Origin: an uncultured virus (IMG/VR IMGVR_UViG_3300029305_009042) | Lineage: Duplodnaviria > Heunggongvirae > Uroviricota > Caudoviricetes | IMG/VR virus record: IMGVR_UViG_3300029305_009042 | Length of the DNA: 64,000 bases | Direction: 5' to 3' (one strand) | Part shown: positions 1 through 64,000 of the stretch, piece by piece | Numbering within the stretch: position 1 is the first letter of the stretch | How the letters are laid out: each line of letters starts with the position of its first letter | Notes under the pieces: generated by a model | Database searches by the model: none | Told to the model about the DNA's origin: nothing | The model's input: the letters and a program-made list of their open reading frames with translations, nothing else | Position numbers and translations under genes: made by a program

Positions 1-70
1 TCCTGAAAAAAATAGAAAAACAAAAACTCCGTATTTATTACACCCCCGGAGGACTGGGGTCTCGCGAAGG

Positions 71-1327
71 TTACTCTTTCGAGTCACCCTCAAACAACTT
101 GATCGCCAGGCGCGCGGCATCCAGCGCGTCAAGAATCGTACCCCAGAGGGCATAATCCTCTTGACACTCTATCGCGGCGGGTAGACCGGTCTCCCGGACC
201 AGCTCCCCTTCTATCTTGTTGTGCCATTCTTTCGGGAACGGCACTTTAACCGGCGCCCCTGGCTCCGGGCTTGACGGTACACCGCGGATCCGCCAGGCGC
301 CAAGATACCAATCGATCACGAACTTCGCCTTCGCGAAGTTTGCCAGGATTGGCTCCCAGCCCTTAAGTCCCGGGGGAATTTTCTGGACGTCGTCGTCCCG
401 AAGATCCGCAAGGGCATCCTCCGTAAACAATTCCGGTTCATAAATCGAACCGGAGTTGTGTACCATCCAACGGGCTGCCCGCCACGCGTCCGCTTCCGTC
501 AGCCAGATAGACAGGAAGCCAGACGCGTGGCAAAATATACCGCCAGGAAGTCCGGAGGCTTCCGAGAGGGCTTCGTTGCGAAGTCCTCGCCAGGACGCCG
601 GGTGCGGAATCTTTTGTTCCGTCACCCGGTCCGCCGCGGGTGGTACGGCTTGCACCGACCATCCACCGGATAAAGCCGGATAGATCACGAATTTCGTGAT
701 CTTACCGGACAAACGGTCCTTCCAGCCGGACAACCCGGCGGGGATCCGGACGATCTCCTCGTCCGGAATATCCTCCAGGACGTACTGGGCCCTGTCGACG
801 CACCGAGCTTGATTGATACAAGCCTCCAGCACCTTCTCCGCCAAGGCCACGGCCTCGGCGAAGCAAGTATCTTCGAAATCCTGGTCCGGGACCGCGTCCC
901 AGCCAGGGTTCATATGCCTGACTACACCCAATAAATTGGTGCCCTGGCTGGGCAGTCCATTGTCCTCCCGACAAATCGGAAGGAAGAGGGTCTCTTCCAT
1001 CCACCGCCTTCCCGCCGGTCCGACGCCGAACCGGCGAGTGAAGACCTCCTGAAAGAAGGGGTCGACCCACAAACGGGATGCCCCGCAATGCGGGGCGTCA
1101 TACTCCTCCCACCGCGGGCGCGGCACGGAGTGGTGGTCGTATGGACCACCACCAACATCCACCGCGAAGGCACCGTCCGGGACGTGCCGGGTCCGCTTCC
1201 AGCAAACGCTGGGCAGCACCGCCTTCACCAGTGCTACAGCCAGAACGTCATCAGCATGGAATCCGCCATTATGAATGTACATAATGGCTTTCTTATTAAA
1301 ACTCTTAGCGAATTCAGAATACAACAT
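71..1327 (-). CDS. MYG1 (UPF0160) family DHH-type exonuclease with duplicated C-terminal domain
   Basis: Motifs HNGGFHADDVLAVAL, VDVGGGPYDHH and FCHASGF are typical of MYG1; RBS (AGGAGA) precedes the start. Confidence 0.85.
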   Translation of the reverse strand: MLYSEFAKSFNKKAIMYIHNGGFHADDVLAVALVKAVLPSVCWKRTRHVPDGAFAVDVGGGPYDHHSVPRPRWEEYDAPHCGASRLWVDPFFQEVFTRRFGVGPAGRRWMEETLFLPICREDNGLPSQGTNLLGVVRHMNPGWDAVPDQDFEDTCFAEAVALAEKVLEACINQARCVDRAQYVLEDIPDEEIVRIPAGLSGWKDRLSGKITKFVIYPALSGGWSVQAVPPAADRVTEQKIPHPASWRGLRNEALSEASGLPGGIFCHASGFLSIWLTEADAWRAARWMVHNSGSIYEPELFTEDALADLRDDDVQKIPPGLKGWEPILANFAKAKFVIDWYLGAWRIRGVPSSPEPGAPVKVPFPKEWHNKIEGELVRETGLPAAIECQEDYALWGTILDALDAARLAIKLFEGDSKE

Positions 1328-1383
1328 ATTTTTCTCCTTAAAATTACACGGAGCGCCCTACGCGCCTCCGCTAAATGAAAACG

Positions 1384-1408
1384 AAAAAAACCCGGCACAC
1401 TGCCGGGT
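1384..1408 (-). terminator. Rho-independent terminator
   Basis: ACCCGGCA/TGCCGGGT hairpin followed by a T-run on the minus strand. Confidence 0.7.
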
Positions 1409-1424
1409 CTACTTATCCTTATCC

Positions 1425-2015
1425 TTATTCTTCTGTTCTATCCCGGATCTCCGGTTCATGCCGGAAAATACCCGGGTACTCGTTCCGGAGTTGTTCCTCC
1501 GTCGCGAGTATCCAAAGCCGGAACCGCCCCGGCTCACGGGCAACACAGTATTCAGTCTGAGCCTTCAAGAGGACCCAGGCTGTACTGTATTGCCGATGAT
1601 CATACGGGACCTTATACATATCCCATACGATCTGCGCCTCCAGAGGAAAGAGGCGCAGCGTGCCCGCGTCGCGGCAAAGCGACGACAAGCACAGAGTTCC
1701 TGTCATCGGGTCAAACTTCTCTAAAACTCCCGTCTTAGAGTCGTAGACCCAATAGTAGCTTTCCGGCCGCGTTTCCAGCAGCCAGAGTGTATAATTCAGC
1801 ACCCTGTCCCGGAGCCGGTCATCCTCCTCTGCGGAGTATTCCAGCCCCACCCTATTCAGACAGGCTACGAACCAATTTAACTGCCATACCTCGTCCGTAA
1901 CAGCCGGCACCGTGGCTTGAACCGGCTGCGGCTCCGCCGTCCAGAAGAACGGCAGAGCCACTAACAGCATCAGATGGAAAAAGAAGGACCGGATCACCCC
2001 AGACCTCCTTTCCAC
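1425..2015 (-). CDS. Hypothetical protein with N-terminal hydrophobic/signal segment
   Basis: 196-aa ORF in the dominant orientation with a hydrophobic N-terminus. Confidence 0.6.
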   Translation of the reverse strand: MERRSGVIRSFFFHLMLLVALPFFWTAEPQPVQATVPAVTDEVWQLNWFVACLNRVGLEYSAEEDDRLRDRVLNYTLWLLETRPESYYWVYDSKTGVLEKFDPMTGTLCLSSLCRDAGTLRLFPLEAQIVWDMYKVPYDHRQYSTAWVLLKAQTEYCVAREPGRFRLWILATEEQLRNEYPGIFRHEPEIRDRTEE

Positions 2016-2380
2016 TCAGGATGCCACGGATCCGGCTGCGGCGCCGGAGGGGGTCCAATCAGAATTTGGATCCGTTCTTCCGGATCCATCTTCCGCACCG
2101 GGCTCTCTTTCTCCGGCGCTGGAGGCAGCCCGAGCATTGTGCGGACCAATTCGTCCGTCACAACTCTCGCCTCCTTATTTTTCTTTGCCGGCTCCTCCCG
2201 CGGCGGGTTGCCAGCGACGATCCGCCCGAGATCATCGGGCAGAACTTTTTCTTTTTTTACCGGCTTCTCCCGCGGCGGGTTGCCAGCAATAATCCGCCCA
2301 ATACCCTTAGGAAACTCGCCAGCAGTAACAGTAACAGTAGACGCCAAAAGAATACCCATAAACACAACTACTCTTTTCAT
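1994..2380 (-). CDS. Secreted hypothetical protein with internal repeats
   Basis: Signal-peptide-like N-terminus; GRI(I/V)AGNPPRE occurs twice; RBS present. Confidence 0.65.
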   Translation of the reverse strand: MKRVVVFMGILLASTVTVTAGEFPKGIGRIIAGNPPREKPVKKEKVLPDDLGRIVAGNPPREEPAKKNKEARVVTDELVRTMLGLPPAPEKESPVRKMDPEERIQILIGPPPAPQPDPWHPEWKGGLG

Positions 2381-2433
2381 ACTTTCTCCTTCAAAAAAGC
2401 GATCATTTACAGCTCACCATAAGTTGCTCATGG

Positions 2434-2462
2434 TATATGCCTCAAAAACCTATGTTTTTAAG
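2434..2462 (-). promoter_or_regulatory. Recurrent phage promoter-like motif
   Basis: TATATGCCYCAAAA-N-TTTWTAAG, also at 14081-14109, 15153-15180 and 19468-19496, always upstream of minus-strand genes. Confidence 0.55.
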
Positions 2463-2495
2463 TAAAAAAAAGAAGGGCATCCCTGCCCTTGCTGT

Positions 2496-2903
2496 TCAAC
2501 GCTTCCATGCCTCTTTCGGCAGCCAGTCCTCCAGCTCTTCCGGATAAAGGAGCCTGACCAGATCCGCGACTGTCTCCGCTATCGCCCGCTCGTAGGAATC
2601 GTTCCCCAGCGGACCCCCGTCCTGCGGCGTGACATACCAGGACGGGCGCATCTTCGAAGCCCATTCCCGAAGCCATCTCTTAAACGGCGACCCTTTCGCA
2701 TAGACCGCCCGGCTCTCGATAAGCTCCCTGACTGCCCATGCCAAAAAGTGCATCCGTTCCCCTCCCACGGTGAAGTTCTTCTTTTTCGACATGTATTTCA
2801 GGATCGCCTGCACCTGTTCCTGTTCCTTGCACGGCATCCCGCAGGCATACCCGTTGAATATCCGCGAGGGACTGCTCCTGTACTCATCCGCTGACAGTGT
2901 CAT
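2496..2903 (-). CDS. Hypothetical protein
   Basis: 135-aa ORF with RBS. Confidence 0.6.
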   Translation of the reverse strand: MTLSADEYRSSPSRIFNGYACGMPCKEQEQVQAILKYMSKKKNFTVGGERMHFLAWAVRELIESRAVYAKGSPFKRWLREWASKMRPSWYVTPQDGGPLGNDSYERAIAETVADLVRLLYPEELEDWLPKEAWKR

Positions 2904-3111
2904 CTTTAATCCTCCCCTGTTCCTTTGTCTGTGCGTGTGAAAGCGTCTCCCACAGGCAATGCAGCCCCATGCCCAGGTTTGCTTCCGCCATTATCTGCTC
3001 ATCTGAGCGCAGCTGCGCTCTCCTCAAGAAGACCAGACAGTCGTCGATCGTGTCCGCCGCAATAGCCAACCGGGCAAGCAGCTCCTCGACCGTGCTTCGT
3101 TTCGTGTCCAT
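2884..3111 (-). CDS. Hypothetical protein
   Basis: 75-aa ORF with strong RBS (AGGAGG). Confidence 0.6.
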   Translation of the reverse strand: MDTKRSTVEELLARLAIAADTIDDCLVFLRRAQLRSDEQIMAEANLGMGLHCLWETLSHAQTKEQGRIKDDTVSG

Positions 3112-3175
3112 AAAAACCTCCTTTTATTAATAACTCCTCTCTATGTTATGTAAAAACCGCCTGTCTGCAAGAGAT

Positions 3176-3204
3176 AAAAAAAGACCCGACAGGAATCGGG
3201 TCTT
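3176..3204 (-). terminator. Rho-independent terminator
   Basis: AAGACCCGA/TCGGGTCTT hairpin plus T-run, just downstream of the ORF ending at 3209. Confidence 0.7.
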
Positions 3205-3208
3205 AAAT

Positions 3209-4288
3209 CTACCGCTTAGCCGCCGGAGGCTTGACATTTCCCCGCACAGGCTCCCACTGTTTGCCACCAAGACTAACATTATCCGAGTACCGGGTCGGTG
3301 TCCCTATATTATAAAAATTGTCGTCGTCAGCCTGATCTGCCCTGCGCCTTCGTGTTCCATAGTCGTACGCGGTTCCGTCCCAACGCTCAATCTTCTTGCC
3401 GTCGTCTTCTTTATAAAACGAGTCCATATCGCGATCACCCGGGCCTGACCACACGGCACCAGTATTGAGAGGAGAAGGCATAATAAAGCCACGCGGACAC
3501 CACTTAAGCAGCGAGAGCGCTGTCTGCTCCGCTCCATCGCTTATAGCCCGCGGTGTTGTGGGTGCCACCCGTACCCCGTGATGCTTCGAATACCGCTCTA
3601 TAACTCCCAACGCATACGGCAGCTCATCCGGTGTAGTACGCAGCACAAACTCGTGGGTACCGTGGATACCTTCACCTGTCCATCCGCCGCCCGAAGGAAA
3701 CGTCCGATCCAGATAAGCTCTCTCCGAACGCGGTACAGGATACAAGCCGGTCTGCGGAGTGCCGTGATACCAGCGCGGCCGTGTCGGATCCAGTTTCTTA
3801 TCCTCCGCCCACAGCTTCCGATAATACTCCCGCTGTGCCCTCTCTGCTGCAGCCCGCCACGCCTCTTCTGCCTGCTGTGTCCCCTCCACTAAAGAAGCAG
3901 GATCCCGTAGATACCTGTTCTGCGCCTCCGTCTCCTTTGTTATAAGCGCCGCAAACTTGCGGCCCGGACCTGTAACAGATCCAGGAACCTGACGCACAGG
4001 CGGAATGTACACCCTTTTCGGAGCCGGACCGCCCTGCGGACTGCGCGGGACCGGTACGGGTCCGATATTTCGCATGGAAGGCGGGACCCATCCCGGCGGA
4101 GGACCCGCCGCCGTCGGTCTGGCGTTCTGCCGCGCCAAAACATCCAGAGTGCTCATCCTCGGAGCCGGCACTGCCGCCGGATTCTTCACAGGACCCGCTG
4201 CCCGCTGTGCAGGACCCGGAGCAGGACCTGCTTCTTTCAGCATCCGCTCCGCCTGCGCGGCCTTATACAATAAATGAAAATTGATCAT
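3209..4288 (-). CDS. Hypothetical Pro/Ala-rich protein
   Basis: Long ORF; likely start MINFHLLY directly after the nrdD stop. Confidence 0.6.
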   Translation of the reverse strand: MINFHLLYKAAQAERMLKEAGPAPGPAQRAAGPVKNPAAVPAPRMSTLDVLARQNARPTAAGPPPGWVPPSMRNIGPVPVPRSPQGGPAPKRVYIPPVRQVPGSVTGPGRKFAALITKETEAQNRYLRDPASLVEGTQQAEEAWRAAAERAQREYYRKLWAEDKKLDPTRPRWYHGTPQTGLYPVPRSERAYLDRTFPSGGGWTGEGIHGTHEFVLRTTPDELPYALGVIERYSKHHGVRVAPTTPRAISDGAEQTALSLLKWCPRGFIMPSPLNTGAVWSGPGDRDMDSFYKEDDGKKIERWDGTAYDYGTRRRRADQADDDNFYNIGTPTRYSDNVSLGGKQWEPVRGNVKPPAAKR

Positions 4289-4296
4289 TGAATACC

Positions 4297-5940
4297 TCAG
4301 GTATCGTAAGGACACGTCTCGTGATCACCCGGGATGTAGCCGTGCACGGGACAAATACTGAATGTCGGCGTCAGGGAGAAATACGGCATACGGAAGTGCT
4401 CAAAGACCTTGCGGACCAGATTGCCCACTGTCTCCGGATCCTCGACCTGCTCGCCTATATAGGCATGAAAGACCGTTCCGCCGGTATAGGCGCACTGGAG
4501 TTCATCCTGATGCCGCAATGCCTCAAACAAGTCATCCGTGTAGCCGACCGGAAGCTGAGAGGAATTCGTGTAGTACGGCACCTCCGTTCCCGATGTGTAC
4601 ATTTCCGGATACCGGTCTCTGTCTTCCTTCGCAAGACGATACGAAGTTCCCTCGCCCGGGACACCTTCCAGATTATACAGGTGCCCTGTTTTTTCCTGAA
4701 ATTCCTGGAGGCGTTCCCGGATCATTTCCAGGACCTCCAGTGCAAAAGCGCGTCCTTCTTCTGTCTCGATCCCCTTTCCCAGGAAGTTCATGCACATCTC
4801 GTGCATCCCGATCGTGCCGATGGTATGGAAGTGATTATCCAGCGTACCAAGGTAGATCTTGGAATAAGGCATCAGCCCGTTCTCGAAGTTCTTCGACACT
4901 TCCCCGCGCTTAAGTTCCAGAGCCTGCATGGCACTGTCCAGCAGGGATCCCAGCCGTGCCCTGAAGTCCTCCTTATCCTTCGCGAGATACCCGATCCGCG
5001 GCAGGTTCAGCGTCACTACGCCAATGCTTCCTGTCTTGTCGCCGGAGCCGAACAGTCCGCCTCCCTTATGGCGAAGATCCTTGAGGGAAAGCTGAAGACG
5101 GCAGCACATGCTGCGCACTTCACTGGGGTCCCGGTCGGAACTGATGAAATTCTGGAAATACGGCAGCCCGTACTTGCCCGTAGCTAAAAATAAAAGCCGG
5201 GCATTCTCATCCTTCCAGTCAAAATCAGGCGTCATGCTGTACGTCGGGATGGGGAAGGAAAAGATGCGCCCGTCGGCGTCCCCTTCAAGCATCACTTCCA
5301 GAAAAGCGCGGTTGATCATCGCCATCTCTTCCGGGAAATCCCCATACGTCCACTCGTCGTGAGGTTCCCCGCCAATAATGACCGGCGTGTCCTTCAGGTC
5401 CTTCGGACAGTTCCAGTCCAGCGTTACGTTGGTGAAACTCGCCTGCCCAAGACGCATTCCGGTGTTAAGCATGAACACGAACCGCTGAATATCCTGCCGG
5501 ACCTGCTCATACGTCAGGTTGTCCGCACGGACGAACGGAGCCAGAAAGGTATCGAAGGAGTTGATCGCCTGCGCTCCCGCCCACTCACCCTGCAATGTGA
5601 TCAGGAAGTTCATCAGCTGGGCAAGTATGGAATCCAGATGCTTCGCAGGCGCACTCCTCAAGCGTCCCGGTCCGCCCTCAAAACCCTTCAGGAGAATATC
5701 CATGAACGACCAGCCCGCACAGTAGGGAACAATGCCGTTGGAAAGGTCGTGGATGTGCATACTGCCGTCCCGATGCAGGTCCGCTATCTCTTTCGGATAT
5801 ACATTCTCCAGGGTATGCTCCGCGATCGCCGCCCCGGCAACGTGGCTGATCAGACTCTGATAACAGTAATTGGAATTGGCATTCTCCTGAATGCGCCAGT
5901 CTCTCTTTCCGAGATACTCTTCTACTCTGTCTTTGGACAT
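4297..5940 (-). CDS. nrdD: Class III (anaerobic) ribonucleoside-triphosphate reductase, without ATP cone or C-terminal glycyl-radical motif
   Basis: HIHDLS, YCAGWS, GEWAGAQA, SMCCRLQL, GSIGVVTLNLPR, PGEGTSYRLA, YTGGTVFH and SLTPTFSICPVHGY motifs. Confidence 0.93.
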   Translation of the reverse strand: MSKDRVEEYLGKRDWRIQENANSNYCYQSLISHVAGAAIAEHTLENVYPKEIADLHRDGSMHIHDLSNGIVPYCAGWSFMDILLKGFEGGPGRLRSAPAKHLDSILAQLMNFLITLQGEWAGAQAINSFDTFLAPFVRADNLTYEQVRQDIQRFVFMLNTGMRLGQASFTNVTLDWNCPKDLKDTPVIIGGEPHDEWTYGDFPEEMAMINRAFLEVMLEGDADGRIFSFPIPTYSMTPDFDWKDENARLLFLATGKYGLPYFQNFISSDRDPSEVRSMCCRLQLSLKDLRHKGGGLFGSGDKTGSIGVVTLNLPRIGYLAKDKEDFRARLGSLLDSAMQALELKRGEVSKNFENGLMPYSKIYLGTLDNHFHTIGTIGMHEMCMNFLGKGIETEEGRAFALEVLEMIRERLQEFQEKTGHLYNLEGVPGEGTSYRLAKEDRDRYPEMYTSGTEVPYYTNSSQLPVGYTDDLFEALRHQDELQCAYTGGTVFHAYIGEQVEDPETVGNLVRKVFEHFRMPYFSLTPTFSICPVHGYIPGDHETCPYDT

Positions 5941-7082
5941 GCTTTCTCCTGATTATGGTAAAGGGCCATTCCTTCGTTATGTATATTAATAGCGGCATTG
6001 ATGTCCCGGTCGTGCTTTCTGCCGCACTGCGGGCAGGTCCACTCCCTGTCGCTTAATGTCAGCTCCGTATTCTTAAACCCGCAGCAGGAACAGAGTTTCG
6101 AAGACGGGAACATCCTGTCTATCTGTATGATGGTCTTTCCCGCGGCTTCCGCAAGGTACGTCAGCTTCTGAATAAAGCTGTACAGAGCATATTCGCCGAT
6201 CTTCCTGCCGAAACTGCGGCTCATCCCCTGAAGGTTCAGCGTCTCGAAACAGATTATATCATACTTCTCCAAAAGACGGTTACTCAGCTCCCACTGAAAA
6301 TGCTCCCGCTGATGCCGGATCTTGCGGTGAAGTCTCGCTATTTTAAGCCTCATTGCCTCCCGCTTATTAGATCTCCGCTCCTTTCCGGCAAACTGCTTCT
6401 GGAGCTTCGCCAGCTCCTTGAGCGACTCCCTGAAATACTGCGGCGCCTCAAAGGAAGAACCATCACTGCCTGTCAGGAAAGTCTTGATCCCGAAGTCAAA
6501 ACCGACGGAACGCCCATAGTTTGGCATCTGCTCCGTCCGTGTCTCGTCTACCGTCAGGGATACCCAGAAATCACCGCAGGCGTCCCGTGTGACTGTCATC
6601 GTCTTCACCTGTCCTGTCCACTGCTGATTACGGAAGTAGCGATACCTTGTCTTTCCTACCCGGATCTGATCGTCAGGAAGTACAGCCGCGCCTTTGCCCG
6701 GCTGAAAAAAGAGCGTGCCGTACTCGCGAACACGCTGGAACTTCGGAGGCGACGCTCTGCGCTTCTGCTTCAGGTTTCTGAAAAACTGATTGTAGGAAAG
6801 ACGGATGCGCTTGTGAATGTTACACAGGGTGTCGCGAGGTATCGCGTCATACTTCCGAATATTCCCGTTCCCCCTCGCCTTCGCGCGTTTCCGGGTTTCC
6901 GTCAAATAATAAGACAGCGCGTACTGCTTATGGTCCACAAAAATGTTCCTGCCGGTCCTGCGGTAATAAAGCCGGCAGATCCTGATACAGCGGTTATAGT
7001 ACTTTCCGCACAAATACATCATATCCGACAGCTGCCTCCGCTCCTTCGCCTTGGTATAGAGCTTGAATCGATAACCGCGCAT
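5922..7082 (-). CDS. tnpB: TnpB-family RNA-guided endonuclease (IS200/IS605 OrfB-like), CRISPR-associated
   Basis: N-terminal YRFKLY; RuvC-I GFDFG, RuvC-II CFETL, zinc finger CSCC/CPQC and RuvC-III DRDINAAINI with D-E-D intact; RBS (AGGAGA) before MRGYRF gives 386 aa. Confidence 0.93.
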   Translation of the reverse strand: MRGYRFKLYTKAKERRQLSDMMYLCGKYYNRCIRICRLYYRRTGRNIFVDHKQYALSYYLTETRKRAKARGNGNIRKYDAIPRDTLCNIHKRIRLSYNQFFRNLKQKRRASPPKFQRVREYGTLFFQPGKGAAVLPDDQIRVGKTRYRYFRNQQWTGQVKTMTVTRDACGDFWVSLTVDETRTEQMPNYGRSVGFDFGIKTFLTGSDGSSFEAPQYFRESLKELAKLQKQFAGKERRSNKREAMRLKIARLHRKIRHQREHFQWELSNRLLEKYDIICFETLNLQGMSRSFGRKIGEYALYSFIQKLTYLAEAAGKTIIQIDRMFPSSKLCSCCGFKNTELTLSDREWTCPQCGRKHDRDINAAINIHNEGMALYHNQEKACPKTE

Positions 7083-7128
7083 TGTCACATCTCCTAAAAA
7101 AAATAAGCGCTTCCGCGCCATGTCTCTC

Positions 7129-7151
7129 AAAAAAAACAGTCCATCAGGACT
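7129..7151 (-). terminator. Terminator between the CRISPR array and tnpB
   Basis: Minus strand reads AGTCC-TGAT-GGACT followed by GTTTTTTTT. Confidence 0.55.
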
Positions 7152-7299
7152 CAGGCAGTTATCCGAGGATCCTGGATAACTGAAAGAAAACGGAAACCAT
7201 GCCCGCGTATTGGCTCCGCCAGCTTACGGCAGACAGCGGAGACCTCGGCCCGGGCACAGACTTCATTTGGGAGGCGGCGCGTCTTGCGTCACTTCCCCC

Positions 7300-7633
7300 A
7301 AAAAAACCAACTCCCGCACGGGCTTCACTTTCGTTACACTTTTCTTTTCCTCTTATGGTTAGAAACCCCAACTCACGCGCGGGCTTCACACATTGGCGTG
7401 GCTGTCCTTCAAAAAGGGTGTAGAAACCCCAACTCACGCGCGGGCTTCACCCGCAGGGTATCGACGAGGGCCACGGCTCTACAGAAACCCCAACTCACGC
7501 GCGGGCTTCACCTCGACCAAAGGGGGAAGAGAAAAACGGATCCAGAAACCCCAACTCACGCGCGGGCTTCACCCGCTCTGGCTCTCTTCATGAATACCAG
7601 CCTTGGAAACCCCAACTCACGCGCGGGCTTCAC
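7300..7633 (-). CRISPR. CRISPR array: 6 repeats (29 bp) and 5 spacers (32 bp)
   Basis: AGAAACCCCAACTCACGCGCGGGCTTCAC at 7361, 7422, 7483, 7544 and 7605 (first base G), plus a degenerate copy at 7300 with 5 mismatches; exact 61-bp period; unique spacers. Orientation inferred from the degenerate trailer and the terminator. Confidence 0.95.
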
Positions 7634-7679
7634 ACCAGTATATTGTATCTTTACCCTTTGCGTCACGCAGTATATTGGG

Positions 7680-7795
7680 GCGGTCCCTTTTTTGGGACCC
7701 GCACGCGCCTCAAGGGCGCTTCCAGGCTCAAACGGCGTCTGCCTGCCGAAGCAGGTCTTACATCGCCTAACCTGAGAGACCGCGTTCGACCTCTT
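7680..7795 (-). ncRNA. omegaRNA-like scaffold / putative tracrRNA
   Basis: Minus strand CAGGTTAGGCGATGTAAGACCTGCTTCGGCAGGCAGACGCCGTTTGAGCCTGGAAGC resembles IS605 TnpB omegaRNA cores (GATGTAAGAC...GTTTGA...GAA) with nested stems; 7723-7697 is complementary to the CRISPR repeat. Confidence 0.7.
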
Positions 7796-7886
7796 TACTT
7801 ATCTGATAAAGAAACCATTTCCGAAAGCAAGCAGAAAATGCAGAATTATGCTAAAATCTTCAGAATCTAAAATAAAGGAGGATTTT

Positions 7887-9533
7887 ATGCCGGTCGGTAT
7901 TTCTCATATTCAGTACGGCGACCACTATCCGCTTGTGGATCCGTCGCCGGATATTCAGTTCCTCATCGCCGACATGACCGTCAGTCATGAAGATCCGCGC
8001 TTTGAGTATGACCTTCCCCTGCGGATAGCCCGCATCACGCCCAAAGGACATCTCCGGCTGGAAACCTGCAGCGGACAGCCGGTTCTGGACTCCGAAGAAG
8101 CGGAGATCCTTCCCTTCGGCGCCTACACGCTCTATACCTGGACTTCCGCTACGGTTCAGGTCAAGATGGTTATTAATAATCAGCGGAATTTCCCGGACGT
8201 TCTCCTCCCGGAACACGCCGTTCTGGACCTGCGAGCCGTTTACTGCGTCCCGCCGAGGATCCGCACGGTCAATGGACATTCCGGCAGGATAGAGATCGCT
8301 GCCGGAACCAATATCCAGCTCGGAAGCACTCCCAGAGAAGACTTCCGCAGCGAGAATCAGCTCACACTGGATGCTGTACCCGGTGCCGGAACAGGAAAAG
8401 TCACGGTCCCCTGTGAAGAGGTCGAAAAAAAGTTCCTTCTGCGCAGCATCAACGGAGTAAAGCCCAATGCAGACGGAGCTGTCTTCCTGCCTACTGTCAA
8501 CGGACAGACGTTAGCGGTCGGATGCGGGCATCTTCAGCTCGCAAACACCAATGAACCCTGCTGTACCTGCGAAGACATGACGGCTTTCGCGGAATACCTC
8601 AATAAGGTAGCCGACGCCTACCGTGAGATAGGCGGAAAAGCACGCTGGCTGCGGGAACAGCACGATAAACTCGTAAAACTGTGGCAGAGTATCCCCGATT
8701 GTACCGGCACGGCGGCTGCCAGCGTCATTGGACTGGCGCAAAGCTGTCCCCTGATCGAAGTCCGGGCGGCCATCACCAACCTGCACTCTCAGGCAGCCTC
8801 TTTCATCAAGATAAACAGTCATGCGGAGATACTGGAAGGAGAAGGAAGCCTGAAACTCGTCCGGCAGATCATCTCCAACTACCAGTTTGAGGGAAATCAG
8901 GTACCGCAGTGGGTCACGCACTATGACCCGGAGCAGAAAAAGCTGGTCCGGAGGCTGAAAGCAGTCTTCGCGTCCGAAGGAACCAAGACATTCAGCGACG
9001 TTTCTGCCGACAGCGAAGTCTACCTGCTCTGGCAGGGGCACTATGACGAGGAAACAAACGAAAGAGAAGCCGTCACGGAGGCAAATCGCACCCTGACGGA
9101 CGAAAACGGGAACCTGATCGCGGAAGGAGACACCAAAACACCGGACCTTTTCGAGAAATGGTTCAAAAACAGCCCGTTCATGGAGTGGTACTGCGTCCCG
9201 GCAGGCGAGACCGTCTACTGGCACGGCATCTACCAGATCATTCTCGACGATAAAGAGGAAACATTCTCGGAAAACTACCGTATCCAGTTCACGCTGGACT
9301 CCGGACACATCGATTTCTTCGCTCACGGCTCGGAAATACCGCTGGAATACCGGCAGCTGGGCGGTCCGTACCTCTCCGGTACCCAGAAAACTACCGTAAA
9401 CCTGAACTGTGTCATCGATGAAGACTCCATCATGGACCCGGCACCCCGAAAAGAAGACGCAGAGACCATCCGAAAGAAGATCTTCGAGATCAAGCAGCGC
9501 TACTGGCCCTGCAAAGGAGAAGAAGAGGCATAA
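7887..9533 (+). CDS. Putative virion structural (tail/baseplate-associated) protein
   Basis: RBS AAGGAGG; SINGVKPNADGAV and PCCTC motifs resemble large-phage tail-region proteins (inference). Confidence 0.5.
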   Translation: MPVGISHIQYGDHYPLVDPSPDIQFLIADMTVSHEDPRFEYDLPLRIARITPKGHLRLETCSGQPVLDSEEAEILPFGAYTLYTWTSATVQVKMVINNQRNFPDVLLPEHAVLDLRAVYCVPPRIRTVNGHSGRIEIAAGTNIQLGSTPREDFRSENQLTLDAVPGAGTGKVTVPCEEVEKKFLLRSINGVKPNADGAVFLPTVNGQTLAVGCGHLQLANTNEPCCTCEDMTAFAEYLNKVADAYREIGGKARWLREQHDKLVKLWQSIPDCTGTAAASVIGLAQSCPLIEVRAAITNLHSQAASFIKINSHAEILEGEGSLKLVRQIISNYQFEGNQVPQWVTHYDPEQKKLVRRLKAVFASEGTKTFSDVSADSEVYLLWQGHYDEETNEREAVTEANRTLTDENGNLIAEGDTKTPDLFEKWFKNSPFMEWYCVPAGETVYWHGIYQIILDDKEETFSENYRIQFTLDSGHIDFFAHGSEIPLEYRQLGGPYLSGTQKTTVNLNCVIDEDSIMDPAPRKEDAETIRKKIFEIKQRYWPCKGEEEA

Positions 9534-9536
9534 AAA

Positions 9537-10907
9537 ATGCAGGAAATCTATAATGCAGCCTGGTATGCAGGCAATGAAGAAGTAAAATACCCGCTGGACA
9601 GCAATGCTTCCGGCTATGACCTGTCCGGAAACGCGCTCCCGACCGCGCTGATCACCGATATTCGGCTGATGTCCGCTGAAAACGAGAAAATATTCTACAT
9701 TTCAGGCGTCACCTGCTCGGAATACCTGATCAGCGTCGTCATCGCCTCCCAGTTCGGTACCGAAGCAGCCGTCGCGCTGCCGCAGCCGGTCGCTCCGTTG
9801 ACCCATTACCCGCTGGAATGCTTCCACGACAGCCTGCAGGGGGTCATCGCGTTCGGGCATACTCAGGAAAAGGGGCAATGGCGCTTCGATTCCCCCTCTC
9901 AAAGCGGAATCTCCCCCTCCTGTATCGTCCGCCTGAAGCCGTGGCCTGTCCCCTCCCTCGGCATCCGGAACCATCGTCTGACCGGCGACATCGTTTTTGA
10001 GGCAGGAACGGCAGTCACCATACGAAAAGAGACGGTTTACCTCGGCGAGACCCGCGCACAGGGCATCTCCGGAGAAGGTCTGGAAGAAGTACAGGCGCTG
10101 GTCTTTCATCTGTCCCCCTCCGACACCGGAGACGGAGACCCGACAGGACCTTACCGGGGAGAATGTGACCAGCGTCCTGAGAACGGCGACTGCAACTGCA
10201 TCACTTCACTGGGAGGCGCTGTGCCGGATGAGACCGGAAACGTCCAGATCCGGCTGGTGACGGACGCCTCTGCCTCTGATCTCTACGCCTACACCGCACT
10301 CCAGTTCTTCGGAAGTACGGAAGAGAAGGAAAGATGTCAGGATAACCTCTGTCAGGGCGTCCAGCTCACCATTCAGGATGAAAAGCAGGAGCGGGAACCG
10401 ATGAATTTCGGACGCTGCGGGCAGGATCCCTGTGAAGAAACCTCGGAAGACGTCATCCCCTACCGCCTGAACCGCCCCGGCGTGCTCCCGGAGGACTTCT
10501 ATCCCCTGACCGGGACCGGTCTGAGCTATCTTTCCGGCGTCGGACTCCAAAGCGAGAGCATTGAACCGGCTGTCGCTGTCACGGATACGCACGGCAGCTA
10601 TGTTTCCGCCTCGTTCACCCGCTCTCAGGACGGAACGTGCGGTATCGTCTACGGGATCCTGAATCCGGATCGCTTCTCGCTCTTCTCCTACGACGGAGAG
10701 ACCCTGCGGTTGGGCTCCAAAACACTGCCTCTGAGTACCCGGCAGCCGGAACTGACTTTTATTTTAGCTGTTGAAAACCATCAGCTCACCGGAGAACTCT
10801 TCGCCGGACGCACTCTGGCAGGCTCTTTGACGGTCCCTGTTACCGAACTGGGACAGACCGGCGTCTATCTGCACCACAGTCTCTGTAAATCATGGAGGAT
10901 CCAATGA
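9537..10907 (+). CDS. Putative virion structural protein
   Basis: Coupled to the previous gene; related SLGGAVPDETGNV motif; Cys clusters. Confidence 0.5.
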   Translation: MQEIYNAAWYAGNEEVKYPLDSNASGYDLSGNALPTALITDIRLMSAENEKIFYISGVTCSEYLISVVIASQFGTEAAVALPQPVAPLTHYPLECFHDSLQGVIAFGHTQEKGQWRFDSPSQSGISPSCIVRLKPWPVPSLGIRNHRLTGDIVFEAGTAVTIRKETVYLGETRAQGISGEGLEEVQALVFHLSPSDTGDGDPTGPYRGECDQRPENGDCNCITSLGGAVPDETGNVQIRLVTDASASDLYAYTALQFFGSTEEKERCQDNLCQGVQLTIQDEKQEREPMNFGRCGQDPCEETSEDVIPYRLNRPGVLPEDFYPLTGTGLSYLSGVGLQSESIEPAVAVTDTHGSYVSASFTRSQDGTCGIVYGILNPDRFSLFSYDGETLRLGSKTLPLSTRQPELTFILAVENHQLTGELFAGRTLAGSLTVPVTELGQTGVYLHHSLCKSWRIQ

Positions 10908-11830
10908 AAAATCAGCTCTTTCAGGCACTCGGAGGCTTCTGGAATGAAGTTCCGGCTGTCCGTCAACTCGTTTACGCGCTGGCAGAAGTCCAGAAACAGA
11001 CCGATCAGGAAGTCCGGGAGCTGGAAAATGCGCTCTCAAGACATACGATCGATGTGTATCGGCTGAAATTCTGGTATCCGCTCGATATTGCCGAGTCCGA
11101 AACTGTCCAGACCTGGGATTCCGGAGCGGTTTTCGATGAAGCCGGACTCTTTGATCAGGCTCTCGGGACCGTCAGCGTCACGATACCGGAAGAGATCGTC
11201 TCCTTTGAGGCAGTGACCGACCGCATTACCGACCCATCGTGGGAACTGCACCCGGATACACGCTCGTTTTCTGTCCCGGCCGGTCTGAAAAGAGTCTGGC
11301 TGAAGAATGCCCGGCTCGATAAGGAGGACCTCTACCGGCAGTTCGGCTACCTGCTCGGACTGAAAACACCCTCCAGCGAGCAAAGCAAGGCATTCCTGAA
11401 TGCTCTGCTGGATGCCCTGGTCAACGGACCGTCCGCAGGAACACTGTTTCGGGGACTAAGCGCCGTGACCGGAACGGAAGTCAGTGAAAAGGACCTCACC
11501 TGGGATGTCCCTGCACTGGTTCTGGACCGGGGATACACCGGACTGTGCTGCCCGGTAACGTTCCTGAACCGTCCCTGCGCCGTCACGGTCCGTACCGAAG
11601 ACGATCTCACCCGCGCGGACATCGAAACACTCCCGAAAGAAATGTTGGACCATATCCACCGGCAGGGAATCCTCAATGCCCGCCCCATTACCGACCCCTG
11701 CGAGCTTGCCCGTATTCAGGAAATACTCAACGTGAAACTGGAAACCGTCACGCCGGAAGGTCCGGAAGAAGAAACCGAAGTCTCTTCCACAGGATTAGGC
11801 ACCTACGCCCATGTTCACCGCATGACCTGA
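10904..11830 (+). CDS. Putative baseplate-like protein, possibly truncated at the 3' end
   Basis: ATGA overlap with the previous gene; QFGYLLG...LVNGPS segment; ends overlapping the convergent fic gene. Confidence 0.45.
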   Translation: MKNQLFQALGGFWNEVPAVRQLVYALAEVQKQTDQEVRELENALSRHTIDVYRLKFWYPLDIAESETVQTWDSGAVFDEAGLFDQALGTVSVTIPEEIVSFEAVTDRITDPSWELHPDTRSFSVPAGLKRVWLKNARLDKEDLYRQFGYLLGLKTPSSEQSKAFLNALLDALVNGPSAGTLFRGLSAVTGTEVSEKDLTWDVPALVLDRGYTGLCCPVTFLNRPCAVTVRTEDDLTRADIETLPKEMLDHIHRQGILNARPITDPCELARIQEILNVKLETVTPEGPEEETEVSSTGLGTYAHVHRMT

Positions 11831-12903
11831 TCGTCCAGAAGCAGTCCTTTCCGGTTAAAGAACTCCATCATCGCCCGAAGCAGCGGCTTGCAGCCCAAAA
11901 GCTGGAGGTGATGGATCCTCCTGTTATTAATATCGCGCTTCAGCCATCCGGACTCCCGCAGAGAACGAAGCCTTCGGCTGACCGCAAACTCCGACCAGTC
12001 CGGCAATATCTTCTTGACATCCGCCGGACGTATCCCTCCTGGAACACACAGAGCCAATACCAGTATGGGAGCGCAGTCTCCCGGAGCCAGTTTCCGCAGA
12101 AGCGGAGCCAGATTCTTCCGCGCGACTTCCTGCTGTGTGCCCAGAGACACCAGTCCCCGGATATTCTGGACCAGCCCGTCCGCCATGTACCTCATCCACG
12201 CGGATATGTCTCCCCTGTCCGCCAAAGTCAGATGATGATAGTACGCTTCCCGGTCGTAACTGAAGATCACCGACGGATGAAGCGCCCAGCCGTTGACCGT
12301 CGTCAGCCCCGCCCGCGCAAGCATGGCGTAAGTCAGGAGCCTGGCTGTCCTGCCGTTCCCGTTCTCAAACGGATGAATGACCGTAAAAGCATGGTGCGCC
12401 CAAAGCGTCTTCAACAGATAAACCAGCGGCTCGCAGGGAGCGTTGATCTCCTGTACCAGCTGATGGATCCTGTCCGGTACATCCCCCGCAGAAGGCGGAC
12501 ACACATCCGCGCCCTGAATACGAACTTCCGCGCTTCTGAAACAGCCCGGATTCCTGTCCCCTTCCTCCTGAAGTCCCTCCGTCACCCGCCGATGAAGCTC
12601 CCGAATGTAGCCTACGTCCAGCCTTACATCCGCCGTATCCTGTACGAACCGGATCGCGGAGAGAATATTCGTGATCTGCTTGTGCAGGTCCGTATCCTCT
12701 AGGGTCCTGTCCCTCAAAAGATAATCTGTGATGGTCGTATGATTTCCCTCTATCCGGGCGGAAGCGACACACTCCGCCATAAAAAACATCTCATGCAGCT
12801 GCGCCGCGATCGGATCCAGATCCTGAACCTCCGACCGATAAGACAACAGTTCCGACACCCGCCGAAACAACTCAAAATCCTGAAATTCCTTTACATCAAA
12901 CAT
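11815..12903 (-). CDS. Fic-family protein with probable C-terminal wHTH
   Basis: HPFENGNGRTARLL Fic motif; SARIEGN inhibitory-helix-like motif. Confidence 0.9.
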   Translation of the reverse strand: MFDVKEFQDFELFRRVSELLSYRSEVQDLDPIAAQLHEMFFMAECVASARIEGNHTTITDYLLRDRTLEDTDLHKQITNILSAIRFVQDTADVRLDVGYIRELHRRVTEGLQEEGDRNPGCFRSAEVRIQGADVCPPSAGDVPDRIHQLVQEINAPCEPLVYLLKTLWAHHAFTVIHPFENGNGRTARLLTYAMLARAGLTTVNGWALHPSVIFSYDREAYYHHLTLADRGDISAWMRYMADGLVQNIRGLVSLGTQQEVARKNLAPLLRKLAPGDCAPILVLALCVPGGIRPADVKKILPDWSEFAVSRRLRSLRESGWLKRDINNRRIHHLQLLGCKPLLRAMMEFFNRKGLLLDDQVMR

Positions 12904-12956
12904 GATCCCCTCCCTTCCTGATTATAGCGGGAAGACAATAAATTACAAGGGGGTAG

Positions 12957-13067
12957 AAACTTGCGCCGGCGCAAATAAAAACTTGCGCCCGTTTCCGACT
13001 ATGTTCCCTGTTCTACGATACTTCCGAGAAATAGAGTGCAAGTTTCTTCCAGCGGGAGCGCAAGTTT
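12957..13067. repeat. Symmetric array of four AAACTTGCRC boxes
   Basis: Direct copies at 12957 and 12979, inverted copies at 13036 and 13058; each pair is 22 bp apart. Confidence 0.8.
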
Positions 13068-13084
13068 TTGAAGTTCCAACAGCT

Positions 13085-13124
13085 AAAAAAAAGACCCGCG
13101 GACCATACGGTGCGAGTCTTTTTT
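13085..13124. terminator. Bidirectional terminator-like hairpin
   Basis: A-run, AAGACCCGC/GCGAGTCTT stem, T-run. Confidence 0.6.
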
Positions 13125-13126
13125 CC

Positions 13127-13366
13127 TCAGTCCAAAGTGTCTTTCCACTTCAGACTGTTTCCCTGCGCTGTCAGGTCGAGGTCCTCCTGGCGGAGTTCCT
13201 CGACCCAGTCTTCTGACAACTCAAACGTATCCCATGACGCGACGTCGAAAGAGTCTTCCGCCTCCTTCTCCGCCTCCACCGTCAGGGTAAAATCACCCTG
13301 ACGGATTTCTTCGATCCACTCCTCGTCGAGGACTGAAAGATTGAAATTATTGTTATTTTTGTTCAT
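13127..13366 (-). CDS. Small acidic hypothetical protein with internal duplication
   Basis: EEWIEEIRQGD and EDWVEELRQED repeats; RBS present. Confidence 0.6.
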   Translation of the reverse strand: MNKNNNNFNLSVLDEEWIEEIRQGDFTLTVEAEKEAEDSFDVASWDTFELSEDWVEELRQEDLDLTAQGNSLKWKDTLD

Positions 13367-13413
13367 GTTTCTCTCCTTATAAAAAACAGGCAGCCCGCGC
13401 GGACTGCCTTCTC

Positions 13414-13463
13414 TGAAAACAAAAACCGGAACTTCTATACCGCCCCGGGGACAGGCGGTCTCT
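13414..13463. repeat. Intergenic module A, copy 1
   Basis: First 35 bp identical to 14149-14183. Confidence 0.85.
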
Positions 13464-13464
13464 T

Positions 13465-13695
13465 TTACTTCAGCGGGCTGTCATTCCAGCCCAGAACACG
13501 AACTCCTCGCGCTATGCCGCCGGTCAGCGGATAGCACAAGGCGGCCCGAAGCCCTGGGCGGTTTCGGGTCGCCGCTATAACAATAAGCAGCAGCCCGAAC
13601 AAAAGCCACATAGCCAACAACACGCTGCTGACCCAAAACAAGGTCCACAGCGTGGAACCGACCCAGCACAGGCTGGATACAAGCATCTCTTTCAT
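13465..13695 (-). CDS. Small membrane protein
   Basis: Long hydrophobic segment; RBS GGAGGA. Confidence 0.55.
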   Translation of the reverse strand: MKEMLVSSLCWVGSTLWTLFWVSSVLLAMWLLFGLLLIVIAATRNRPGLRAALCYPLTGGIARGVRVLGWNDSPLK

Positions 13696-13697
13696 TG

Positions 13698-14021
13698 TTA
13701 CTCCTCCGGTTCGTTACACTTGGGATGCCGCACATACCGGCGTATCACTCGAAGCGACAGACGGCGCAATTCCGCCTCCCCGGCATCACCGGGATTCTCC
13801 CGATGCCACCGCTCTGCGCAACGGCGGTACGCCTGATGTGCCTGTTCCCAGGCATTCAATGCACCCCTCTGTTCCGCCTGGTACGGCGTATCTCCTGTCT
13901 GGAGATACCCTGCCATCCGGCGGTCGCTCTGATATTCCTGGTCCGACTGCCACCAGTCGTCCAGCGTTTTCAGGTTCGGTGTGCATTCGGTAGCCAGCAG
14001 ATAATCTCGCACCTCAAACAT
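13698..14021 (-). CDS. Hypothetical protein
   Basis: 107-aa ORF with RBS. Confidence 0.6.
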   Translation of the reverse strand: MFEVRDYLLATECTPNLKTLDDWWQSDQEYQSDRRMAGYLQTGDTPYQAEQRGALNAWEQAHQAYRRCAERWHRENPGDAGEAELRRLSLRVIRRYVRHPKCNEPEE

Positions 14022-14045
14022 TTTATTTCCTTTCAGTAAAAATCA

Positions 14046-14145
14046 GCGGAGTTAAAACACTTAACTCCTTTTACTCACGATATATGCCCCCAAAACCCGC
14101 ATTTTTAAGCAAAAAAAGGGAGCAGACCAAAGCCCGCTCCCTCCT
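14046..14145. repeat. Intergenic module B, copy 1 (terminator + promoter-like motif + palindrome)
   Basis: Near-identical to 15117-15216; contains GGAGTTAA-AACAC-TTAACTCC and a GGGAGC/GCTCCC hairpin. Confidence 0.85.
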
Positions 14146-14148
14146 ATT

Positions 14149-14198
14149 TGAAAACAAAAACCGGAACTTCTATACCGCCCCGGATACTGGCGGTCTCT
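14149..14198. repeat. Intergenic module A, copy 2
   Basis: Matches 13414-13463. Confidence 0.85.
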
Positions 14199-14203
14199 CG
14201 GTC

Positions 14204-15088
14204 CTACTCGAATGCGGGACAATCCGAAAATGCCCCGTATTCGAGTTTCACGCCGGCGGGGAGTCTCACGTCCGTGAGACGGAAACAGCTGTAGAAGGCT
14301 ACACCCTTGATCCTCGTCACACTGTCGGGGATCGTCACAGACGTGAGCCTCGTACAGCCGGCGAACGCGGCCATGCCGATGCTCGTCACGCCGTCGGGGA
14401 TCGTCACCGACGTGAGGCTACGGCAGTCTTGGAACGCGAAGCTGCTGATCCGCGTAACGCCCACGGGAATCGTCACCGACGTGAGGCTCTCACAGAAGAA
14501 GAACGCCCGAGCTCCAATGCTCGTCACGCCGGCGGGGATCTTCACGGACGTGAGGTTGGCGCAGCAGCTGAATGCCCCCGCCCCAATGCTCGTCACACTG
14601 TCGGGGATCGTCACCGACGTGAGGCTACGGCAGCCGCTGAACGCTTCATCTCCGATATGCGTAACCCCTTCCGGGATCACATATTCGTCACCCGGTTTCC
14701 CGGGCGGGACCTGAATGAGCGTTTTCCCGTCTGCGGAAAACAGGACTCCATCCACGCTCTTGAAATGCGTATTGCCCGCGGAGACTTGGATCTCGGTCAG
14801 TTTCCAACAGTGCGGAAACAAATCCTTCCCAACACTCGTCACGCTAGCAGGGATCGTCACAGACGTGAGACTCTTACACCCGTCGAACGCGCGATCTCCA
14901 ATGCTCGTCACGCTGTTGGGGATCACTACCAACTCGAGGTCCTCGCAGAGCCAGAATGCCTGGCTCTGGATACTTGTCACACCGTCCGGGATGGTGTAAC
15001 TCGTCTTCTCCTGTGCAACTCTCACAAGAGTACTGCCGTCGCCCGACAGCAGTACACCATTCACGTCTTTCATGTTTTCTTTTTTCAT
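14204..15088 (-). CDS. BspA-type leucine-rich-repeat (LRR_5) protein
   Basis: 23-aa repeats LTSVTIPxxVTSIGxxAFxxC. Confidence 0.92.
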   Translation of the reverse strand: MKKENMKDVNGVLLSGDGSTLVRVAQEKTSYTIPDGVTSIQSQAFWLCEDLELVVIPNSVTSIGDRAFDGCKSLTSVTIPASVTSVGKDLFPHCWKLTEIQVSAGNTHFKSVDGVLFSADGKTLIQVPPGKPGDEYVIPEGVTHIGDEAFSGCRSLTSVTIPDSVTSIGAGAFSCCANLTSVKIPAGVTSIGARAFFFCESLTSVTIPVGVTRISSFAFQDCRSLTSVTIPDGVTSIGMAAFAGCTRLTSVTIPDSVTRIKGVAFYSCFRLTDVRLPAGVKLEYGAFSDCPAFE

Positions 15089-15116
15089 TTTTCTATTCCT
15101 TTCTTAAAAAAAATTC

Positions 15117-15216
15117 GCGGAGTTAAAACACTTAACTCCTTTTTATTCATGCTATATGCCCCAAAACCCGCATTTTTAAGCAAAAAAAGGGAGCAGACCG
15201 AAGCTCGCTCCCTCCT
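15117..15216. repeat. Intergenic module B, copy 2
   Basis: Near-identical to 14046-14145. Confidence 0.85.
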
Positions 15217-15226
15217 GCAGGAGAAA

Positions 15227-15664
15227 CTAATCCAAACCCTTTTTTCTTCGCAGTGCCAGCAGCCGCTGCAACGCCTCCGGAGGCAGATTCAGTTCTTTAT
15301 ACTGGACCGCCCGCAGTTCTTCCTGTGCTTCCAGTCCGGACATGTTGGTATTCCGGTATCTGCCGCGCGTATCGAACATCGGCAGGTAGGCTTCTCCTGC
15401 CATTTTGCAGAATTCCGCGGCATGTTCTTCCGGGATGCCAAACTCTTTCACCGCTTTTGCCGGCGGACAGCCTCTCAGTCTTCTGGCTAACCCAGCCGTG
15501 AAGACCGGAACGCCGTCATGGAACCCGTCCCGGTCACAGGCGACCCATTCCTTTTTATTAATATCAAACCTGCGGAAGTTTTCAGCCCCAGTTGTCGTGG
15601 TACTCGCTTTCCCAGTCTTCGTCATCATATCCTTCCTCGTCTTCTCCGTCCAAAAGCTGTTCAT
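15227..15664 (-). CDS. Hypothetical protein (start uncertain)
   Basis: ORF in the minus-strand operon. Confidence 0.5.
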   Translation of the reverse strand: MNSFWTEKTRKDMMTKTGKASTTTTGAENFRRFDINKKEWVACDRDGFHDGVPVFTAGLARRLRGCPPAKAVKEFGIPEEHAAEFCKMAGEAYLPMFDTRGRYRNTNMSGLEAQEELRAVQYKELNLPPEALQRLLALRRKKGLD

Positions 15665-15977
15665 CCAAAGTGATATGCAAGGGCATCAACTGATTCCGCA
15701 AAGGTCTCGCGACCACTTCCACGCACATCACGTCCGGATGGTCCTTCAGAAAGCAGTAATAACAGGGCAGCTGGACCTTCGCACCGCATTTCGGACATCG
15801 TTCCATCATCCCCGTCATCTGAAGCAGGACATACTCCGCCATCCGCGCTCCATTCTGCATCATTGAAAGCTCCGAGGCAGGAACCTGTGTTTCCTTCTGT
15901 ATTTCCTCCGCTGAAAGACCCTCCCGGATCATACTCAGACACTTATCGTACTGATCCAGCTTCATGCAAAGCCACAT
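15582..15977 (-). CDS. HTH-like plus Zn-ribbon protein
   Basis: GLSAEEIQKETQV segment; CPKCG...CYYC; acidic tail. Confidence 0.55.
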   Translation of the reverse strand: MWLCMKLDQYDKCLSMIREGLSAEEIQKETQVPASELSMMQNGARMAEYVLLQMTGMMERCPKCGAKVQLPCYYCFLKDHPDVMCVEVVARPLRNQLMPLHITLDEQLLDGEDEEGYDDEDWESEYHDNWG

Positions 15978-16779
15978 CTCCTTTTATCACACTGACCGGA
16001 ACATAACCAATGTATCTGTGGATCTTCTCAGAACCGCAGAATAACTCCATGGAAGGAAACTTCTGGACACGTGTCCCGTCCGTGAAACAGACCGGATAGG
16101 AATAGTACTCCACACGCAGTTCCGTCTGCGCGTCCAGCTCCTGCTTCAGGAGATGACACGGAGCGCAGCCCGGCAAAGTATAGACATACAATGTGTAAAC
16201 CTTCTTCGACTCCGCCGGCAGAGCCTCCGACTCCTCCTGAACTTCCAGCTCCTTCTCAAGAAGAGCAGCCTCCGGAAGAAGCGTTTCAAGCTCCTCCGAG
16301 GGGATCGGATCTACAGGCTCCGCTTCCGCCTTCGGAGGCGCCACCCGCTCCTCCTCCGGAAGAAGATCCTCTACCGGGACAGTCTCCTCAACAAGCTCCT
16401 CCGAAGCCGTCTCCTCGACAGTCTCCTCCGGCTCTATGATAGGCTCCTCCTCCGGCTCTATGATAGGCTCCTCCTCCGGCTTGTCAAGATACGCCTGCAC
16501 TTCCTCCGGAGTTACCGGACCGATCCACGTCCGATGATCCTCCGCCGACCGCATCGCCGTCACGGTAGGCATCGTCTCAAACGCGGGCACCCGGTCCTGA
16601 TACTCCGACCAGAAGAGATTCCAGTCCGAATACTCTTCAAAACGGTCAAGCAGCTCCCAGCTGTCTCCGTCATCCGGCGTGACATAAACGTAAACCTTCG
16701 GAAACTCCCGCTCCGACCGCACGGGACCTACCATGTCATAGCTCCCGGCAAGTGAGCACAGCAACAGCATCCACATCAC
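15943..16779 (-). CDS. Secreted protein with C-terminal thioredoxin/glutaredoxin-like domain
   Basis: Hydrophobic N-terminus, Glu/Pro-rich linker, YTLPGCAPC and cis-Pro-like FPS. Confidence 0.7.
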   Translation of the reverse strand: MMWMLLLCSLAGSYDMVGPVRSEREFPKVYVYVTPDDGDSWELLDRFEEYSDWNLFWSEYQDRVPAFETMPTVTAMRSAEDHRTWIGPVTPEEVQAYLDKPEEEPIIEPEEEPIIEPEETVEETASEELVEETVPVEDLLPEEERVAPPKAEAEPVDPIPSEELETLLPEAALLEKELEVQEESEALPAESKKVYTLYVYTLPGCAPCHLLKQELDAQTELRVEYYSYPVCFTDGTRVQKFPSMELFCGSEKIHRYIGYVPVSVIKGDVALHEAGSVR

Positions 16780-16788
16780 TTCCAGCTC

Positions 16789-17652
16789 CTAAACAAAAGA
16801 GTACTTTCCCGCCGTCCGGTCGCCCTGAAAACAATCCAGCGCGAACAGTTCCGACTGCGGTATTTCCCGCTCCAGCTGCTCGGCAGTACACCACGCACCG
16901 CCGTCCGGCTCGCCGTTGAGAGAAGGACGGATCCCCTGCCTGCCCCAGCTGTTCAGTCGGAAAGCTCCAGGGAACGGATCGTCATGCCAGCCAATGAAGC
17001 ACATCTCATGACCCCACTGCCCCTCCGGAACATAGACCAGATGATGATCCTTCTCCACGACCTTGAAACCCCACTGCGACCCGATAATTACGGGACATTT
17101 GTTAAGCAGTGCCTCCCGAAGCTGCTCCACGCTGGTGATCTTTGAGGCGGATTTGCAGGGATTATCCTTCGCCAGATCATAGAACTCCTGCGGTACTCCC
17201 CGATAACCCCACCGGTCCGCAAGAGCACCGGAATAGGCAGGTACTCCCTCGTCGTCCGAGAAAAGGACGCCGTGCTTCTGAAGTCCAATGACCGCCCACG
17301 ACCCTACCGACCCGGCAGAACGCCCAAGCTCCCCGTTGCCGCACTCCGGAGCAGTACGGGAGACACCGTAAATAAAGGGAGGAAACCAGTCTTTGAACTG
17401 GAAGTTCTCGCCATGCTCACAGATGGCTACGGCAGTGAGATACTTACCCGCCTGCGCCGTAGCAAAGGAAACACAGTCACCGGTCTCCTGCGTCAGGGGT
17501 TCCAGGTTCTCTCCGTTGTTGAGCCTCTTGGTATACCTCCACAGATATTCCTCCGTGGAATTGTTGTCTCTCTTGCGAAGAGGGACAAATTTGTCACGTA
17601 AAACAGAATAGGCTTTTTCTGCTGCGTCTAAACCTAACCAGCCAGCTTTCAT
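16789..17652 (-). CDS. Papain-like (C1) cysteine peptidase
   Basis: Q-ETGDC-VSFA, WGHEM and LNSWG catalytic motifs. Confidence 0.85.
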   Translation of the reverse strand: MKAGWLGLDAAEKAYSVLRDKFVPLRKRDNNSTEEYLWRYTKRLNNGENLEPLTQETGDCVSFATAQAGKYLTAVAICEHGENFQFKDWFPPFIYGVSRTAPECGNGELGRSAGSVGSWAVIGLQKHGVLFSDDEGVPAYSGALADRWGYRGVPQEFYDLAKDNPCKSASKITSVEQLREALLNKCPVIIGSQWGFKVVEKDHHLVYVPEGQWGHEMCFIGWHDDPFPGAFRLNSWGRQGIRPSLNGEPDGGAWCTAEQLEREIPQSELFALDCFQGDRTAGKYSFV

Positions 17653-17660
17653 TTTTCCTC

Positions 17661-18497
17661 CTACCAGATGTACGAATAAGGTGACGGGATGACGCCCCAT
17701 GCCATCGAAGCATTCAACTCCGACTTTTTGGAGTCCACAAACTGTCTGTAAGTGTCCCAGTGATACTGCGCCGCCTTGAGATAGTTCATCTCCTTGTCCT
17801 TGTCGGCAACACTGAGTCCTCCAGCCTGATACTGAAGCGAGTTCTTCCTGTAGTCCTCGGCAGCGATCATGAAGAGCTGTCCCAAGGTGCCCTCGATGAG
17901 ATGATGCCGATAGGGAAAGTTATGCGTAGAAGCAGGTCTGCCAAGATCAGGAGGCGTCTCGTTCCAGTATCTTAAGGCACGCTCCATAGCCGCCATGATC
18001 TCTGAATCCTCAAAGGCTCTGTCCTCCAGAAGAAGACTCTCATGACGGGATGTGTCCCTGAGGTATAGTCTTATCTCCTGTAAGGAAGGCGGACCTTTGG
18101 GAGAATCCGTGGAAACATAAAGACGAAAGTCATTGGTGAGTATGGGCGTGTCGTTCCGATACATGGTGACTGTGCCGCGATAGCCGCCCGGACGAAAGTT
18201 GGCAGGTACTGATATTAATAACTGTCCCTTGCTGTAGTCCTTCACAGTAACAGGAAGGGTACAGGGTTTACCACCCACCACCATCTCGCGAACATGCGCC
18301 TTAAATACGCTGCCGTCGTCTTCCAGTTCATAAGGTACCCCCTCCTGATTCTGAAACTCAAATAAAAGCTCCGAGGCTGCACTGACCGTGAACGCTCGAA
18401 GTCTGGTGCGAAGTACAGTGTCGTCCTGAAAAGTACGGTCAGGATGAACCTCATTAGTGACCGGAACCGGATGCGGCTCCTTCCTGTGTATAGGCAT
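17661..18497 (-). CDS. Putative head-tail connector/neck protein
   Basis: EIRLYLRD, YWNETPP and LQYQAGGLSVADK resemble neck proteins of large phages (inference). Confidence 0.5.
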   Translation of the reverse strand: MPIHRKEPHPVPVTNEVHPDRTFQDDTVLRTRLRAFTVSAASELLFEFQNQEGVPYELEDDGSVFKAHVREMVVGGKPCTLPVTVKDYSKGQLLISVPANFRPGGYRGTVTMYRNDTPILTNDFRLYVSTDSPKGPPSLQEIRLYLRDTSRHESLLLEDRAFEDSEIMAAMERALRYWNETPPDLGRPASTHNFPYRHHLIEGTLGQLFMIAAEDYRKNSLQYQAGGLSVADKDKEMNYLKAAQYHWDTYRQFVDSKKSELNASMAWGVIPSPYSYIW

Positions 18498-18564
18498 AGG
18501 CTGTCAGCTCCCATATGTAAAAAAAACAGACGCACACCCCCACCCGGAGTGTACGTCTATTTTA

Positions 18565-19389
18565 TTAGATGTGGAGCTTCTCGCAAAGCTCCCGCATCTT
18601 CTCAGGACGTCTGTCCTTCAGCATCACGCTGAACCCGCCGTCCGTATTTCCAATGACGGCTTTGCCGTCAAAGGACAGCTGGCTCTCCCCCAGCTTCAGG
18701 ATAGCCGGGGAGACCTTCTCCCGCTTGAAGAAAAGCTCCCTGCGCTCGGCGTAATTCACGCACAGCGCAAAGGCTTTCTCCTCTTCCGAAGAGGAGAGCG
18801 GTTCGCCGCCCGCCATCTGCAGGGCAGCGGAGAACTGCCCCAGCAGATGGCGGCGCCAGCTCTGGAAAGCCTCTCGGCTTTCCTCACCGGGACGCAGCGT
18901 GTCCCGGTACTTATGTTGTTTCGACCGGATCGGGTTGGCGATCCGGTATTCGGTCTTTTCCTTCCGAAATACATTTTCGGAAGAAACTAACATGGGGACA
19001 TCGTCCCAGATGTCCGCCAGTTCGCGGACATGGAACTTACCCCGTCGTTCCTGGATCGCACAATCCAGGACTGGATATTCAGCCTCCAACCGGCGGTCAA
19101 ATGCCTCCAGCACGGGACCATACAGGTCCCTGCTGGCCTCTGCCTCTTCCCGCCGGAGCGCGTCCATGCGGGTGTGGAGGCGGACCTCCATCCGCCTGGA
19201 GTCTTTCGACCCCAGGCTCAACTTCGCCCGGATGAACACCGGCTCCTGCTCGGTTTCCACCGCGAGGAACCAGTTGCAGTCCCGGAGACTGCACACCCCG
19301 TGCAGTCCCAAGCCACCCTGGACGAACACCTTTTTCTCGCCTTCTTTGAAGGCGAATGAACTGACATCTGAAATAAGATAACTCTTCAT
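18565..19389 (-). CDS. Hypothetical protein
   Basis: ORF with RBS downstream of the promoter-like motif at 19468. Confidence 0.6.
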   Translation of the reverse strand: MKSYLISDVSSFAFKEGEKKVFVQGGLGLHGVCSLRDCNWFLAVETEQEPVFIRAKLSLGSKDSRRMEVRLHTRMDALRREEAEASRDLYGPVLEAFDRRLEAEYPVLDCAIQERRGKFHVRELADIWDDVPMLVSSENVFRKEKTEYRIANPIRSKQHKYRDTLRPGEESREAFQSWRRHLLGQFSAALQMAGGEPLSSSEEEKAFALCVNYAERRELFFKREKVSPAILKLGESQLSFDGKAVIGNTDGGFSVMLKDRRPEKMRELCEKLHI

Positions 19390-19485
19390 ACAAATTCCTT
19401 TTCTATAAAAAAACAGCCGGTGTACCATTGGACCTCCCAATAGCACACCGGCGATGGTGTATCAATATATATGCCTCAAAACGGG

Positions 19486-19821
19486 CTATTTATAAGCTGG
19501 AACACTCCGTTTCAGCTCATGCAGAAAAGACTCCCACTGAAACCTTTCCGGCTCCCTGAGAGTGGATGCGGCATTCATTGCGTCCAGGATCAGAGCAGTC
19601 AGGTAGTAGATCAGAGCATACTCTGCAAAATCTCCCGTCCGGAGCATCTTCTGCATGAGCATCTCCACCAGATAACCGCGGTCGAAATCACACTCCTGCG
19701 CCCTTGCGCAGACCTCCTTTGCCAACGCAAGAAGCCCTTCCGGATTCTCCACGGCAGCACTGGCAAGTACTCGGATCGGTTTCATTCCCCCTCCTTCCGA
19801 TAAGCCGGAGCGGACATCCAC
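19486..19821 (-). CDS. Hypothetical protein
   Basis: ORF coupled to its neighbours. Confidence 0.5.
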   Translation of the reverse strand: MDVRSGLSEGGGMKPIRVLASAAVENPEGLLALAKEVCARAQECDFDRGYLVEMLMQKMLRTGDFAEYALIYYLTALILDAMNAASTLREPERFQWESFLHELKRSVPAYK

Positions 19822-20096
19822 TCGTCAAACTCCTTCGCCTCCTGCTCGGAACGAAGATAATTCAAAACGTAACAGGACTTCAGGAGGATCTCGTAGAGCG
19901 TCGTCGCATCCAGCCCCTGATCCAGGGCAGCCATCCCGGCGTACTTGATAAATCCGAGATACGCCGACCATGGGTCATTGCCGCAATGTTCCATGACATC
20001 CCGAAGAAGCGGCTCCATCCCATCCGGAACACGAATGGAACCCTCTTTATAAAGTCTTGCCGCCTCGGCAGCCGCGTCTGAAGAATATCCGATCAT
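19782..20096 (-). CDS. Hypothetical protein
   Basis: ORF with ATGA overlap. Confidence 0.55.
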   Translation of the reverse strand: MIGYSSDAAAEAARLYKEGSIRVPDGMEPLLRDVMEHCGNDPWSAYLGFIKYAGMAALDQGLDATTLYEILLKSCYVLNYLRSEQEAKEFDEWMSAPAYRKEGE

Positions 20097-20824
20097 TTCG
20101 CTTCAAACCCTTTCGCAATGGAATTAAGTACAGGAGTCCAGTCCTTGATACCCTCCGGAAACTCCTTCTCAAGCAGCTGACTCAGTGTCCCTCCGGCACC
20201 CAGTACTGCCTGCCACGCCGCTTCAAACTTCGGGTCCCCAGCCGGGTCGTCAAAGCCCAGCGTCTTCCGGTTCTTAAACATCACCGCCTGAAGGATCTCA
20301 CCCTCGTCGGTGAGACCCAGCTTCGCTACCTTGCGATAGTTTTCCGCAAGCTCCGGCAGGATCGTCCGATACTCCTGCGGCACCTTCTGCACCAGCTCGG
20401 CTACCTTCTTCGCAAGGGCATCCGAGTTGTCCGGCTGCGGAATGATCAGATTGTCCTCAAACTCGCAGGTCAGCACCCCGTGCCAGACCTGCGTCTTCCT
20501 TCCCGGAATGACGCAGAACAGCTCAAAACGTCCGCATTCCAGCGGATAGACCTGAAGCAGTCCATCCTCCGTACAGAGCGCCATGTGCTTACCTGAAATA
20601 TAATAGTGGACCCTCTGATCAAACTGGTAGGTCACGACCTCGCCAAGGGCGGAGGTCTTCAGCTCAAGCTCATGATCCTCTACGTGGTTTCCGAACAGAA
20701 ACAGCACGGATCCGGCAGCAGCCGCAATGACCGCAGCCGCTGCGCCGACCCAAAAAGCAGCACGTGTTTTTCCAGCTGCCTGATTTTCAGATGTTCCCGC
20801 ATCCTGCTTTGCTTTCTTCGTCAT
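20093..20824 (-). CDS. Membrane-anchored hypothetical protein
   Basis: N-terminal transmembrane segment. Confidence 0.6.
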   Translation of the reverse strand: MTKKAKQDAGTSENQAAGKTRAAFWVGAAAAVIAAAAGSVLFLFGNHVEDHELELKTSALGEVVTYQFDQRVHYYISGKHMALCTEDGLLQVYPLECGRFELFCVIPGRKTQVWHGVLTCEFEDNLIIPQPDNSDALAKKVAELVQKVPQEYRTILPELAENYRKVAKLGLTDEGEILQAVMFKNRKTLGFDDPAGDPKFEAAWQAVLGAGGTLSQLLEKEFPEGIKDWTPVLNSIAKGFEAK

Positions 20825-21578
20825 GATTCTTCTCCATCAGATCCAACTTCTCACACAACCGTGTCAATTCCCTGTCTTCCCGCCATGCCGAAACAGCATC
20901 CAGCCTCCATAACAGGAAGCCCCAGAACAGAACCGATACCAGACAGGCGTTCCCAAACGCGCGAAACGCGGTCATGAACGGACTGGATGCCCTGCCCTGC
21001 CATGCCTGCTTCCAGATCCCGACCCGGGATTCCTGCGCCTCAAACTGTAAACGCCGCTGCATGTCCGACGCACCTGCTCCCGCACGCGCCAGTCCCTTCC
21101 TGAGAAGGTGCTCCGCCAGATCCGTTCCGTCATAGGTACAGATCAGATACCCTTCCGGCACCCGCAGCCTGTCAAGCGTCACCGGCTTGTTATTAATAAC
21201 CGTTTCCAGCTCCTCGACCATCTCCCGATACTGCTTATCCCGTCGAGCCAGAAACTCGATCCCGGCCGGCATGACCGTATCGCCTGTTTCCAGCTTCAGA
21301 CCTTTCTGCGTGATCCGGCGTACCATCACCGCCTTCCCATCCAGCTCCCCGTCCTCCGGGAGCTCATGGTTCTTGTACTGAAGACTGCACAAGCCGAAGA
21401 TCATCACCCCTGCCGTCATGACAAACGCCAGCCATCCGACAGCACCATTCTTAATGTTCACAAACATGACGGCGAACAACATACAGAACAGCCCCAGAGA
21501 CAGCAGTATCATCCACAGATACGGCAGCTGCGCGGACAGAACAGTCCTTAAAGTTTCCGTGAGCCAGTTAATGATCAT
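20787..21578 (-). CDS. Membrane-bound thermonuclease (SNase-like) domain protein
   Basis: DLAEHLLRKGLAR and EAQESRVGIW are SNase C-terminal motifs; three hydrophobic segments. Confidence 0.7.
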   Translation of the reverse strand: MIINWLTETLRTVLSAQLPYLWMILLSLGLFCMLFAVMFVNIKNGAVGWLAFVMTAGVMIFGLCSLQYKNHELPEDGELDGKAVMVRRITQKGLKLETGDTVMPAGIEFLARRDKQYREMVEELETVINNKPVTLDRLRVPEGYLICTYDGTDLAEHLLRKGLARAGAGASDMQRRLQFEAQESRVGIWKQAWQGRASSPFMTAFRAFGNACLVSVLFWGFLLWRLDAVSAWREDRELTRLCEKLDLMEKNHDEESKAGCGNI

Positions 21579-21963
21579 CCTTTTCCTCCTCATCCATTGT
21601 GATCGTAATGGTAAACGGTGTCTGCACCTTCCCGGCAGCTTCCATCGTTCGAAGCAGATAGAGGGACAGCAGTGTGTCCATAAAGCCGTTCCAGTGCTCA
21701 TTCGTGGTCCTCAATGCCAGCTCGGCATCGGTCAGCAGCGTCTTTTGGGTCAGCAGCGGCGTCAGCAGCATGGCAAACAAATTCTTCTCGTCCAGAAGCG
21801 TATTGAACTTCTCGAAGCAGCAGTCAATCAGCTGCAGATACAGCTCCGCAGCATGCTTCGCTTCCTCCTCGGTCAGCTGTCTTTCCGACAGAGTCGTCAT
21901 TATGTCTACGATCTCCTTACGGACATCTCCCTCTTCAAACGGATTGTTTTCACTATCGATCAT
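21568..21963 (-). CDS. Hypothetical protein
   Basis: 131-aa ORF with RBS. Confidence 0.6.
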   Translation of the reverse strand: MIDSENNPFEEGDVRKEIVDIMTTLSERQLTEEEAKHAAELYLQLIDCCFEKFNTLLDEKNLFAMLLTPLLTQKTLLTDAELALRTTNEHWNGFMDTLLSLYLLRTMEAAGKVQTPFTITITMDEEEKDDH

Positions 21964-22624
21964 AGGCTCTCCTTTGTCTTAAAATATCAACCTGTTCAGA
22001 ACGGCGCCTTGAACGTTCCTCTACAGCTCTCAGATTTGCCCAGGCAGTAACGTCATCGTCTGACATCTCGCCGTACTCGCGTGTGGTCAGGACCTGACAT
22101 TCGCCGTAATAATCCTTACCACACTTGATCAGTTCGTTGTAGTCATCATACCACAACGTCGGCATCTCAGCACCCTTGCAAAATGAAGTTTCCGGCGTGT
22201 AGGTCCACCTGTAGTCCGAGCTGGAATAAACGAGCCCCTCCCGAACCGCCGCGTGCTGCAGCCAGAAGTTGATTCGGCCCGGGTCCATCTGCTGATACGG
22301 CTGGACCTCCGGTGAAACTTCCCCGGTCAATACTCTTTTAAGCCAGACCGGAAGTCTGTCAACCAGATGCAGATCGTCGCCAACATCGTAGACCCTCCAG
22401 GTCCAGTAGTTCAGCTTTCTGGTCCAGTACACCAGATGCAGTTTGCGGTGTGCTGTGGTCCTCCTGTAAAATGGTATATTTTTCATGCAGTCTATGCTCC
22501 CACTAAAAATAACCAGTCCGCCATCAAAGATCTGACAGCGGACCGGCGTACGTTTTACCGCAGCTGATACCTCCCAATTCGTGTAATGCTTTCGGGAAGC
22601 GACACCGACCCAAGGCTGGAGCAT
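21953..22624 (-). CDS. Hypothetical protein (start uncertain)
   Basis: ORF in operon. Confidence 0.5.
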   Translation of the reverse strand: MLQPWVGVASRKHYTNWEVSAAVKRTPVRCQIFDGGLVIFSGSIDCMKNIPFYRRTTAHRKLHLVYWTRKLNYWTWRVYDVGDDLHLVDRLPVWLKRVLTGEVSPEVQPYQQMDPGRINFWLQHAAVREGLVYSSSDYRWTYTPETSFCKGAEMPTLWYDDYNELIKCGKDYYGECQVLTTREYGEMSDDDVTAWANLRAVEERSRRRSEQVDILRQRRAYDR

Positions 22625-23031
22625 TTGACGAACGCCTCATCCCCGATACTTGTCACACCGTCGAGGATCGTCACCGACGTGAGTTTCTTGCACCCGTAGA
22701 ACGCGCGGTCTCCAATGCTCGCCACACTGCCGGGGATCGTCACCGACTTGAGGCTCTCGCAGTGCCAGAACGCGGAATTTCCAATGCGCGTCACGCTGTT
22801 GGGGATCGTCACCGACGTGAGGCTCGTGCACCAGTAGAACGCTTCATTTCCAATGCTCGTCACGCTGTTGGGGATCGTCACCGACGTGAGGCTCTTGCAC
22901 TCGTAGAACGCGGAATCTCCAATGCTCGTCACGCCGTCGGGGATGGTGTATTCGGTAAGGTCCTTGCCTTTCGGGACCTGAATGAGCGTTTTGCCGTCAG
23001 CGGAGAACCGAATCGCATCACACTTCTTCAT
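22555..23031 (-). CDS. BspA-type LRR protein
   Basis: LTSVTIPNSVTSIGxxAFxxC repeats. Confidence 0.9.
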   Translation of the reverse strand: MKKCDAIRFSADGKTLIQVPKGKDLTEYTIPDGVTSIGDSAFYECKSLTSVTIPNSVTSIGNEAFYWCTSLTSVTIPNSVTRIGNSAFWHCESLKSVTIPGSVASIGDRAFYGCKKLTSVTILDGVTSIGDEAFVKCSSLGSVSLPESITRIGRYQLR

Positions 23032-23098
23032 GTTTAGCTCCTTTCTTAAAAGTAGCCGGCCCGCCATTGGAATACCCAACAGCAGACCGATGTTATTA

Positions 23099-23698
23099 TT
23101 ATTTCAGCGTACACGCACCAATGCGCGTCACGCTCTCCGGGATCGTCACCGACTCGAGGCTGGAGCAATCGTCGAACGCCCGATACCCAATGCTCTTCAC
23201 GCCATCGAGGATCGTCACGGACCGGAGGCTCTCGCAGCCGCTGAACGCATTATCCCCAATGCTCGTCACGCTGCCGGGGATCGTCACCGACGTGAGGCTC
23301 TTGCACCAGCGGAACGCGGAATTTCCAATGCTCGTCACGCTGTCGGGGATCGTCACCGACGTGAGGCTCTCGCAGCCGCTGAACGCATTATCCCCAATGC
23401 TCGTCACGCTGTCGGGGATCGTCACCGAGGTGAGGCGATAGCAGTACCAGAACGCGGAATCTCCAATGCTCGTCACGCTGTCGGGGATCGTCACCGAGGT
23501 GAGGCTGCCGCACCAGCGGAACGCGGAATCTCCAATGCGCGTCACGCTGTTGGGGATCACTACCGACTCGAGGCTGTCGCACCAGCGGAACGCGGAATCT
23601 CCAATGCTCGTCACGCCGACGGGGATCACTACCGACACGGCTTCCCCCTCGACACTCGTAAGAACGCCTTTTTCAATTATAAAGTTCAGACTTTCCAT
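23099..23698 (-). CDS. BspA-type LRR protein
   Basis: Seven near-identical 69-bp repeat units. Confidence 0.92.
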   Translation of the reverse strand: MESLNFIIEKGVLTSVEGEAVSVVIPVGVTSIGDSAFRWCDSLESVVIPNSVTRIGDSAFRWCGSLTSVTIPDSVTSIGDSAFWYCYRLTSVTIPDSVTSIGDNAFSGCESLTSVTIPDSVTSIGNSAFRWCKSLTSVTIPGSVTSIGDNAFSGCESLRSVTILDGVKSIGYRAFDDCSSLESVTIPESVTRIGACTLK

Positions 23699-23777
23699 TT
23701 TATCTTCCTTTCATATAAGAGTAGTGGTCCACTATCAAAACCTATGACAGCGGACCGGTGTGTTATTCCTCGCCTAA

Positions 23778-24014
23778 CTACCGGATATAGACCCCGCGCT
23801 CCTCCGCTGACAGGATCGAGATATTGTTGTAGTACGGATCCTTGCTCGGATCCTGCTCCTCATCCGCAGGATACTCCTCCTCGACCGGCGGAAAATCCCG
23901 GAACACCGGCTCCACAACAAACTGCGGTTTTGGAGTGTGCGCTTTCTCACGAACGCCGGCACAACCGGCAAACACAACGACAAACAACAAAAGACAGTAT
24001 AATTTCATATTCAT
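23778..24014 (-). CDS. Small lipoprotein
   Basis: Signal peptide with lipobox FAGC. Confidence 0.65.
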   Translation of the reverse strand: MNMKLYCLLLFVVVFAGCAGVREKAHTPKPQFVVEPVFRDFPPVEEEYPADEEQDPSKDPYYNNISILSAEERGVYIR

Positions 24015-24030
24015 CCTCCTGTAAAATTTT

Positions 24031-24684
24031 CTACAAACGTCCGGACTTGTCTCGTCCGATCTCATGCGTCCAGCCAAGTACGCCGTAGAACGCCCCACTG
24101 CTGATATACACACCGCATAGATCGATAGACGACACATTCAGTTGCGCACAGTAGTCAAACGCGCCATACTCAATGTGACGCAGTCTTCCCTTCACCACGA
24201 CGGCTATTAAGCGGGGACAATGTGCAAAGGCGCAGCACTCCAGCGTGTGCACCGATGCTGCCAAAGTGACTTTTTCAAGCTCATAACAGTCGCTAAAGGC
24301 ACCGATGGGGACGTTCCACAGCTTTCCGTGCACATTCACCTCTGTCAGCTCATAGCAAAAGGAAAAGGCCCCAGGACCCAGACTTTCCAGACTGTGAGGA
24401 AGGTCCACTTTTTTCAGCTGCTCGCATCGTGAAAACGCATGACGACCGATGCAGCTCAATCCCTCCGGGAAATCTATCTCCCGCAGTCTCCAGCAGTTCT
24501 CAAACGCAAAGTTTCCGATGCGTTTAATGCTTTCAGGCAGGGAAACGCTCCAGAGATAGCGGCCGTTACGGAAAGCGCCTTCCGCGATCTCCTCCACGCC
24601 TTCCGGAACTTTATATTTTCGCCTCCGGCTCTCCACCGGATACCGGATCAATACCTTGCCGTCTTCTGAAAATACAGGTTCCAT
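24031..24684 (-). CDS. BspA-type LRR protein
   Basis: VSLPESIKRIGNFAFENC-type repeats; RBS GGAGGAGG. Confidence 0.88.
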   Translation of the reverse strand: MEPVFSEDGKVLIRYPVESRRRKYKVPEGVEEIAEGAFRNGRYLWSVSLPESIKRIGNFAFENCWRLREIDFPEGLSCIGRHAFSRCEQLKKVDLPHSLESLGPGAFSFCYELTEVNVHGKLWNVPIGAFSDCYELEKVTLAASVHTLECCAFAHCPRLIAVVVKGRLRHIEYGAFDYCAQLNVSSIDLCGVYISSGAFYGVLGWTHEIGRDKSGRL

Positions 24685-24702
24685 TAAACACCTCCTCCAA
24701 AT

Positions 24703-24734
24703 AAAAACCGGACCTGAAAGCCGTCCGCTCTCAG
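24703..24734. repeat. Intergenic module C, copy 1
   Basis: 32 bp identical to 26212-26243; the two copies flank an LRR gene. Confidence 0.85.
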
Positions 24735-24764
24735 GTCCCATCTCAACTGTTTAACTCAAGCCGG

Positions 24765-26192
24765 TCACTCACCGTCTTCTTCGTACTCGTCTTCGTCCAT
24801 TTGCCAAAGATCGTCATCCGTGTAAAACAGCTCAGGATCGAGAAAAAGCGCGTTTTTGAAGTTCTCATCAAAAGCCGTCTCATGCACCTTACCCGATGCG
24901 TCTCCGCGAAAACTGATCGACTTCAGTCCAGAACAATCTTCAAATGCGTATTCCTTGATCACCTGAAGCGTCTCCGGAAACTCCAGATGCGTCAGCTTCG
25001 GACAGCCGGAAAACGCACCGAAGCCCACAGCTTGCAGATACGGCATATCCGGCATTTCGCGAAGATTGACGCAGGATGCAAACGCGCGGGGATAAACTTG
25101 TTCCACCCCTTTCGCCTCAACCGACCGCAGGCGGAAGCAATTCATGAACGCGCGGGAACCGATGCAGGAACACTCTGGCGACAGGCGGATCTCCTGCAGA
25201 TGGTGGCAGTACTTAAACGCGTCTGGGTGCACTTCCTTCAGCGGCTTTGTCACCACCTTTTCCAGAGAGATACAGCCCGAAAAGCACCCTTCCGCGACTT
25301 TCGTAACTCCCGGTGCAATGACCTCCTGAAGCTGAACGGCATTCTTGAAGCAGCTCGGAGGCAGGCTCGTGATCGTCTCCGGCAAGACGACTCTGCGCAG
25401 CTTAGAATCCCGAAATGCGTTCTCACACAGCCGCGTAATGGTATCCGGCAGCTCCATGGTTCCGGTCATAGAGGTGACATAATGTGCGACCATACGCCCG
25501 TCTGGCGTATACACAAAAAGTCCATCGCTGTCCAGCCCGGCACCGTCCACCCTCTGGAGATTCATAAGATCCGACAGACCGCAGGCAGGATCCAGCACGC
25601 AGTTTGCAGCACACATGAAGTGTGTCAGTGAGTCACACCCTTCGAGGGCATAAGTACGAACACGCTTCGCGCAGGTGTCCAGCCTCTGAAGAGAGGCACA
25701 CCCCCAGAAGGCGCCGAATCCGATCTCACTCAGGTACATGTCTCCTGTAATGTACTCCAGCTTCTTGCACCCGTGGAACACGTAGAGACCCAGGTCCGTA
25801 ACATCTTCGAGCTGTACCACCCGCAGAGACGTACAGTTCGAAAATGCGAAGTCACCCAGACTGCACCGGGAATTGATATGAATACTCTGAAGACCCCAGC
25901 AGTACTCAAATGCTCCCTGGCAGATCCATTTCAGCGACTCTGGAAACTCCAGTCTGTCCAGCAGGAAGCACTGTTCAAAACAGTGGAGGTCGATCCGCTC
26001 CAGATACTTCGGAAACACAACTTCCTGAAGTGCTTTGCTGCGGGCGAATACTCTGCTTTTCAAGACCGTGACCGGCAGCCCTTCCACCTCGTCAGGGATC
26101 ACCGCCCTTTCCAGCCCCGCTTCCGCGGAGCAAAGTTCCGCATGATCCTCGTGAAGTTCGAAACGCATTCCATTCACACACACTGTTTTCAT
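24765..26192 (-). CDS. Large BspA-type LRR protein
   Basis: Many diverged LRR_5 repeats; acidic tail. Confidence 0.88.
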   Translation of the reverse strand: MKTVCVNGMRFELHEDHAELCSAEAGLERAVIPDEVEGLPVTVLKSRVFARSKALQEVVFPKYLERIDLHCFEQCFLLDRLEFPESLKWICQGAFEYCWGLQSIHINSRCSLGDFAFSNCTSLRVVQLEDVTDLGLYVFHGCKKLEYITGDMYLSEIGFGAFWGCASLQRLDTCAKRVRTYALEGCDSLTHFMCAANCVLDPACGLSDLMNLQRVDGAGLDSDGLFVYTPDGRMVAHYVTSMTGTMELPDTITRLCENAFRDSKLRRVVLPETITSLPPSCFKNAVQLQEVIAPGVTKVAEGCFSGCISLEKVVTKPLKEVHPDAFKYCHHLQEIRLSPECSCIGSRAFMNCFRLRSVEAKGVEQVYPRAFASCVNLREMPDMPYLQAVGFGAFSGCPKLTHLEFPETLQVIKEYAFEDCSGLKSISFRGDASGKVHETAFDENFKNALFLDPELFYTDDDLWQMDEDEYEEDGE

Positions 26193-26211
26193 AATTCCTT
26201 CTCCTGAAATA

Positions 26212-26243
26212 AAAAACCGGACCTGAAAGCCGTCCGCTCTCAG
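26212..26243. repeat. Intergenic module C, copy 2
   Basis: Identical to 24703-24734. Confidence 0.85.
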
Positions 26244-26263
26244 ATCCGATCCTGTTTCAAAAC

Positions 26264-26851
26264 TCACTTTACCGGTTCCAGAAACTCCGGGATGACGTCA
26301 TCCACGATCTGGGCAAGTGCCCAATAGCTCTTGGACCCATCCTCATCGTTCACGTCATCAAAGAACTTCTGTTTCAGGATCAGGTAGTCAAGAGCGACGT
26401 CCCAGAAATACTTTTTCTGCCGCCACAGCTCGTGGATCTCCGTCTCCACGAAGCTGATGAATCCTGAACGACTTGTATAATGTTCTCGCAAGTACTGGTT
26501 GAAGTCCTCCTTGTTTTTCACAAGTTCCCGGAGAACATTCCATTTATTAACCTTCAGCCGAATCGACAGCTTGTCCGTCTCGAAGTTGTAATACTTCGGC
26601 GAACGGACCTCTTCCAGTTTCAGATCCCGGATCATTTGCCCCATGTCCTTTGTCACCTCGTATTCCAGCCGTTTGACGTACCTCTTCGAGACCGCCCTCA
26701 TGTAGTCCGGGAAGACCCCCGGCTTGAAGGTCATCGGCGACCCCTCGTACTCTGACACCAGATCGATCGCGTCATCTCCTTCGAGGATGGTGCAGTAGAA
26801 GCCGGGGAAAATGTCGAGATTATGCTGATACCAAACCATCTCTTCAAACAT
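26264..26851 (-). CDS. Hypothetical phage protein
   Basis: FPGFY, SPKYYNFETD and YTSRSGFISF motifs seen in phage hypotheticals. Confidence 0.65.
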   Translation of the reverse strand: MFEEMVWYQHNLDIFPGFYCTILEGDDAIDLVSEYEGSPMTFKPGVFPDYMRAVSKRYVKRLEYEVTKDMGQMIRDLKLEEVRSPKYYNFETDKLSIRLKVNKWNVLRELVKNKEDFNQYLREHYTSRSGFISFVETEIHELWRQKKYFWDVALDYLILKQKFFDDVNDEDGSKSYWALAQIVDDVIPEFLEPVK

Positions 26852-26913
26852 ATTTTCTCCTTTTATTAATAAAAGCCGGAGAGGGGCCGTACGCCCCTCA
26901 CCCGCAGATTCTA

Positions 26914-27240
26914 TTACAGCCGGTTCACCTTTTCCGGATAAACGCCGAGCATCTCTTCGTCGATCAACTCACCATCCAGGTATGCCTGCCAGATCAGGTC
27001 CTCATCCGGACCGAGTGGCTCGCCATTTGTGTGCACCCAGAGCGATGCCGCTTCATCAACAGCATCATCCATGCTGTCCGACTCGATCGTGTACCACGTC
27101 AGATCGAGAGGCGTCAGCCCCACGCAGATCTCCCATTCCGGGGTCGGCGGTTCGTATTGACTGCAATACCAGTCAATGTCTCTGGAGAGCGCCGGATCCA
27201 TCATTCGAAAATGACAATAGATCTCATAGTTTGAACTCAT
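26914..27240 (-). CDS. Hypothetical protein
   Basis: ATGA overlap and RBS. Confidence 0.55.
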   Translation of the reverse strand: MSSNYEIYCHFRMMDPALSRDIDWYCSQYEPPTPEWEICVGLTPLDLTWYTIESDSMDDAVDEAASLWVHTNGEPLGPDEDLIWQAYLDGELIDEEMLGVYPEKVNRL

Positions 27241-27689
27241 TCGGTCAGTACTCCTTCCTTTGTCCAATGCAGAGGAACCACTTTCCCCAGCGAGTAGGAC
27301 GCGCTGTCCGGCAGCGTGCCCCCGAAGCCCTTCCAACGTGCGATCGCAGCGGCAAGCTGATCGTCCGCGTCATCCAGCGCGAAGATCACGAACTCCTGCT
27401 GACCGTTATACACCGGCTCTTTGTCATCCAGCCGGATCTCCGTGATCTGCAGCGTCACACGCCATGGTGGAAGCGGCGGTGCCTCCTCCCGCGTCGCAGA
27501 CATCGAGACACGGTCTTTTGGACCGCGGTATGCCGAATCCGGCGGTGCCGCCGGTCCCTCGATCCTGTCGCCGTCCTTTCGTACCAGACGTCCTGCGTCC
27601 CTGATGCGAGTAAAAATATAGGTCTCCCACATCCCGCCGACAAGATTATCCCCGTAAAACACGAGTCTGAACAGGAATTTGTCTCTCAT
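27237..27689 (-). CDS. Hypothetical protein
   Basis: Coupled ORF. Confidence 0.55.
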   Translation of the reverse strand: MRDKFLFRLVFYGDNLVGGMWETYIFTRIRDAGRLVRKDGDRIEGPAAPPDSAYRGPKDRVSMSATREEAPPLPPWRVTLQITEIRLDDKEPVYNGQQEFVIFALDDADDQLAAAIARWKGFGGTLPDSASYSLGKVVPLHWTKEGVLTE

Positions 27690-27889
27690 CAGTTATACTC
27701 CTCTGCACTCAACGGGCTGTACTCCTCGTCCAGGACGCGCAGTTCGGTGCTGAGCCAGTCTTCGGCAGACAACCCATTCCGGATCGTCTCCATTTTCCCT
27801 CTGGCGATCTCCTGTGCCTGAGCCAACGTCTCCGCGCTGATCCCTACGATCTTCGCTCTGGTTTCCACGACTTCAACAAAGTATCTCAT
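27689..27889 (-). CDS. DpnD/PcfM-like small protein
   Basis: YxVEVVETxxKIVxIxAETxxxA pattern. Confidence 0.5.
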   Translation of the reverse strand: MRYFVEVVETRAKIVGISAETLAQAQEIARGKMETIRNGLSAEDWLSTELRVLDEEYSPLSAEEYN

Positions 27890-28098
27890 CTGCTTTCCTC
27901 TCTGTATTCCTTTCTCCATATCTTACACACTAGCCTGCCGCATTCTCGCCATTTGGTAACCGCCTCTTCGACGGTTTCTCCGCAGTAAGACACATCTTCA
28001 CACTTGCAGCTAACGCGATACTTCGTTCTTCCAATACCGTCCGTCCGAACAAGTATCCATGCCTCGCAAAGCGGGCATTTATAAGACCCAGCCATCAC
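27886..28098 (-). CDS. Small Zn-ribbon protein (Lar-like)
   Basis: CPLC...CKC...EEAVTKW. Confidence 0.5.
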   Translation of the reverse strand: MMAGSYKCPLCEAWILVRTDGIGRTKYRVSCKCEDVSYCGETVEEAVTKWRECGRLVCKIWRKEYREESR

Positions 28099-28479
28099 TC
28101 ACTCCTTTTGTTCGTGCTTCTTAATAATGTCTGTAATTTTATTCAGCCGAGCCTCAAGCTCTTCCGTTTTTAACTTAAACGCGTCTGTAAGATCCTGTGC
28201 CCGTGCGCCTAGCAAGACCCGATCCGTTAGATCCGCGAAAGAATCAAACGCGAATCTCCAGCCGGCAAATGTCCAATGTTCCGGAAAATGCGCGGACACA
28301 AAGGCACACAATAACATGCCTTCCCAGCCGTAGCATTCAAACATCAGCCGCTCGTTACAGAAAGTCACGTAGTATTCCCTTTCACCGTCTCGAAAAGTAG
28401 CTCTCAGCTTATCCGGGCATTCCCCTTTCTCCAGATTCGAAAACTCGATCAGCGCGTCAAGAACGCTTCTGGTTTTCAT
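28099..28479 (-). CDS. Hypothetical protein
   Basis: RBS AAGGAGA. Confidence 0.6.
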   Translation of the reverse strand: MKTRSVLDALIEFSNLEKGECPDKLRATFRDGEREYYVTFCNERLMFECYGWEGMLLCAFVSAHFPEHWTFAGWRFAFDSFADLTDRVLLGARAQDLTDAFKLKTEELEARLNKITDIIKKHEQKE

Positions 28480-28548
28480 TCGTTATTCTCCTTTCAGCTC
28501 TCTCTCAAATACTCAAACCACACCGCGATCGCGGCCCCTGTCTCTATT

Positions 28549-29316
28549 TCATCGCTGCTCCTTCAAGTAGCGGATCCAACCCACAATACTCTCTTCCGAA
28601 AGCTCCTCACCGATCTCGGCGGACGCCTCCTCGATAGCCCAGTCCTTACCGAACCGGACCATAGCAGCATAATGCTCTTCATGCGGGACCTCGATGTCAA
28701 GGATCCTAACCGCTTTGGGGTCCGCGTACAAATTGCACAGCAGCTGCGCCATCCGCGCCGAGCTGTACATCGTGTCGCCGCAATCCCGATAACGGACTCT
28801 CTTGCAGATCTCCGCAATGCTTTCCGCCGGGACCGGTTTTGCCGTCCATACTTCAAACAGCGCGGTATCCGGGCCGAGCCAGACATACATCGGCTTCGCT
28901 TCTTCCGTAAGTCTCTCTTCCCGCGGCGTCTCAAGCTGCTCCCGGTGGAATGCCAGCTCGGATTGCCATTCCGGATCGACTTCGTAATTTCGGTCTAAGA
29001 TCTCGTAACGGGCGTCGTCTCCATATCGAAACGCATAATGTGCCGCAAGGTCTCCATAAATATCCAATTCATAGATCCCATTGTCACCGGGATCGCTCAC
29101 ACCGTACTGAACACCCAGGCTGAGTGATCCTCTGAGAAAATTTCCAACCACCTGACACAGGCGGGCAGGAAACGCGGACGGCGGCACATCCGATCCGAAA
29201 GCACCCTGCCGCTTCATCGCCTCCACGAAATTACATATTGACTCCGGTCCTCCGTTCCAATGAAGATACACCGACGCACGGGCATTCCTGAAAGTAACCA
29301 AAGCACGGTTTCCCAT
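28549..29316 (-). CDS. Hypothetical phage protein
   Basis: MGNRA...VYLHWNGG...GDNGIY motif pattern; degenerate second half-repeat (ARLCQV vs ARMAQL). Confidence 0.65.
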   Translation of the reverse strand: MGNRALVTFRNARASVYLHWNGGPESICNFVEAMKRQGAFGSDVPPSAFPARLCQVVGNFLRGSLSLGVQYGVSDPGDNGIYELDIYGDLAAHYAFRYGDDARYEILDRNYEVDPEWQSELAFHREQLETPREERLTEEAKPMYVWLGPDTALFEVWTAKPVPAESIAEICKRVRYRDCGDTMYSSARMAQLLCNLYADPKAVRILDIEVPHEEHYAAMVRFGKDWAIEEASAEIGEELSEESIVGWIRYLKEQR

Positions 29317-29393
29317 GATAAACTCCTTCTCTAAAAATGTTTGAATAAAAAGCGAAGCAGGACCTTCCGTCCTGCCTCACTCTTCTACAATTC

Positions 29394-29960
29394 TCAAGCT
29401 CTTTGTTTTTCTTCCCACAGCTCCCGCATAGCAGCTTCCCATTCCGGGATGTCGCTGGGATTCATAGGACAAGTAAGCAGCTCCTCGAGTGTATCCACAT
29501 ACTTGAACAACTCCTCGAATATACAATCCAGTCGCATGACCACACCAGCGTCATACTCACCGTCCGGATACTGCGCGAGCCAGCCGTGCCTGTCAAACGT
29601 TAGCTCCGCTCCGCACTCTTCGGAGACGTCGACAGGCTCGCAATGTTCCTCATAGAGCTGCCGTCCGGTCTTCTTCATGTCTTCCTCCGTCCAGGGAGAC
29701 AGCCAGAAACCGGTACTGGAACGTTCATGTACGAAAACTCTCTTAGTCCTCATCCTGTCCTCATCCTCTTCCTCCTCATATTCTTCTACCAGGTCGCAGG
29801 AATACACATCTTCATCCCGTGTACTGTCTCCGACGACATCGTAGTCCCACTCTTCCCATGCCTTGCGGATCGCCTCTTCTTCTGTCTCCGCCGCGACCTC
29901 GTAGGTACGCTGCATTTGTTCACATCTTGTCCAGCGGATCTCAACTTCAAATTTTTTCAT
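29394..29960 (-). CDS. Hypothetical acidic protein
   Basis: N-terminal YEVAAETEEEA domain. Confidence 0.6.
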   Translation of the reverse strand: MKKFEVEIRWTRCEQMQRTYEVAAETEEEAIRKAWEEWDYDVVGDSTRDEDVYSCDLVEEYEEEEDEDRMRTKRVFVHERSSTGFWLSPWTEEDMKKTGRQLYEEHCEPVDVSEECGAELTFDRHGWLAQYPDGEYDAGVVMRLDCIFEELFKYVDTLEELLTCPMNPSDIPEWEAAMRELWEEKQRA

Positions 29961-30496
29961 GGCTCCACCTCATATATCTGAGTTACGTCATAATCCATCA
30001 GCCGACCGTCCTGCGGCTCTTCCTCTGTGTTATCCCAGAGATCATACGCCAGCCTTTCGGCTTCTTCCCGGGTATACGCCTCGACATCGTATTCCTCCTC
30101 TTTGTACTGCACGATCTTCCAATTGACTTTCACCCGGAACCTTCTCTTCGGTATCAAACCCTTCTCCTTGAGGATCTCCCACATAGCCTTGTCCCAGTGA
30201 AGCGGCCCCTGGAAGTCATCCTTCAGGATGTCCTCAGCACTTCGGCCTTCCCGAAGGAGCTGCTCCGCCAGCTCCCGAAACGTACAGACATACGCCCTGT
30301 AACACGGCTTGCCGATCACGTACCAGCCGTAGTCTGTGAACCGGAAGCCGGGAAGATTCCGGGGACCGTCTCCATCAGGATACACCTCCTGATAGAGCTC
30401 TTCAGAGGTCAGCTCATCATCCGATTCTCGCCACGCGTTCACCCAGTGGCTTTCCCCGTCCACAACGTACATCAATTTCTGGTCCGCGTAACTCAT
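29957..30496 (-). CDS. Hypothetical protein
   Basis: C-terminal YDVEAYTREEA domain. Confidence 0.6.
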   Translation of the reverse strand: MSYADQKLMYVVDGESHWVNAWRESDDELTSEELYQEVYPDGDGPRNLPGFRFTDYGWYVIGKPCYRAYVCTFRELAEQLLREGRSAEDILKDDFQGPLHWDKAMWEILKEKGLIPKRRFRVKVNWKIVQYKEEEYDVEAYTREEAERLAYDLWDNTEEEPQDGRLMDYDVTQIYEVEP

Positions 30497-31005
30497 CGCA
30501 ACTTATTCCTTTCTTCAAGAGACAACGGGTTTTCACCATGCTTGATACAAACCACATTCAAGACCGTCTCAATGTGGTTCTGGTGAAACACAGCATCCCG
30601 CATGTAATCCTCACCGTTTACCGTGACACCCACACGATACAGTCTGTCATTCAGACCGTGTGTGAAGAACGCCAGATCCGCTTCCAGCAGTCCGCGGATA
30701 TAGCACAGCGCGTTATCGTTGTCATATCCGCGCTTTTTAAGCGTCTCCTTCGTAACACACGCTTCTCCGCAGAACGTACTTTCTGCAGCGCAGGCATCCT
30801 CAAAGACGCTCAACACCTTTTCCCCGTCCACCTCAAACAGATAGACAGGCGTCCGGAAGATCACTTCCGCTTCCGGATCCAGCGTATCCGACGGCAGATC
30901 CTCCCGATCCGAGAGGAACGTACACAGCCGGTACTCCCTATGCAGTTCCGGACGGTCCGTCTTTTCCACTTCAATATGAAGTGATGGTCTTTCGATAATG
31001 ATCAT
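30493..31005 (-). CDS. Hypothetical protein
   Basis: ATGA-coupled ORF. Confidence 0.6.
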   Translation of the reverse strand: MIIIERPSLHIEVEKTDRPELHREYRLCTFLSDREDLPSDTLDPEAEVIFRTPVYLFEVDGEKVLSVFEDACAAESTFCGEACVTKETLKKRGYDNDNALCYIRGLLEADLAFFTHGLNDRLYRVGVTVNGEDYMRDAVFHQNHIETVLNVVCIKHGENPLSLEERNKLR

Positions 31006-31607
31006 TCCGGATCCTCCTCAATTCTTCTGTCACTGAACGTGTCATTGTAAACAACAGCCCATTCCGTATCGCAGGAACTGGTGTGACGAGCATACTCATC
31101 AAAAGGAAGGACCCTGTAAAGTTCCGATTTGATAAAATCTTCCATTATCTCCGGCTCATCCCCAAGGAGCGTACTCAAAATGAACCACGGACGCCATCCC
31201 GTACCGAAATTGCGAAAGAACCGCCAGACGCGAAAGCCGTCGCATGTGTACTGCTCCTTCTGAAGTCCTTCCCACGCAGCTTTCGTCCAGTCCTCGGAGT
31301 CGCGAAAGCTGTCGATGCTCACACGCAGCTTCTTCAATTCCGTCAGCGTTGCGCACCGGACCGTACACATGCCTCCTGCACCGTCATTCATTCGGCACAG
31401 GTCAGGCCTGTATCCGTCCCAGAACTGCTTTTCTTCTTCCCAGCGCTCTCCACAGATCTCTTTCGCGCAATCCCAAGCTGTCTTCCCCTCCGGAAGATCC
31501 CGCAACTCGTGATCACCGTTATCATCGTAAAACAGAAACCTGTGTTCTCCTGCCGCTAACATCAGTGCACGTTTGGTATACTTTTCCAGTACTGCCGTAA
31601 AAGCCAT
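31002..31607 (-). CDS. Hypothetical protein
   Basis: RBS AAGGAGA. Confidence 0.6.
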   Translation of the reverse strand: MAFTAVLEKYTKRALMLAAGEHRFLFYDDNGDHELRDLPEGKTAWDCAKEICGERWEEEKQFWDGYRPDLCRMNDGAGGMCTVRCATLTELKKLRVSIDSFRDSEDWTKAAWEGLQKEQYTCDGFRVWRFFRNFGTGWRPWFILSTLLGDEPEIMEDFIKSELYRVLPFDEYARHTSSCDTEWAVVYNDTFSDRRIEEDPE

Positions 31608-31621
31608 CTCTTTCTCCTTAT

Positions 31622-31650
31622 AAACAAAACCGGCGGAGCCTCTCGACCCC
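31622..31650. repeat. Intergenic module D, copy 1 (copy 2 at 32699-32727)
   Basis: 29 bp with 2 mismatches; the copies flank an LRR gene. Confidence 0.75.
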
Positions 31651-31670
31651 GCCCAACAACTTAATTCTGT

Positions 31671-32684
31671 TTAATCACGATACTCTACGATACAGTTCTC
31701 CGGAAACGCATTCGGATGACAGTACGTGTTTTTACTCACGCTGACACGCCGAAGTCCATCGAATGCCGCGTCGCCGATGTACACTACCGAATCCGGAAGT
31801 GACGTCTCTTTCAGTTTTATGTCTAAGAAAGCCGCTTCTTCGATGACCCTTAGCGTCGAGGGCCACTGCACGGTCTCAACTCCCGAACCGGAAAAAGCAT
31901 ACGGCCCGATAGACTCCAGCCCCTCTGGAAGTACCAGCCTATGCAGCCGCTGGCAGCCAGCAAAGGCATAGTCCCGGATATGCCGCACACCCTCCTGCAG
32001 ATCCAGAGAGGAGAGCCAAATGCACTCCTCACACATGCTGCTTGGTATCTCTTCCACAGAAACCGTCAAAGATGCGATCGTCGCGCCTTTGAATGCCGCC
32101 CGCTGGATCGTCTTCACAGTGTCCGGAACGACATACGCGTCTACTGTACAGCGGTGTCCCGAACAAAGGACCTCGCCGTCCCGCAGCAGGCGGACACCTG
32201 CATTCTCCTCAGCACGATACACTTTAACGTGGTCGTCGAAGGCACAAGGTGAAATGTATGCTTCAGGGAACGCACTTTCAAACTCCTTGAGGCCCGTACA
32301 GCCGTCAAATGCAAAAGACTCGATCGCTTCCACTTCTGGACGGTCTACTTTTTCGAGAGAAAAACAACACACGAAAGCATCAACCAGAATATGTCTCACT
32401 CCTGTGAAGTCGAACTCCCGCAGTGAGCCGCAATGCCTGAAACATGCCGGCGGAATACATTCTGTGTGCAGTTTCACTTTCTCAAGAGAAGTGCAGTTCT
32501 CAAACGCTCTCTTCCCCAGTGTTACCCACTTGCTGTAACAGGTAACTTCCCGAAGAGATCCCAGCTCCCGAAAGGCATCATCCTCGATCTTTTTGACATC
32601 GTAGCCAAGTTCGACCACCTCAACGTCTTTGTCTATAATGTCCTTTTCACAAATAACCTTTTTATCCAGATACAGTTTTGACAT
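31671..32684 (-). CDS. BspA-type LRR protein
   Basis: LVLPEGLESIGPYAFSG-type repeats. Confidence 0.88.
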   Translation of the reverse strand: MSKLYLDKKVICEKDIIDKDVEVVELGYDVKKIEDDAFRELGSLREVTCYSKWVTLGKRAFENCTSLEKVKLHTECIPPACFRHCGSLREFDFTGVRHILVDAFVCCFSLEKVDRPEVEAIESFAFDGCTGLKEFESAFPEAYISPCAFDDHVKVYRAEENAGVRLLRDGEVLCSGHRCTVDAYVVPDTVKTIQRAAFKGATIASLTVSVEEIPSSMCEECIWLSSLDLQEGVRHIRDYAFAGCQRLHRLVLPEGLESIGPYAFSGSGVETVQWPSTLRVIEEAAFLDIKLKETSLPDSVVYIGDAAFDGLRRVSVSKNTYCHPNAFPENCIVEYRD

Positions 32685-32741
32685 ACTTTTCCTCCTCAAA
32701 ACAAAACAGGCGGAGCCTTTCGACCCCTCCGGAAATCACGA

Positions 32742-33398
32742 TTATTTATTAATAACAGGATACGAGTAACTGTCCTTAAACAGCTGCTCCCGTTCATCCC
32801 GTGTCAGAACATTCGGCATCGTCACCTCTTCCAGACTGAAACAGCCGTCAAAGGTGTTCAACGGAATACTTTCCAAACGCGGAGGCAGGATCACATCCCG
32901 CAGCCGAGAACAGTTCTGGAACATACGCTCCCCCATCCGGGCAGCCATACTGCTTCCAAGAGAAACATCCTCCAGCTTTTCGCAATCCTGAAAAACACCG
33001 TCTCCGAGCCTGAGCAGCGGACCTGGATTATGGAACTTCTCCAGCCAGTAGTTTCCCTTGAACGCACCCTTCCCTAGGGCACCTACACCTCCTCCGAAAG
33101 TCACTTTTTCAACATTCGTATTTTCAAAGGCAAACGCTCCGATCGAATAAACGGTCCTGTCGAAACAAAGCTCCTCCAGAGTCGAACCGTAAAAGGCACA
33201 CTCCTCAATAAATTCGACCCCCTCCTTGAAATGAACCCTTGGGCAGGTACAGCCCGCAAACGCCGATTCTCCAATGCGTTTCACTTCCGAGTGAAACACG
33301 ATCTCCTGGATGTCGCGCCATCCTGCAAACTGTTTGTCCCGGATCGTATCACAGTAAACATTCAGAACACTGTCTTTTAATACCAAATGCTGTTTCAT
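32742..33398 (-). CDS. BspA-type LRR protein
   Basis: VKRIGESAFAGC and VILPPRLESIPLNTFDGC repeats. Confidence 0.85.
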   Translation of the reverse strand: MKQHLVLKDSVLNVYCDTIRDKQFAGWRDIQEIVFHSEVKRIGESAFAGCTCPRVHFKEGVEFIEECAFYGSTLEELCFDRTVYSIGAFAFENTNVEKVTFGGGVGALGKGAFKGNYWLEKFHNPGPLLRLGDGVFQDCEKLEDVSLGSSMAARMGERMFQNCSRLRDVILPPRLESIPLNTFDGCFSLEEVTMPNVLTRDEREQLFKDSYSYPVINK

Positions 33399-34363
33399 TT
33401 CTTATTTTCTCCTGAGCTCCTGACTCTACACCCCGCGATCAAAAGCCGCCGCATCGTATCCGAATCCATCGGCGCATAACACAGGGTATCGCTATGAAAC
33501 GAATCCTCTTCCACTTCCACTCCCTCGCCGAGATGCACGTACGCGAAGTGGGAAGAGTAAAACGCCTGCTTCCCGATACTCCGTACCGAGTTCGGGAGTT
33601 CAATGGACCAGAAGTCATTTCCATAGAACGCTTCCTCTCCGATGGTTTCAATACCGCCCCAGGAAAGGACCGAGTGCAGCTGGCGGCATCCGTCAAACGC
33701 ATGTTCCCGAATATGCCGCAGCGAGTACGGAAACATCACCGTACGCAAATTGCCGCACCTCCGAAATGCCGACATCTCGATACTTTCATACCCTTCCGGA
33801 ATGATAAGTACATCAACCGAGAAATCTCCCTGAAGCAATCCGGGACCCACGCGCCTGAACCCCTCCGGCAGATATAAAACGCCCCCGGTCAGCCGCTGGC
33901 AAAGATCCGGCTCCGTCAGCGTGTCGGAGTTCCGCAGCGTATCCAGACTCACAGCAGCCTCATCTGCCGCTCCGCGGGTGTCTTCCAGAAAATCTTCCGG
34001 AGCCGGGTAACGATCCCAGATCTCCCGGTACGCGACCGCGAACTCCGTCGGCGTGCAAAGCCACCCGTAATAGTACCAGATGTCACCACGCCCGTTTCCG
34101 CCGAAAAATGCAAAGTAGTTACGTTTCAGTTCAAGAGAATATTCTTCCGTCACGCGGCGGTACGCCGCGTTCTCCGGACAGAATGCAGTCAAGTCTCCTT
34201 CCGCGGTACTGAAAGCCTGCAGGCGTTCCGCCTCAGCCCGCAGGTCACGCGGCAGAAGAAACCGATAGCCGAAGATCTCCTGCATGTCCTTTTCCGCCAT
34301 TTCTGCCGGAAGACATCTAAGTCCAATTTCCGAATCTTTCAGAAAATAGTATTTCTTTTCCAT
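33395..34363 (-). CDS. Protein with unknown N-terminal domain and C-terminal BspA-type LRRs
   Basis: IELPNSVRSIGKQAFY repeats in the C-terminal half. Confidence 0.8.
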   Translation of the reverse strand: MEKKYYFLKDSEIGLRCLPAEMAEKDMQEIFGYRFLLPRDLRAEAERLQAFSTAEGDLTAFCPENAAYRRVTEEYSLELKRNYFAFFGGNGRGDIWYYYGWLCTPTEFAVAYREIWDRYPAPEDFLEDTRGAADEAAVSLDTLRNSDTLTEPDLCQRLTGGVLYLPEGFRRVGPGLLQGDFSVDVLIIPEGYESIEMSAFRRCGNLRTVMFPYSLRHIREHAFDGCRQLHSVLSWGGIETIGEEAFYGNDFWSIELPNSVRSIGKQAFYSSHFAYVHLGEGVEVEEDSFHSDTLCYAPMDSDTMRRLLIAGCRVRSSGENKK

Positions 34364-34415
34364 TTCTTTCTCCACAAAAGCAGACCTCCCGAACCGCTCC
34401 GGCTCGAAAAGTCTT

Positions 34416-34489
34416 CTTATTAAAGGAAACGCTCAAAACGTTTAATAAGAATTTCCTTATTAAAGGAAAGACTCAAAACTTTTAATAAA
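34416..34489. repeat. Tandem pair of 34-bp inverted-repeat units
   Basis: CTTATTAAA-N16-TTTAATAAR twice, 40-bp period. Confidence 0.85.
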
Positions 34490-34490
34490 G

Positions 34491-35054
34491 TCACGCCTTT
34501 TCCAGGTCGTACCAGTATTTTTCTTCCAGAAGATCTCCCAGAAAGTTCTTTACGAAAACATTATCCGCGACCGCATCGAATTTTGGACCCTGAATATAAT
34601 CCGACATGGCTCTTCGAACCACATCGATGACCGAGTCGGATCCGATATAAGGCAGGATCAGACAGATAGCCTCGACTTCTGCGACCCGCCACGCAACGTA
34701 CTTTTCGATCTCCGTCTCTGCATCAAAAAACGCATAGAGACGGTCCTGTATCGAATGGACCACAGGAAGCAGACACGTAACGGCACTGTCTCCAGCTTTC
34801 CTGATACACTCCCGGCGCAGCCGATAATAGCCTTCGAGGTCGGACTCGCCCGTATTCCATTCATGGACCGTCGGACTATAGTGCCTTCCGCAGACTTCGC
34901 GTCCGCATGCCGTGCACCTCAGCCGAAACGTCGGATCAGGACAGCCAAAATCCGCGTCGCCTCGAAGAATGTCTTTCTCCCAATGAACCGGGTCGTAACC
35001 GGAACATTCATAATAAACCGACCCGCCGCATCCGCAGTTTTTGATCCGGCACAT
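34491..35054 (-). CDS. Zn-binding hypothetical protein
   Basis: CGCGG and CTACG motifs. Confidence 0.55.
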   Translation of the reverse strand: MCRIKNCGCGGSVYYECSGYDPVHWEKDILRGDADFGCPDPTFRLRCTACGREVCGRHYSPTVHEWNTGESDLEGYYRLRRECIRKAGDSAVTCLLPVVHSIQDRLYAFFDAETEIEKYVAWRVAEVEAICLILPYIGSDSVIDVVRRAMSDYIQGPKFDAVADNVFVKNFLGDLLEEKYWYDLEKA

Positions 35055-35062
35055 AACTCCCC

Positions 35063-35593
35063 CTAAAACTCGTCGATGATCCAGTCCGAATGCTGCTTCG
35101 CCAGCTCCCGCATACGGTCGCAGGCATACGTCCCCTTCACCACGTGAAAGACCACATCCCGGCACATGTCAAAAGCAGACTCATGAATGTATTTCAGAGA
35201 TACAGGAAGATGCACACACCCGCTTTTGATCCCGTTTCGAAATGCCAGAGCACAGAGCATCTGGACACCTTCCTCAAAGCGGGCCATACGAAGTTTCACA
35301 TCCCCGAAGGCATTTGTATGAACACACCTCAGTGTGTATGGAAACGTAACAGCGGTCAGACTGGAACAGCCCTGAAAAGCATCCGCGCCGATCGAGATCA
35401 GACCAGGCTGAAACAGGATCTCGCGCAGCTGCTTACAGTCCTGAAATTCCTGACTTCCGATAAAACAGGGACCTGCATCCGACAGGTATGCCAGTGCCGT
35501 GATGTCCCCGCCCCGATACTCGCCGGATGTCTGTTCCGGTGTAATGATTCCGTACTTTTCTTCCCCGATCCACGTAAATCCTGCGATTTTCAT
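35063..35593 (-). CDS. BspA-type LRR protein
   Basis: IGADAFQGCSSLTAVTFP repeats. Confidence 0.82.
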   Translation of the reverse strand: MKIAGFTWIGEEKYGIITPEQTSGEYRGGDITALAYLSDAGPCFIGSQEFQDCKQLREILFQPGLISIGADAFQGCSSLTAVTFPYTLRCVHTNAFGDVKLRMARFEEGVQMLCALAFRNGIKSGCVHLPVSLKYIHESAFDMCRDVVFHVVKGTYACDRMRELAKQHSDWIIDEF

Positions 35594-35647
35594 GTCGTCT
35601 CTCCACCAAAAAAACCGCACAGCTCTTCACTGCGCGGCGATCCAAAT

Positions 35648-36070
35648 TCAACCTGTAGACCCGAATCCTCCCCTGTCCGGAGAGTCCAGTTCACCCAGCA
35701 CGATCTCGGCATCCGGCTGTACCGCCTGAATACGAAACTGCGCCACCCTCTCACCTGCTTTCACAACCCCGTCACGGACCGCATGACACTGAAAGTGCCA
35801 CTGATCCCCGGGACCACAAAACGCAGGATCGATCACTCCAAAGGCGTTTGCCTGCAAAAGACCGTACTTTTTATAAGTACTGGATCTCGCTACCAGACAG
35901 GCTTCATACCCATCCGGCAGCCTGCACGCAAACCCCAGCGGGATCATGACCCGTTCTCCCGCTTTATACTCAATGTCTTTACCGGCACTGACATCGTACC
36001 ACGCTCCGCCTGGAGCTTTCTCGGGAACCTTGCCGTCCCCGATCAACTGAATTTTGATCTGCATAAGCAT
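35648..36070 (-). CDS. dut: Trimeric dUTPase
   Basis: ARSS, GVID, GERVAQ and RGGFGSTG motifs. Confidence 0.93.
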   Translation of the reverse strand: MLMQIKIQLIGDGKVPEKAPGGAWYDVSAGKDIEYKAGERVMIPLGFACRLPDGYEACLVARSSTYKKYGLLQANAFGVIDPAFCGPGDQWHFQCHAVRDGVVKAGERVAQFRIQAVQPDAEIVLGELDSPDRGGFGSTG

Positions 36071-36117
36071 ACCTCCTATGAAAGTATACTATGCAGTCTG
36101 TACGCCGCGTCAAGTTC

Positions 36118-36687
36118 TTAACACGCAGCGAGCAGCTCTTTCAGCTGCTCTCTTGGGTTCCCGTACCAGTCAAACGTAAGCTGCGGGTCGTGATACAGGT
36201 CCAGCACGTAGTCCTTCCATTCTTCACCCAGAAATCCACAGCAGGAGTCGTAAACGTCGCCGTCTTTATAGGCGATGACACGATACACCTCACCGCGTAT
36301 GTATGTGTCCAGGATGTCGATCTCCCCTTCGAGATACGTCTTAAGTTTCTCTTTACGTTCCGGCGTGATCTCATCCCAGCCGAGGATTTCCCGGCACCGC
36401 TCCTTCGTCGCACGGATGACGCCCCACTGCCCGGAGTCCCACGGGCAGCCAAACGGAGCCGTACTGATCGTCGCTCCGCTGTGAACGTAGAGATAGACCG
36501 GCAGAGTCAGGACGACCTTTTCGCCTTCCGGCACCCGTTCATTATATCCGCCGACATAGCGGCTTTCGTGGGTGATCAGGTACCCGATGTTATCCCAGCT
36601 TCGGGGGCTCTCAGACCACTGATCGTAATCCACTTCAAACCGCCAGTTTCGGAATTCGATTTCATGTTCGTGTTCGTGTTTCATCAT
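36118..36687 (-). CDS. Hypothetical phage protein
   Basis: SPRSWDN...YLYVHSG...WDSGQWG...SCCGF. Confidence 0.65.
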   Translation of the reverse strand: MMKHEHEHEIEFRNWRFEVDYDQWSESPRSWDNIGYLITHESRYVGGYNERVPEGEKVVLTLPVYLYVHSGATISTAPFGCPWDSGQWGVIRATKERCREILGWDEITPERKEKLKTYLEGEIDILDTYIRGEVYRVIAYKDGDVYDSCCGFLGEEWKDYVLDLYHDPQLTFDWYGNPREQLKELLAAC

Positions 36688-36694
36688 TCTCTCC

Positions 36695-37402
36695 TTACGA
36701 AAGTTTCTTATACTGATCACGCAGTTTTTCCTGCAACTCCAGGCACGCCAGTTCCGCGTCGCCGTCATCCGCATACCCCTTAGAGTACTTCTGCAGATGT
36801 TCCTTGAAGATTCGTTCAGGCGTAATGCCGAGCCAGGGGTAAAGAACCGCCGTCAGGGTGTCAACCAGCTCTTCGATCCGGTCGGACTTCTCCTTGACGG
36901 CGGTACACAGCTTTCTTGCTGCATAGTCCATCGCCTGGCATTCCAGAGATGCCGTCCGGAATTGTTCGAGGCATTCCCGGATCTCTCTAAGGATCTCTCC
37001 GGCGCTGTGCTTAACGACGGCCGACGCGATCTCCCGCCGTTCCTCCCTGCAGCAATGAGGACCGTTCGTAATAAAATCGAACACAGTGTCACTATCCGCG
37101 TCCGTCAGGTTAAGGATATACGACAGCCGCGTGGCGTATTTATCATCCTCGTTCGTCCAGTCGATGTACTCGAAGATCTCTTCGCGGTGCCTGTCAAAGA
37201 ACTCCTCGCACAGCTCGTCCGTCAATCGCTTGAGCAGCGGTTCATCAATGTCTTCGAGCTCCTCCACGGCTTTGTCCGTGAAGGTGATACAAAATGTAAT
37301 CGGCTCCCTGGTACCCACTTCCTCGTTCAGGAAGCTGATACCGAATGTCCGCATATAGGCGTCTTCCAGAGCGCCCCAGCGCTGATACAAAAATGATCTC
37401 AT
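36695..37402 (-). CDS. Hypothetical protein, paralog of 38114-38833
   Basis: Shared Y..WG.LE, LYP.LG.T and KYS.GYAD motifs. Confidence 0.65.
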   Translation of the reverse strand: MRSFLYQRWGALEDAYMRTFGISFLNEEVGTREPITFCITFTDKAVEELEDIDEPLLKRLTDELCEEFFDRHREEIFEYIDWTNEDDKYATRLSYILNLTDADSDTVFDFITNGPHCCREERREIASAVVKHSAGEILREIRECLEQFRTASLECQAMDYAARKLCTAVKEKSDRIEELVDTLTAVLYPWLGITPERIFKEHLQKYSKGYADDGDAELACLELQEKLRDQYKKLS

Positions 37403-37501
37403 AACTTATTCCTTTTCTTTGTCTTTTTTGTAAAGTCTTTTTAAGCGGAACCGGGGATCCGGCTGAAGCGGCCGCGGTTCCGACCGCGGTTCACTTCCGC
37501 A

Positions 37502-37933
37502 TCATGCGTCCCGGGTATGCAGCAACTCGGCTGCGGCTGCTCGCAGGATCTCGATTGCGTCATCGTCGCCGTAGACGCCATACTCACCATCTGCGTACAT
37601 GCGCAGGTCTGTTACGTCATGGCGCGACATCTCCCAGAGGACATCGCTGGCCGTCATGCAACCACCGAACGCACAATCTCTGGCGTGGTCCGCCACATAG
37701 CGCCAGGTGTGGCGGGTCGTCGTGTAGTAGCCAAGCTCATCGCGATCTTCCGAGTCTGACCACGCAACAGCGTCGTAATAGTGCCCGCGCCGCCTCACAA
37801 GATGCTGCCTGCCGCCGATGAGTTCGGCGAGGTGCGCCAGACCGCTTGCACGGAAGTCTTCGGGTGTCGCGATATAGAGGTGAAGTCCTTCAGCACTGTC
37901 AAAGCTGGCCACGAGGTAGGTGTCCTTTTTCAT
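37502..37933 (-). CDS. Hypothetical protein
   Basis: RBS AAGGAGG before MKKDTY. Confidence 0.55.
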   Translation of the reverse strand: MKKDTYLVASFDSAEGLHLYIATPEDFRASGLAHLAELIGGRQHLVRRRGHYYDAVAWSDSEDRDELGYYTTTRHTWRYVADHARDCAFGGCMTASDVLWEMSRHDVTDLRMYADGEYGVYGDDDAIEILRAAAAELLHTRDA

Positions 37934-37934
37934 A

Positions 37935-38117
37935 TCATGCCTCCTTTTCCGGAATATCCTCCCAGACCTGTCCGGCATCACGCCGATCCCGCGTCCGCAT
38001 GTAACCAAGGTTCCCATCCCACTTCCGCGGATTCTCTGCCAGATCATCATAATGCACTTCAACGTGCCACCCGTTCCAATCAAATTCATGAACGATCATC
38101 GCTCCTGCTCCTGTCAA
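37935..38117 (-). pseudogene. Truncated paralog of 36118-36687
   Basis: W..EV.YD...E.PR.WD..GY matches the N-terminus of the 36118 ORF, then stops at about 60 aa. Confidence 0.5.
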
Positions 38118-38833
38118 ACGAACTTTTGATACTGTTCCCAGAGTTTTGTTTTCAGCTCCTCGATCGCGAAGCTCATGTCATCTGCATCCGCGTACCCGGC
38201 GGAATACTTATCGCGGTGTTCCTGAAAATAACGGCGTGATGTTTCTCCGAGCAGCGGATACAGGACCGAGTGCAATACGTCTTCGATCAGCCGTATGTCC
38301 GTCGACTTATCATTGATCTCCCCGCAGAACCTCTTCACCGCTTCCTCAATAACCGCGCAGGCAGAAGAGCTTTCAAACGCCTGCTCCAAACAAACAACGG
38401 CTTCCTTAAAGAACTTCTCGGCCGCGTCCCTTACGATCGCGACCGCTACAGCTTCTACGTCTTCGAGGGTATGATCCGGACCGTCTGTAAAAATAGAAAA
38501 TACCGCGTCCATACGACAGCGGTCTATCTCGCTTAAACTTCCGATATAGGACCACCGTGTCATAGAGTAATCCTCTTCGATCTGCTGGTCGATGAACTCG
38601 AGAAGAAGCTGACGATGTTCCTCGAAAAACTCACGGACCTTTGCGGTCTCCGCTTTACAGAAACACAGAACCGCATACTCCTTCGCCAGCTCCTCGATCT
38701 TGCCCGCGGCTTCGTCTTGGATAGCGATATGACACACAGGACCCTCGGACATCTCTTCTATAAACTCCAGTCCCATCAGCTCCATGAGCACTGATTCCAG
38801 CGTGCCCCAATGTCTATATTTGAACGTTTTCAT
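38114..38833 (-). CDS. Hypothetical protein, paralog of 36695-37402
   Basis: Colinear similarity over the full length. Confidence 0.65.
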   Translation of the reverse strand: MKTFKYRHWGTLESVLMELMGLEFIEEMSEGPVCHIAIQDEAAGKIEELAKEYAVLCFCKAETAKVREFFEEHRQLLLEFIDQQIEEDYSMTRWSYIGSLSEIDRCRMDAVFSIFTDGPDHTLEDVEAVAVAIVRDAAEKFFKEAVVCLEQAFESSSACAVIEEAVKRFCGEINDKSTDIRLIEDVLHSVLYPLLGETSRRYFQEHRDKYSAGYADADDMSFAIEELKTKLWEQYQKFV

Positions 38834-38845
38834 CCTGAGCTCCTT

Positions 38846-39175
38846 TTACCAAAGCACTTCATTTACGATACGAGTCGCATCTTCCAATTTATCAGAGACT
38901 TTCGCCAGCTCGTCCGCCTCGAACAGACGCCAATGATCTCCGAGCAGGACCGTTCTTCCATTTCCGACGAAGAACGAGTCCACGCATTCATACACGGTAC
39001 CATCTTCGCCAATGACGCGAATGGTCCCGGTGCAGTCCAGCTCCTCATCCAGAATAAGCACGTAGTTTCCATCCGAAGCCTCATACCCGCCTGCCATCGG
39101 AACCGCCGCAACACCTCTGACCCGCGTATTCCCAGGCGTCAGCGTAAATGTTTGAACAAACATAAAAACCTCCAT
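38846..39175 (-). CDS. Hypothetical protein
   Basis: ORF in operon. Confidence 0.55.
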   Translation of the reverse strand: MEVFMFVQTFTLTPGNTRVRGVAAVPMAGGYEASDGNYVLILDEELDCTGTIRVIGEDGTVYECVDSFFVGNGRTVLLGDHWRLFEADELAKVSDKLEDATRIVNEVLW

Positions 39176-39221
39176 AAAAAAAAGCCCGATGATCGCTCAC
39201 CGGGCTGAAACTTAAGTTTGA

Positions 39222-39641
39222 TTATTTGCAACACTTGCCGCAGGACTTGTGCGGCTCATCCGTCATGACGACAGTAACATCAGGAGAAAACTCGAATACG
39301 ATGGCACATCTTTCCATGTCTTCCTGTTTCGCGTCCGCTTCCGGCTCCGTCTTTTCCGAACCGGCTTCCTCCCGTTCCTCTGCCGGATCACCAAGATCCT
39401 CCACAGATTCCTCGCCGCAGGATTCGATAAATGCTTTCAGCTCCTCGTCCGTCATCTCAATGATCTCATCCTCATCCAGAAGTCCGGTTGCCTGAAGGGC
39501 TGCAAGCATTCCCGAGTTGAACTGCATTATCTGACAAAGCAATACCCGGGCGTCTGCAGATTTATCCTTCAGAACTGCCTGCGTTGCCTTCACCTGCTCA
39601 CGCAGAACGTCCGCAATGCAAATCAATGTCGTCTTTTCCAT
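39222..39641 (-). CDS. Hypothetical acidic protein
   Basis: RBS AAGGAGA. Confidence 0.6.
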   Translation of the reverse strand: MEKTTLICIADVLREQVKATQAVLKDKSADARVLLCQIMQFNSGMLAALQATGLLDEDEIIEMTDEELKAFIESCGEESVEDLGDPAEEREEAGSEKTEPEADAKQEDMERCAIVFEFSPDVTVVMTDEPHKSCGKCCK

Positions 39642-40086
39642 GTTTTCTCCTTATCTTAAAGTCACAATAACCCCAGTCCTCCGCAAGGCAATCTTCCCTG
39701 GAAGGTATCAGGAGCGTATCCATTTCCATTCCCGCTGTCAGACTATGGAGCATCGGCAGCCGCCCGCCTTCCGGCAGATGCACATACGCCTGCGGGTGCC
39801 ATGCTCTTCTCCGCACGAAACCATGCGTCAGAAGCATCCAGCAGATACTCTTCTCTATAGTATCTTTTTCCTCGCTTTCCGCAAGTTCTTCGCCGGAACA
39901 GGACACCCAGTCCTGCGCCAGATAGTCATCCAGTTCGGGAATGAAGATCTTTCGTGTATTCCCTGTCTGATCATACATCAGACCCTGTATGGGTTCCGAT
40001 TCCAACCGGCGGCTCGCATCCCAGGAACGCCTGCGGACAGACTCCTTCCGCTGGAATAGAAACCGTATCGCTTCCGAGAGTCTCAT
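39598..40086 (-). CDS. Tandem DUF2829 (Tad2-like) domain protein
   Basis: Two copies of VRRR.W...IP...D.LA.DW. Confidence 0.65.
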   Translation of the reverse strand: MRLSEAIRFLFQRKESVRRRSWDASRRLESEPIQGLMYDQTGNTRKIFIPELDDYLAQDWVSCSGEELAESEEKDTIEKSICWMLLTHGFVRRRAWHPQAYVHLPEGGRLPMLHSLTAGMEMDTLLIPSREDCLAEDWGYCDFKIRRKHGKDDIDLHCGRSA

Positions 40087-40562
40087 CAGAACCAGTCCTG
40101 AATACTCTCCTCTGCTTTCTTCTGTTCTTTTACCGCCTGCCGGGTAAGAATAGACAGAAGCGACTGATAGTCCTCTTCCTGAACCTCCAGGATCGGCTCC
40201 GGCTCAGCAGCAGGTTCCTCTGACATCAGTTCCTTTTGCTGATCTTCATACTCCAGCCGCAATGCCAGTTCCGCCATGCCTACCCATGAAAGCTCCCGTC
40301 CATGCCGTACCACGGCTTCCTTCTTCAAACGCTCCAGCTTTTCTCCGGAAAACCAGTCTGCCGACACTGCCCGCTCCCGGTTTTTGGAGTCCATAAACTG
40401 GATCATGGATGCCGGAGGATCTTCCCAGATCGTCTCGTCATTCGCCAGATGACCCGCCATCGCCGGAGCGTCCTCCTTGAGGATCAGTCTCCTGTAGCTG
40501 TTTAAGTTTTGCATGTTCCTCATTTCCTTTAATAAAACCTGTGGTATACAGATCCCGATCAA
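40086..40562 (-). CDS. Hypothetical protein (start uncertain)
   Basis: ORF in operon. Confidence 0.5.
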   Translation of the reverse strand: MIGICIPQVLLKEMRNMQNLNSYRRLILKEDAPAMAGHLANDETIWEDPPASMIQFMDSKNRERAVSADWFSGEKLERLKKEAVVRHGRELSWVGMAELALRLEYEDQQKELMSEEPAAEPEPILEVQEEDYQSLLSILTRQAVKEQKKAEESIQDWF

Positions 40563-40761
40563 AAAGCCAAATGTCCTGCCCAGAGCAAGTCATTCTCTGC
40601 CCGTTGGTCGTGAACTGCCACATCTCTCCAGAGATCACGGCAATAGTTCGCTTCTCCGCGAGAAACGCCGTTACGGATCCCGTTAATTCCTCGAGCGATT
40701 CGCAGACCTTGATCTCTGGATCATCCAGTGATGATCTATAGTGGATGATGTAGTGTTTCAT
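40438..40761 (-). CDS. Hypothetical protein
   Basis: ATGA-coupled ORF. Confidence 0.5.
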   Translation of the reverse strand: MKHYIIHYRSSLDDPEIKVCESLEELTGSVTAFLAEKRTIAVISGEMWQFTTNGQRMTCSGQDIWLFDRDLYTTGFIKGNEEHAKLKQLQETDPQGGRSGDGGSSGE

Positions 40762-41402
40762 ACTCTCCCTTTCAGAAACATCATTCCATCGTAGTACGCC
40801 GTTTCGCAGCGATCCTTCTGCATCGCCTTCGGTCTGACGAACGGATTGGACGGGTCATTGCGCCACAGACTGCAAAAGTCCGAAGCGTAGATCCCGATCG
40901 ACGCGATATTAATAACACCCGGAGGCATGTGTCCCTGCGCCATCCGAACATAATCCGGGATCTGCATAACAGGACATTCCGCCGCGAACATTACCCGCTG
41001 TTTCTTCACATCTACGGACCCGTAACTGATCAGATAGTTCCGAAGCTCCGGCCATACTGACTTTGGACAGAAGTAAAGTGTTCGAGACAAGTCCAGTATC
41101 TCCTTCTTGTCTCCTGCCGCGCCTCCGCAGGAAACTGTCAATTCCCGAAGCGGAGGCGTAATGTCAAAAATAGGAAAAGGCGAGATACTGACCTTAATGC
41201 GGGTCGATTTATCCAATCGAGCCGCGAAATCCCGAACCATGTCCCGGTCATGCGTCGTGTTCCAGTAAAGAAGCGCCGGTGTAAACGCCTGATACTCCTT
41301 CGCCGTCAGACCTGTCCAGGTATATTTCGTATTCCCAAGATCAGCAAATGTTTTCTCTTCCCGCATTTTCGTAACACTCCATAGTCTCAAACCGTTTTCC
41401 AA
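40758..41402 (-). CDS. Hypothetical protein
   Basis: ORF in operon. Confidence 0.5.
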   Translation of the reverse strand: MENGLRLWSVTKMREEKTFADLGNTKYTWTGLTAKEYQAFTPALLYWNTTHDRDMVRDFAARLDKSTRIKVSISPFPIFDITPPLRELTVSCGGAAGDKKEILDLSRTLYFCPKSVWPELRNYLISYGSVDVKKQRVMFAAECPVMQIPDYVRMAQGHMPPGVINIASIGIYASDFCSLWRNDPSNPFVRPKAMQKDRCETAYYDGMMFLKGRV

Positions 41403-41994
41403 AATAACGGCAGAGAAGGGAGTGAATGTATTGGAATTCCGCTTCCTCCGAAGTATGAACGGGTGTCGTATCCAACAGCATTTTTCGTTCGTCTGCCGTA
41501 AACAGCAGCGACTCCGGCGTCATCGTAGGGATCTTCCTGGCAGCTACCAGCGTTGCGACACGCTGATGATCGTAGTCCTCGGACTCCCGAAGATAAGCCG
41601 CCCGAAGCAGCTTATCTGCATTGTCGCCCAAAACGACGATCCTGTCAAATCCAAAGAGCGCTTCCGGACCGAAGAGGCAATCCAGCACGCCTGTCAGATC
41701 CAGTCCTTCAGGCAACTCTACAGAAAGCTCAAACGGAACGTGCAAATGCAGCGCGTGAATATGCCACAGGCTGGGACAGTTCGCCAGAACATCCTGATAA
41801 AGCGTTTTGCGCTTTTTCGCGCAGTACTCCTCGATCTTTGCCGGATCTTTATAGTTAGCCGGAGCCTCCGGTGCTTTCACCCGCTGCTCCCAGCCCTGAA
41901 CCAGAGACCACACACCGGTCAGAATGACCGGGTAAAATCCTGTCTGCGTGGTCAGAATATGATTCATCAATGCGTGAGCGTGAGTCTTAGTCAT
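41341..41994 (-). CDS. Hypothetical protein, possibly degenerate phage 3'-5' exonuclease-like
   Basis: APANYKDPAKIEEY resembles phage exonuclease-family inserts; catalytic motifs not evident. Confidence 0.4.
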   Translation of the reverse strand: MTKTHAHALMNHILTTQTGFYPVILTGVWSLVQGWEQRVKAPEAPANYKDPAKIEEYCAKKRKTLYQDVLANCPSLWHIHALHLHVPFELSVELPEGLDLTGVLDCLFGPEALFGFDRIVVLGDNADKLLRAAYLRESEDYDHQRVATLVAARKIPTMTPESLLFTADERKMLLDTTPVHTSEEAEFQYIHSLLCRYFGKRFETMECYENAGRENIC

Positions 41995-42526
41995 TGTCTT
42001 TTTCCTCCTCGTTATCGTTTTCCAAACACTTAGCCTGCAAGGTATTTACCGCGTCCTGCGCGGCAGCCATCGCGATCGCATTCTGGACCACGATCTCCAG
42101 CTCAGGATCCTCTCCATCCCAGCCAAGATCCAGTTCGTCGTCGCTGAGACCATGCAGGCATGGAGCTAACGACCGCAGCCGGTCATACCAGGAGTCATAC
42201 CTGCATTCTCGTGTGAGCCAGCGCAGCAGCACCAGCTCATTCTCCTGAAAGAATCTCAGCGTATCCTTGTAGTACATAAAAGCACGAACAGAACCATCCT
42301 GTACAGGACGCCATTTAGCGCACTCAAGATCATACACCAGATCCTCCGGAATTTCCGTCTGCACCCCGTCCAGGCACACGCTGTCTTCCGGAATGCCCTC
42401 GTACCGCATCATGTGACGCAGCACCGTCTTCTCCAATTCCGACAGAAAACCATTGATTTTCATATTGTCCTCCATAAAAAGAGCCGCCGGAAGTACTCCA
42501 GGCGGCAACTGTTCATTACGTCTCAT
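41987..42526 (-). CDS. Hypothetical protein
   Basis: FMYYKDTLRFF motif; likely start MKING. Confidence 0.55.
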   Translation of the reverse strand: MRRNEQLPPGVLPAALFMEDNMKINGFLSELEKTVLRHMMRYEGIPEDSVCLDGVQTEIPEDLVYDLECAKWRPVQDGSVRAFMYYKDTLRFFQENELVLLRWLTRECRYDSWYDRLRSLAPCLHGLSDDELDLGWDGEDPELEIVVQNAIAMAAAQDAVNTLQAKCLENDNEEEKDND

Positions 42527-42893
42527 TCTTCAGCTTCGGATACAGATTCCGGATCAGTTCCGGAAGCCGGTCCAGCTCCACAACAACGAGCCACGGTTTA
42601 TGACTGCGCCGGTGCATGACAACCGGGACCTCTGTGTCCTTGGAATCCGATCTCGCCTGATCCATTGCCGGATACAGGCTCAGGGATTCCGTCCGTTTTA
42701 TTTCAAAATGAACCCCCTCAAGAGGAGTGCATATGTCTGGCGTACCGGGTCCGCCGTGGTATTGTCTTCCGCGATGGAACCCTTCGCCTTCAAAGAGCTT
42801 TTCCAGCTCCGCTGCCGCTTCGCGTTCACCCCGCGCTCCTTTATTCCTCGACTTTCGTCCGATCTTCACCTTCCTGGGATCCTTCTCCGCCAT
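42516..42893 (-). CDS. PD-(D/E)xK Holliday-junction resolvase-like nuclease
   Basis: SRNKGARGERE...PD...FEIKR motif. Confidence 0.8.
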   Translation of the reverse strand: MAEKDPRKVKIGRKSRNKGARGEREAAAELEKLFEGEGFHRGRQYHGGPGTPDICTPLEGVHFEIKRTESLSLYPAMDQARSDSKDTEVPVVMHRRSHKPWLVVVELDRLPELIRNLYPKLKNET

Positions 42894-43761
42894 CCGGCTC
42901 CTCCAACAACTTCATTTTTCTAAGTTTCGCCGCAAACTCATCCCGTTCCCGACAGCGTGCGTCGCCAACCAGTATACCAACGTCGTTCCGCCAGTACTTC
43001 ATGACACCTGCCATGTCGATCCTGCCGTGATACTTAAGAAGCTCGAACAGACACTGCTGTTCCAGGCTGCTCAGCGTAACCGCCTCCAGCTGGTAATCCT
43101 CAAAAGCACAATAGGTTTGCGGAAAATAATACATGACGTGCGCCTTTATTGCCTTCGCGTACTCCCGGATCGCGAGCTGCGCCGAGGGATCCAAACGCAA
43201 GTCAAGGAAATGAAGCAGGTTATGCAGGTCGATCTTCCATACGAAGGTCGTAAATACCGATACAGGCAATACTCTGCGCGCCAGCTCGCGGCTCACTCCC
43301 TCGTCAAGCAGCGCACGGTACGCCTGTATAGACTCTTCATAGGCAGCTGCTTCCATCTGCTGAAAACGGCACCCGTCTTCCGCAGGGAAAAAAGCGCCTC
43401 CGCCCTGCCGATTCTCAAGGGACTGCCGGTACCACAGATCCTCCGCAATCGACTCAAACTCGCAGTCCGACTCCGTGTACCGCAGGGATACCTCGTTGAT
43501 CGAAGCGGTCCTATGCCGTACCCACTGCCGCATGACATAGATCGGGCAACGAATGAGGAACCTCATCTCCGCCATCTCAAACGGCGACGTGTGCCGATGA
43601 CGAAACAGATAGCGGATCAGCTTTTCATCCCGCACGTCATCCACCTCATCTTTCCCGGTGCATACTCTCGCCGACGAAGCAATCGTATGGTCGGACCCCA
43701 TCACGTCAAGGAGCTGAACAAAACCTCCTCCGTCGATACAGATCTTCTCGTCACTCATCAT
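42841..43761 (-). CDS. thyX: Flavin-dependent thymidylate synthase
   Basis: HTSPFE, RQWVRHRTASINEVSLRY, RELARRVLP and NLLHFLDLR motifs. Confidence 0.95.
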   Translation of the reverse strand: MMSDEKICIDGGGFVQLLDVMGSDHTIASSARVCTGKDEVDDVRDEKLIRYLFRHRHTSPFEMAEMRFLIRCPIYVMRQWVRHRTASINEVSLRYTESDCEFESIAEDLWYRQSLENRQGGGAFFPAEDGCRFQQMEAAAYEESIQAYRALLDEGVSRELARRVLPVSVFTTFVWKIDLHNLLHFLDLRLDPSAQLAIREYAKAIKAHVMYYFPQTYCAFEDYQLEAVTLSSLEQQCLFELLKYHGRIDMAGVMKYWRNDVGILVGDARCRERDEFAAKLRKMKLLEEPDGGEGSQEGEDRTKVEE

Positions 43762-44299
43762 CCTCCATCTCCTTTCGCAGCTTGTTCCCCTTTTTGCTCT
43801 CGATACCCTCGATCGCGTTCAGCGTCTCTTTGAAAAGATTCTCCAGCTTATGGTAGTTGATGAATGCCGGCGTTTTACCTTCAACTGTCACATCGCGGAC
43901 TGCATACCAATATGCGGCAAGACAAGCGCGTCCAAAAAGCGCGTCGATAAGCGCCTTGATCTCCATAGGGACTTCCGCGTATCCGGATACTTCCGCGGCC
44001 TGTGCCACCGTATCCGTTTTGCTCTCTCCGATGATGCACTTGTTCATCTGAATGAACCTCCTGTACCCGTCCAGCATATCCTCCCGTTCAAGACCAAACG
44101 TCTTGACCCACTGACGAACAAACTCGTCATACTCTTCCGCGGACAGATCCTCGTACATCTCTTCGATACAAATGACCCCGAGATTTTTCAGATCATGCTG
44201 CGGGGCGTAATTCGGCATTTTTCCAAAACCGATCGACGCATGATACTTCTGAAGAAAATCCAGCAATTCCTTATTGTTTGCCATAGTCCAGCTCCTCAA
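43751..44299 (-). CDS. Hypothetical protein
   Basis: ORF in operon. Confidence 0.55.
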   Translation of the reverse strand: MRSWTMANNKELLDFLQKYHASIGFGKMPNYAPQHDLKNLGVICIEEMYEDLSAEEYDEFVRQWVKTFGLEREDMLDGYRRFIQMNKCIIGESKTDTVAQAAEVSGYAEVPMEIKALIDALFGRACLAAYWYAVRDVTVEGKTPAFINYHKLENLFKETLNAIEGIESKKGNKLRKEMEDDE

Positions 44300-44759
44300 A
44301 ACCAGTTACCGAAAACCGGGCAGCCCATACTTCAACCGTCGAAACAACGATAGGCTCTCCTCCTTTTGTGTACTTCACCAAGCAATCCCCCTCCGGGATC
44401 ATCGGCGGCTTATACACAACACCAAACCGCCCAATGAGCGGAAAGAACAACGCGTCGGACGGCTGCTCCTCCCACTCTTTCAGGAAAGGCAGCTTTTCGA
44501 TGTGCGTTGAAAGCAGCCGGTGCAGGTCATACGACCACATCTTCTCCGACCGGATAAAAGTCAGGTACGGCTCTTCCCCAGAGAACGTGATCTGCTGCGA
44601 ATACCAGTCCCATGTTACCGTGGGTTCCGGACACAGCTTCTTTACCGCATGCCAATGAACCGTCTTGAACCAGTTCTTGTGCATCTGCCGCACCGAAGAC
44701 TGCTCAAAGATCACCTGCTTCGAGACATTCGGCGCGTCTGGATCCCATACCGCGCCCAT
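44271..44759 (-). CDS. Hypothetical protein
   Basis: ORF with RBS. Confidence 0.55.
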   Translation of the reverse strand: MGAVWDPDAPNVSKQVIFEQSSVRQMHKNWFKTVHWHAVKKLCPEPTVTWDWYSQQITFSGEEPYLTFIRSEKMWSYDLHRLLSTHIEKLPFLKEWEEQPSDALFFPLIGRFGVVYKPPMIPEGDCLVKYTKGGEPIVVSTVEVWAARFSVTGFEELDYGKQ

Positions 44760-44885
44760 TACAGATACTCCTTCGAGCTGAACTCCCGTGTGTACTTTTT
44801 CGCTGCCGCGTCCAGCTTATAGGCAGACGGGATCTTGTGATATTCCTTGAACTCCATATCTCCTGTCCTTTCAAATAAAACCAAT

Positions 44886-44912
44886 AAAAAACCCGCGGAA
44901 CCGTTCCGCGGG
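44886..44912 (-). terminator. Rho-independent terminator
   Basis: CCCGCGGAA/TTCCGCGGG stem plus T-run. Confidence 0.75.
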
Positions 44913-44926
44913 CAAGCGTAGTTGGA

Positions 44927-45211
44927 TCAACTCTCCGGAGAGTCCAGTATCATAAGCAGAATGATCAGATAATTGACCAGATCCGCATAGGTATCCCGGA
45001 TCGATTCACTCACCTGTGCCTGTTCCCCGGACAGAAGCGTTTTCAGCCGCCCGAGTTTGTCCGAGATCCGTACCCGGACCGCTTCCTCCGGCTGAATATC
45101 CGGAGCCATCTCGGGACTCTGAAAAACCGAATTACCATAGTCATGATTTTTTCTTACGAACGTCTCGCGCATTTCCGCAGCGATCCGGTCGTACCTCTGG
45201 ATCACATCCAT
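44927..45211 (-). CDS. DUF1599 / nucleotide-modification-associated domain protein
   Basis: RKNHDYGNS, RISDKLGRL and DTYADLVNY motifs. Confidence 0.8.
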   Translation of the reverse strand: MDVIQRYDRIAAEMRETFVRKNHDYGNSVFQSPEMAPDIQPEEAVRVRISDKLGRLKTLLSGEQAQVSESIRDTYADLVNYLIILLMILDSPES

Positions 45212-45237
45212 AATCGTTCCTTTCCTTGAAAAACCAG

Positions 45238-45312
45238 TAGTTCGCGAAGGAGTCGAACCTTCCTTAAAAGGACTTATAAGATCCCCTCCCGCAACCGGCG
45301 GGACTGCGAACC
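45238..45312 (-). tRNA. tRNA-Ile(UAU) with atypical D-arm
   Basis: Acceptor GGTTCGC/GCGAACT, anticodon arm GGGAT-CTTATAA-GTCCT, T-arm GAAGG-TTCGACT-CCTTC. Confidence 0.75.
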
Positions 45313-45324
45313 GGTTATTAATAA

Positions 45325-45397
45325 TCCTTCCGACTGGATTTGAACCAGTGACACCCGCGGTGTAAACGCGGTACTCTATCCGCTGAGCTACAGAAGG
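45325..45397 (-). tRNA. tRNA-Val(UAC)
   Basis: Cloverleaf; CCGCG-TTTACAC-CGCGG; GGTTCAAATCC. Confidence 0.85.
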
Positions 45398-45518
45398 AAA
45401 CTTTGGCTGACAGACATCCAGCTCATGCCACGCGGTATCCAACCCGTTCGACGTCTGTCTATCGGTGGAGAGATTACACATATCATTCTGTCCCGGGATT
45501 TTCTGCCCTGACAGAAAT

Positions 45519-45592
45519 CATGCACGGAGGGATTTGAACCCTCGTCTGGTGCAGTAAAGCACCTGTTCTGATCCAGCCTGAACTACGCGCAC
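45519..45592 (-). tRNA. tRNA-like gene with 6-nt anticodon loop (identity undetermined)
   Basis: Good acceptor, D and T arms; anticodon arm GGTGC-TTTACT-GCACC. Confidence 0.65.
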
Positions 45593-45608
45593 GACCAGCG
45601 AAGTATAG

Positions 45609-45681
45609 AGCTGAAGACAGGAATCGAACCTGCAACATCCGCTTTACAAGAGCGGTGCTCTGCCCGTTGAGCTACTCCAGC
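45609..45681 (-). tRNA. tRNA-Thr(UGU)
   Basis: CCGCT-CTTGTAA-AGCGG; canonical cloverleaf. Confidence 0.92.
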
Positions 45682-45686
45682 TGTTC

Positions 45687-45770
45687 TGTCCGGAGCGGGA
45701 CTTGAACCCGCACATCCTGTCGGATAAGGGATTTTAAGTCCCTTGCGTCTGCCAATTCCGCCACCCGGAC
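45687..45770 (-). tRNA. tRNA-Leu(UAA)
   Basis: AGGGA-CTTAAAA-TCCCT; long variable arm. Confidence 0.92.
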
Positions 45771-45797
45771 CTTTATTATTTTTATATTCCTTTCCTT

Positions 45798-46115
45798 TCA
45801 GATGTCAACTGTTTTCGGAACTTTCTTCTTCCCGGAAGCCCAGTCCGCATCCCAGCGCTGCGCGAGTTTCAAATAACCTTCCGCGACAGACCGATCTGTC
45901 GTCTCCAGAAGTATCTTCCGCACATAAATATACTTCCCGCCTCTTCGGAAAATGTAATCCTCGTCGTAAGGATACAGGTCAGTAACGACCCATCCCTCTC
46001 CAAGACGAATAAATTGAAACCTCGCGCCTCGATACGCCTTGATCTTTCCGCTGTCACGAAGCGGTCTTTTCCGGGACGGAGTATCTTTTCGCCAATCGCA
46101 AGTTCTATGGAGCAT
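45798..46115 (-). CDS. Hypothetical protein
   Basis: Likely start MLHRTC. Confidence 0.45.
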   Translation of the reverse strand: MLHRTCDWRKDTPSRKRPLRDSGKIKAYRGARFQFIRLGEGWVVTDLYPYDEDYIFRRGGKYIYVRKILLETTDRSVAEGYLKLAQRWDADWASGKKKVPKTVDI

Positions 46116-46704
46116 AACCGTTAAACATAAACTCAGACACGTGGTCAAAACAGCAGAAATCCTTCCCATCGTAATCAACAACAGCAGGACAGTTCGGGTC
46201 CTCCAGATCCCAATCCGTAAACGTGGCGTGACACCACGCACAGCGGTACGTCCCTTCCGGAAGCTCCTCATCGAAATCTTTCTCCTGTTCCTCAAGATCT
46301 TCCTCCGCCTCCTCATCCGACGAGACATGATCATCCTCCGCCTCCGTCACAGAAGCCGGCGCACCCAGGTCCTGCACCGTCAGCGCTTCCTCTTCCGGCG
46401 CAGAAAGGATGTAGTTCGCGATCAGCTCCTTCTCCGTCAGGATCGACAGTCCCACCAGACTGAACGTTTCCCCTTCTCCGTTATTAATAACGGCAAATCT
46501 CAGCGCGTCCAGATCCCTCTCACGCCGAAGAGGCACGTAAACATTCTCGTCAAGCATCCCGAAAACGCCTGTCACGCCGTTACGCTCCTGATAGTCCCGG
46601 ATCCTGTCCGCTACATTCTTTTCAGGAACCCCCAGCCACATTCCGCCGGGTGTGGTATAGCTATAAAGAATCATCTTCTTCCTTTTCCTTTCTGTTAAAA
46701 TCAC
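46105..46704 (-). CDS. Hypothetical protein with C-terminal Zn finger
   Basis: CAWC...FCCFDH; acidic linker. Confidence 0.55.
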   Translation of the reverse strand: MILTERKRKKMILYSYTTPGGMWLGVPEKNVADRIRDYQERNGVTGVFGMLDENVYVPLRRERDLDALRFAVINNGEGETFSLVGLSILTEKELIANYILSAPEEEALTVQDLGAPASVTEAEDDHVSSDEEAEEDLEEQEKDFDEELPEGTYRCAWCHATFTDWDLEDPNCPAVVDYDGKDFCCFDHVSEFMFNGYAP

Positions 46705-47035
46705 GAAGCGGCATCCTGCTCAGGACAAAGTACTCGAACAGTTCGGACAGAAGTCCGACCGCAATACCAAGACAGAGCAGGATCAGCGGGTTCCTTGACG
46801 TTACCGGCGAACGAGGCAGATACGTCATCAGGAAGACGACACCGCAGCCGACCCATACTCCAAAACATTGCCAGCACTGAAGCATGTATCCTATCCAGTT
46901 CCATGGAAAATCCATCGCTTCCAGCTTCGGAAGCCTTTCCTGAACAGGATGAAACAGATAGGAGTCAAACCATAGCCGGAGGACTCCGATCTGAACGACA
47001 GTGCATACCAGCAAAAACCAGATTACTTCTATCAT
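46661..47035 (-). CDS. DUF1360-like membrane protein
   Basis: Transmembrane segments and L.CWQCFGVWVG motif. Confidence 0.6.
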   Translation of the reverse strand: MIEVIWFLLVCTVVQIGVLRLWFDSYLFHPVQERLPKLEAMDFPWNWIGYMLQCWQCFGVWVGCGVVFLMTYLPRSPVTSRNPLILLCLGIAVGLLSELFEYFVLSRMPLRDFNRKEKEEDDSL

Positions 47036-47907
47036 TCGTTTTCCAGTATCCCGTCCTCCTGAAGCTGGCACTGCACGCACCGATGCTCCGGAGCTTCAAC
47101 CTCTAAAAGTCCCGTTCGACGGCAGAAAACGCATTCACCTTCCATGTACGCGCTTTCATGCCCCGACCCGGAACAGGTACGCCAGCCGTTCGGGCATTCC
47201 CGGACGCAATACCCGAAATTATTATCCGCCACCTGATCATCCCTGCCAAACGGACAGGCAGCTGTGCCATTCCGAAGAGAAAGAATATGCTTTCGATTAA
47301 ATGTCTTTATCGAAAGATCTTCCTCTGTTTTAATGAGCCAGACGGGAATTCGCGATCTGCTTTCCTCATCCTGCTCAATGGATAACGCCCCATACAGTCC
47401 CGGAAATGCAGTACTCGGGTACGGATAGGAAAACGGATCCTCCGGATTACTGGAATACCCCAGCTTCGTCAGCCAGAAATACGCTGCGCTCAGAGTCAAA
47501 CGAACGCGGATCCTCCGATTCGCGGCTACACCCGTCATCGCCTGACAGACAACGATCACATGATCCGGATCATCGTACCTGACGTTCACGCAGCGGACCT
47601 CTATCCGCTCCCGAACCGTCATGGACCCGTCCGCCGACAAAACCTTTCCGCGCCGCATGGCATCCTGATTCGCCAGAAGATAGTACACGAAGCTGTACAC
47701 TGTCTCCCGCGACTGCGGTTTCCCAATAAAGCAGGTTCCCGTGCGAAAGACCGTGTACGCCTCCGCCCCGATATGCCGCGCCAGCGTTTCCGCCAGACGG
47801 GAATAAGCAGCCTCGGTCAGTACACGTTCCTCCGGCACGCCGTTAAAAAAGCCGCGAACCTTATCCGTCAGGTCCGCGGCGCGTTTCTGTAATGTGATAC
47901 TTTTCAT
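47032..47907 (-). CDS. Hypothetical protein with Cys-rich C-terminus
   Basis: 291-aa ORF in the replication operon. Confidence 0.6.
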   Translation of the reverse strand: MKSITLQKRAADLTDKVRGFFNGVPEERVLTEAAYSRLAETLARHIGAEAYTVFRTGTCFIGKPQSRETVYSFVYYLLANQDAMRRGKVLSADGSMTVRERIEVRCVNVRYDDPDHVIVVCQAMTGVAANRRIRVRLTLSAAYFWLTKLGYSSNPEDPFSYPYPSTAFPGLYGALSIEQDEESRSRIPVWLIKTEEDLSIKTFNRKHILSLRNGTAACPFGRDDQVADNNFGYCVRECPNGWRTCSGSGHESAYMEGECVFCRRTGLLEVEAPEHRCVQCQLQEDGILENE

Positions 47908-48803
47908 CAGTCCTCTGTGACTACCTGATTAAGAACTGTCTGGCGCGAAACCCTCCGCAGATCGCTGACGGCAGAAGACTCCTGTGTCTGCTCCTGACTC
48001 AGATAGGCGTCCAGATACTTGCTGTCCAACGCCTGAAACACCGGTATCATTCGTGTACAAATACTCTTCAGTTCCGTAAGTACATGCAGTGTATTTGTCA
48101 CTTCGGAACGAAGCACTTCGTCAACACCCTCTGTATTCTGAAGGAGAAGAAGTGCAGGATTTTCCGGAGCACTCCAGACCTTACTGTCTTTGTCGATGAA
48201 CTTCTGCGCCACTTCCTGGATCTGGATAAGCAGCTGCTCCCTCGACTCCGGGCGCTGATGGGCTCGTCCTGAACCTCCGGCTCTGCCGGTCTCCGCCTTG
48301 ATCAGCTTCTGGAGCTTGATCGGCGACAAACCCTCGTTGACCGCACGGGTCAGATAAGACAAGCGTTCATCCGGATCCAGATAATCCACCATCACATACT
48401 GTAGATGGGTCTGATTGACGCGGTAATCCAGTTCCTCATTATAGAGGTCCTGGATCCGGTCCACGTAATCCGCCATCTCCTGAGAAAACTTGTACGCTGC
48501 CGTCATAAGCCGGGCATTCAGCTTCTTTGTGGCGCTGAATGTGTTAAGAATGCGTCGGGCGTCCCGTTCCGCATTGTTCGTCTTAATGCTGCGGACGGTC
48601 TCGCCGGCATGATAGAACTTTGCCACCGCGGCAAGGTCATCACTCGCAAGGTCCGCCAACAGCGACTGATACTCGGGCATCCAGCCATAATCGCGGATGT
48701 CATCCAACGCCTGCCGGTGGCTTTCGTTTTCATCCCTGTTCTGAGAGGTCAGTTTCAGTACTTCTTCGTCTATTCTACTCATTGTCATTTTCCCTGTTTT
48801 CAA
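47907..48803 (-). CDS. Hypothetical helical protein
   Basis: 298-aa ORF. Confidence 0.6.
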   Translation of the reverse strand: MKTGKMTMSRIDEEVLKLTSQNRDENESHRQALDDIRDYGWMPEYQSLLADLASDDLAAVAKFYHAGETVRSIKTNNAERDARRILNTFSATKKLNARLMTAAYKFSQEMADYVDRIQDLYNEELDYRVNQTHLQYVMVDYLDPDERLSYLTRAVNEGLSPIKLQKLIKAETGRAGGSGRAHQRPESREQLLIQIQEVAQKFIDKDSKVWSAPENPALLLLQNTEGVDEVLRSEVTNTLHVLTELKSICTRMIPVFQALDSKYLDAYLSQEQTQESSAVSDLRRVSRQTVLNQVVTED

Positions 48804-50103
48804 TATAGTTTCTGTTATTCAAGGCGATCGCGCGTTCCTCACTGGAACGAGTAAACGCGTCCATCATTTCATCATAATTGTCACCCGCACCAAACACAGG
48901 CCGGCGCTGGATATACAGCTCTTCCTGAAGACGGCGAAGAAGATCCTCATTCGCCATCAGAAGTTTCCCAGCCTCACTAAACGAGACGGGATCCGACTCC
49001 GGAACCCCCAATACGGAAGACCAGACCCAGGTCGGGGAGTTCTTTTTGGAAACCACATGGAGATCCAGAAGCTCCGAAAACAACCTCCTTCTGGGAGCGC
49101 TGAATTCGTCACGGCCTCCATTACAGATAGCCGTCAGGAATTTAATGTCCACTTCCCCCCAATCGAACGAGACATCCAGCAGATACCGATCGGAATACGC
49201 GTCCGTCGGATCATAGTTCGGATTCGGAAGGTTGCGGAAGTAGACGAGGATCTCTACCTCGCGCTTCGTCGGTCCGATCGAGTTCTTCGAAGTGCTCAGG
49301 CGCAGCTTTCTCCCGGCGCAGTCCATTTTAGTGAACCTCGTCTGCGGTGCCGGAGCGAACCGAAAAGACACCGACTCGTAAAATTCCGGAGCTTTTCCAC
49401 CAGAGCGATACTCCGTCGGAAGCCCCATCGAATTCATGGACTGTTTCAAGTGGTTCGTGAAGGCGAAGGTGAATGGATGACCCGCCTGGATCGACGAAAA
49501 CGTCTGAAGGTCCTGACTCAAAGCACGGGCGATGCCCCCGTAGCCTACGTTGGTATGCCCGTTTTCCTTCATCTCCGCAATTCGCTTGTCCTGCGGAGCA
49601 GCCGCCAGACTGTCGATGCAGAACAGGACCGGAAACTGCTCACCGTGTGTTTTCTGCCATTCCGCATAAAACAGAGACGCATCTTTCAACGCCTCGACCC
49701 ATTCCTCATAGGACAGACTCTGTTTGACCACAACACGGGAAATACCGTCTGCATCATACTTAAGTACCGCATGCCGGATCTGTGAATTGTCTTTTTGTTC
49801 CGTTTCCACCAGCACAACGTGTCCGCCCTGCCGGAGAAACCAGCCCATGACCTCATACAGAAAGGTGCTCTTGCAGCACTCCGGAGCACCGGCGAATTCC
49901 ACCATGCGCCCTAACGGCAGCACATTGGAATTCAGCACCCACTGCACCGCGATCGACGGGATCGGGACCCCAACAAACGATCGGTGACTGCTCAGATCCA
50001 TCACGGACCTGCCGGAATCCTTCACCGAAAGTGCGGATCGGAGTGCACTTACGCAATCCATCGCACTGGCCGATTCCAGTGAAAATGTCTTCTTTTTTGC
50101 CAT
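48775..50103 (-). CDS. RecA/UvsX-like recombinase
   Basis: LPLGRMVEFAG, Walker B FCIDSLAA, FTNHLK, SGGKAPEFY and KNSIGP motifs. Confidence 0.85.
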   Translation of the reverse strand: MAKKKTFSLESASAMDCVSALRSALSVKDSGRSVMDLSSHRSFVGVPIPSIAVQWVLNSNVLPLGRMVEFAGAPECCKSTFLYEVMGWFLRQGGHVVLVETEQKDNSQIRHAVLKYDADGISRVVVKQSLSYEEWVEALKDASLFYAEWQKTHGEQFPVLFCIDSLAAAPQDKRIAEMKENGHTNVGYGGIARALSQDLQTFSSIQAGHPFTFAFTNHLKQSMNSMGLPTEYRSGGKAPEFYESVSFRFAPAPQTRFTKMDCAGRKLRLSTSKNSIGPTKREVEILVYFRNLPNPNYDPTDAYSDRYLLDVSFDWGEVDIKFLTAICNGGRDEFSAPRRRLFSELLDLHVVSKKNSPTWVWSSVLGVPESDPVSFSEAGKLLMANEDLLRRLQEELYIQRRPVFGAGDNYDEMMDAFTRSSEERAIALNNRNYIENRENDNE

Positions 50104-50171
50104 AAAATCTCTCCAATAAAAAGGCACTGAGCCTGATGAAGCCCAGTGCCGAACCCAAAGCTGCTTAGGTA

Positions 50172-51413
50172 TTAAAACGGAATGGCATTATTGTCAACCC
50201 TTTCCATCGCGGAATCCATCACCGAGGACACCGTACTCGGAGCCGGCCCGACCGGAGAACGGCGCAGACGCGGTGCCGGAGCCTCTTCCTGGATCGGCTC
50301 GAAATCATCCGCGAGGTCCTCAAACCCGTTATTAATAACAGGCTGCTGGATCGGCATCGGAGTACGCTGGACCGGAGCCTGCTGATAGGAAGCCGTCGGG
50401 TAGACCTGCTCCTGAACCAGTTTCGGTTCCGATTCCGCGCGGCGCTTCACATCATCCGTCAGCATGGACTCATACTCCGTGCCCCGGAAGGCATACAGCA
50501 TGGGCTGACCCGGAGCAAAGCGGTTCAGGATCCCCATCTGTTCCTCGTGGGACATATAGTGGATCGTGTCCTTCCACGGACGGATCTGCGTCGCGTACCA
50601 GTCCTGCAGTTCCTGTGACACTGCCGCGGACATGCCGTCGTAATAGCAATGAAGGATCGGATGACGTTTCGGCAAGGCCAGATTGTAGCCGAAACTGCCT
50701 TGCTGGGACATGATCTCTTCCGGGGAGATCCCGTCCGGCGTCCGCTTGCTCTTATTCCAGATCACGAGGAAATGCCCGTCCGCCGGATCCGTCAGGTCCA
50801 TGATCTCTTCGACAGGACCGCGCCAGCTCTGGTTCATCTTGTTACTGATCAGCTCAAACAGAGAGCGTTTGATCATCAGAATGTCCAAACCATAGAGGTT
50901 GTCCAGACTGACTTCCTTGTCATTGCGATAGTATGTAATCACCGGTGAAAATGTCACCATCGCAGGATCGGGGAGCAGACGATCTTTGTTGTTCTTGTCT
51001 GTCATTTTCATGTAGTAGCCAATGGCTCTGTCGCCCTCGGCGTACTTCTTCATGGCGTTATACAGACGAACATACGGACCATTCCGATAAGTCAGCGTCT
51101 CCTCTTCCGGAGATGTATTGAGAATGAATGATACTTTTTCCTCAAAAGCGAACAGCGCCGCCCGTGCCTGCTGGACCCATGTTCCAAAATCGTAACCGTC
51201 TTCCGTCTGCACCGTGCAGGTACTGAACGAACGACAGCCGTCAGATTCATTCAGACCGTCCAGAAGACGGAACACGGACGGATTATTACTGTTCCAGCCG
51301 GGACGCACGAGCCTTCCGCTTTTCAGCAGGAAGGAATTGCTCTGATCGTTTGAATCCATGCTAGTGACCGTTGATCTTTTCGTACTGTAAACGAATTGTC
51401 TACTCATTTTCAT
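50172..51413 (-). CDS. Putative single-stranded DNA-binding protein
   Basis: Lies between polymerase and RecA; acidic tail ending AIPF like the SSB C-terminal DIPF. Confidence 0.5.
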   Translation of the reverse strand: MKMSRQFVYSTKRSTVTSMDSNDQSNSFLLKSGRLVRPGWNSNNPSVFRLLDGLNESDGCRSFSTCTVQTEDGYDFGTWVQQARAALFAFEEKVSFILNTSPEEETLTYRNGPYVRLYNAMKKYAEGDRAIGYYMKMTDKNNKDRLLPDPAMVTFSPVITYYRNDKEVSLDNLYGLDILMIKRSLFELISNKMNQSWRGPVEEIMDLTDPADGHFLVIWNKSKRTPDGISPEEIMSQQGSFGYNLALPKRHPILHCYYDGMSAAVSQELQDWYATQIRPWKDTIHYMSHEEQMGILNRFAPGQPMLYAFRGTEYESMLTDDVKRRAESEPKLVQEQVYPTASYQQAPVQRTPMPIQQPVINNGFEDLADDFEPIQEEAPAPRLRRSPVGPAPSTVSSVMDSAMERVDNNAIPF

Positions 51414-51810
51414 TCTCCTTGTTAAGTTGATTAATAAAATTCTCCGCTTCGGCGGATACACTATAGTTTTGTAACGCCAGGACCATTTCTGTCAAGGTGC
51501 GGTTTATTACCAAAACGCCCATTGCAGAGATCCTGCCGTCCAGTCCCAGAAGGTCATCCGCGGAGAAAGACGATACGCTCGTCCCCTCCTCTTCCGCCTC
51601 CCGGGACTCTTCGACCAGCTGTGCCTGAAGATCCGCTATGCTGCCGGGAACCTCTACAGACTGATCTTTGCGGCGGAATCCCGCTTTCCAGTCAGACTCC
51701 AGAAAGTCCTTTATGGAGATCTGGTCTCCTTCTTCCGAGATGAGCACGAGATCCTCCGGTATCGCCGGCAGAAACGCGATCAGCTCCAAAAGTTTCCTCA
51801 GATTCATCAA
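51400..51810 (-). CDS. Hypothetical protein
   Basis: ATGA-coupled to the polymerase gene. Confidence 0.55.
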   Translation of the reverse strand: MMNLRKLLELIAFLPAIPEDLVLISEEGDQISIKDFLESDWKAGFRRKDQSVEVPGSIADLQAQLVEESREAEEEGTSVSSFSADDLLGLDGRISAMGVLVINRTLTEMVLALQNYSVSAEAENFINQLNKENENE

Positions 51811-54800
51811 AGATCCTCCAGTGAAAATCCAAGTGCATTCGCTTCCTCTTCCGAAAGCGCAACGCCCCAGTGCTTGTAAAGATCCTGCTCGATACCGAAT
51901 CGATACTCCGTTCCGCCGACCAATACCGGATTATCCCGAACCATCGCGTTGGGAAAAACCTCCCGGTAGACTTTCAGAACAGAGTCTTTATGCACCTCCA
52001 GAAGAAGCGCGTCGTGGATCTGCATCACGATGCGGAAATCCAATGCCGGATCTTCCCTCCGCGCCTTCAGAAGATTGAAGATGGCGACGTTGATACTGTC
52101 CGCGACCGTCCCCTGAATGGGAGCATTGCAGAACTCACGTCCCATCTTGTGCTCCGTCTCATCATCCGTCACCGACGTATAATGAAACCTTCGCTTTCTG
52201 CCGTACAGCGTCTCGACATAGCCGGGCTTCCGTACCGAAGCCTTGCAGGTGTCCAGAAAAGTGCGTGTCCTGGGATACATATCAAAATAGGTCTGAATGA
52301 TCCCCTCCGCCTCACTTTTGGACAAGTCGATCCCCTGTGTCCGGCATTGGAACGCGATCGCTTTCGCACCGCGCCCATAAGGAATACCAAAAGCCACGGC
52401 CTTCGCCGCGATCCGCAGATGCTTCTTGCCTACCGCCGCCAGACCTTTCTTGGTAGGTTCACAGTCCAGCCGGAACGCCTGTACGGCAATGTGCGAGTGA
52501 ATATCGTAGAAGTCCGGATCCGACTCCGGCAGGATATTTCTTCGCACGTGCTCCATCATGTTGGGATCCTGCGAGATCCACGCCATCGTCGCCAGCTCGG
52601 CACCTGTCAAGTCCGCTTCCATCAGGATATAGTCCTCCGCCGCCTTGTAGATCGTACGGACAGGGTACCTGTAGCAGGCGTCCCCAAGTACATCCAGATA
52701 AGCCCCTGACAAGGTGCCGTCCTTCTCCTGGGTACCCAGGATCCGGGCGTACTCTACCTCCGCGGACTTTCCCAGATTCTGCAGGTTCGGACGACTGGAA
52801 GCAGAACGCCCAGTAGCCAGCAGCTGGCGCATATGCGAATGAATGCGCCCGTCTGTCCTCAGAAACTGAAAATGCCCTTTCTTATAGAGCGTGTGGTCGC
52901 CGATCAGGTCCTCTTCCAGTTTGAACTCACTCAAGACACTCCCAAGTGTATGCGTCAGCTTGCAGATGTCTTTCAAAAGCTGCGCGACCGGATTGATACG
53001 CGCCAGCATATCCAGCACGTTCTTATCCGTAGACGGATTCGCTTCCCCCAGATCCTCAAGCTGTTCCCACAGCTGTTTGTATTTGGAATCGTAGACCGGA
53101 GCCAGATTCTGACAAACCGCACCTTCCGGGAGCACACCAGCCAGCGCCGGAACATCCTGCGCACTGAACAGGATCGCCTGCCTGTGCAGCGTACTCGCCG
53201 GGTTAAATTCCGGCCAGTTGATCCTGCGGCGAAGCTCTTCCAGAAGAATATCAGCAACGTACCGGAAGTCCTCAGAGAGCTGCCGATACCGTCCGCGGTC
53301 CAGAAGAAGTCCGTAGTACTCGATCTCAAAGAAACCGAGACTCGCCCTGTGTGCCAGCCAATAAGGTCTCCATGACGGATTCCCAAAAGCATCTTCATCC
53401 AGAAGCGCAGGCCTGCCGTCCAGTCCGAACATGCAAAGCTCTGCCAGCGTTCTCGTGTAGTCCGCATCCTGCGCCGCATAAGGATGCAGGATCTCCGGAG
53501 GGATACAGCCGTAGCCCCTCAGTTTGAAACTTCGATCCCGCGCCTTCAGTTCCGCAATGTAATCAGTCAAAGGAATATCCCACTGCGGAAATCCAAGCTC
53601 TTTCCCGACGAGATACTTCAGACCGTAGGAGTCCTTTTCATCAAAGGCATGATACATCAGGGACGTATCCCAGCCGCCTTCATACTTACACAAGGGTTCC
53701 CCCTCCGGCGTCAGCTCCTCATCCGGCGCAGCATACGAATCCAGAATGGAACGCTTGATCTTTTTCGTCGCGGAATCCCGCTCGACCAACCCCAGATGAA
53801 GAAGCCAGGGCATGTCCGCACGAAGGAAGTGCCCCCCTACCCGCGGTCTCCAGCTCTTCGAGGGAAGGAGCAGCTTCTTCAGCTCCCCCTTCAACGCCGT
53901 TTTCCGCTTGTCATCTTCGGAAGTTCCCAGAGGCGGTCCTTCATTAAAGACCGCAACGACTGCTTCACCCGGCCGGGAAGAGAACTGGACCGTCAGAAGA
54001 TACGCTCCGTCTTCCTCCGGATACTCTCCCTCCCATTCAAGGTCAACCGCGATCACACGCCGTTTCGGATCTTTCTTAGCCGCGTCCTTGATCGCCTTCA
54101 CAAGCGGTCGAAGCTCCTCCGCCGTCCGCACGAAATGGTAGTCTGTTTTACGGACCTCCCCGGCAACCGACGGATCCAGACAGGCGTGCAGTACTTTCAG
54201 CTGTCTCTGAAGAAGCAGCCCGTAAAGACGTCCGTCACGCGGATCCAGGATCTGCTTCGGAGAAGGAGCACAAATGATCGTAAACGACAGCTGTGTGCCG
54301 TCCGCACATTCGTACTGGACACGATACTGATTCGCCACGACCGACTCCGCTTTGGCAGAAGTCTTCCCAAGAAAATACAAAAGGGAACGCGTCCCCAGTG
54401 CCAGAATGTACTCCGGACGTACTCTCTTCAGCTCCTGTTCCAAAATAAACCGGCATGCCCGCTCATCTTTCGCCGTCATCCGGTCTACCCCTTCGAACTC
54501 GGTGTACTTGACCAGGAACGTAAGGTACCAGCTTTCCCAATCTGTAAATCCTTCCTGCTCCAGCATGGGAGACAGCCGGTCCCAGAGAGAATAGGCTGCC
54601 TGCTGCTCCTGCCAGATCTCCGTCTGCGGCATACAGAAGAAATCCGCCTCAAGCGGGGCATACGGCAGGACCATGACCTGTGCTTCCACGATCCGCTTTC
54701 CGAAAGCAGGATCCAAATGGTGCCCCTGCTTCCAGCCGCGGCGCTGAGACTTCCCTTTTCTGCTGACAATTACGTCTGGAGACTCCTCCGTGTACAGCTG

Positions 54801-54941
54801 CCTGCGAATAAAGTCCGGCAGCGTCTCACCCGACTGCTCCAAAGACATTTCAAGCTCCGGCGTGATCTCGGAAACCGCCGCCAGAGCCTCATCAATGTGG
54901 AATCTATGGTACATTTTCTTCCTGAAAATAAACTTTCTCAA
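51807..54941 (-). CDS. Family A DNA polymerase with 3'-5' exonuclease and N-terminal UDG-like domain
   Basis: ExoI AVDLEWE, ExoIII YAAQD; TGRSASSRPNLQN; motif A EADLTGAEL, motif B RIAAKAVAFGIPYG, motif C QIHDALL; N-terminal ELKRVRPEYILALG. Confidence 0.93.
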   Translation of the reverse strand: MRKFIFRKKMYHRFHIDEALAAVSEITPELEMSLEQSGETLPDFIRRQLYTEESPDVIVSRKGKSQRRGWKQGHHLDPAFGKRIVEAQVMVLPYAPLEADFFCMPQTEIWQEQQAAYSLWDRLSPMLEQEGFTDWESWYLTFLVKYTEFEGVDRMTAKDERACRFILEQELKRVRPEYILALGTRSLLYFLGKTSAKAESVVANQYRVQYECADGTQLSFTIICAPSPKQILDPRDGRLYGLLLQRQLKVLHACLDPSVAGEVRKTDYHFVRTAEELRPLVKAIKDAAKKDPKRRVIAVDLEWEGEYPEEDGAYLLTVQFSSRPGEAVVAVFNEGPPLGTSEDDKRKTALKGELKKLLLPSKSWRPRVGGHFLRADMPWLLHLGLVERDSATKKIKRSILDSYAAPDEELTPEGEPLCKYEGGWDTSLMYHAFDEKDSYGLKYLVGKELGFPQWDIPLTDYIAELKARDRSFKLRGYGCIPPEILHPYAAQDADYTRTLAELCMFGLDGRPALLDEDAFGNPSWRPYWLAHRASLGFFEIEYYGLLLDRGRYRQLSEDFRYVADILLEELRRRINWPEFNPASTLHRQAILFSAQDVPALAGVLPEGAVCQNLAPVYDSKYKQLWEQLEDLGEANPSTDKNVLDMLARINPVAQLLKDICKLTHTLGSVLSEFKLEEDLIGDHTLYKKGHFQFLRTDGRIHSHMRQLLATGRSASSRPNLQNLGKSAEVEYARILGTQEKDGTLSGAYLDVLGDACYRYPVRTIYKAAEDYILMEADLTGAELATMAWISQDPNMMEHVRRNILPESDPDFYDIHSHIAVQAFRLDCEPTKKGLAAVGKKHLRIAAKAVAFGIPYGRGAKAIAFQCRTQGIDLSKSEAEGIIQTYFDMYPRTRTFLDTCKASVRKPGYVETLYGRKRRFHYTSVTDDETEHKMGREFCNAPIQGTVADSINVAIFNLLKARREDPALDFRIVMQIHDALLLEVHKDSVLKVYREVFPNAMVRDNPVLVGGTEYRFGIEQDLYKHWGVALSEEEANALGFSLEDL

Positions 54942-55167
54942 ACAACGTGTCTTCCGGGCATCCGTTATCTTTCAGCCACCTTTTCAGAAGACGTTTCGTC
55001 GGAAATAGATGAACGACCGGCGGATCCCGAAGCCGGTAGCAGTAACCGTGCTCCAGCACCGCGGCAGCCATTTCCGGAATGTACCCGGAATCTCCTGCCT
55101 GCTGCCATTCCCGCGCCAGATCTTCCGGCGTTCTCTCTTTTTCCCATAAGGAAAGACAATATATCAT
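54904..55167 (-). CDS. Small hypothetical protein
   Basis: 87-aa ORF upstream of the polymerase gene. Confidence 0.45.
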   Translation of the reverse strand: MIYCLSLWEKERTPEDLAREWQQAGDSGYIPEMAAAVLEHGYCYRLRDPPVVHLFPTKRLLKRWLKDNGCPEDTLFEKVYFQEENVP

Positions 55168-55224
55168 GTTATTAATAGCTCCATAAATAAAGGCACCCGC
55201 CGAAACAGGTGCCTGTCAACGGAA

Positions 55225-55761
55225 TCAGAACGTTGCTTCTTCTTCCAATTTGTCAACTTTCTTCTGGTCAAACTGACTCTGGATCTCCGCGATCGCTCTG
55301 TGGAACAACTGATCGACCCTCTGACGGCTGACGCCCAGCCTCACACCGATCGCATCATCTGTCATCCCGCTGCATTTACAGCGAAGAATGATGCGCATGT
55401 TCGGTCTGAGCACGGCAGACATCTGAAAGAGCATCTTTTTATAATCCGGCACGTTGAGCGGTTCTTCACCTTCCGGTTCATAGTCTATATTCAACGGCAG
55501 GAAACTGATCTTCCTCCGGCTCCGCTTTGTTCGGAAGTTCCTCAGGAAGTAGATGCCCCGATACGTCACGTAGGTGGTCAATTCCGCGAGTTCCGGGCGG
55601 TAAAGCTCCGGCACCCGTTTCAGGCCGTCAAGCAGAATGTCCTGCCAGAGGTCCTCCGCATCCATCCACGGCGGAAGATACGGGATCCCCTGCCTGAAAA
55701 TGCACCACTTCATTTTGTGATACGCTTCATAGACCTGTTCCAGAGTCACTCGATTTTCCAT
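55225..55761 (-). CDS. Phage sigma-70-family factor
   Basis: Region 2 AEDLWQD...LTTYV; region 4 HTH MTDDAIGVRLGVSRQRVDQL. Confidence 0.85.
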   Translation of the reverse strand: MENRVTLEQVYEAYHKMKWCIFRQGIPYLPPWMDAEDLWQDILLDGLKRVPELYRPELAELTTYVTYRGIYFLRNFRTKRSRRKISFLPLNIDYEPEGEEPLNVPDYKKMLFQMSAVLRPNMRIILRCKCSGMTDDAIGVRLGVSRQRVDQLFHRAIAEIQSQFDQKKVDKLEEEATF

Positions 55762-56782
55762 ACAGCTTCTCCTTAATAAAGGTTTCCAGCATGTATGGCG
55801 GAGTTTCACCAGGATCGTTATATCCTTCAGGTATCCCCAGAAATTGAACATCTGCCGCACCTGCATTCCGCAGCTGCTGCACGATACGATTCCCGTCCGC
55901 TTCCGCGTCACGGTCTAACATAACCACTATCTTTTTGCCGCTCAACTCTTTCAGGATCAGACTTTTCTGACCAAGGGATAATGCCTTCCCAAAAAGACAT
56001 ACGGCAGGATCTCCTATCCGCCATACATCCGCGACCCCTTCTGTGAGCACCACGTATGCTCCCTTCCGGGCCGCGTCAAAATTGTACAAAACGCTTCCGA
56101 CAGACAATCCGGGTGAAGTGAAATACTTCGGCCCTCTCGCACTGTCTGAAATTTTTCTGGCCTGCCAGCCCACCTGAACGTGACCCTGACAGATCGGAAT
56201 GATCAGCCGTCCGTTCGCCATCTTCTCGATGACAGACGACGCCCTCTCATTCTCGTAATAACCAAGCTGAAACGTTTTCGCAATAGAAAGATCAAAACCC
56301 CTGGACAATAAATACTGATTTGCCGAATGTTCGGGAGGAAGATCCGACAGAAGCCGAACATTTTCCAGCACCGGCACCGGACGCACCACCGCCGGAGGCG
56401 GCGTCTTCTGAAGTTTCTTCGCAAGCGCCATGTTGACAGGCTGTGTCCGATAAGCTACCGCGACATCCTGAAAAAGCCGGTTTCGGTTTTCCGGTTTCTC
56501 AAGACATTTGTGATAGCAGTTCGCAAGCCGGATCGCGTTGCCATACGGATCACTCAGCCCGTACTGGTGATTAATATACAGGTGAAAGCCGGTATCCTGA
56601 CAGAACGGGCAGCAGACATGATACTCCTCCCCATGATTCATTCCCGTAACATAGCGGGTAAACCATTTGCCTGTTACCGGATCTTTATAAACCTCAGGAG
56701 GATCACCCGTCTCTCCCGCCCGGGCTACACGAACCTCACCAAAAAGTTCCTGCAGCTTCAGATACAGTCTGGGATTTTGCAT
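55727..56782 (-). CDS. DNA primase (DnaG-like, Zn finger + Toprim)
   Basis: CPFC...HLYIN, GWQAR, KYFT, LTEGVAD and MLDRDA motifs. Confidence 0.9.
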   Translation of the reverse strand: MQNPRLYLKLQELFGEVRVARAGETGDPPEVYKDPVTGKWFTRYVTGMNHGEEYHVCCPFCQDTGFHLYINHQYGLSDPYGNAIRLANCYHKCLEKPENRNRLFQDVAVAYRTQPVNMALAKKLQKTPPPAVVRPVPVLENVRLLSDLPPEHSANQYLLSRGFDLSIAKTFQLGYYENERASSVIEKMANGRLIIPICQGHVQVGWQARKISDSARGPKYFTSPGLSVGSVLYNFDAARKGAYVVLTEGVADVWRIGDPAVCLFGKALSLGQKSLILKELSGKKIVVMLDRDAEADGNRIVQQLRNAGAADVQFLGIPEGYNDPGETPPYMLETFIKEKLYGKSSDSGTGL

Positions 56783-56790
56783 AGGTCCTC

Positions 56791-58410
56791 CTAAAGCATT
56801 TCAGCCCGATCATTGCCTCTCCGCTCAAACCCGCGAAGACGCGGATTCGGACGGAACTGCGACGTAACTTCATTCAGCCGAACGAAATCCTCATCATGCT
56901 GAAGAATGATCCCGTCCCGCATGTCTGTGCACCCGGCGTTGCGCTGCTTTGCCGCAACACAATAAAGCCGGGGTCCTCCGCAGCCTCTGCGCTGCGCCCC
57001 GTCCGGAACCCCCAGAACAAGACACAGCTGCATGTTTACCGGCAGGCTCTTGCAGCCTTCACCATCTGCAAGCGAAGGCTTGCGAAGAGGTGAGTAGCTG
57101 TTCGCCACACCGGAAAGCTGGTGCATGACCCAGACCGCACAGTTCAGTTCCCCGGCCAGCTTCATGCGAAGCTCGTCGCCGATGGACTTCAGCCGTCCAT
57201 AGTACTCGTCATTGTTGTAATTCGCCTGCCGCATGCACAGCAGACCGATATAGTCAATGAAGATCGACCGGATCGTTGTTCCGCACTGTTCCTGAATACG
57301 CCGGGCGTCCATCAGGATCTCCATGACACCGCCGCAGCCCATCTTTCGCTTGACCGCGGCACTCTCCGGAGTATCCGTCAGGTCCGGAACACCGGAAAAG
57401 TTTCTGATCCGGATCGTCTTGTTGGCGATCTGACTGAACTGATTGTACCGCTCCCGCTCAAACTGTGTGATGCCGTTCGGCCAGCGGCGCAGCTCATACT
57501 CATAGGCGTTGTTCATCCCGGTGGAGACCGGACGAATAATCCCATGATCCGCGTCCCGGGAGATCGAGATCCGGTCCCGCCGGATACTGGCTCCCGAGGA
57601 GAGAAACCTCCGCAGCTGTGCATCCCGATTCTCCTCATAGGTGTAGTACAGGACCAGCTGAGGCGCCGCACCCGTTCGGCAGGACTCCGCGAAAGACTGC
57701 CGGGCACAGCTGACGGCGGTGCTGACCGCGAAAGTCGTTTTTCCCGCGCCGGTAGCCCCCATGACACAATAGCACTCTCCCGGAGCTTCACCTCCGCCAA
57801 GCGCCCGGTCAAGATACGGAACCCCGGTAGGCTGCCGCGGCGTCTCCTCAGGAAGCGAGTCAAAGAACTCGTCCGTAAACGGCAGTTCCGCACTGTCCGT
57901 CGTACCGGCAGTCTGGATCATCCGCGCCTGCTCCGCCAACGACTCCAGCTTATCCGTAAGCGCCTCTTCCTCCTGAAAAGATCGAAGCGCATACAGACCG
58001 CTCGTCACGACACGGTCCTCAAGGAACCGGCGCATGAGCGATGTTCCGATCACCGTGTTCAGCTCGTCCTCGTCGTCAAAGACATACGCCAGAAAACCGC
58101 TTTCCGGATCCCTGTCCTGTACCAGCTTGAACTCGAGATCCTCGTCTACGAATACATCCCGCAGGACCTCCCGCAGATAGTACTCCATCAGCCCTCGAGT
58201 CGGAGCTTCCGAAGTCTCCTGCTCCTGATAGTACCTTTTCAGTGCCTGCCACAGGTACAGAAGCGGCAGCTCCTCATAGTTGTCTCCCTGATAGATTCCA
58301 TCGCGGGGCACCTTAAAACAGGTATCCTTCAAAAGGGAAGCATACGTCTGATACAGAACCGGCAGGCGGATCAGATGCTTCACCGCGATCAAAACTTCAA
58401 TAATTTCCAT
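56791..58410 (-). CDS. Replicative DnaB-like (SF4) helicase
   Basis: PTGVPYLDRALGGG, Walker A GATGAGKTT, IFIDY, MHQL and AKQR motifs. Confidence 0.88.
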   Translation of the reverse strand: MEIIEVLIAVKHLIRLPVLYQTYASLLKDTCFKVPRDGIYQGDNYEELPLLYLWQALKRYYQEQETSEAPTRGLMEYYLREVLRDVFVDEDLEFKLVQDRDPESGFLAYVFDDEDELNTVIGTSLMRRFLEDRVVTSGLYALRSFQEEEALTDKLESLAEQARMIQTAGTTDSAELPFTDEFFDSLPEETPRQPTGVPYLDRALGGGEAPGECYCVMGATGAGKTTFAVSTAVSCARQSFAESCRTGAAPQLVLYYTYEENRDAQLRRFLSSGASIRRDRISISRDADHGIIRPVSTGMNNAYEYELRRWPNGITQFERERYNQFSQIANKTIRIRNFSGVPDLTDTPESAAVKRKMGCGGVMEILMDARRIQEQCGTTIRSIFIDYIGLLCMRQANYNNDEYYGRLKSIGDELRMKLAGELNCAVWVMHQLSGVANSYSPLRKPSLADGEGCKSLPVNMQLCLVLGVPDGAQRRGCGGPRLYCVAAKQRNAGCTDMRDGIILQHDEDFVRLNEVTSQFRPNPRLRGFERRGNDRAEML

Positions 58411-59176
58411 GGCTCCTCCATTCAGGCGGTATCCTACCTCCGCAAAAACGATCGTAGGCATGACGCTTCTGGCAATACTGCTCATACGCATCCTGCCGTA
58501 AATCTTTCACAAAGTGCGCTTTGCCATTCAAGGCAGCAAAACAATACCGAACCAGCGGCGAAACAGAGATCCCAGGATCACAGACAGCATTCACCAGGGA
58601 CATGACCGGGTCCTCTCCCAGATGCCTGCGGATCTCCACCTCAGAAAGAAGGGTCTTTTCCTCAGCATCCCACGCATCCTTTACAGACGCATCGTTTTGC
58701 AGCTCCCGCTTGTACCTTTCGATATACTCCGACTTCACGGCCTCCTGAGGAGACCGGATCGTGTACCGGGACAGCGTGTCCTGCAAATAGGACTCCACGT
58801 CCAAACCATGGTCCAGCAGTTTCTGCGCGACGGACGGCCATACCGGCTTGTACTTTCGCCCGTCTACTGCCGTGCCGCCGTCATACCTCGGCATTCTGGT
58901 CTTTCCGTATCTGGTATTGTTCTGCTCATTGTAGAGCCTGAAATAAACTTCTCTAAAAACTTCACAAGCGCTTCCAGCCACTTTGGGTCCATCCTGCTTC
59001 TTCGTATGTCTGTTTTCTGCTGCATGCGTTCCGATAAAACGGAGAATTCGTTCCGTCAAACCGGTCCACAATATCCACAACTCTTGCCGAAGACTTTCCA
59101 TCCGCGACACGGGAGGCACGCCCGCCGCCCTGCATCGCTGAAATGGAAGAAGCCCGCGCCGATGCGTTAATGACAA
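58397..59176 (-). CDS. Hypothetical protein (true start probably downstream of the ORF-track start)
   Basis: Between the two helicases; the N-terminal part overlaps the SF2 gene. Confidence 0.5.
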   Translation of the reverse strand: MSLTHRRGLLPFQRCRAAGVPPVSRMESLRQELWILWTGLTERILRFIGTHAAENRHTKKQDGPKVAGSACEVFREVYFRLYNEQNNTRYGKTRMPRYDGGTAVDGRKYKPVWPSVAQKLLDHGLDVESYLQDTLSRYTIRSPQEAVKSEYIERYKRELQNDASVKDAWDAEEKTLLSEVEIRRHLGEDPVMSLVNAVCDPGISVSPLVRYCFAALNGKAHFVKDLRQDAYEQYCQKRHAYDRFCGGRIPPEWRSHGNY

Positions 59177-60434
59177 CGGACAGATCCGGAAAATCTACAC
59201 CCGTAGACCAGACATCCGTCGCGATCACACGCCGAAGAGTCCCGTTTTTGAACTCTTCCTTCATGCGGTTCCGATCCTTTGCCTTCAGCGGAACATAGTC
59301 CTCCGGAAGCAGCCCCTGCCTTTGATACCGGTACAGATCATCCGGTTTCAGATTGCCGTGTACCAGCGTAAATTCCGGCAGGTACTGTTTCAGATAGAGC
59401 GCATGCTCAATCGTAGAGACCAGGATCAGGACCTTCTCGTCTTCCGCACACTTCTCATTCACGTAACTGGAGATCAGTGCATTCCGATACCCGTTTCGCC
59501 AGATAAGATGCCGGTTTCGGGAAACCGTCTCGCTCCACATTCCGGAGGTCCCGTCCGCGTCGAAACAATGAAGCCACTCGACTGTGATCGGGACCACCAG
59601 CCCGCCCTGAACTCCTGCCTCATAGTTCATGTTATAAATAACATCCCCGAAGATCCAGTTCAGCGCGGTGTCCGCTCCGTCCGAGCGTCCCTTTGGCGTC
59701 GCTGTAAACCCGTACATCCTTGAGACGGTGTACTTGGTCAGCAGGACATCCATGTACGTTGGAGCCGCAGCCTGATGACACTCATCGAAAATCAGAAACG
59801 CCACATCCTGCGTATCCAGCCGTCCAAGACTGTCCGCGGTAATTACTGTGACCCGGCAATCCCGATCCTTACGCTCACCGCAGAACATTCCGACATCGGG
59901 CGTGACCGATACCAGACGCCGGTAAATCTCATTCAGAACATCCCGGGACCGGGTGCAGATATGAAACTTCGCCGTCGGGTACATCTGGATCAGTACACTT
60001 AACAGAAACGTCTTTCCAAAGCCGACCGGAGCGCACAATACTCCATGGCGTCCCTGAATGAACGCTTCGAGGGCTTCCAGCTGCCCCGTTCGGAAAGCGT
60101 ACCGATCCAGCACGGACCGATCCGGTTCCAGATGAATATAATTCTGGTCCGGCGGCGTCAGGTCCTGACACTGGAGGGTGTGCCCTTCCTTCTGAAGAAA
60201 ACGCACGACCGCCGGACACATGCCGTAGGTCGTGATCAGAGTGTCCTTTGTCGTATCCACCATCATGTAGACCGGTGTCGCGACATACTGCCACTTGCGC
60301 CCGCTCCGGATCCTCTCCGTCTTTGTGTACTGGAATGTATTGTGTAAAGAAGAACGGAGCCCCGGCTCCAATGCCGTGCCCCGCTCGCCTCGGATCTCAA
60401 TGGAATTTCCATTCCTCAGGATCTGCACATTCAT
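58962..60434 (-). CDS. SF2 DEAD/DEAH (UvsW-like) helicase
   Basis: APVGFGKT, DECH, TAT, TGVDFP and QGGGRASR motifs. Confidence 0.9.
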   Translation of the reverse strand: MNVQILRNGNSIEIRGERGTALEPGLRSSLHNTFQYTKTERIRSGRKWQYVATPVYMMVDTTKDTLITTYGMCPAVVRFLQKEGHTLQCQDLTPPDQNYIHLEPDRSVLDRYAFRTGQLEALEAFIQGRHGVLCAPVGFGKTFLLSVLIQMYPTAKFHICTRSRDVLNEIYRRLVSVTPDVGMFCGERKDRDCRVTVITADSLGRLDTQDVAFLIFDECHQAAAPTYMDVLLTKYTVSRMYGFTATPKGRSDGADTALNWIFGDVIYNMNYEAGVQGGLVVPITVEWLHCFDADGTSGMWSETVSRNRHLIWRNGYRNALISSYVNEKCAEDEKVLILVSTIEHALYLKQYLPEFTLVHGNLKPDDLYRYQRQGLLPEDYVPLKAKDRNRMKEEFKNGTLRRVIATDVWSTGVDFPDLSVVINASARASSISAMQGGGRASRVADGKSSARVVDIVDRFDGTNSPFYRNACSRKQTYEEAGWTQSGWKRL

Positions 60435-60733
60435 GATTTCAGGTCCTCGATAATTTCTTCCAGCTTCTTTGCCGAACAAAGCCCCTGAAATTCCGCTTGA
60501 ATTTCCTTGTCTTTCCATATCTGCGTGTACGGCAGGCGGTCGATCGTGAACTCTGAAGACAACTCCGGCGAATCTTCCAGACGTACCTGCGTAAAGCTCA
60601 CTTCCGGATACTTTTTCTTAAGCTGCGCCTGTACCATCCCAGCGGCACGGCAGGCAGCACAGTTGTCGGCGCCGAACTCCACGATGTGGATCTCTCCGTC
60701 GCTTACCAGCTTATACAGTTCTTCTCTTGTCAT
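60431..60733 (-). CDS. Thioredoxin-family protein
   Basis: FGADNCAAC and cis-Pro RLP. Confidence 0.8.
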   Translation of the reverse strand: MTREELYKLVSDGEIHIVEFGADNCAACRAAGMVQAQLKKKYPEVSFTQVRLEDSPELSSEFTIDRLPYTQIWKDKEIQAEFQGLCSAKKLEEIIEDLKS

Positions 60734-62832
60734 TTCTTTTCTCCTAAGTCAACTAACGAATTGAATAATGGGCGCAGCATCTCATCATGCGTCACGATGA
60801 AGATCTGCAGATCCGAAAACACCGGGGATTCCTTCAGACGCTTCAGCACATCCGTCAACGCGCCTCGGTTTCTGGAATCCAGAAAAGTCGTAGGCTCGTC
60901 CAGCATCACGAAACCGCCGGTGTCATCCTGCGCAAATACGGAATGAAGCGCAAGCCGGAACGCGATCGACAACAGCATCTTCTCCCCTCCGGAGAGTCTG
61001 GCTGCCAGCTGCACCGTTCCGTTATCGAAGTGACAGAAAAAGTCTCCGCCCTCCACGAACTCTACCGTAAACGGTGCGTTAAATTCGGTCAGGTATATCC
61101 GGATCTTCTCTGTCAGCTTCCTGTAGATGTCGCAGGCAACTTTCGCCGGAAACGCCTTGATGTGGAACATATCCGCCAATGCGTGCAGGTCCCGACGAAG
61201 CTCCGGATCCGTCTCCTTCAGCTGATTCCGGATCCTGAGAACATCCTGCGAGATCCCTTCCAGCTCCAGTGCGATCCCGTCATACTGAACACGCTCCAGA
61301 AGCTGGTCCTTCACCTGCTGGATCTGTTTATTAATAACAGCCTGCTCCTGTTCCAGTGCAGCCGTATCCTGAACCTCCATCTCAGACCACACTGGATTCT
61401 CCTGAATCGCCTGAAGATTACGGTTCAGCTCTTCGAGCCGTGTCTGAAGACGTTCCTGCTCCTGCCGCCACGCCTGAGACGCGGCTTCGTGACCGGACAC
61501 TTTCTTCAGGGACTCTCTAAGGTTATGGACTTCAAGATCCAGATCTGTCAAGTCCTTCTCCAGCGCAGGGAATACCTCTGCCGGTACTCCCATGTAGCCG
61601 AGACTGGCAAGCGGCTGCTCCAATGCCTCAAGATGCGAAGCATACTGCGAGTTCCGGCGGGCCTGTTTCTCGATCTCCTGTTTCCGGAGTGTCATATACG
61701 ATTTCAGCTCCGAGAGCTTCTGCCGCGCCTCCGTAAAGTGTGCCTGCGCCTTTCGCAGGTCATCCTCAGTCCATGATGTTTTCGCCCCGCACGTGGGACA
61801 GCGTCCCTCTGTGCCGCAGCCGGTGATCAGATCAAAGAGCTTTTGTGCCTCCTTCGTCTCCGCAACCAGATCGGTATACTGTGCCTGAAGCCGATCCAGC
61901 TCGTCCGGATCAATCTCTTCCGGAGGAGCGAGTCTCAGAAAGGCAGAAGCCTGTTTATACACTGCGCTGCGCTCCGCCTGCCGCTGAAGGGAAAGCGTTA
62001 ATTGAGTCTCCAGATCCGCCCGGGAGCGGGTCTCCTCGCAGACAGGAGCCGGCTCCCGCAGCCGTTCCTGTATCATCTGCAGCTCTGCCTCCCCTTTTTC
62101 CTGCTGTGCAGACAGATACGCCCGCAGCTGCACAGAACCAAGTCTTCTGGCCGTCTCCTGTCCGGATTCCGTCAGAGACTTCAGCATATCCTCCAGCGTC
62201 TGTTTTGGCGGCAGGGAAGCGAAACTTTGAAGGAATGCTTCTTTCTGCGCCCGCTGATCCGACAAAAGAACCAGCTGCGCTTCCAGTTCCGCCGCCTTCT
62301 GATCTACGGTCTGCAGGATCTCCATGATCTTCTTTCGCTCCCGTTCAAAAAACTGAAGCGAAAAGACCCGCTGCAGTATCTGATTCCGTTTTGCGGAAGT
62401 CTCGCGGAAGAGCGACACCAGATCTTCCTGCGGGGTACAGAAGACCTGACACGCCACGTCCGCCGAGATGTGGATCATCTCCGCGATCAAGGCCCGGGCA
62501 TCCGCAGAAGTTTTCGTGATGACCTCCCAGATACCGTCGTTCAGACGACTCACGGAAACAGTCCCGTTCTGAATGGCGCGGGTGATCTTATAATTTTCCG
62601 CGCCGTTATCCGTGCAGATCTCCAGCGCGACAGATCCGGTCTTTTCCCCGGTGCTGATATACTCCAGCTTGTTTGTGGGAGTATACCCTGTCAGAGCATA
62701 CACCAGTGCCCGGATGATATTACTCTTTCCGGATCCGTTAGGACCCAGGATCCCGACCAGTCCCGCGTCAAAATGCACGGTGAGTTCCCGGTGCTGGCAC
62801 CAATTGACCAACTGTAATCCTTTTATTTTCAT
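60730..62832 (-). CDS. SbcC/Rad50 (gp46-like) SMC ATPase
   Basis: GPNGSGKS, coiled coils, CPTC hook, LSGGE, LDEPT and VTH motifs. Confidence 0.93.
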   Translation of the reverse strand: MKIKGLQLVNWCQHRELTVHFDAGLVGILGPNGSGKSNIIRALVYALTGYTPTNKLEYISTGEKTGSVALEICTDNGAENYKITRAIQNGTVSVSRLNDGIWEVITKTSADARALIAEMIHISADVACQVFCTPQEDLVSLFRETSAKRNQILQRVFSLQFFERERKKIMEILQTVDQKAAELEAQLVLLSDQRAQKEAFLQSFASLPPKQTLEDMLKSLTESGQETARRLGSVQLRAYLSAQQEKGEAELQMIQERLREPAPVCEETRSRADLETQLTLSLQRQAERSAVYKQASAFLRLAPPEEIDPDELDRLQAQYTDLVAETKEAQKLFDLITGCGTEGRCPTCGAKTSWTEDDLRKAQAHFTEARQKLSELKSYMTLRKQEIEKQARRNSQYASHLEALEQPLASLGYMGVPAEVFPALEKDLTDLDLEVHNLRESLKKVSGHEAASQAWRQEQERLQTRLEELNRNLQAIQENPVWSEMEVQDTAALEQEQAVINKQIQQVKDQLLERVQYDGIALELEGISQDVLRIRNQLKETDPELRRDLHALADMFHIKAFPAKVACDIYRKLTEKIRIYLTEFNAPFTVEFVEGGDFFCHFDNGTVQLAARLSGGEKMLLSIAFRLALHSVFAQDDTGGFVMLDEPTTFLDSRNRGALTDVLKRLKESPVFSDLQIFIVTHDEMLRPLFNSLVDLGEKK

Positions 62833-62927
62833 AATGTTCCTTTACAACCTGATTCAAGACTTTATCATAAAGTGTACAAAACGATGCCCGGGTGTCCTTT
62901 ACAGCTTCCGACACCCGGGCTTTTCTT

Positions 62928-64000
62928 TTATAGTGAAAAATGCTCTTTGAGGTCTTCAAAGAATCGATCCTCATTTGTCAGCGCATCTCTGGCCAGCTCC
63001 TTCACTCTGTCTTCCGTCTGATATGTCTGAAGCGACTCTATTGCGTAGGACAGCGCGTTGGAAGCCAATACTGCATCTGTATTCTCCGACGGTACGATCC
63101 GCTCCTGTACCGGCACCGTCCTTCGAAACAGAAACAGTCCTTTCTCCGGATCCAGACCGTCTTTCGACCCGTAATGATCCAGCAGATACTTTACTGCCTC
63201 TTCTTCAAACGCCTCTGCATGCAGCACAGTCAGGGGTGAGACTGAAAGAGTCCTTCGATACCTCTCTGGTTCCCACTTCTGTCTGAACTCCTCGATCCGT
63301 GCCATCGTGAACGGACCGTCAAAGGTCAGATGGGTCATGGGACGGATCTCAAACGACTGATACATGGCTTTATAGCCATTATTCAGCGTTCGGCACATGA
63401 GCAGAAAACGTTTCTTTGACAGGAGCAGGCAGCCGCCTTCCGGTTCAGGAATGCTGCATCGATAAGCAGGTCCTGAGTAAAGCAGGTCGGTATGCTTCCC
63501 GTACAGATGCCGCTGTTCATGAATATCCCCCGCCAGTACGACAGGGAATCTCGCGTAAGTTTCCAGAGGTACGGATGCACTGATGAAACTGTCCTCCCTA
63601 TCCTCCACGAACTGGTGGACGACCAGAAAGTCTGAAACCTGTACAGACTCTAAATTTTCTTTGATTTTTCTGGGGGTAGTATAGTCCATTCCGGAGACGG
63701 TTTCACCCCCCGGCAGAGTCACCGGTTCCGGTCCCAGATGAATGGTGTTTCCGAGAAAGCTGGTCCATGACGGCAAAATGTCGTCGTGATTCCCGTTGAT
63801 ATAGTAGATGGGAATGTCCAGATACTTGTTTCTAAGGCGTATCGCCTCTTCCAGCAGGTCCGGAGTTATCCTTTTTGTGTCCCATATATCACCGCCGAGA
63901 ACGATGGAAACAGGCTCTCCATACTTTCTGGCGTCCTTTGCTGTCTCCAGCACACGCTGAAAACCGGTCAGGGAGTCATTTATTTTCAATCCCTGTGCCG
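62928..64000 (-). CDS. SbcD/Mre11 (gp47-like) nuclease; 5' end probably outside the window
   Basis: GGDIWD, GNHD, VHQ and GDIH metallophosphoesterase motifs; motif I is not within the window. Confidence 0.88.
   Translation of the reverse strand, partial: AQGLKINDSLTGFQRVLETAKDARKYGEPVSIVLGGDIWDTKRITPDLLEEAIRLRNKYLDIPIYYINGNHDDILPSWTSFLGNTIHLGPEPVTLPGGETVSGMDYTTPRKIKENLESVQVSDFLVVHQFVEDREDSFISASVPLETYARFPVVLAGDIHEQRHLYGKHTDLLYSGPAYRCSIPEPEGGCLLLSKKRFLLMCRTLNNGYKAMYQSFEIRPMTHLTFDGPFTMARIEEFRQKWEPERYRRTLSVSPLTVLHAEAFEEEAVKYLLDHYGSKDGLDPEKGLFLFRRTVPVQERIVPSENTDAVLASNALSYAIESLQTYQTEDRVKELARDALTNEDRFFEDLKEHFSL

Follow-up and report, generated by a model that had tools for sequence, protein, structure and literature searches.

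Dispersed sequence words in known systems

Short words scattered over a genome are known from several systems. Stoperators, the sites of the L5 gp71 repressor, occur in tens of copies in short intergenic gaps and genes and serve prophage silencing, with one phage protein acting genome-wide and not at single promoters. RK2 (IncP-1) carries about a dozen palindromic operators of 12-13 bp, OB for KorB and OA for KorA, which are found every few kb, are tied to promoters and have dimeric proteins as readers; KorB, once loaded at its own sites, acts at a distance. HIP1 (GCGATCGC) of cyanobacteria is a hugely over-represented palindrome of cellular genomes, mostly genic through the choice of codons and conserved at orthologous positions. 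It has variant words by lineage and is linked to particular methyltransferases, and its function is unsettled. In the large lytic phage T4, gp55 reads the late promoter TATAAATA, an 8-bp AT-only element with tens of copies, sometimes inside upstream genes; it is directional and precedes late genes. Chi words are read by a helicase-nuclease, whose activity they change, and those known are asymmetric.

In the Cluster O mycobacteriophages (Corndog and its relatives), 17-bp dyad-symmetric repeats, 5'-TGTTCGGNNNCCGAACA, were described in more than 30 copies in both intergenic and coding DNA, about one-third of them clearly intragenic (Cresawn et al. 2015, PMC4351075). According to the passages of that paper on the repeats, they have no orientation to transcription and lie mostly off promoters, the phages are not obviously temperate, and the authors predict a dimeric binding protein and a process other than transcription initiation, the function being not known (PMC4351075). 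The same passages describe the Cluster A stoperators as asymmetric and oriented with transcription (PMC4351075).

We analysed a stretch of 64,000 nucleotides (the window), which corresponds to G000:C1:22845-86844, minus strand, of a whole phage genome (G0) of 187,654 bp. G0 belongs to the Arash-like group and has its own RNA polymerase. Like the Cluster O phages in the description cited above, G0 carries one dyad-symmetric word in more than 30 scattered copies, namely 35, of which 13 are intergenic and 22 coding. However, the Cluster O word is GC-rich with a 7-3-7 arrangement that includes a spacer, whereas the G0 word GTTATTAATAAC has no spacer, and the phages and their hosts are unrelated. 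The Cluster O sites are reported to be denser towards one genome end, as opposed to the even spacing in G0. A switch of word between lineages and the nearby replacement of sites, both seen here, are not among the features reported in the Cluster O passages. The present case is an AT-only word in GC-rich genomes of 154-204 kb, with one site per 4-5 kb. The likeness to Cluster O is thus one of class of phenomenon and not of homologous family.

The G0 sites also resemble stoperators in being tens of copies of one short word in gaps and genes but, unlike the oriented stoperators, they are palindromic without an oriented flank. A link to lysogeny found no support in the relatives: a tyrosine integrase (PF00589) was found in 0/5 lattice-bearing relatives, with the control positive in 14/14, and no repressor was identified in G0. 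The lone G0 integrase, together with an excisionase-like gene, is located in a site-free stretch of 13.7 kb.

Palindrome copies in the window and in the whole genome

The original prediction listed nine perfect copies of the AT-only palindrome TTATTAATAA, starting at 3124, 8170, 21190, 26863, 32746, 45315, 46481, 50329 and 61328, and all nine are correct. The six variants that it listed are additional TATTAATA cores, which bring the window total to 15. The sites are as follows, with no strand assigned.

3123..3134: GTTATTAATAAA; intergenic, with an AAGGAGG ribosome-binding site and a minus-strand gene start 11 nt on
5982..5993: GCTATTAATATA, core only; 3' end of a TnpB-like gene (5922-7082, minus strand), reading A-I-N-I
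8169..8180: ATTATTAATAAC; in a gene for 548 aa on the window plus strand, reading V-I-N-N on the gene strand
11923..11934: GATATTAATAAC, core only; in a Fic-domain gene, reading D-I-N-N
15554..15565: GATATTAATAAA, core only; intergenic
18211..18222: GTTATTAATATC, core only; in a gene for 278 aa, in the L-L-I frame
21189..21200: GTTATTAATAAC, perfect 12-mer; in a gene for 263 aa with a weak SNase-like match, reading V-I-N-N
26860..26875: TTTATTAATAAA within the 16-bp palindrome CTTTTATTAATAAAAG; intergenic, after a GC hairpin and 10 nt upstream of a gene start
32745..32756: GTTATTAATAAA; final codons of a BspA-type LRR gene, reading V-I-N-K-stop
40905..40916: GTTATTAATATC, core only; in a gene for 202 aa, reading V-I-N-I
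45314..45325: ATTATTAATAAC; spacer between tRNA-Val (45324-45398) and tRNA-Ile (45237-45312)
46478..46493: perfect 12-mer within the 16-bp palindrome CCGTTATTAATAACGG; in a gene for 189 aa, reading V-I-N-N
50328..50339: GTTATTAATAAC, perfect 12-mer; in a gene for 378 aa, reading V-I-N-N
55168..55179: GCTATTAATAAC, core only; intergenic, just 3' of a sigma-like gene for 178 aa (55225-55761) and directly before the next start codon
61327..61338: GTTATTAATAAA; in an SbcC/Rad50-like gene (60730-62832), reading V-I-N-K

Ten of the 15 copies lie in called genes and five are intergenic, in agreement with the claim that most are genic, and reading of the flanks showed that the two predicted 16-bp palindromes (26860-26875 and 46478-46493) are real. 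The predicted coding frame, V/D-I-N-N/K, held in a broader form: the coding copies read V/D/A-I-N-N/K/I, except for the one in the window that reads L-L-I.

The GC content is 51-57% in the window and 53% in the G0 genome. In 100 dinucleotide shuffles of the window, TTATTAATAA never occurred (mean 0.00, maximum 0), compared with nine copies observed. The TATTAATA core averaged 0.13 copies in shuffles and never exceeded 1, compared with 15. In the whole genome, the 35 TATTAATA cores have the consensus GTTATTAATAAC, and TATTAATA is the top over-represented 8-mer (0.50 copies expected under a second-order Markov model). ATTAAT is the most enriched palindromic hexamer of G0 (51 vs 12 expected), whereas the genome otherwise purges palindromes, such as AAGCTT (0 vs 66 expected), TTTAAA (0 vs 33) and GATATC (0 vs 77).

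The information content of the G0 sites is limited to 12 bp with two-fold symmetry. G occupies position -2 in 28/35 sites and T position -1 in 24/35; in the other half, A at +1 (26/35) and C at +2 (21/35) mirror them, and no directional flank was observed within 20 nt on either side. Since no flank is conserved beyond the 12 bp, the sites are not a mobile element. Their spacing was predicted to be fairly even, and the genome-wide values bear this out: the mean is 5225 bp with a CV of 0.52, compared with 0.97 for random placement (P = 5e-5), and there are two gaps below 2 kb, compared with 10.6 expected.

Selection on DNA rather than on protein

Such a count could in principle follow from coding (a favoured V-I-N-N peptide), from base composition or from a repeat dispersed through the genome, and the word would then have no function at the DNA level. 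One frame and similar peptides are indeed common to 18 of the 22 coding copies. However, this reading does not account for the 13 intergenic copies, and the coding copies were abolished by synonymous shuffling. In 300 synonymous-codon shuffles of G0, which by construction leave the 13 intergenic copies untouched, TATTAATA occurred 14.5 +/- 1.2 times (maximum 18), compared with 35 observed, so that nearly all 22 coding copies were lost. The codon-preserving null, which the original prediction had proposed as a check, was therefore not matched when run genome-wide.

The protein sequences point in the same direction. Ile-Asn pairs are not enriched in G0 (99 vs 99.0 expected), as opposed to the peptide VINN (8 vs 0.22), and ATT-AAT encodes 26 of the 99 Ile-Asn pairs, compared with 15.2 expected. 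Genome-wide, 18 coding copies read xINx and four read LLI, which are the only two stop-free frames; the unused third frame contains a stop codon. In the related genomes G1 and G2, described below, the word has no frame with a stop, and all three frames are used (17/6/7 and 10/3/6, respectively). The coding copies are selected at the DNA level, overriding codon and amino-acid choice. A by-product of coding or composition was not supported by the synonymous shuffles, the intergenic copies or the frame use, and we find it hardly credible.

A sister word in related phages

G1 (203,910 bp) and G2 (153,669 bp) are distant relatives, with RNA polymerases 47-49% identical to that of G0. Their lattice resembles that of G0 in density and spacing but is built from another AT-rich palindrome, WWWGATATCWWW. 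The top 8-mer is AGATATCT, with 42 copies in G1 (1.1 expected) and 30 in G2 (0.7 expected), spaced at 4757 bp (CV 0.56) and 5213 bp (CV 0.69), respectively. The fully symmetric ATAGATATCTAT is preferred at free intergenic sites in G1 (7/12), and the G1 sites show strand asymmetry in their coding copies only, with none in the intergenic copies.

The original prediction had looked to related phages for conservation of the sites, and this was observed for the sister word. In the alignment of G1 and G2 (104 kb at 75.5% identity), 19 of 26 aligned cores were perfectly conserved, compared with 15.4% of all aligned 8-mer windows. In addition, a G2-only site lay 139-605 bp from five of the seven G1-only sites (permutation mean 0.46, P = 7e-5), indicating local replacement. 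These values for conservation and relocation refer to the sister word of G1 and G2; for the word of G0 itself, peptides served as a proxy: VINN at the 50328 site is kept in a relative at 97% and becomes VTNN in one at 91%, and DINI, a sheath peptide, persists at 73% identity and is lost at 57%. Neither of the two outcomes that the prediction named as speaking against it, a match to the codon-shuffled null and a lack of conservation at synonymous positions in relatives, was observed.

The lattice is absent from the cultured relatives Arash and Vibrio phage D69 and is therefore not universal in the wider family. Our literature search found no paper describing such a palindrome lattice in this phage family.

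The sites as possible promoters

One role considered from the outset was a bidirectional promoter for a phage sigma factor. The phage's own RNA polymerase could start transcription at the palindrome, which would be a minimal AT-only promoter or initiation site of the T4-late kind, either bidirectional or given its direction by a feature invisible in the sequence. The TATTAATA core is one base off the T4 late promoter. G0 encodes a multisubunit RNA polymerase (a fused beta-beta'N chain and a separate beta'C chain) and two sigma-like proteins. In the relative Arash, the virion proteome is reported to include the polymerase and a sigma factor (PMC10585845). In G0, G1 and G2 alike, the palindrome ranks first among dispersed motifs, and the regions upstream of genes in G1 and G2 yielded no second one that could serve the phage RNA polymerase as its promoter. 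Intergenic copies are enriched about 4-fold (13/35, compared with ~9% non-coding DNA), and sites within 100 nt upstream of starts about 2.5-fold (29% vs 11%). Four of the 13 intergenic sites are positioned 10-12 nt upstream of a start, several follow terminator-like hairpins, and divergent gaps hold three sites. The nearby replacement of lost sites would also be expected of promoters.

However, the site is two-fold symmetric, yet one strand bears 232/241 of the genes in G1 and 177/189 in G2, and a symmetric promoter would therefore drive genome-wide antisense transcription. In G0, 22/35 sites are intragenic, at relative positions from 0.10 to 0.98, one of them 8.9 kb from the end of a 15-kb gene. 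Sites also occur in convergent gaps (1/20 in G0, 2/5 in G1 and 1/7 in G2). The distance to start codons is not fixed in G1 and G2, and the next start follows 0 to 624 nt after a site. Unlike the T4 late promoter, the G0 sites are symmetric over 12 bp and spread evenly over all gene classes, convergent gaps included. By inspection, both palindromes lack the A-N3-T spacing of a sigma-70 -10 element, and the sites do not behave as directional elements of the sigma-70 or T4-late kind, set at one short distance before the transcribed genes. Furthermore, G0 has a separate directional, bipartite promoter-like motif, TTAAAAA-N13-15-GGCATATA, with 12/12 matches intergenic and 10/12 at 40-77 nt upstream of a co-oriented start. 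Metatranscriptome contigs from one assembled set run through three sites at a depth of 4-6, although assembled contigs cannot show starts.

The missing directional information, the 22 intragenic sites, the convergent-gap site and the separate intergenic motif together argue against a bidirectional sigma-factor promoter. Gene-by-gene control of transcription initiation is not favoured and is the less likely role, and we regard a promoter or initiation element of any of these kinds as unlikely.

Methylation and host proteins

An iterated palindrome linked to methylation or repair, as for HIP1, might be kept by a cognate methyltransferase or nicking-repair activity, or act as an epigenetic mark. 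ATTAAT and GATATC, the two cores, are 6-bp words of the classical type II kind, and M.EcoRV belongs to the Dam family. An N6-adenine methyltransferase of the D12 class (Dam family) is encoded at genome positions 174448-175200 of G0, and the avoidance of other palindromes in G0 is a strong restriction-type pattern. However, the search in relatives, which covered the D12 family (PF02086) only, found it in 0/5 of those with the GATATC word (control positive in 6/14 known genomes), and the G0 enzyme has no homologue in G1 or G2. The specificity spans 12 bp and exceeds a 6-bp methyltransferase word, with T...A flanks on 35/51 ATTAAT in G0, and neither the even spacing nor the nearby replacement of lost sites follows from a mutational drive. 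HIP1 is also about ten times denser than the G0 lattice, whereas here the spacing is regular and the link to the D12 methyltransferase family failed in relatives. We consider a methylation- or repair-linked origin very unlikely.

The sites might instead be bound by a protein of the host, for example a nucleoid-associated protein or a global regulator, recruited or titrated by the phage, the word differing by lineage because hosts differ. The lattice word does change with lineage, the sources differ (animal gut or faecal samples for G0 and other metagenomes for the relatives with the GATATC word), and the profile scans found no phage reader protein. On the other hand, G1 and G2 share one word despite 25% nucleotide divergence, and an AT-only word of GC-rich phages would be very rare by composition in a host of like GC, which is odd for a host regulator site. 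We know of no host-factor consensus that matches either word, and we rate a host binder as clearly unlikely.

A predicted docking lattice

We place slightly better than even confidence in the reading that the TATTAATA sites, with GTTATTAATAAC as the optimum, form a selected, genome-wide, two-fold symmetric docking lattice for a homodimeric and probably phage-encoded protein with regional action. This corresponds to the genome-wide protein-binding site of the original prediction, which fits the symmetry, selection and even spacing, as well as the conservation and replacement in relatives, although the search for a reader protein gave none: neither Pfam nor PHROGs, nor a Pfam scan with relaxed settings on conserved unknown proteins, yielded a candidate dimeric binder. 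Segregation, packaging and injection, the specific roles listed in the original prediction, are not distinguished by these observations. We infer the dimeric protein reader, its phage origin and its regional action. As a separate observation, a basic 141-aa protein adjoins the sigma gene.

Among the known systems, we favour the logic of the RK2 operators, in which KorB loads at scattered palindromes and acts from afar, but the words are unrelated and the G0 lattice is of a type with 35-50 sites, written into genes. A direct link to ParB/KorB found no support, with ParB_N (PF02195) in 0/5 records (G0 and four relatives) and the control positive in 10/14, and Pfam scans of the G0 proteins gave no ParB match. 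In the comparison with Chi, only the density (one per 4-5 kb) and the rarity in GC-rich DNA fit, whereas the symmetry differs.

In the predicted docking lattice, each site would serve its own neighbourhood of ~5 kb and act on it, and therefore presence within each stretch would matter whereas exact position would not. Intergenic gaps would take up sites where there is room; elsewhere genes would carry the word, as V-I-N-N or L-L-I in the frames that lack a stop. Because the word is AT-only in a genome of 53% GC, such a mark would be nearly absent from other DNA of like composition. With its protein bound, a site may serve for loading or anchoring and act on the DNA next to it, like KorB or Chi. 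Chromosome organisation, self-marking and the loading of a processive machine are candidate roles.

A more specific and rather improbable version is a phage 'self' code, in which a word nearly absent from GC-rich host DNA recurs every 4-5 kb and a phage machine, approaching from either side, reads it and loads or halts at that point. The complete lack of GATATC in G0, the hexamer of the relatives' lattice, would then be due to a swap of the lattice word. If this is true, the code would let phage nucleases, the replisome or the packaging apparatus tell phage from host DNA without base modification. Lineages could then rewrite the whole lattice, and the gut lineage would have exchanged a GATATC-centred for an ATTAAT-centred word under restriction pressure.

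An AT-only palindrome is evenly dispersed through the genome

The copies of the AT-only palindrome TTATTAATAA noticed in the original prediction were found at exactly the predicted coordinates; the window has nine of them, whereas 100 shuffles that preserved dinucleotides gave 0.00. The core TATTAATA, which its variants had been said to keep, occurs 15 times in the window against 0.13 in the shuffles. The GC content of the window is 51-57% throughout. The printed flanks confirmed that two copies extend to 16-bp palindromes (26860-26875 and 46478-46493), and the flanks of the window copies gave a 12-bp palindrome, GTTATTAATAAC, as the usual extended form of the site. The window corresponds to the minus strand of bases 22845-86844 of a virus record (G0; 187,654 bp, estimated 94% complete). 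The whole record contains 35 copies of TATTAATA, 19 of TTATTAATAA and seven perfect 12-mers, and TATTAATA is its most over-represented 8-mer (35 vs 0.50 in a second-order Markov model).

When all 35 sites were aligned on the local transcription direction, the information content was restricted to 12 positions, and none was conserved outside them. G at -2 (28/35) has its mirror image in C at +2 (21/35), as T at -1 (24/35) has in A at +1 (26/35). The site is thus neither directional nor a piece of some longer repeat or mobile element. Two other candidates for a dispersed motif were rejected: the remaining 12-mers of high copy number come from repeats inside a single 5011-aa gene, and (TA)n runs occur only locally and in small number. 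The 5011-aa ORF (genome 154186-169221, outside the window) has many internal repeats and is the source of all other highly repeated 10- to 12-mers of G0.

The even spacing seen in the window holds for the genome, where the gaps have a mean of 5225 bp and a coefficient of variation (CV) of 0.52, compared to 0.97 for random placement (P = 5e-5), and only two gaps are shorter than 2 kb (10.6 expected). The longest palindrome-free stretch, 13.7 kb at genome 170181-183897, is where the tyrosine integrase of G0 sits, together with an excisionase-like gene, a Dam-family methyltransferase, HNH and ATPase genes and the core β'C gene. Its absence of sites would fit DNA acquired too recently to have gained any. 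Read mapping covered four runs, all of assembled contigs; it gave no molecule ends, RNA contigs read through three sites, and the data speak neither for nor against any of the readings. Among the differences listed (40 of 1343, window 3033-5338), none fell in the site at 3123-3134, and differences were present at 3091, 3092 and 3146.

The word is selected at the level of DNA

Gene calling with a simple codon-bias scheme gave 204 genes in G0 (90.5% coding), which placed 13 of the 35 sites between genes and 22 within them. The codon pattern proposed for the in-gene copies was borne out, 18 of them lying in the frame GTT-ATT-AAT-AAC (V/D/A/S-I-N-N/K/I). Another four are read as TTA-TTA-ATA (L-L-I), and the third frame, which holds TAA, is unused. 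In a codon-preserving shuffle of the whole of G0 (300 within-gene shuffles), 14.5 ± 1.2 copies remained, with a maximum of 18; since the 13 intergenic copies were left unchanged by construction, the coding copies were nearly all lost. Ile-Asn pairs are not enriched (99 vs 99.0); ATT-AAT encodes 26 of them against 15.2 expected, and the tetrapeptide VINN occurs eight times against 0.22 expected. These data show that the DNA word is under selection, at the expense of the protein.

A tRNA cluster was also found:

window 45237-45770, minus strand: five tRNA genes (Leu-taa, Thr-tgt, one odd two-base anticodon call, Val-tac, Ile-tat)

The four tRNAs with a normal anticodon call decode A-ending codons, and those for Leu-UAA and Ile-UAU decode TTA and ATA, the codons forced by the L-L-I frame of the palindrome. 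One palindrome is located exactly between the tRNA-Val and tRNA-Ile genes.

General features of the phage

G0 is a myovirus-like phage whose RNA polymerase has two chains, a β-β'N fusion of 1461 aa and β'C on its own. The sequencing runs containing it come from 13 studies of animal gut or faecal metagenomes, and more than 600 homologues of the polymerase fusion occur in metagenomes. The replication and recombination set comprises PolA, primase, DnaB-like helicase, UvsX-like recombinase, and Mre11-like and Rad50-like proteins. The other genes include NrdD, ThyX, many BspA-type LRR proteins and several accessory islands.

Genes of the phage
genome 88657-93042 and 175228-177123 (outside the window): RNA polymerase chains, β fused to the front of β', back of β' separate
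genome 123065-123802 (outside the window): 245-aa sigma factor
window 55225-55761: 178-aa ECF-like sigma-like protein, gene between the primase and PolA genes
window 5922-7082, minus strand: TnpB / Cas12f1-like gene (OrfB_IS605 and TNB domains), directly upstream of nrdD with a few-codon overlap
window 60431-60733, minus strand: phage thioredoxin in the replication module, between the SbcC-like and helicase genes, near the family A DNA polymerase
genome 97239-99821 (outside the window): 860-aa protein with a Hint/LAGLIDADG intein
genome 138573-140689 and 170685-172014 (outside the window): accessory islands; EcoRII-C-type endonuclease with C5 cytosine methyltransferase; tyrosine integrase with excisionase-like HTH gene

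The location of the thioredoxin gene recalls phage T7, which uses thioredoxin as a processivity factor. nrdD encodes the anaerobic ribonucleotide reductase. Much of window ~14200-33400 is taken up by a family of ten or more paralogous leucine-rich-repeat genes of the BspA type (Pfam LRR_5), and reads from other organisms or paralogues piled up on two LRR genes (bins 14340-15006 and 22344-23000). The homologues of the 860-aa protein in the distant relatives G1 and G2 have no intein (485 aa, 52% identical), and LAGLIDADG inserts are also present in some polymerase homologues.

Distant relatives carry a sister word

The closest cultured relative of G0 is Salmonella phage Arash (30% identity in the polymerase fusion, 99% of which aligned); its virion proteome was reported to include the polymerase and a sigma factor (PMC10585845). 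A 12-kb megablast query had no match among GenBank phages, and no close relative was found in viral contigs (PolA as query) or in genome contigs (a 73% RNA polymerase homologue as query). A polymerase-homologue profile retrieved 79 IMG/VR phage loci with 32-49% identity. TATTAATA was above chance in none of them, and many carry another AT-rich palindrome around GATATC. The top 8-mer of both G1 and G2 is AGATATCT.

Sister word AGATATCT in two relatives
G1: complete, with terminal repeats, 203,910 bp, 57.7% GC; 42 copies vs 1.1 expected; spacing 4757 bp, CV 0.56 (P = 5e-5)
G2: 153,669 bp, 60.4% GC; 30 copies vs 0.7 expected; spacing 5213 bp, CV 0.69 (P = 0.02)

A wider form, WWWGATATCWWW, gave 49 sites in G1 and 40 in G2, about 3.9 kb apart. 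AGATATCT is stop-free in every frame and all three are used (17/6/7 in G1 and 10/3/6 in G2). Its coding copies lean to AAAGATATCTAT (K-D-I-Y), and the intergenic G1 copies, which are free of coding, favour the fully symmetric ATAGATATCTAT (7/12), indicating that the asymmetry of the coding copies results from coding constraint and not from direction. Three further complete relatives (G3, G4 and G5) showed a weaker version, with GATATC 2.4- to 2.8-fold enriched in G3 and G5 and A/T flanks in all three. No AT-palindrome lattice was found in Arash (whole genome) or Vibrio phage D69. The top over-represented word of Arash (OQ632216.1) is the directional TGGTATAAGTA / TACTTATACC (16 vs 0.2 expected), which resembles an extended -10 promoter. 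The repeated 10-mers of G1 were rejected as a dispersed motif, being a single tandem array; at 115.1-116.7 kb of G1, one gene contains an extended run of tandem 15-bp units (GGTACCGAACTGCTG-like).

Sister-word sites are conserved by neighbourhood

Conservation was measured on the sister word in a G1-G2 alignment of 104 kb with 75.5% identity, whose blocks contain 26 of the 42 G1 cores. Nineteen of these 26 were perfectly conserved, compared to 15.4% of all aligned 8-mer windows. With the wider form, the position was common to G1 and G2 in 24 of 31 aligned sites, and five of the seven G1-only sites had a displaced G2-only site 139-605 bp away (permutation mean 0.46, P = 7e-5). The shared positions and nearby replacements indicate that a site is required per neighbourhood, not at a fixed base.

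For the word of G0 itself, peptides served as the only proxies, homologues with 60-97% identity being compared as protein. In a 378-aa G0 protein, VINN is retained by a relative with 97% identity and replaced by VTNN in one with 91%; in a relative with 43% identity, AINN occurs within an insertion some 40 residues upstream. DINI in the tail sheath persists at 73% identity but not at 57%. The peptide xIN[NK] was present in 8 of 11 polymerase homologues with 59-61% identity (P0010-P0020), as opposed to 7 of 100 with 46-49% (P0021-P0120). This peptide evidence, which is not DNA evidence, hints that the ATTAAT word reaches the nearer kin of G0.

Promoter and other roles

The original prediction had also offered a bidirectional promoter. 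In all three genomes, the 100 nt upstream of starts are about 2.5-fold enriched in sites, and four G0 sites lie 10-12 nt ahead of a start; however, others are found mid-gene and between convergent genes, and the gap to the next start ranges from 0 to 624 nt. The word is also directionless, although 96% (G1) and 94% (G2) of the genes are on one strand. No other upstream motif was found in G1 or G2, which favours a promoter, but G0 contains a separate directional bipartite motif, TTAAAAA-N13-15-GGCATATA. We therefore consider a promoter role unlikely, and less likely than a docking lattice for a DNA-binding protein.

Bipartite promoter-like motif in the window (8 others elsewhere in G0)
window 2434-2461, minus strand
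window 14081-14108, minus strand
window 15153-15179, minus strand
window 19468-19495, minus strand

All 12 matches to TTAAAAA-N13-15-G(G)GCATATA in G0 are intergenic, and ten of them sit 40-77 nt before a co-oriented start. A T-run is often located ahead of the motif, which mostly precedes accessory genes (LRR genes, for example) and may represent a promoter class for one phage sigma factor.

Three links to known systems found no support among the relatives searched for one Pfam family each. A Dam or EcoRV-type methyltransferase (PF02086) was found in 0/5 relatives, and a ParB/KorB domain (PF02195) in 0/5 records, G0 among them. Stoperator-like prophage silencing is unlikely, with PF00589 in 0/5 relatives and the sites being symmetric.

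Restriction avoidance

Palindromic hexamers are otherwise purged from G0, a strong footprint of restriction pressure.

Palindromic hexamers in G0 (observed, expected)
GATATC: 0, 77
AAGCTT: 0, 66
TTTAAA: 0, 33
GTTAAC: 0, 16
ATGCAT: 1, 45
GGGCCC: 1, 19
GCGCGC: 6, 70
ATTAAT (most enriched): 51, 12

The lattice word accounts for 35 of the 51 ATTAAT copies. GATATC, the lattice hexamer of the distant relatives, is itself among the absent hexamers (0 vs 77), which suggests that the lattice word may have been rewritten under restriction pressure. Two relatives (G008 and G010) have no ATTAAT, compared to 21 and 17 copies of the reversed control word.

A possible docking lattice and its meaning

The feature is real and strongly selected. 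Judged from sequence, we lean towards the sites forming a docking lattice for a DNA-binding protein. The 12-bp perfect dyad, the amino-acid-changing selection, the lineage-specific word and the conserved density point to a homodimeric protein that would read the site, and the even spacing and local replacement suggest that each site would serve its own few kilobases. The site could then serve for loading or anchoring, with an effect on the DNA next to it, whether for organisation, self-marking or the loading of a processive machine. The genome-wide protein binding put forward in the original prediction fits the dyad, selection, spacing and turnover. No candidate reader emerged from Pfam and PHROGs scans with a relaxed Pfam scan of 20 proteins, from presence or absence compared with Arash and D69, for which most proteins are too diverged to inform, or from the composition of conserved proteins without annotation and one Atlas look-up.

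Dispersed dyad repeats have been described in a few phages, the Cluster O mycobacteriophages among them, and their function has been unexplained for a decade. The G0 lattice is like the Cluster O repeats in having dyad sites that point to a dimeric DNA-binding protein; the authors of the Cluster O study infer a dimeric binder for its 17-bp dyad repeats (PMC4351075). In the literature, we did not find a palindrome lattice described in this polymerase-encoding phage family, and the available text of the Arash paper (PMC10585845) does not contain 'promoter', 'motif' or 'palindrom'. What is new here is the AT-only ATTAAT word in a gut lineage, a variant of a poorly understood feature class.

The family in which the lattice occurs is very large and unstudied, its members having genomes of roughly 190-205 kb and their own RNA polymerase. 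Three observations constrain the mechanism of the lattice. The density of one over-regular site per 4-5 kb is conserved at only 47-49% polymerase identity; the word is wholly changed between lineages, from ATTAAT- to GATATC-centred, at equal density; and lost sites are replaced within a few hundred bases. Together, they imply that the phage needs one symmetrically read site per neighbourhood and that reader and word evolve together, which makes the question testable. If the sites are loading or self-marking points, they would represent a new principle of phage chromosome biology and a practical metagenome marker for these phages and their lineages.

Follow-up and report, generated by a model that had tools for sequence, protein, structure and literature searches.

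A phage-borne TnpB next to a CRISPR-like array and an omegaRNA-homologous scaffold: a candidate transposon–CRISPR hybrid

Layout of the locus and its TnpB

The window analyzed here is a 64,000-nucleotide stretch of a phage record of 187,654 bases, which is ~94% complete by estimate and represents a large gut phage. On the minus strand, an AT-rich intergenic stretch is followed by a structured element (~7797–7680), a 46-nt leader, six direct repeats (7633–7300), ~217 nt of separating sequence, and tnpB (7082–5922). The system is compact, with a 386-aa protein, a ~115-nt scaffold, and 29-nt repeats on 2 kb of phage DNA, and both tnpB and the scaffold occur only once in the 187,654 bases. The phage record gave no match to Cas1 or Cas2 and no match to Y1 TnpA (PF01797); the locus therefore shows neither the Y1 TnpA nor the several copies with defined ends that, alone or together, mark a mobile IS200/IS605 element.

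One sigma-70-like site was found in 7050–7950, compared with a mean of 0.4 in shuffled sequences. This promoter-like site (GTGACG-18 nt-TATACT, 7637–7666, minus strand) is recognized by its match to the consensus alone, and its end lies 3 nt ahead of repeat 1. Because the only such site lies between the scaffold and the array, the two may be separate transcripts. The ~217 nt between the array and tnpB hold three terminator-like hairpins with T-runs (7106–7206, minus strand; mean of 1.2 in shuffled sequences).

The tnpB gene (5922–7082, minus strand) encodes 386 aa if translation starts at the ATG at 7082, or 402 aa if it starts at a TTG further upstream (7130). Among 1855 database relatives just two are close, P0001 (98%) and P0002 (82%), both of which start at the same Met as the 386-aa protein; the next relatives, at ~42%, are ordinary TnpBs. 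All 429 records from GenBank phages are <60% identical to this TnpB, and no close relatives with DNA were found in IMG/VR or the JGI metagenomes. The protein matches Pfam OrfB_IS605 and Cas12f1-like_TNB, and the NCBIfam model guided_TnpB (“RNA-guided endonuclease TnpB”) gives 247 bits over its whole length. Assignment as a type V-F or V-U effector was considered and rejected, since the NCBIfam models for Cas12f2 (42.1 bits, cut-off 450) and C2c8 (74.8 bits, cut-off 350) score far under their cut-offs. Among solved structures, ISDra2 TnpB is near (E 1e-40), and LaTranC is matched with E 1.6e-22 in the C-terminal 124 residues only. In an alignment of 25 sequences, D196, E280, and D360, presumably the acidic residues of the RuvC site, do not vary. 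Judged from its sequence, the protein is a TnpB-lineage effector with an intact RuvC site, as is the case in the TranC transposon–CRISPR intermediates discussed later.

The stop codon of tnpB overlaps the start of nrdD, the anaerobic ribonucleotide reductase gene, at 5940, which leaves tnpB without room for an omegaRNA of its own. The 5′ start of the scaffold (7809) lies on the same strand, 727 nt upstream of the tnpB start, and neither a reading in three frames nor tblastn revealed remains of a tnpB coding sequence in the DNA ahead of the scaffold.

Homology of the scaffold to omegaRNAs

An earlier note on this DNA, made from the letters alone, had read the element as an omegaRNA-derived scaffold carrying an anti-repeat, in other words as a putative tracrRNA. 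To place the scaffold among known RNAs, we used 160 loci encoding TnpB relatives at 28–42% identity, 80 of them from IMG/VR and 80 from reference genomes. With the scaffold as query, nhmmer returned 36 matches at E-values up to 10, and 35 of these are on the strand that codes for tnpB and sit at the 3′ end of the tnpB match, the usual place of omegaRNAs; the exception is a second copy of the element in locus L108. An iterated profile recovered 70 such 3′-end sites. In one genome that carries the element in multiple copies, the copies are identical through ...GTCAA and diverge right after it, so that the transposon can be seen to end, and the guide to begin, at this point.

Removal of near-duplicates left 48 sequences, of which 46 were aligned (alignment A3), omitting L116, which is nearly identical to L110, and L107, whose last hairpin contains an insertion. 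The consensus structure of these 46 relatives comprises 30 pairs, 22 of them with compensatory changes. Pairing is seen in 93.4% of the alignment cells, compared with 72.9% in shuffled alignments (0 of 500 reach the observed value) and 38–54% in slid controls. A covariance model, R1, was built from the omegaRNAs of the 46 relatives alone, with the window excluded. It matches the scaffold at 7678–7809 (minus strand) with 58.8 bits (E 2.5e-13) over model positions 1–135 of 135, the same match being obtained with filters off, and cmsearch flags three of the 30 model pairs as nonstandard. When R1 was run on the 80 viral loci, 24 of its 26 matches fell at the tnpB 3′ end, and for this reason we regard R1 as an omegaRNA model. 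Viral loci outside the R1 training set score 23–97 bits, a range that includes the 58.8 bits of the scaffold. The scaffold is the only R1 element in the whole 187-kb phage; a second match (32664–32756, minus strand; 15 bits, E 0.12) consists of a terminator-like hairpin, a ribosome-binding site, and a start codon between two genes and was taken as chance. The scaffold is thus detached from tnpB, and, with no second R1 element in the phage, no omegaRNA is present at the tnpB 3′ end.

The end-to-end R1 match and the position of the nhmmer matches at tnpB 3′ ends strongly support the first part of the earlier reading, and on this comparative evidence we consider it established that the scaffold is a genuine omegaRNA homolog. 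The covariance-model check that the earlier note had proposed was passed with the purpose-built R1 only. Rfam itself gave no match in 5000–10000 at E-values up to 10; Rfam seems to hold no model for this omegaRNA clade, and its null result is not counter-evidence.

The helices and motifs described in the earlier note were all found where it had placed them on the minus strand. Stem 1 (AGAGGUCG/CGGUCUCU, 7794–7775) is part of the minimum-energy fold, and the helices CAGGUU/AGCCUG and GGCG/CGCC and the hairpin CCUGC-UUCG-GCAGG are present. The motif that the note had attributed to IS605 omegaRNAs, GAUGUAAGAC...GUUUGA...GAA, is the consensus of the 46 omegaRNAs from related TnpB elements. The hairpin GCGCC-CUUGA-GGCGC (7719–7705), which had been named as a competing internal hairpin, exists and also belongs to the minimum-energy fold; it is the homolog of the terminal hairpin (“stem 4” of ISDra2) and aligns to model helix 98–124 with a 4-column gap. 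The minimum-energy fold that contains the named helices has −58.3 kcal/mol, compared with −47.7 ± 4.0 kcal/mol for shuffled sequences (z −2.63; 2 of 200 shuffles as good). In addition to stem 1 and the terminal hairpin, the central stems, the internal hairpin, and the GAA junction are common to the scaffold and its 46 relatives, and the tail has diverged.

The differences from the relatives concern a small number of places. In the relatives, the stem-1 loop forms a pseudoknot with the five bases before the final AA. These positions pair in 97.4% of alignment cells (11–56% in slid controls), with a covariation score of 0.444 versus 0.209 in shuffles (0 of 500 as high), and the pseudoknot corresponds to one in the ISDra2 structure as described in PMC10097598. 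The near-invariant loop of the relatives, GGGGCAUC, carries three invariant G residues (columns 23–25), and one G–C pair of the pseudoknot is kept in all 46 sequences. In the alignment to R1, this loop is replaced in the window by CGAACGCG (7788–7781, minus strand), the invariant G–C pair is lost, and two of the five pseudoknot positions can pair at the aligned positions, so that the five-pair pseudoknot is not formed there. A shifted 3-bp cis pseudoknot at the canonical register, between CGC of the loop and GCG of the tail, is possible judging from the letters. The tail after the last hairpin is also changed, and the terminal hairpin is shortened to five pairs. Where the guide of the relatives starts, directly after ...TCAA at the tnpB 3′ end, the window instead has an additional hairpin (GGUCCC-AAAAAA-GGGACC, 7699–7682, minus strand), followed by the leader and then the array; this hairpin comes after the scaffold tail, has no U-tract behind it, and was not among the terminators called. 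By alignment, then, the scaffold departs from a canonical self-contained omegaRNA exactly at the place of guide attachment, and the loss of the invariant pseudoknot loop argues against an ordinary self-contained omegaRNA.

The same changes could be taken as signs that the scaffold is a decaying remnant of a former tnpB–omegaRNA unit that has no present function, given that it is detached from tnpB, has lost the conserved loop, and has a shortened terminal hairpin. Nor do the contigs examined give evidence of a transcript, although contigs cannot show absence, ends, or strand: in the metatranscriptome X20, contigs cover 7765–7900 and parts of tnpB and leave out most of the scaffold and the leader, with a mean word depth of 0 in the 7575–7708 bins and 0.64 in 7709–7775. 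Decay is hard to reconcile with the retention of 27 of 30 model pairs, in which both sides have changed compared with the relatives, and with a bit score inside the range of working viral-locus omegaRNAs. It also fits poorly with strain variation. Twenty runs from 14 studies contain the stretch or part of it, and four were compared, on the basis of contigs only. The scaffold stretch is nearly invariant, with 0 letters and 1 gap differing in X8 (7606–7855, 250 nt), 2 letters and 1 gap in X12 (7605–7900, 296 nt), and 1 letter in X16 (7700–7900, 201 nt), whereas tnpB in the same runs differs by ~3% (20 of 676 and 16 of 598). The one gap is seen again in X12 and X16 and falls in the loop of the 7699–7682 hairpin, two runs carrying one extra base (place 7687). 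Hence, we consider it very improbable that the scaffold is a functionless remnant.

One 149-nt contig from X8 joins 6002 to 7782 via 37 unrelated letters, the shorter side of the joint being only 38 nt long, and some related genome appears to lack the whole scaffold–array–tnpB cassette.

The array and its complementarity to the scaffold

The array (7300–7633, minus strand) consists of 29-nt repeats and 32-nt spacers with a period of 61. Repeats 1–5 are identical (7633–7605, 7572–7544, 7511–7483, 7450–7422, and 7389–7361), and repeat 6 (7328–7300) is degenerate; five identical 26-nt cores were observed versus 0 expected by chance. Read on the minus strand, the repeat forms a hairpin of 7 bp, with 1 nt left between it and the spacer (−12.9 kcal/mol, z −3.0; 1 of 200 shuffles does as well). 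Folding of the plus-strand repeat is poor (z −0.43), because the stem depends on G–U pairs. The degenerate repeat is on the tnpB side, at the far end from the scaffold; together with the hairpin that forms on the minus strand only, this indicates that scaffold, array, and tnpB share one reading direction. The six repeats thus make up an adjacent, co-oriented array without adaptation genes, as in TranC systems.

The origin of the repeat is less clear. Duplication of the omegaRNA end is unsupported: R1 gives at most 2.6 bits on the repeats and so no sign of a copy of the last omegaRNA hairpin, and the local alignments of the repeat to the scaffold and to the 3′ ends of the 46 relatives were matched by 945 of 2000 and 64 of 200 shuffles, respectively. 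Capture of a foreign array is possible. The repeat had no match among the Rfam CRISPR repeat families, its exact sequence is absent from IMG/VR, and, with up to three mismatches allowed, it was found in none of 401 sampled genomes of one gut Clostridia order (that of an Anaerotruncus genome) and in none of the four genomes behind other loci.

These observations bear on the idea that the array is a virus-borne mini-array that depends on host Cas proteins for both acquisition and interference and merely lies beside TnpB, the scaffold being the relocated omegaRNA of the latter. The combination of a 29-nt repeat and a 32-nt spacer is the array geometry of type I-E, and the repeat has no detectable similarity to the scaffold, the omegaRNA ends of the relatives, or R1. 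Moreover, the X16 contig shows many differences inside spacers 2–4, yet the phage encodes no Cas1 or Cas2, so that spacer turnover would need outside machinery or recombination; the array stretches of X8 and X12 that have no contig cover are not interpretable. On the other hand, no known repeat family in Rfam was matched, and the repeat is missing from the Clostridia genomes sampled, although this says little, as the host may lie outside that order. The hairpin takes up almost all of the repeat and leaves 1 nt before the spacer; type V crRNAs carry their hairpin immediately 5′ of the guide in this way, whereas type I crRNAs have an 8-nt handle. The scaffold, array, and tnpB are also tightly linked and co-oriented, and TnpB would otherwise be left without a guide source, which points to a functional link. 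We therefore regard dependence of the array on host Cas proteins as quite unlikely.

A functional link between the array and TnpB could run through base pairing between scaffold and repeat, and the two pairings proposed in the earlier note exist as written. In candidate anti-repeat A (7697–7723, minus strand), GGAAGCGCC (7723–7715) is complementary to the 3′ end of the repeat over nine positions with one G–G mismatch, and CGCGUGCGGGU (7707–7697) is complementary to its 5′ half over 11 pairs, three of them G–U; RNAduplex predicts the same arrangement at −33.6 kcal/mol. As good a duplex was obtained with 39 of 1000 shuffles of the repeat and with 32 of 1000 shuffles of the scaffold (p ~0.03–0.04). 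Against a background of 3194 genomic segments, each 120 nt long and taken from both strands (mean −23.1, SD 4.2), site A has a z of −2.5, and, with the antisense of the array itself set aside, three other loci in the window do as well or better. To form, the duplex would have to open the stem-4 homolog, some of the hairpin after it, and the hairpin of the repeat itself, and it would engage the segment able to form the 3-bp cis pseudoknot. Owing to these competing hairpins, the net gain from co-folding at site A is only −1.3 kcal/mol.

A second candidate, site B, lies in the leader (7652–7688, minus strand), where GCCCCAAU..UAC.GCGU..GGGU can pair with repeat positions 6–25 (duplex −26.2 kcal/mol, equalled or bettered by 17 of 1000 and 29 of 1000 shuffles). 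With the leader added, RNAcofold selects site B and leaves the scaffold hairpins all intact (ddG −6.1). The ddG of co-folding was tried as a test and discarded, since 187 of 300 shuffled repeats reach −6.1 with scaffold plus leader. An upstream array next to a TnpB relative in another viral locus (L053) was also tried as a parallel and rejected; the complementarity of its repeat to the omegaRNA region of that locus was reached by 490 of 500 and 127 of 500 shuffles.

The anti-repeat part of the earlier reading thus stands less firmly than the omegaRNA part. The complementarity is present and falls in the 3–4% tail of the shuffles, but two scaffold hairpins and the strong repeat hairpin compete with it and the leader site is about as good. 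Similarly, the co-folding of scaffold and repeat that had been suggested as a check shows the pairing, but separate hairpins are preferred, or nearly so. The complementarity sits where a split omegaRNA should have it, namely in the stem-4 region, and is statistically modest and not unique. A role of the scaffold as anti-repeat or tracrRNA is plausible on these predictions. A further contact is conceivable, as the repeat 3′ UUUC can pair with GAA of the changed stem-1 loop, which would mimic the short ISDra2 pseudoknot.

The preference for separate hairpins, along with a strong repeat hairpin that abuts the spacer, is what one would expect if TnpB had two independent guide sources: a self-contained, relocated omegaRNA with a fixed guide after ...CCCAA (~7691), and hairpin crRNAs that are bound alone, resembling a condensed omegaRNA in the manner of Cas12a. 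The scaffold keeps a terminal hairpin and a tail that ends in CAA at the position of the invariant TCAA of the relatives, and the possible CGC/GCG cis pseudoknot would be comparable to that of ISDra2, which likewise has only three Watson–Crick pairs according to PMC10097598. Such a scheme is at odds with the loss of the invariant pseudoknot G–C pair. It would also require that a 29-nt handle suffices for a 386-aa TnpB, which is improbable as relatives at 35–42% identity all use a scaffold of ~120 nt. Nor does the presumed fixed guide match any other place in the phage; the nearest approach is 16 nt with one mismatch, outside the first 14 nt of the guide. All in all, we consider two independent guide sources unlikely.

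Relation to known systems and possible mode of action

The systems most similar to the present one are the TranC transposon–CRISPR intermediates (Jin et al., Cell 2025; as summarised in PMC13565253 and cited in bioRxiv 10.64898/2026.03.27.714800), with LaTranC structures 9jfo and 9jfq. As in TranC, a TnpB-lineage nuclease lies beside a short CRISPR array without adaptation genes, and the body of the guide RNA descends from the right-end (omega) RNA of a transposon. The earlier note had suggested that the RNA may be caught mid-split or work in both modes, and the published behavior of TranC agrees with this idea, cleavage being reported with crRNA and with reRNA. The present protein does not belong to the LaTranC lineage, as only its C-terminal 124 residues align. 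Furthermore, the scaffold is upstream of the array and away from the gene, whereas the preprint sought tracrRNAs between effector and array.

The same preprint (bioRxiv 10.64898/2026.03.27.714800) describes CauTranC9, a TnpB-sized CRISPR-associated nuclease from a Caudoviricetes genome. By that description, CauTranC9 resembles the present system in being phage-borne, in lacking expanded REC/WED domains, in its small array (five repeats there, 5+1 here), and in its proposed anti-phage role, and differs in its repeats (38 bp there, 29 nt here). The native spacers of CauTranC9 match phages according to the same text, whereas the spacers here are without a found target: 21–24-mers of spacers 1–4 have no exact match in IMG/VR, the array has no match in GenBank phages or plasmids, and no self-target was seen in the phage, the longest exact off-site match being 13 nt.

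Compared with canonical IS200/IS605 TnpB and its omegaRNA, represented by ISDra2 (PDB 8bf8 and 8h1j; Nakagawa et al. 2023, PMC10097598), the likeness consists in the full-length guided_TnpB match and in the helices shared with the omegaRNAs of the 46 relatives. The differences are that the scaffold is off the tnpB 3′ end, that Y1 TnpA is missing and the element is single-copy, that the pseudoknot loop and its partner strand are changed, and that a hairpin, a leader, and an array take the place of a single guide. According to Altae-Tran et al. 2023 (PMC10691335), an array associated with Cas12 or TnpB is nearly always downstream of the gene, like the omegaRNA; here, both scaffold and array are upstream of tnpB. 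PMC10097598 also describes the TnpB omegaRNA as a “natural sgRNA,” in which the pseudoknot is the counterpart of repeat:anti-repeat duplex 1 of Cas12f and stem 4 that of duplex 2. The present system resembles Cas12f (type V-F) in that a small effector relies on a long structured RNA and in that site A falls on the stem-4 homolog, and is unlike Cas12f in that the repeat is palindromic and site A leaves the crRNA without a pseudoknot strand between duplex and spacer. As far as can be seen, the locus works like TranC systems and differs from them in lineage, in the upstream position of scaffold and array, and in having a near-canonical, full-length scaffold with palindromic repeats.

We put at about even the chance that the locus is a phage-borne TnpB–CRISPR hybrid of the TranC type with a dual-RNA mechanism. 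In such a mechanism, an intact, transposon-size TnpB would have lost the omegaRNA that normally overlaps its 3′ end, the scaffold would supply the protein-binding body of the guide RNA in the manner of a tracrRNA, and each repeat–spacer unit would supply a guide. Scaffold and crRNA would be joined by base pairing at site A, at site B, or by a short pseudoknot that links the changed stem-1 loop to the repeat 3′ end, and would assemble on TnpB to cut spacer-matching DNA, most likely that of competing mobile elements. The homology of the scaffold, the lack of an omegaRNA at the tnpB 3′ end, the change in the pseudoknot, the co-orientation, the complementarity, the conservation among strains, and the literature support this TranC-type reading. 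Against its dual-RNA part count the weakness of the anti-repeat signal and the existence of two competing sites, of which site A would gain −1.3 kcal/mol at the cost of the stem-4 homolog and site B does no better in co-folding than shuffled repeats. The palindromic repeat points in the same direction, since type V palindromic repeats usually go with tracrRNA-independent crRNAs according to a hypothesis in PMC10097598. That no protospacer was found for any spacer also counts against the TranC-type reading, as does the position of the only promoter-like site, which may make scaffold and array separate transcripts.

A wider and more doubtful proposal, which we offer tentatively, is that the two routes proposed to lead from an omegaRNA to a CRISPR guide come together in this locus. 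A near-canonical omegaRNA would have become detached, given up its own pseudoknot loop, and turned into a trans-acting scaffold for self-folding, palindromic crRNAs, and their 29+32 geometry would allow the phage to borrow an adaptation machine of the host. Since GAA of the stem-1 loop and GGAA of the junction could both read the repeat 3′ UUUC, the scaffold might serve either as a single-molecule guide or as a tracrRNA.

The evolution of Cas12 from TnpB is thought to begin with the splitting of an omegaRNA into tracrRNA and crRNA, and natural transposon–CRISPR intermediates have, to our knowledge, been described only in 2025. The lineage found here has just two close relatives; it is of a kind known since that year, and its anatomy is partly unusual. 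Because the scaffold can be aligned helix by helix to the omegaRNAs of mobile relatives, the parts that changed can be named, namely location, pseudoknot loop, terminal hairpin, and tail, and the compact system suits a direct test of how little has to change before a TnpB can read a CRISPR array. If the combination of both routes were true, the locus would be among the youngest natural transposon-to-CRISPR intermediates, in a phage and with an effector still 42% identical to mobile TnpBs. The locus is also one more example of a phage equipped with such a system, presumably for use in conflicts with other mobile elements.

Leader, repeats and the tnpB–nrdD junction

The leader between the omegaRNA-homologous scaffold (7678–7809, minus strand; a candidate tracrRNA) and the array contains two copies of a 10-nt direct repeat, CAATATACTG (minus-strand sequence). 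The copy at 7668–7677 follows the last hairpin of the scaffold, and that at 7636–7645 makes up the hexamer resembling a -10 element, immediately ahead of repeat 1. At the other end of the array, contigs from three other sequencing runs carry the consensus base at positions 7314 and 7318 of the degenerate repeat 6, where the window deviates, which indicates from sequence comparison that the window's copy of this repeat is further drifted than those in the three runs. Downstream, the stop codon of tnpB sits 19 nt into the nrdD reading frame (5922–5940), and P0002, a relative with 82% identity to the window's protein, has almost the same sequence in the C-terminal TnpB tail that this overlap encodes.

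Repeats outside the array are also present in the window. Six copies of a repeat with a 69-nt period, located at 14250–14959 within the ORF at 14084–15490, probably encode a 23-residue protein repeat. In addition, pairs of intergenic segments (13414–13463/14149–14198 and 14038–14145/15109–15216), which are 94–97% identical over ~35–58 nt and have copies ~735–1071 nt apart, may be repeated regulatory modules beside paralogous genes.

OmegaRNA-model matches elsewhere

The omegaRNA covariance model gave a second, weak match in the window, at 32664–32756 (15 bits, E = 0.12). This region, which lies between two minus-strand genes, comprises a terminator-like hairpin, a ribosome-binding site, and a start codon, and the match is taken as chance.

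In a 12.6-kb IMG/VR contig, L053, four direct repeats of 38–39 nt (spacing 71–73; L053:2190–2445) lie directly upstream of a gene for a TnpB relative (30% identity), and the 3' end of this gene carries a weak omegaRNA-model match (23.6 bits; L053:3563–3725). Complementarity between the L053 repeat and its omegaRNA region was tested, and nothing special was found. The repeat length is similar to the 38 bp reported for the phage-borne TranC clade 9 (bioRxiv 10.64898/2026.03.27.714800).

A possible cassette-free relative

One 149-nt contig from another sequencing run (X8) passes from position 6002 straight to 7782, with 37 letters of unrelated sequence at the joint. What remains of the cassette is the final ~27 codons of tnpB together with the first half of scaffold stem 1. 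Based on this joint, whose shorter flank is only 38 nt, some related phage seems to be without the entire scaffold–array–tnpB cassette.
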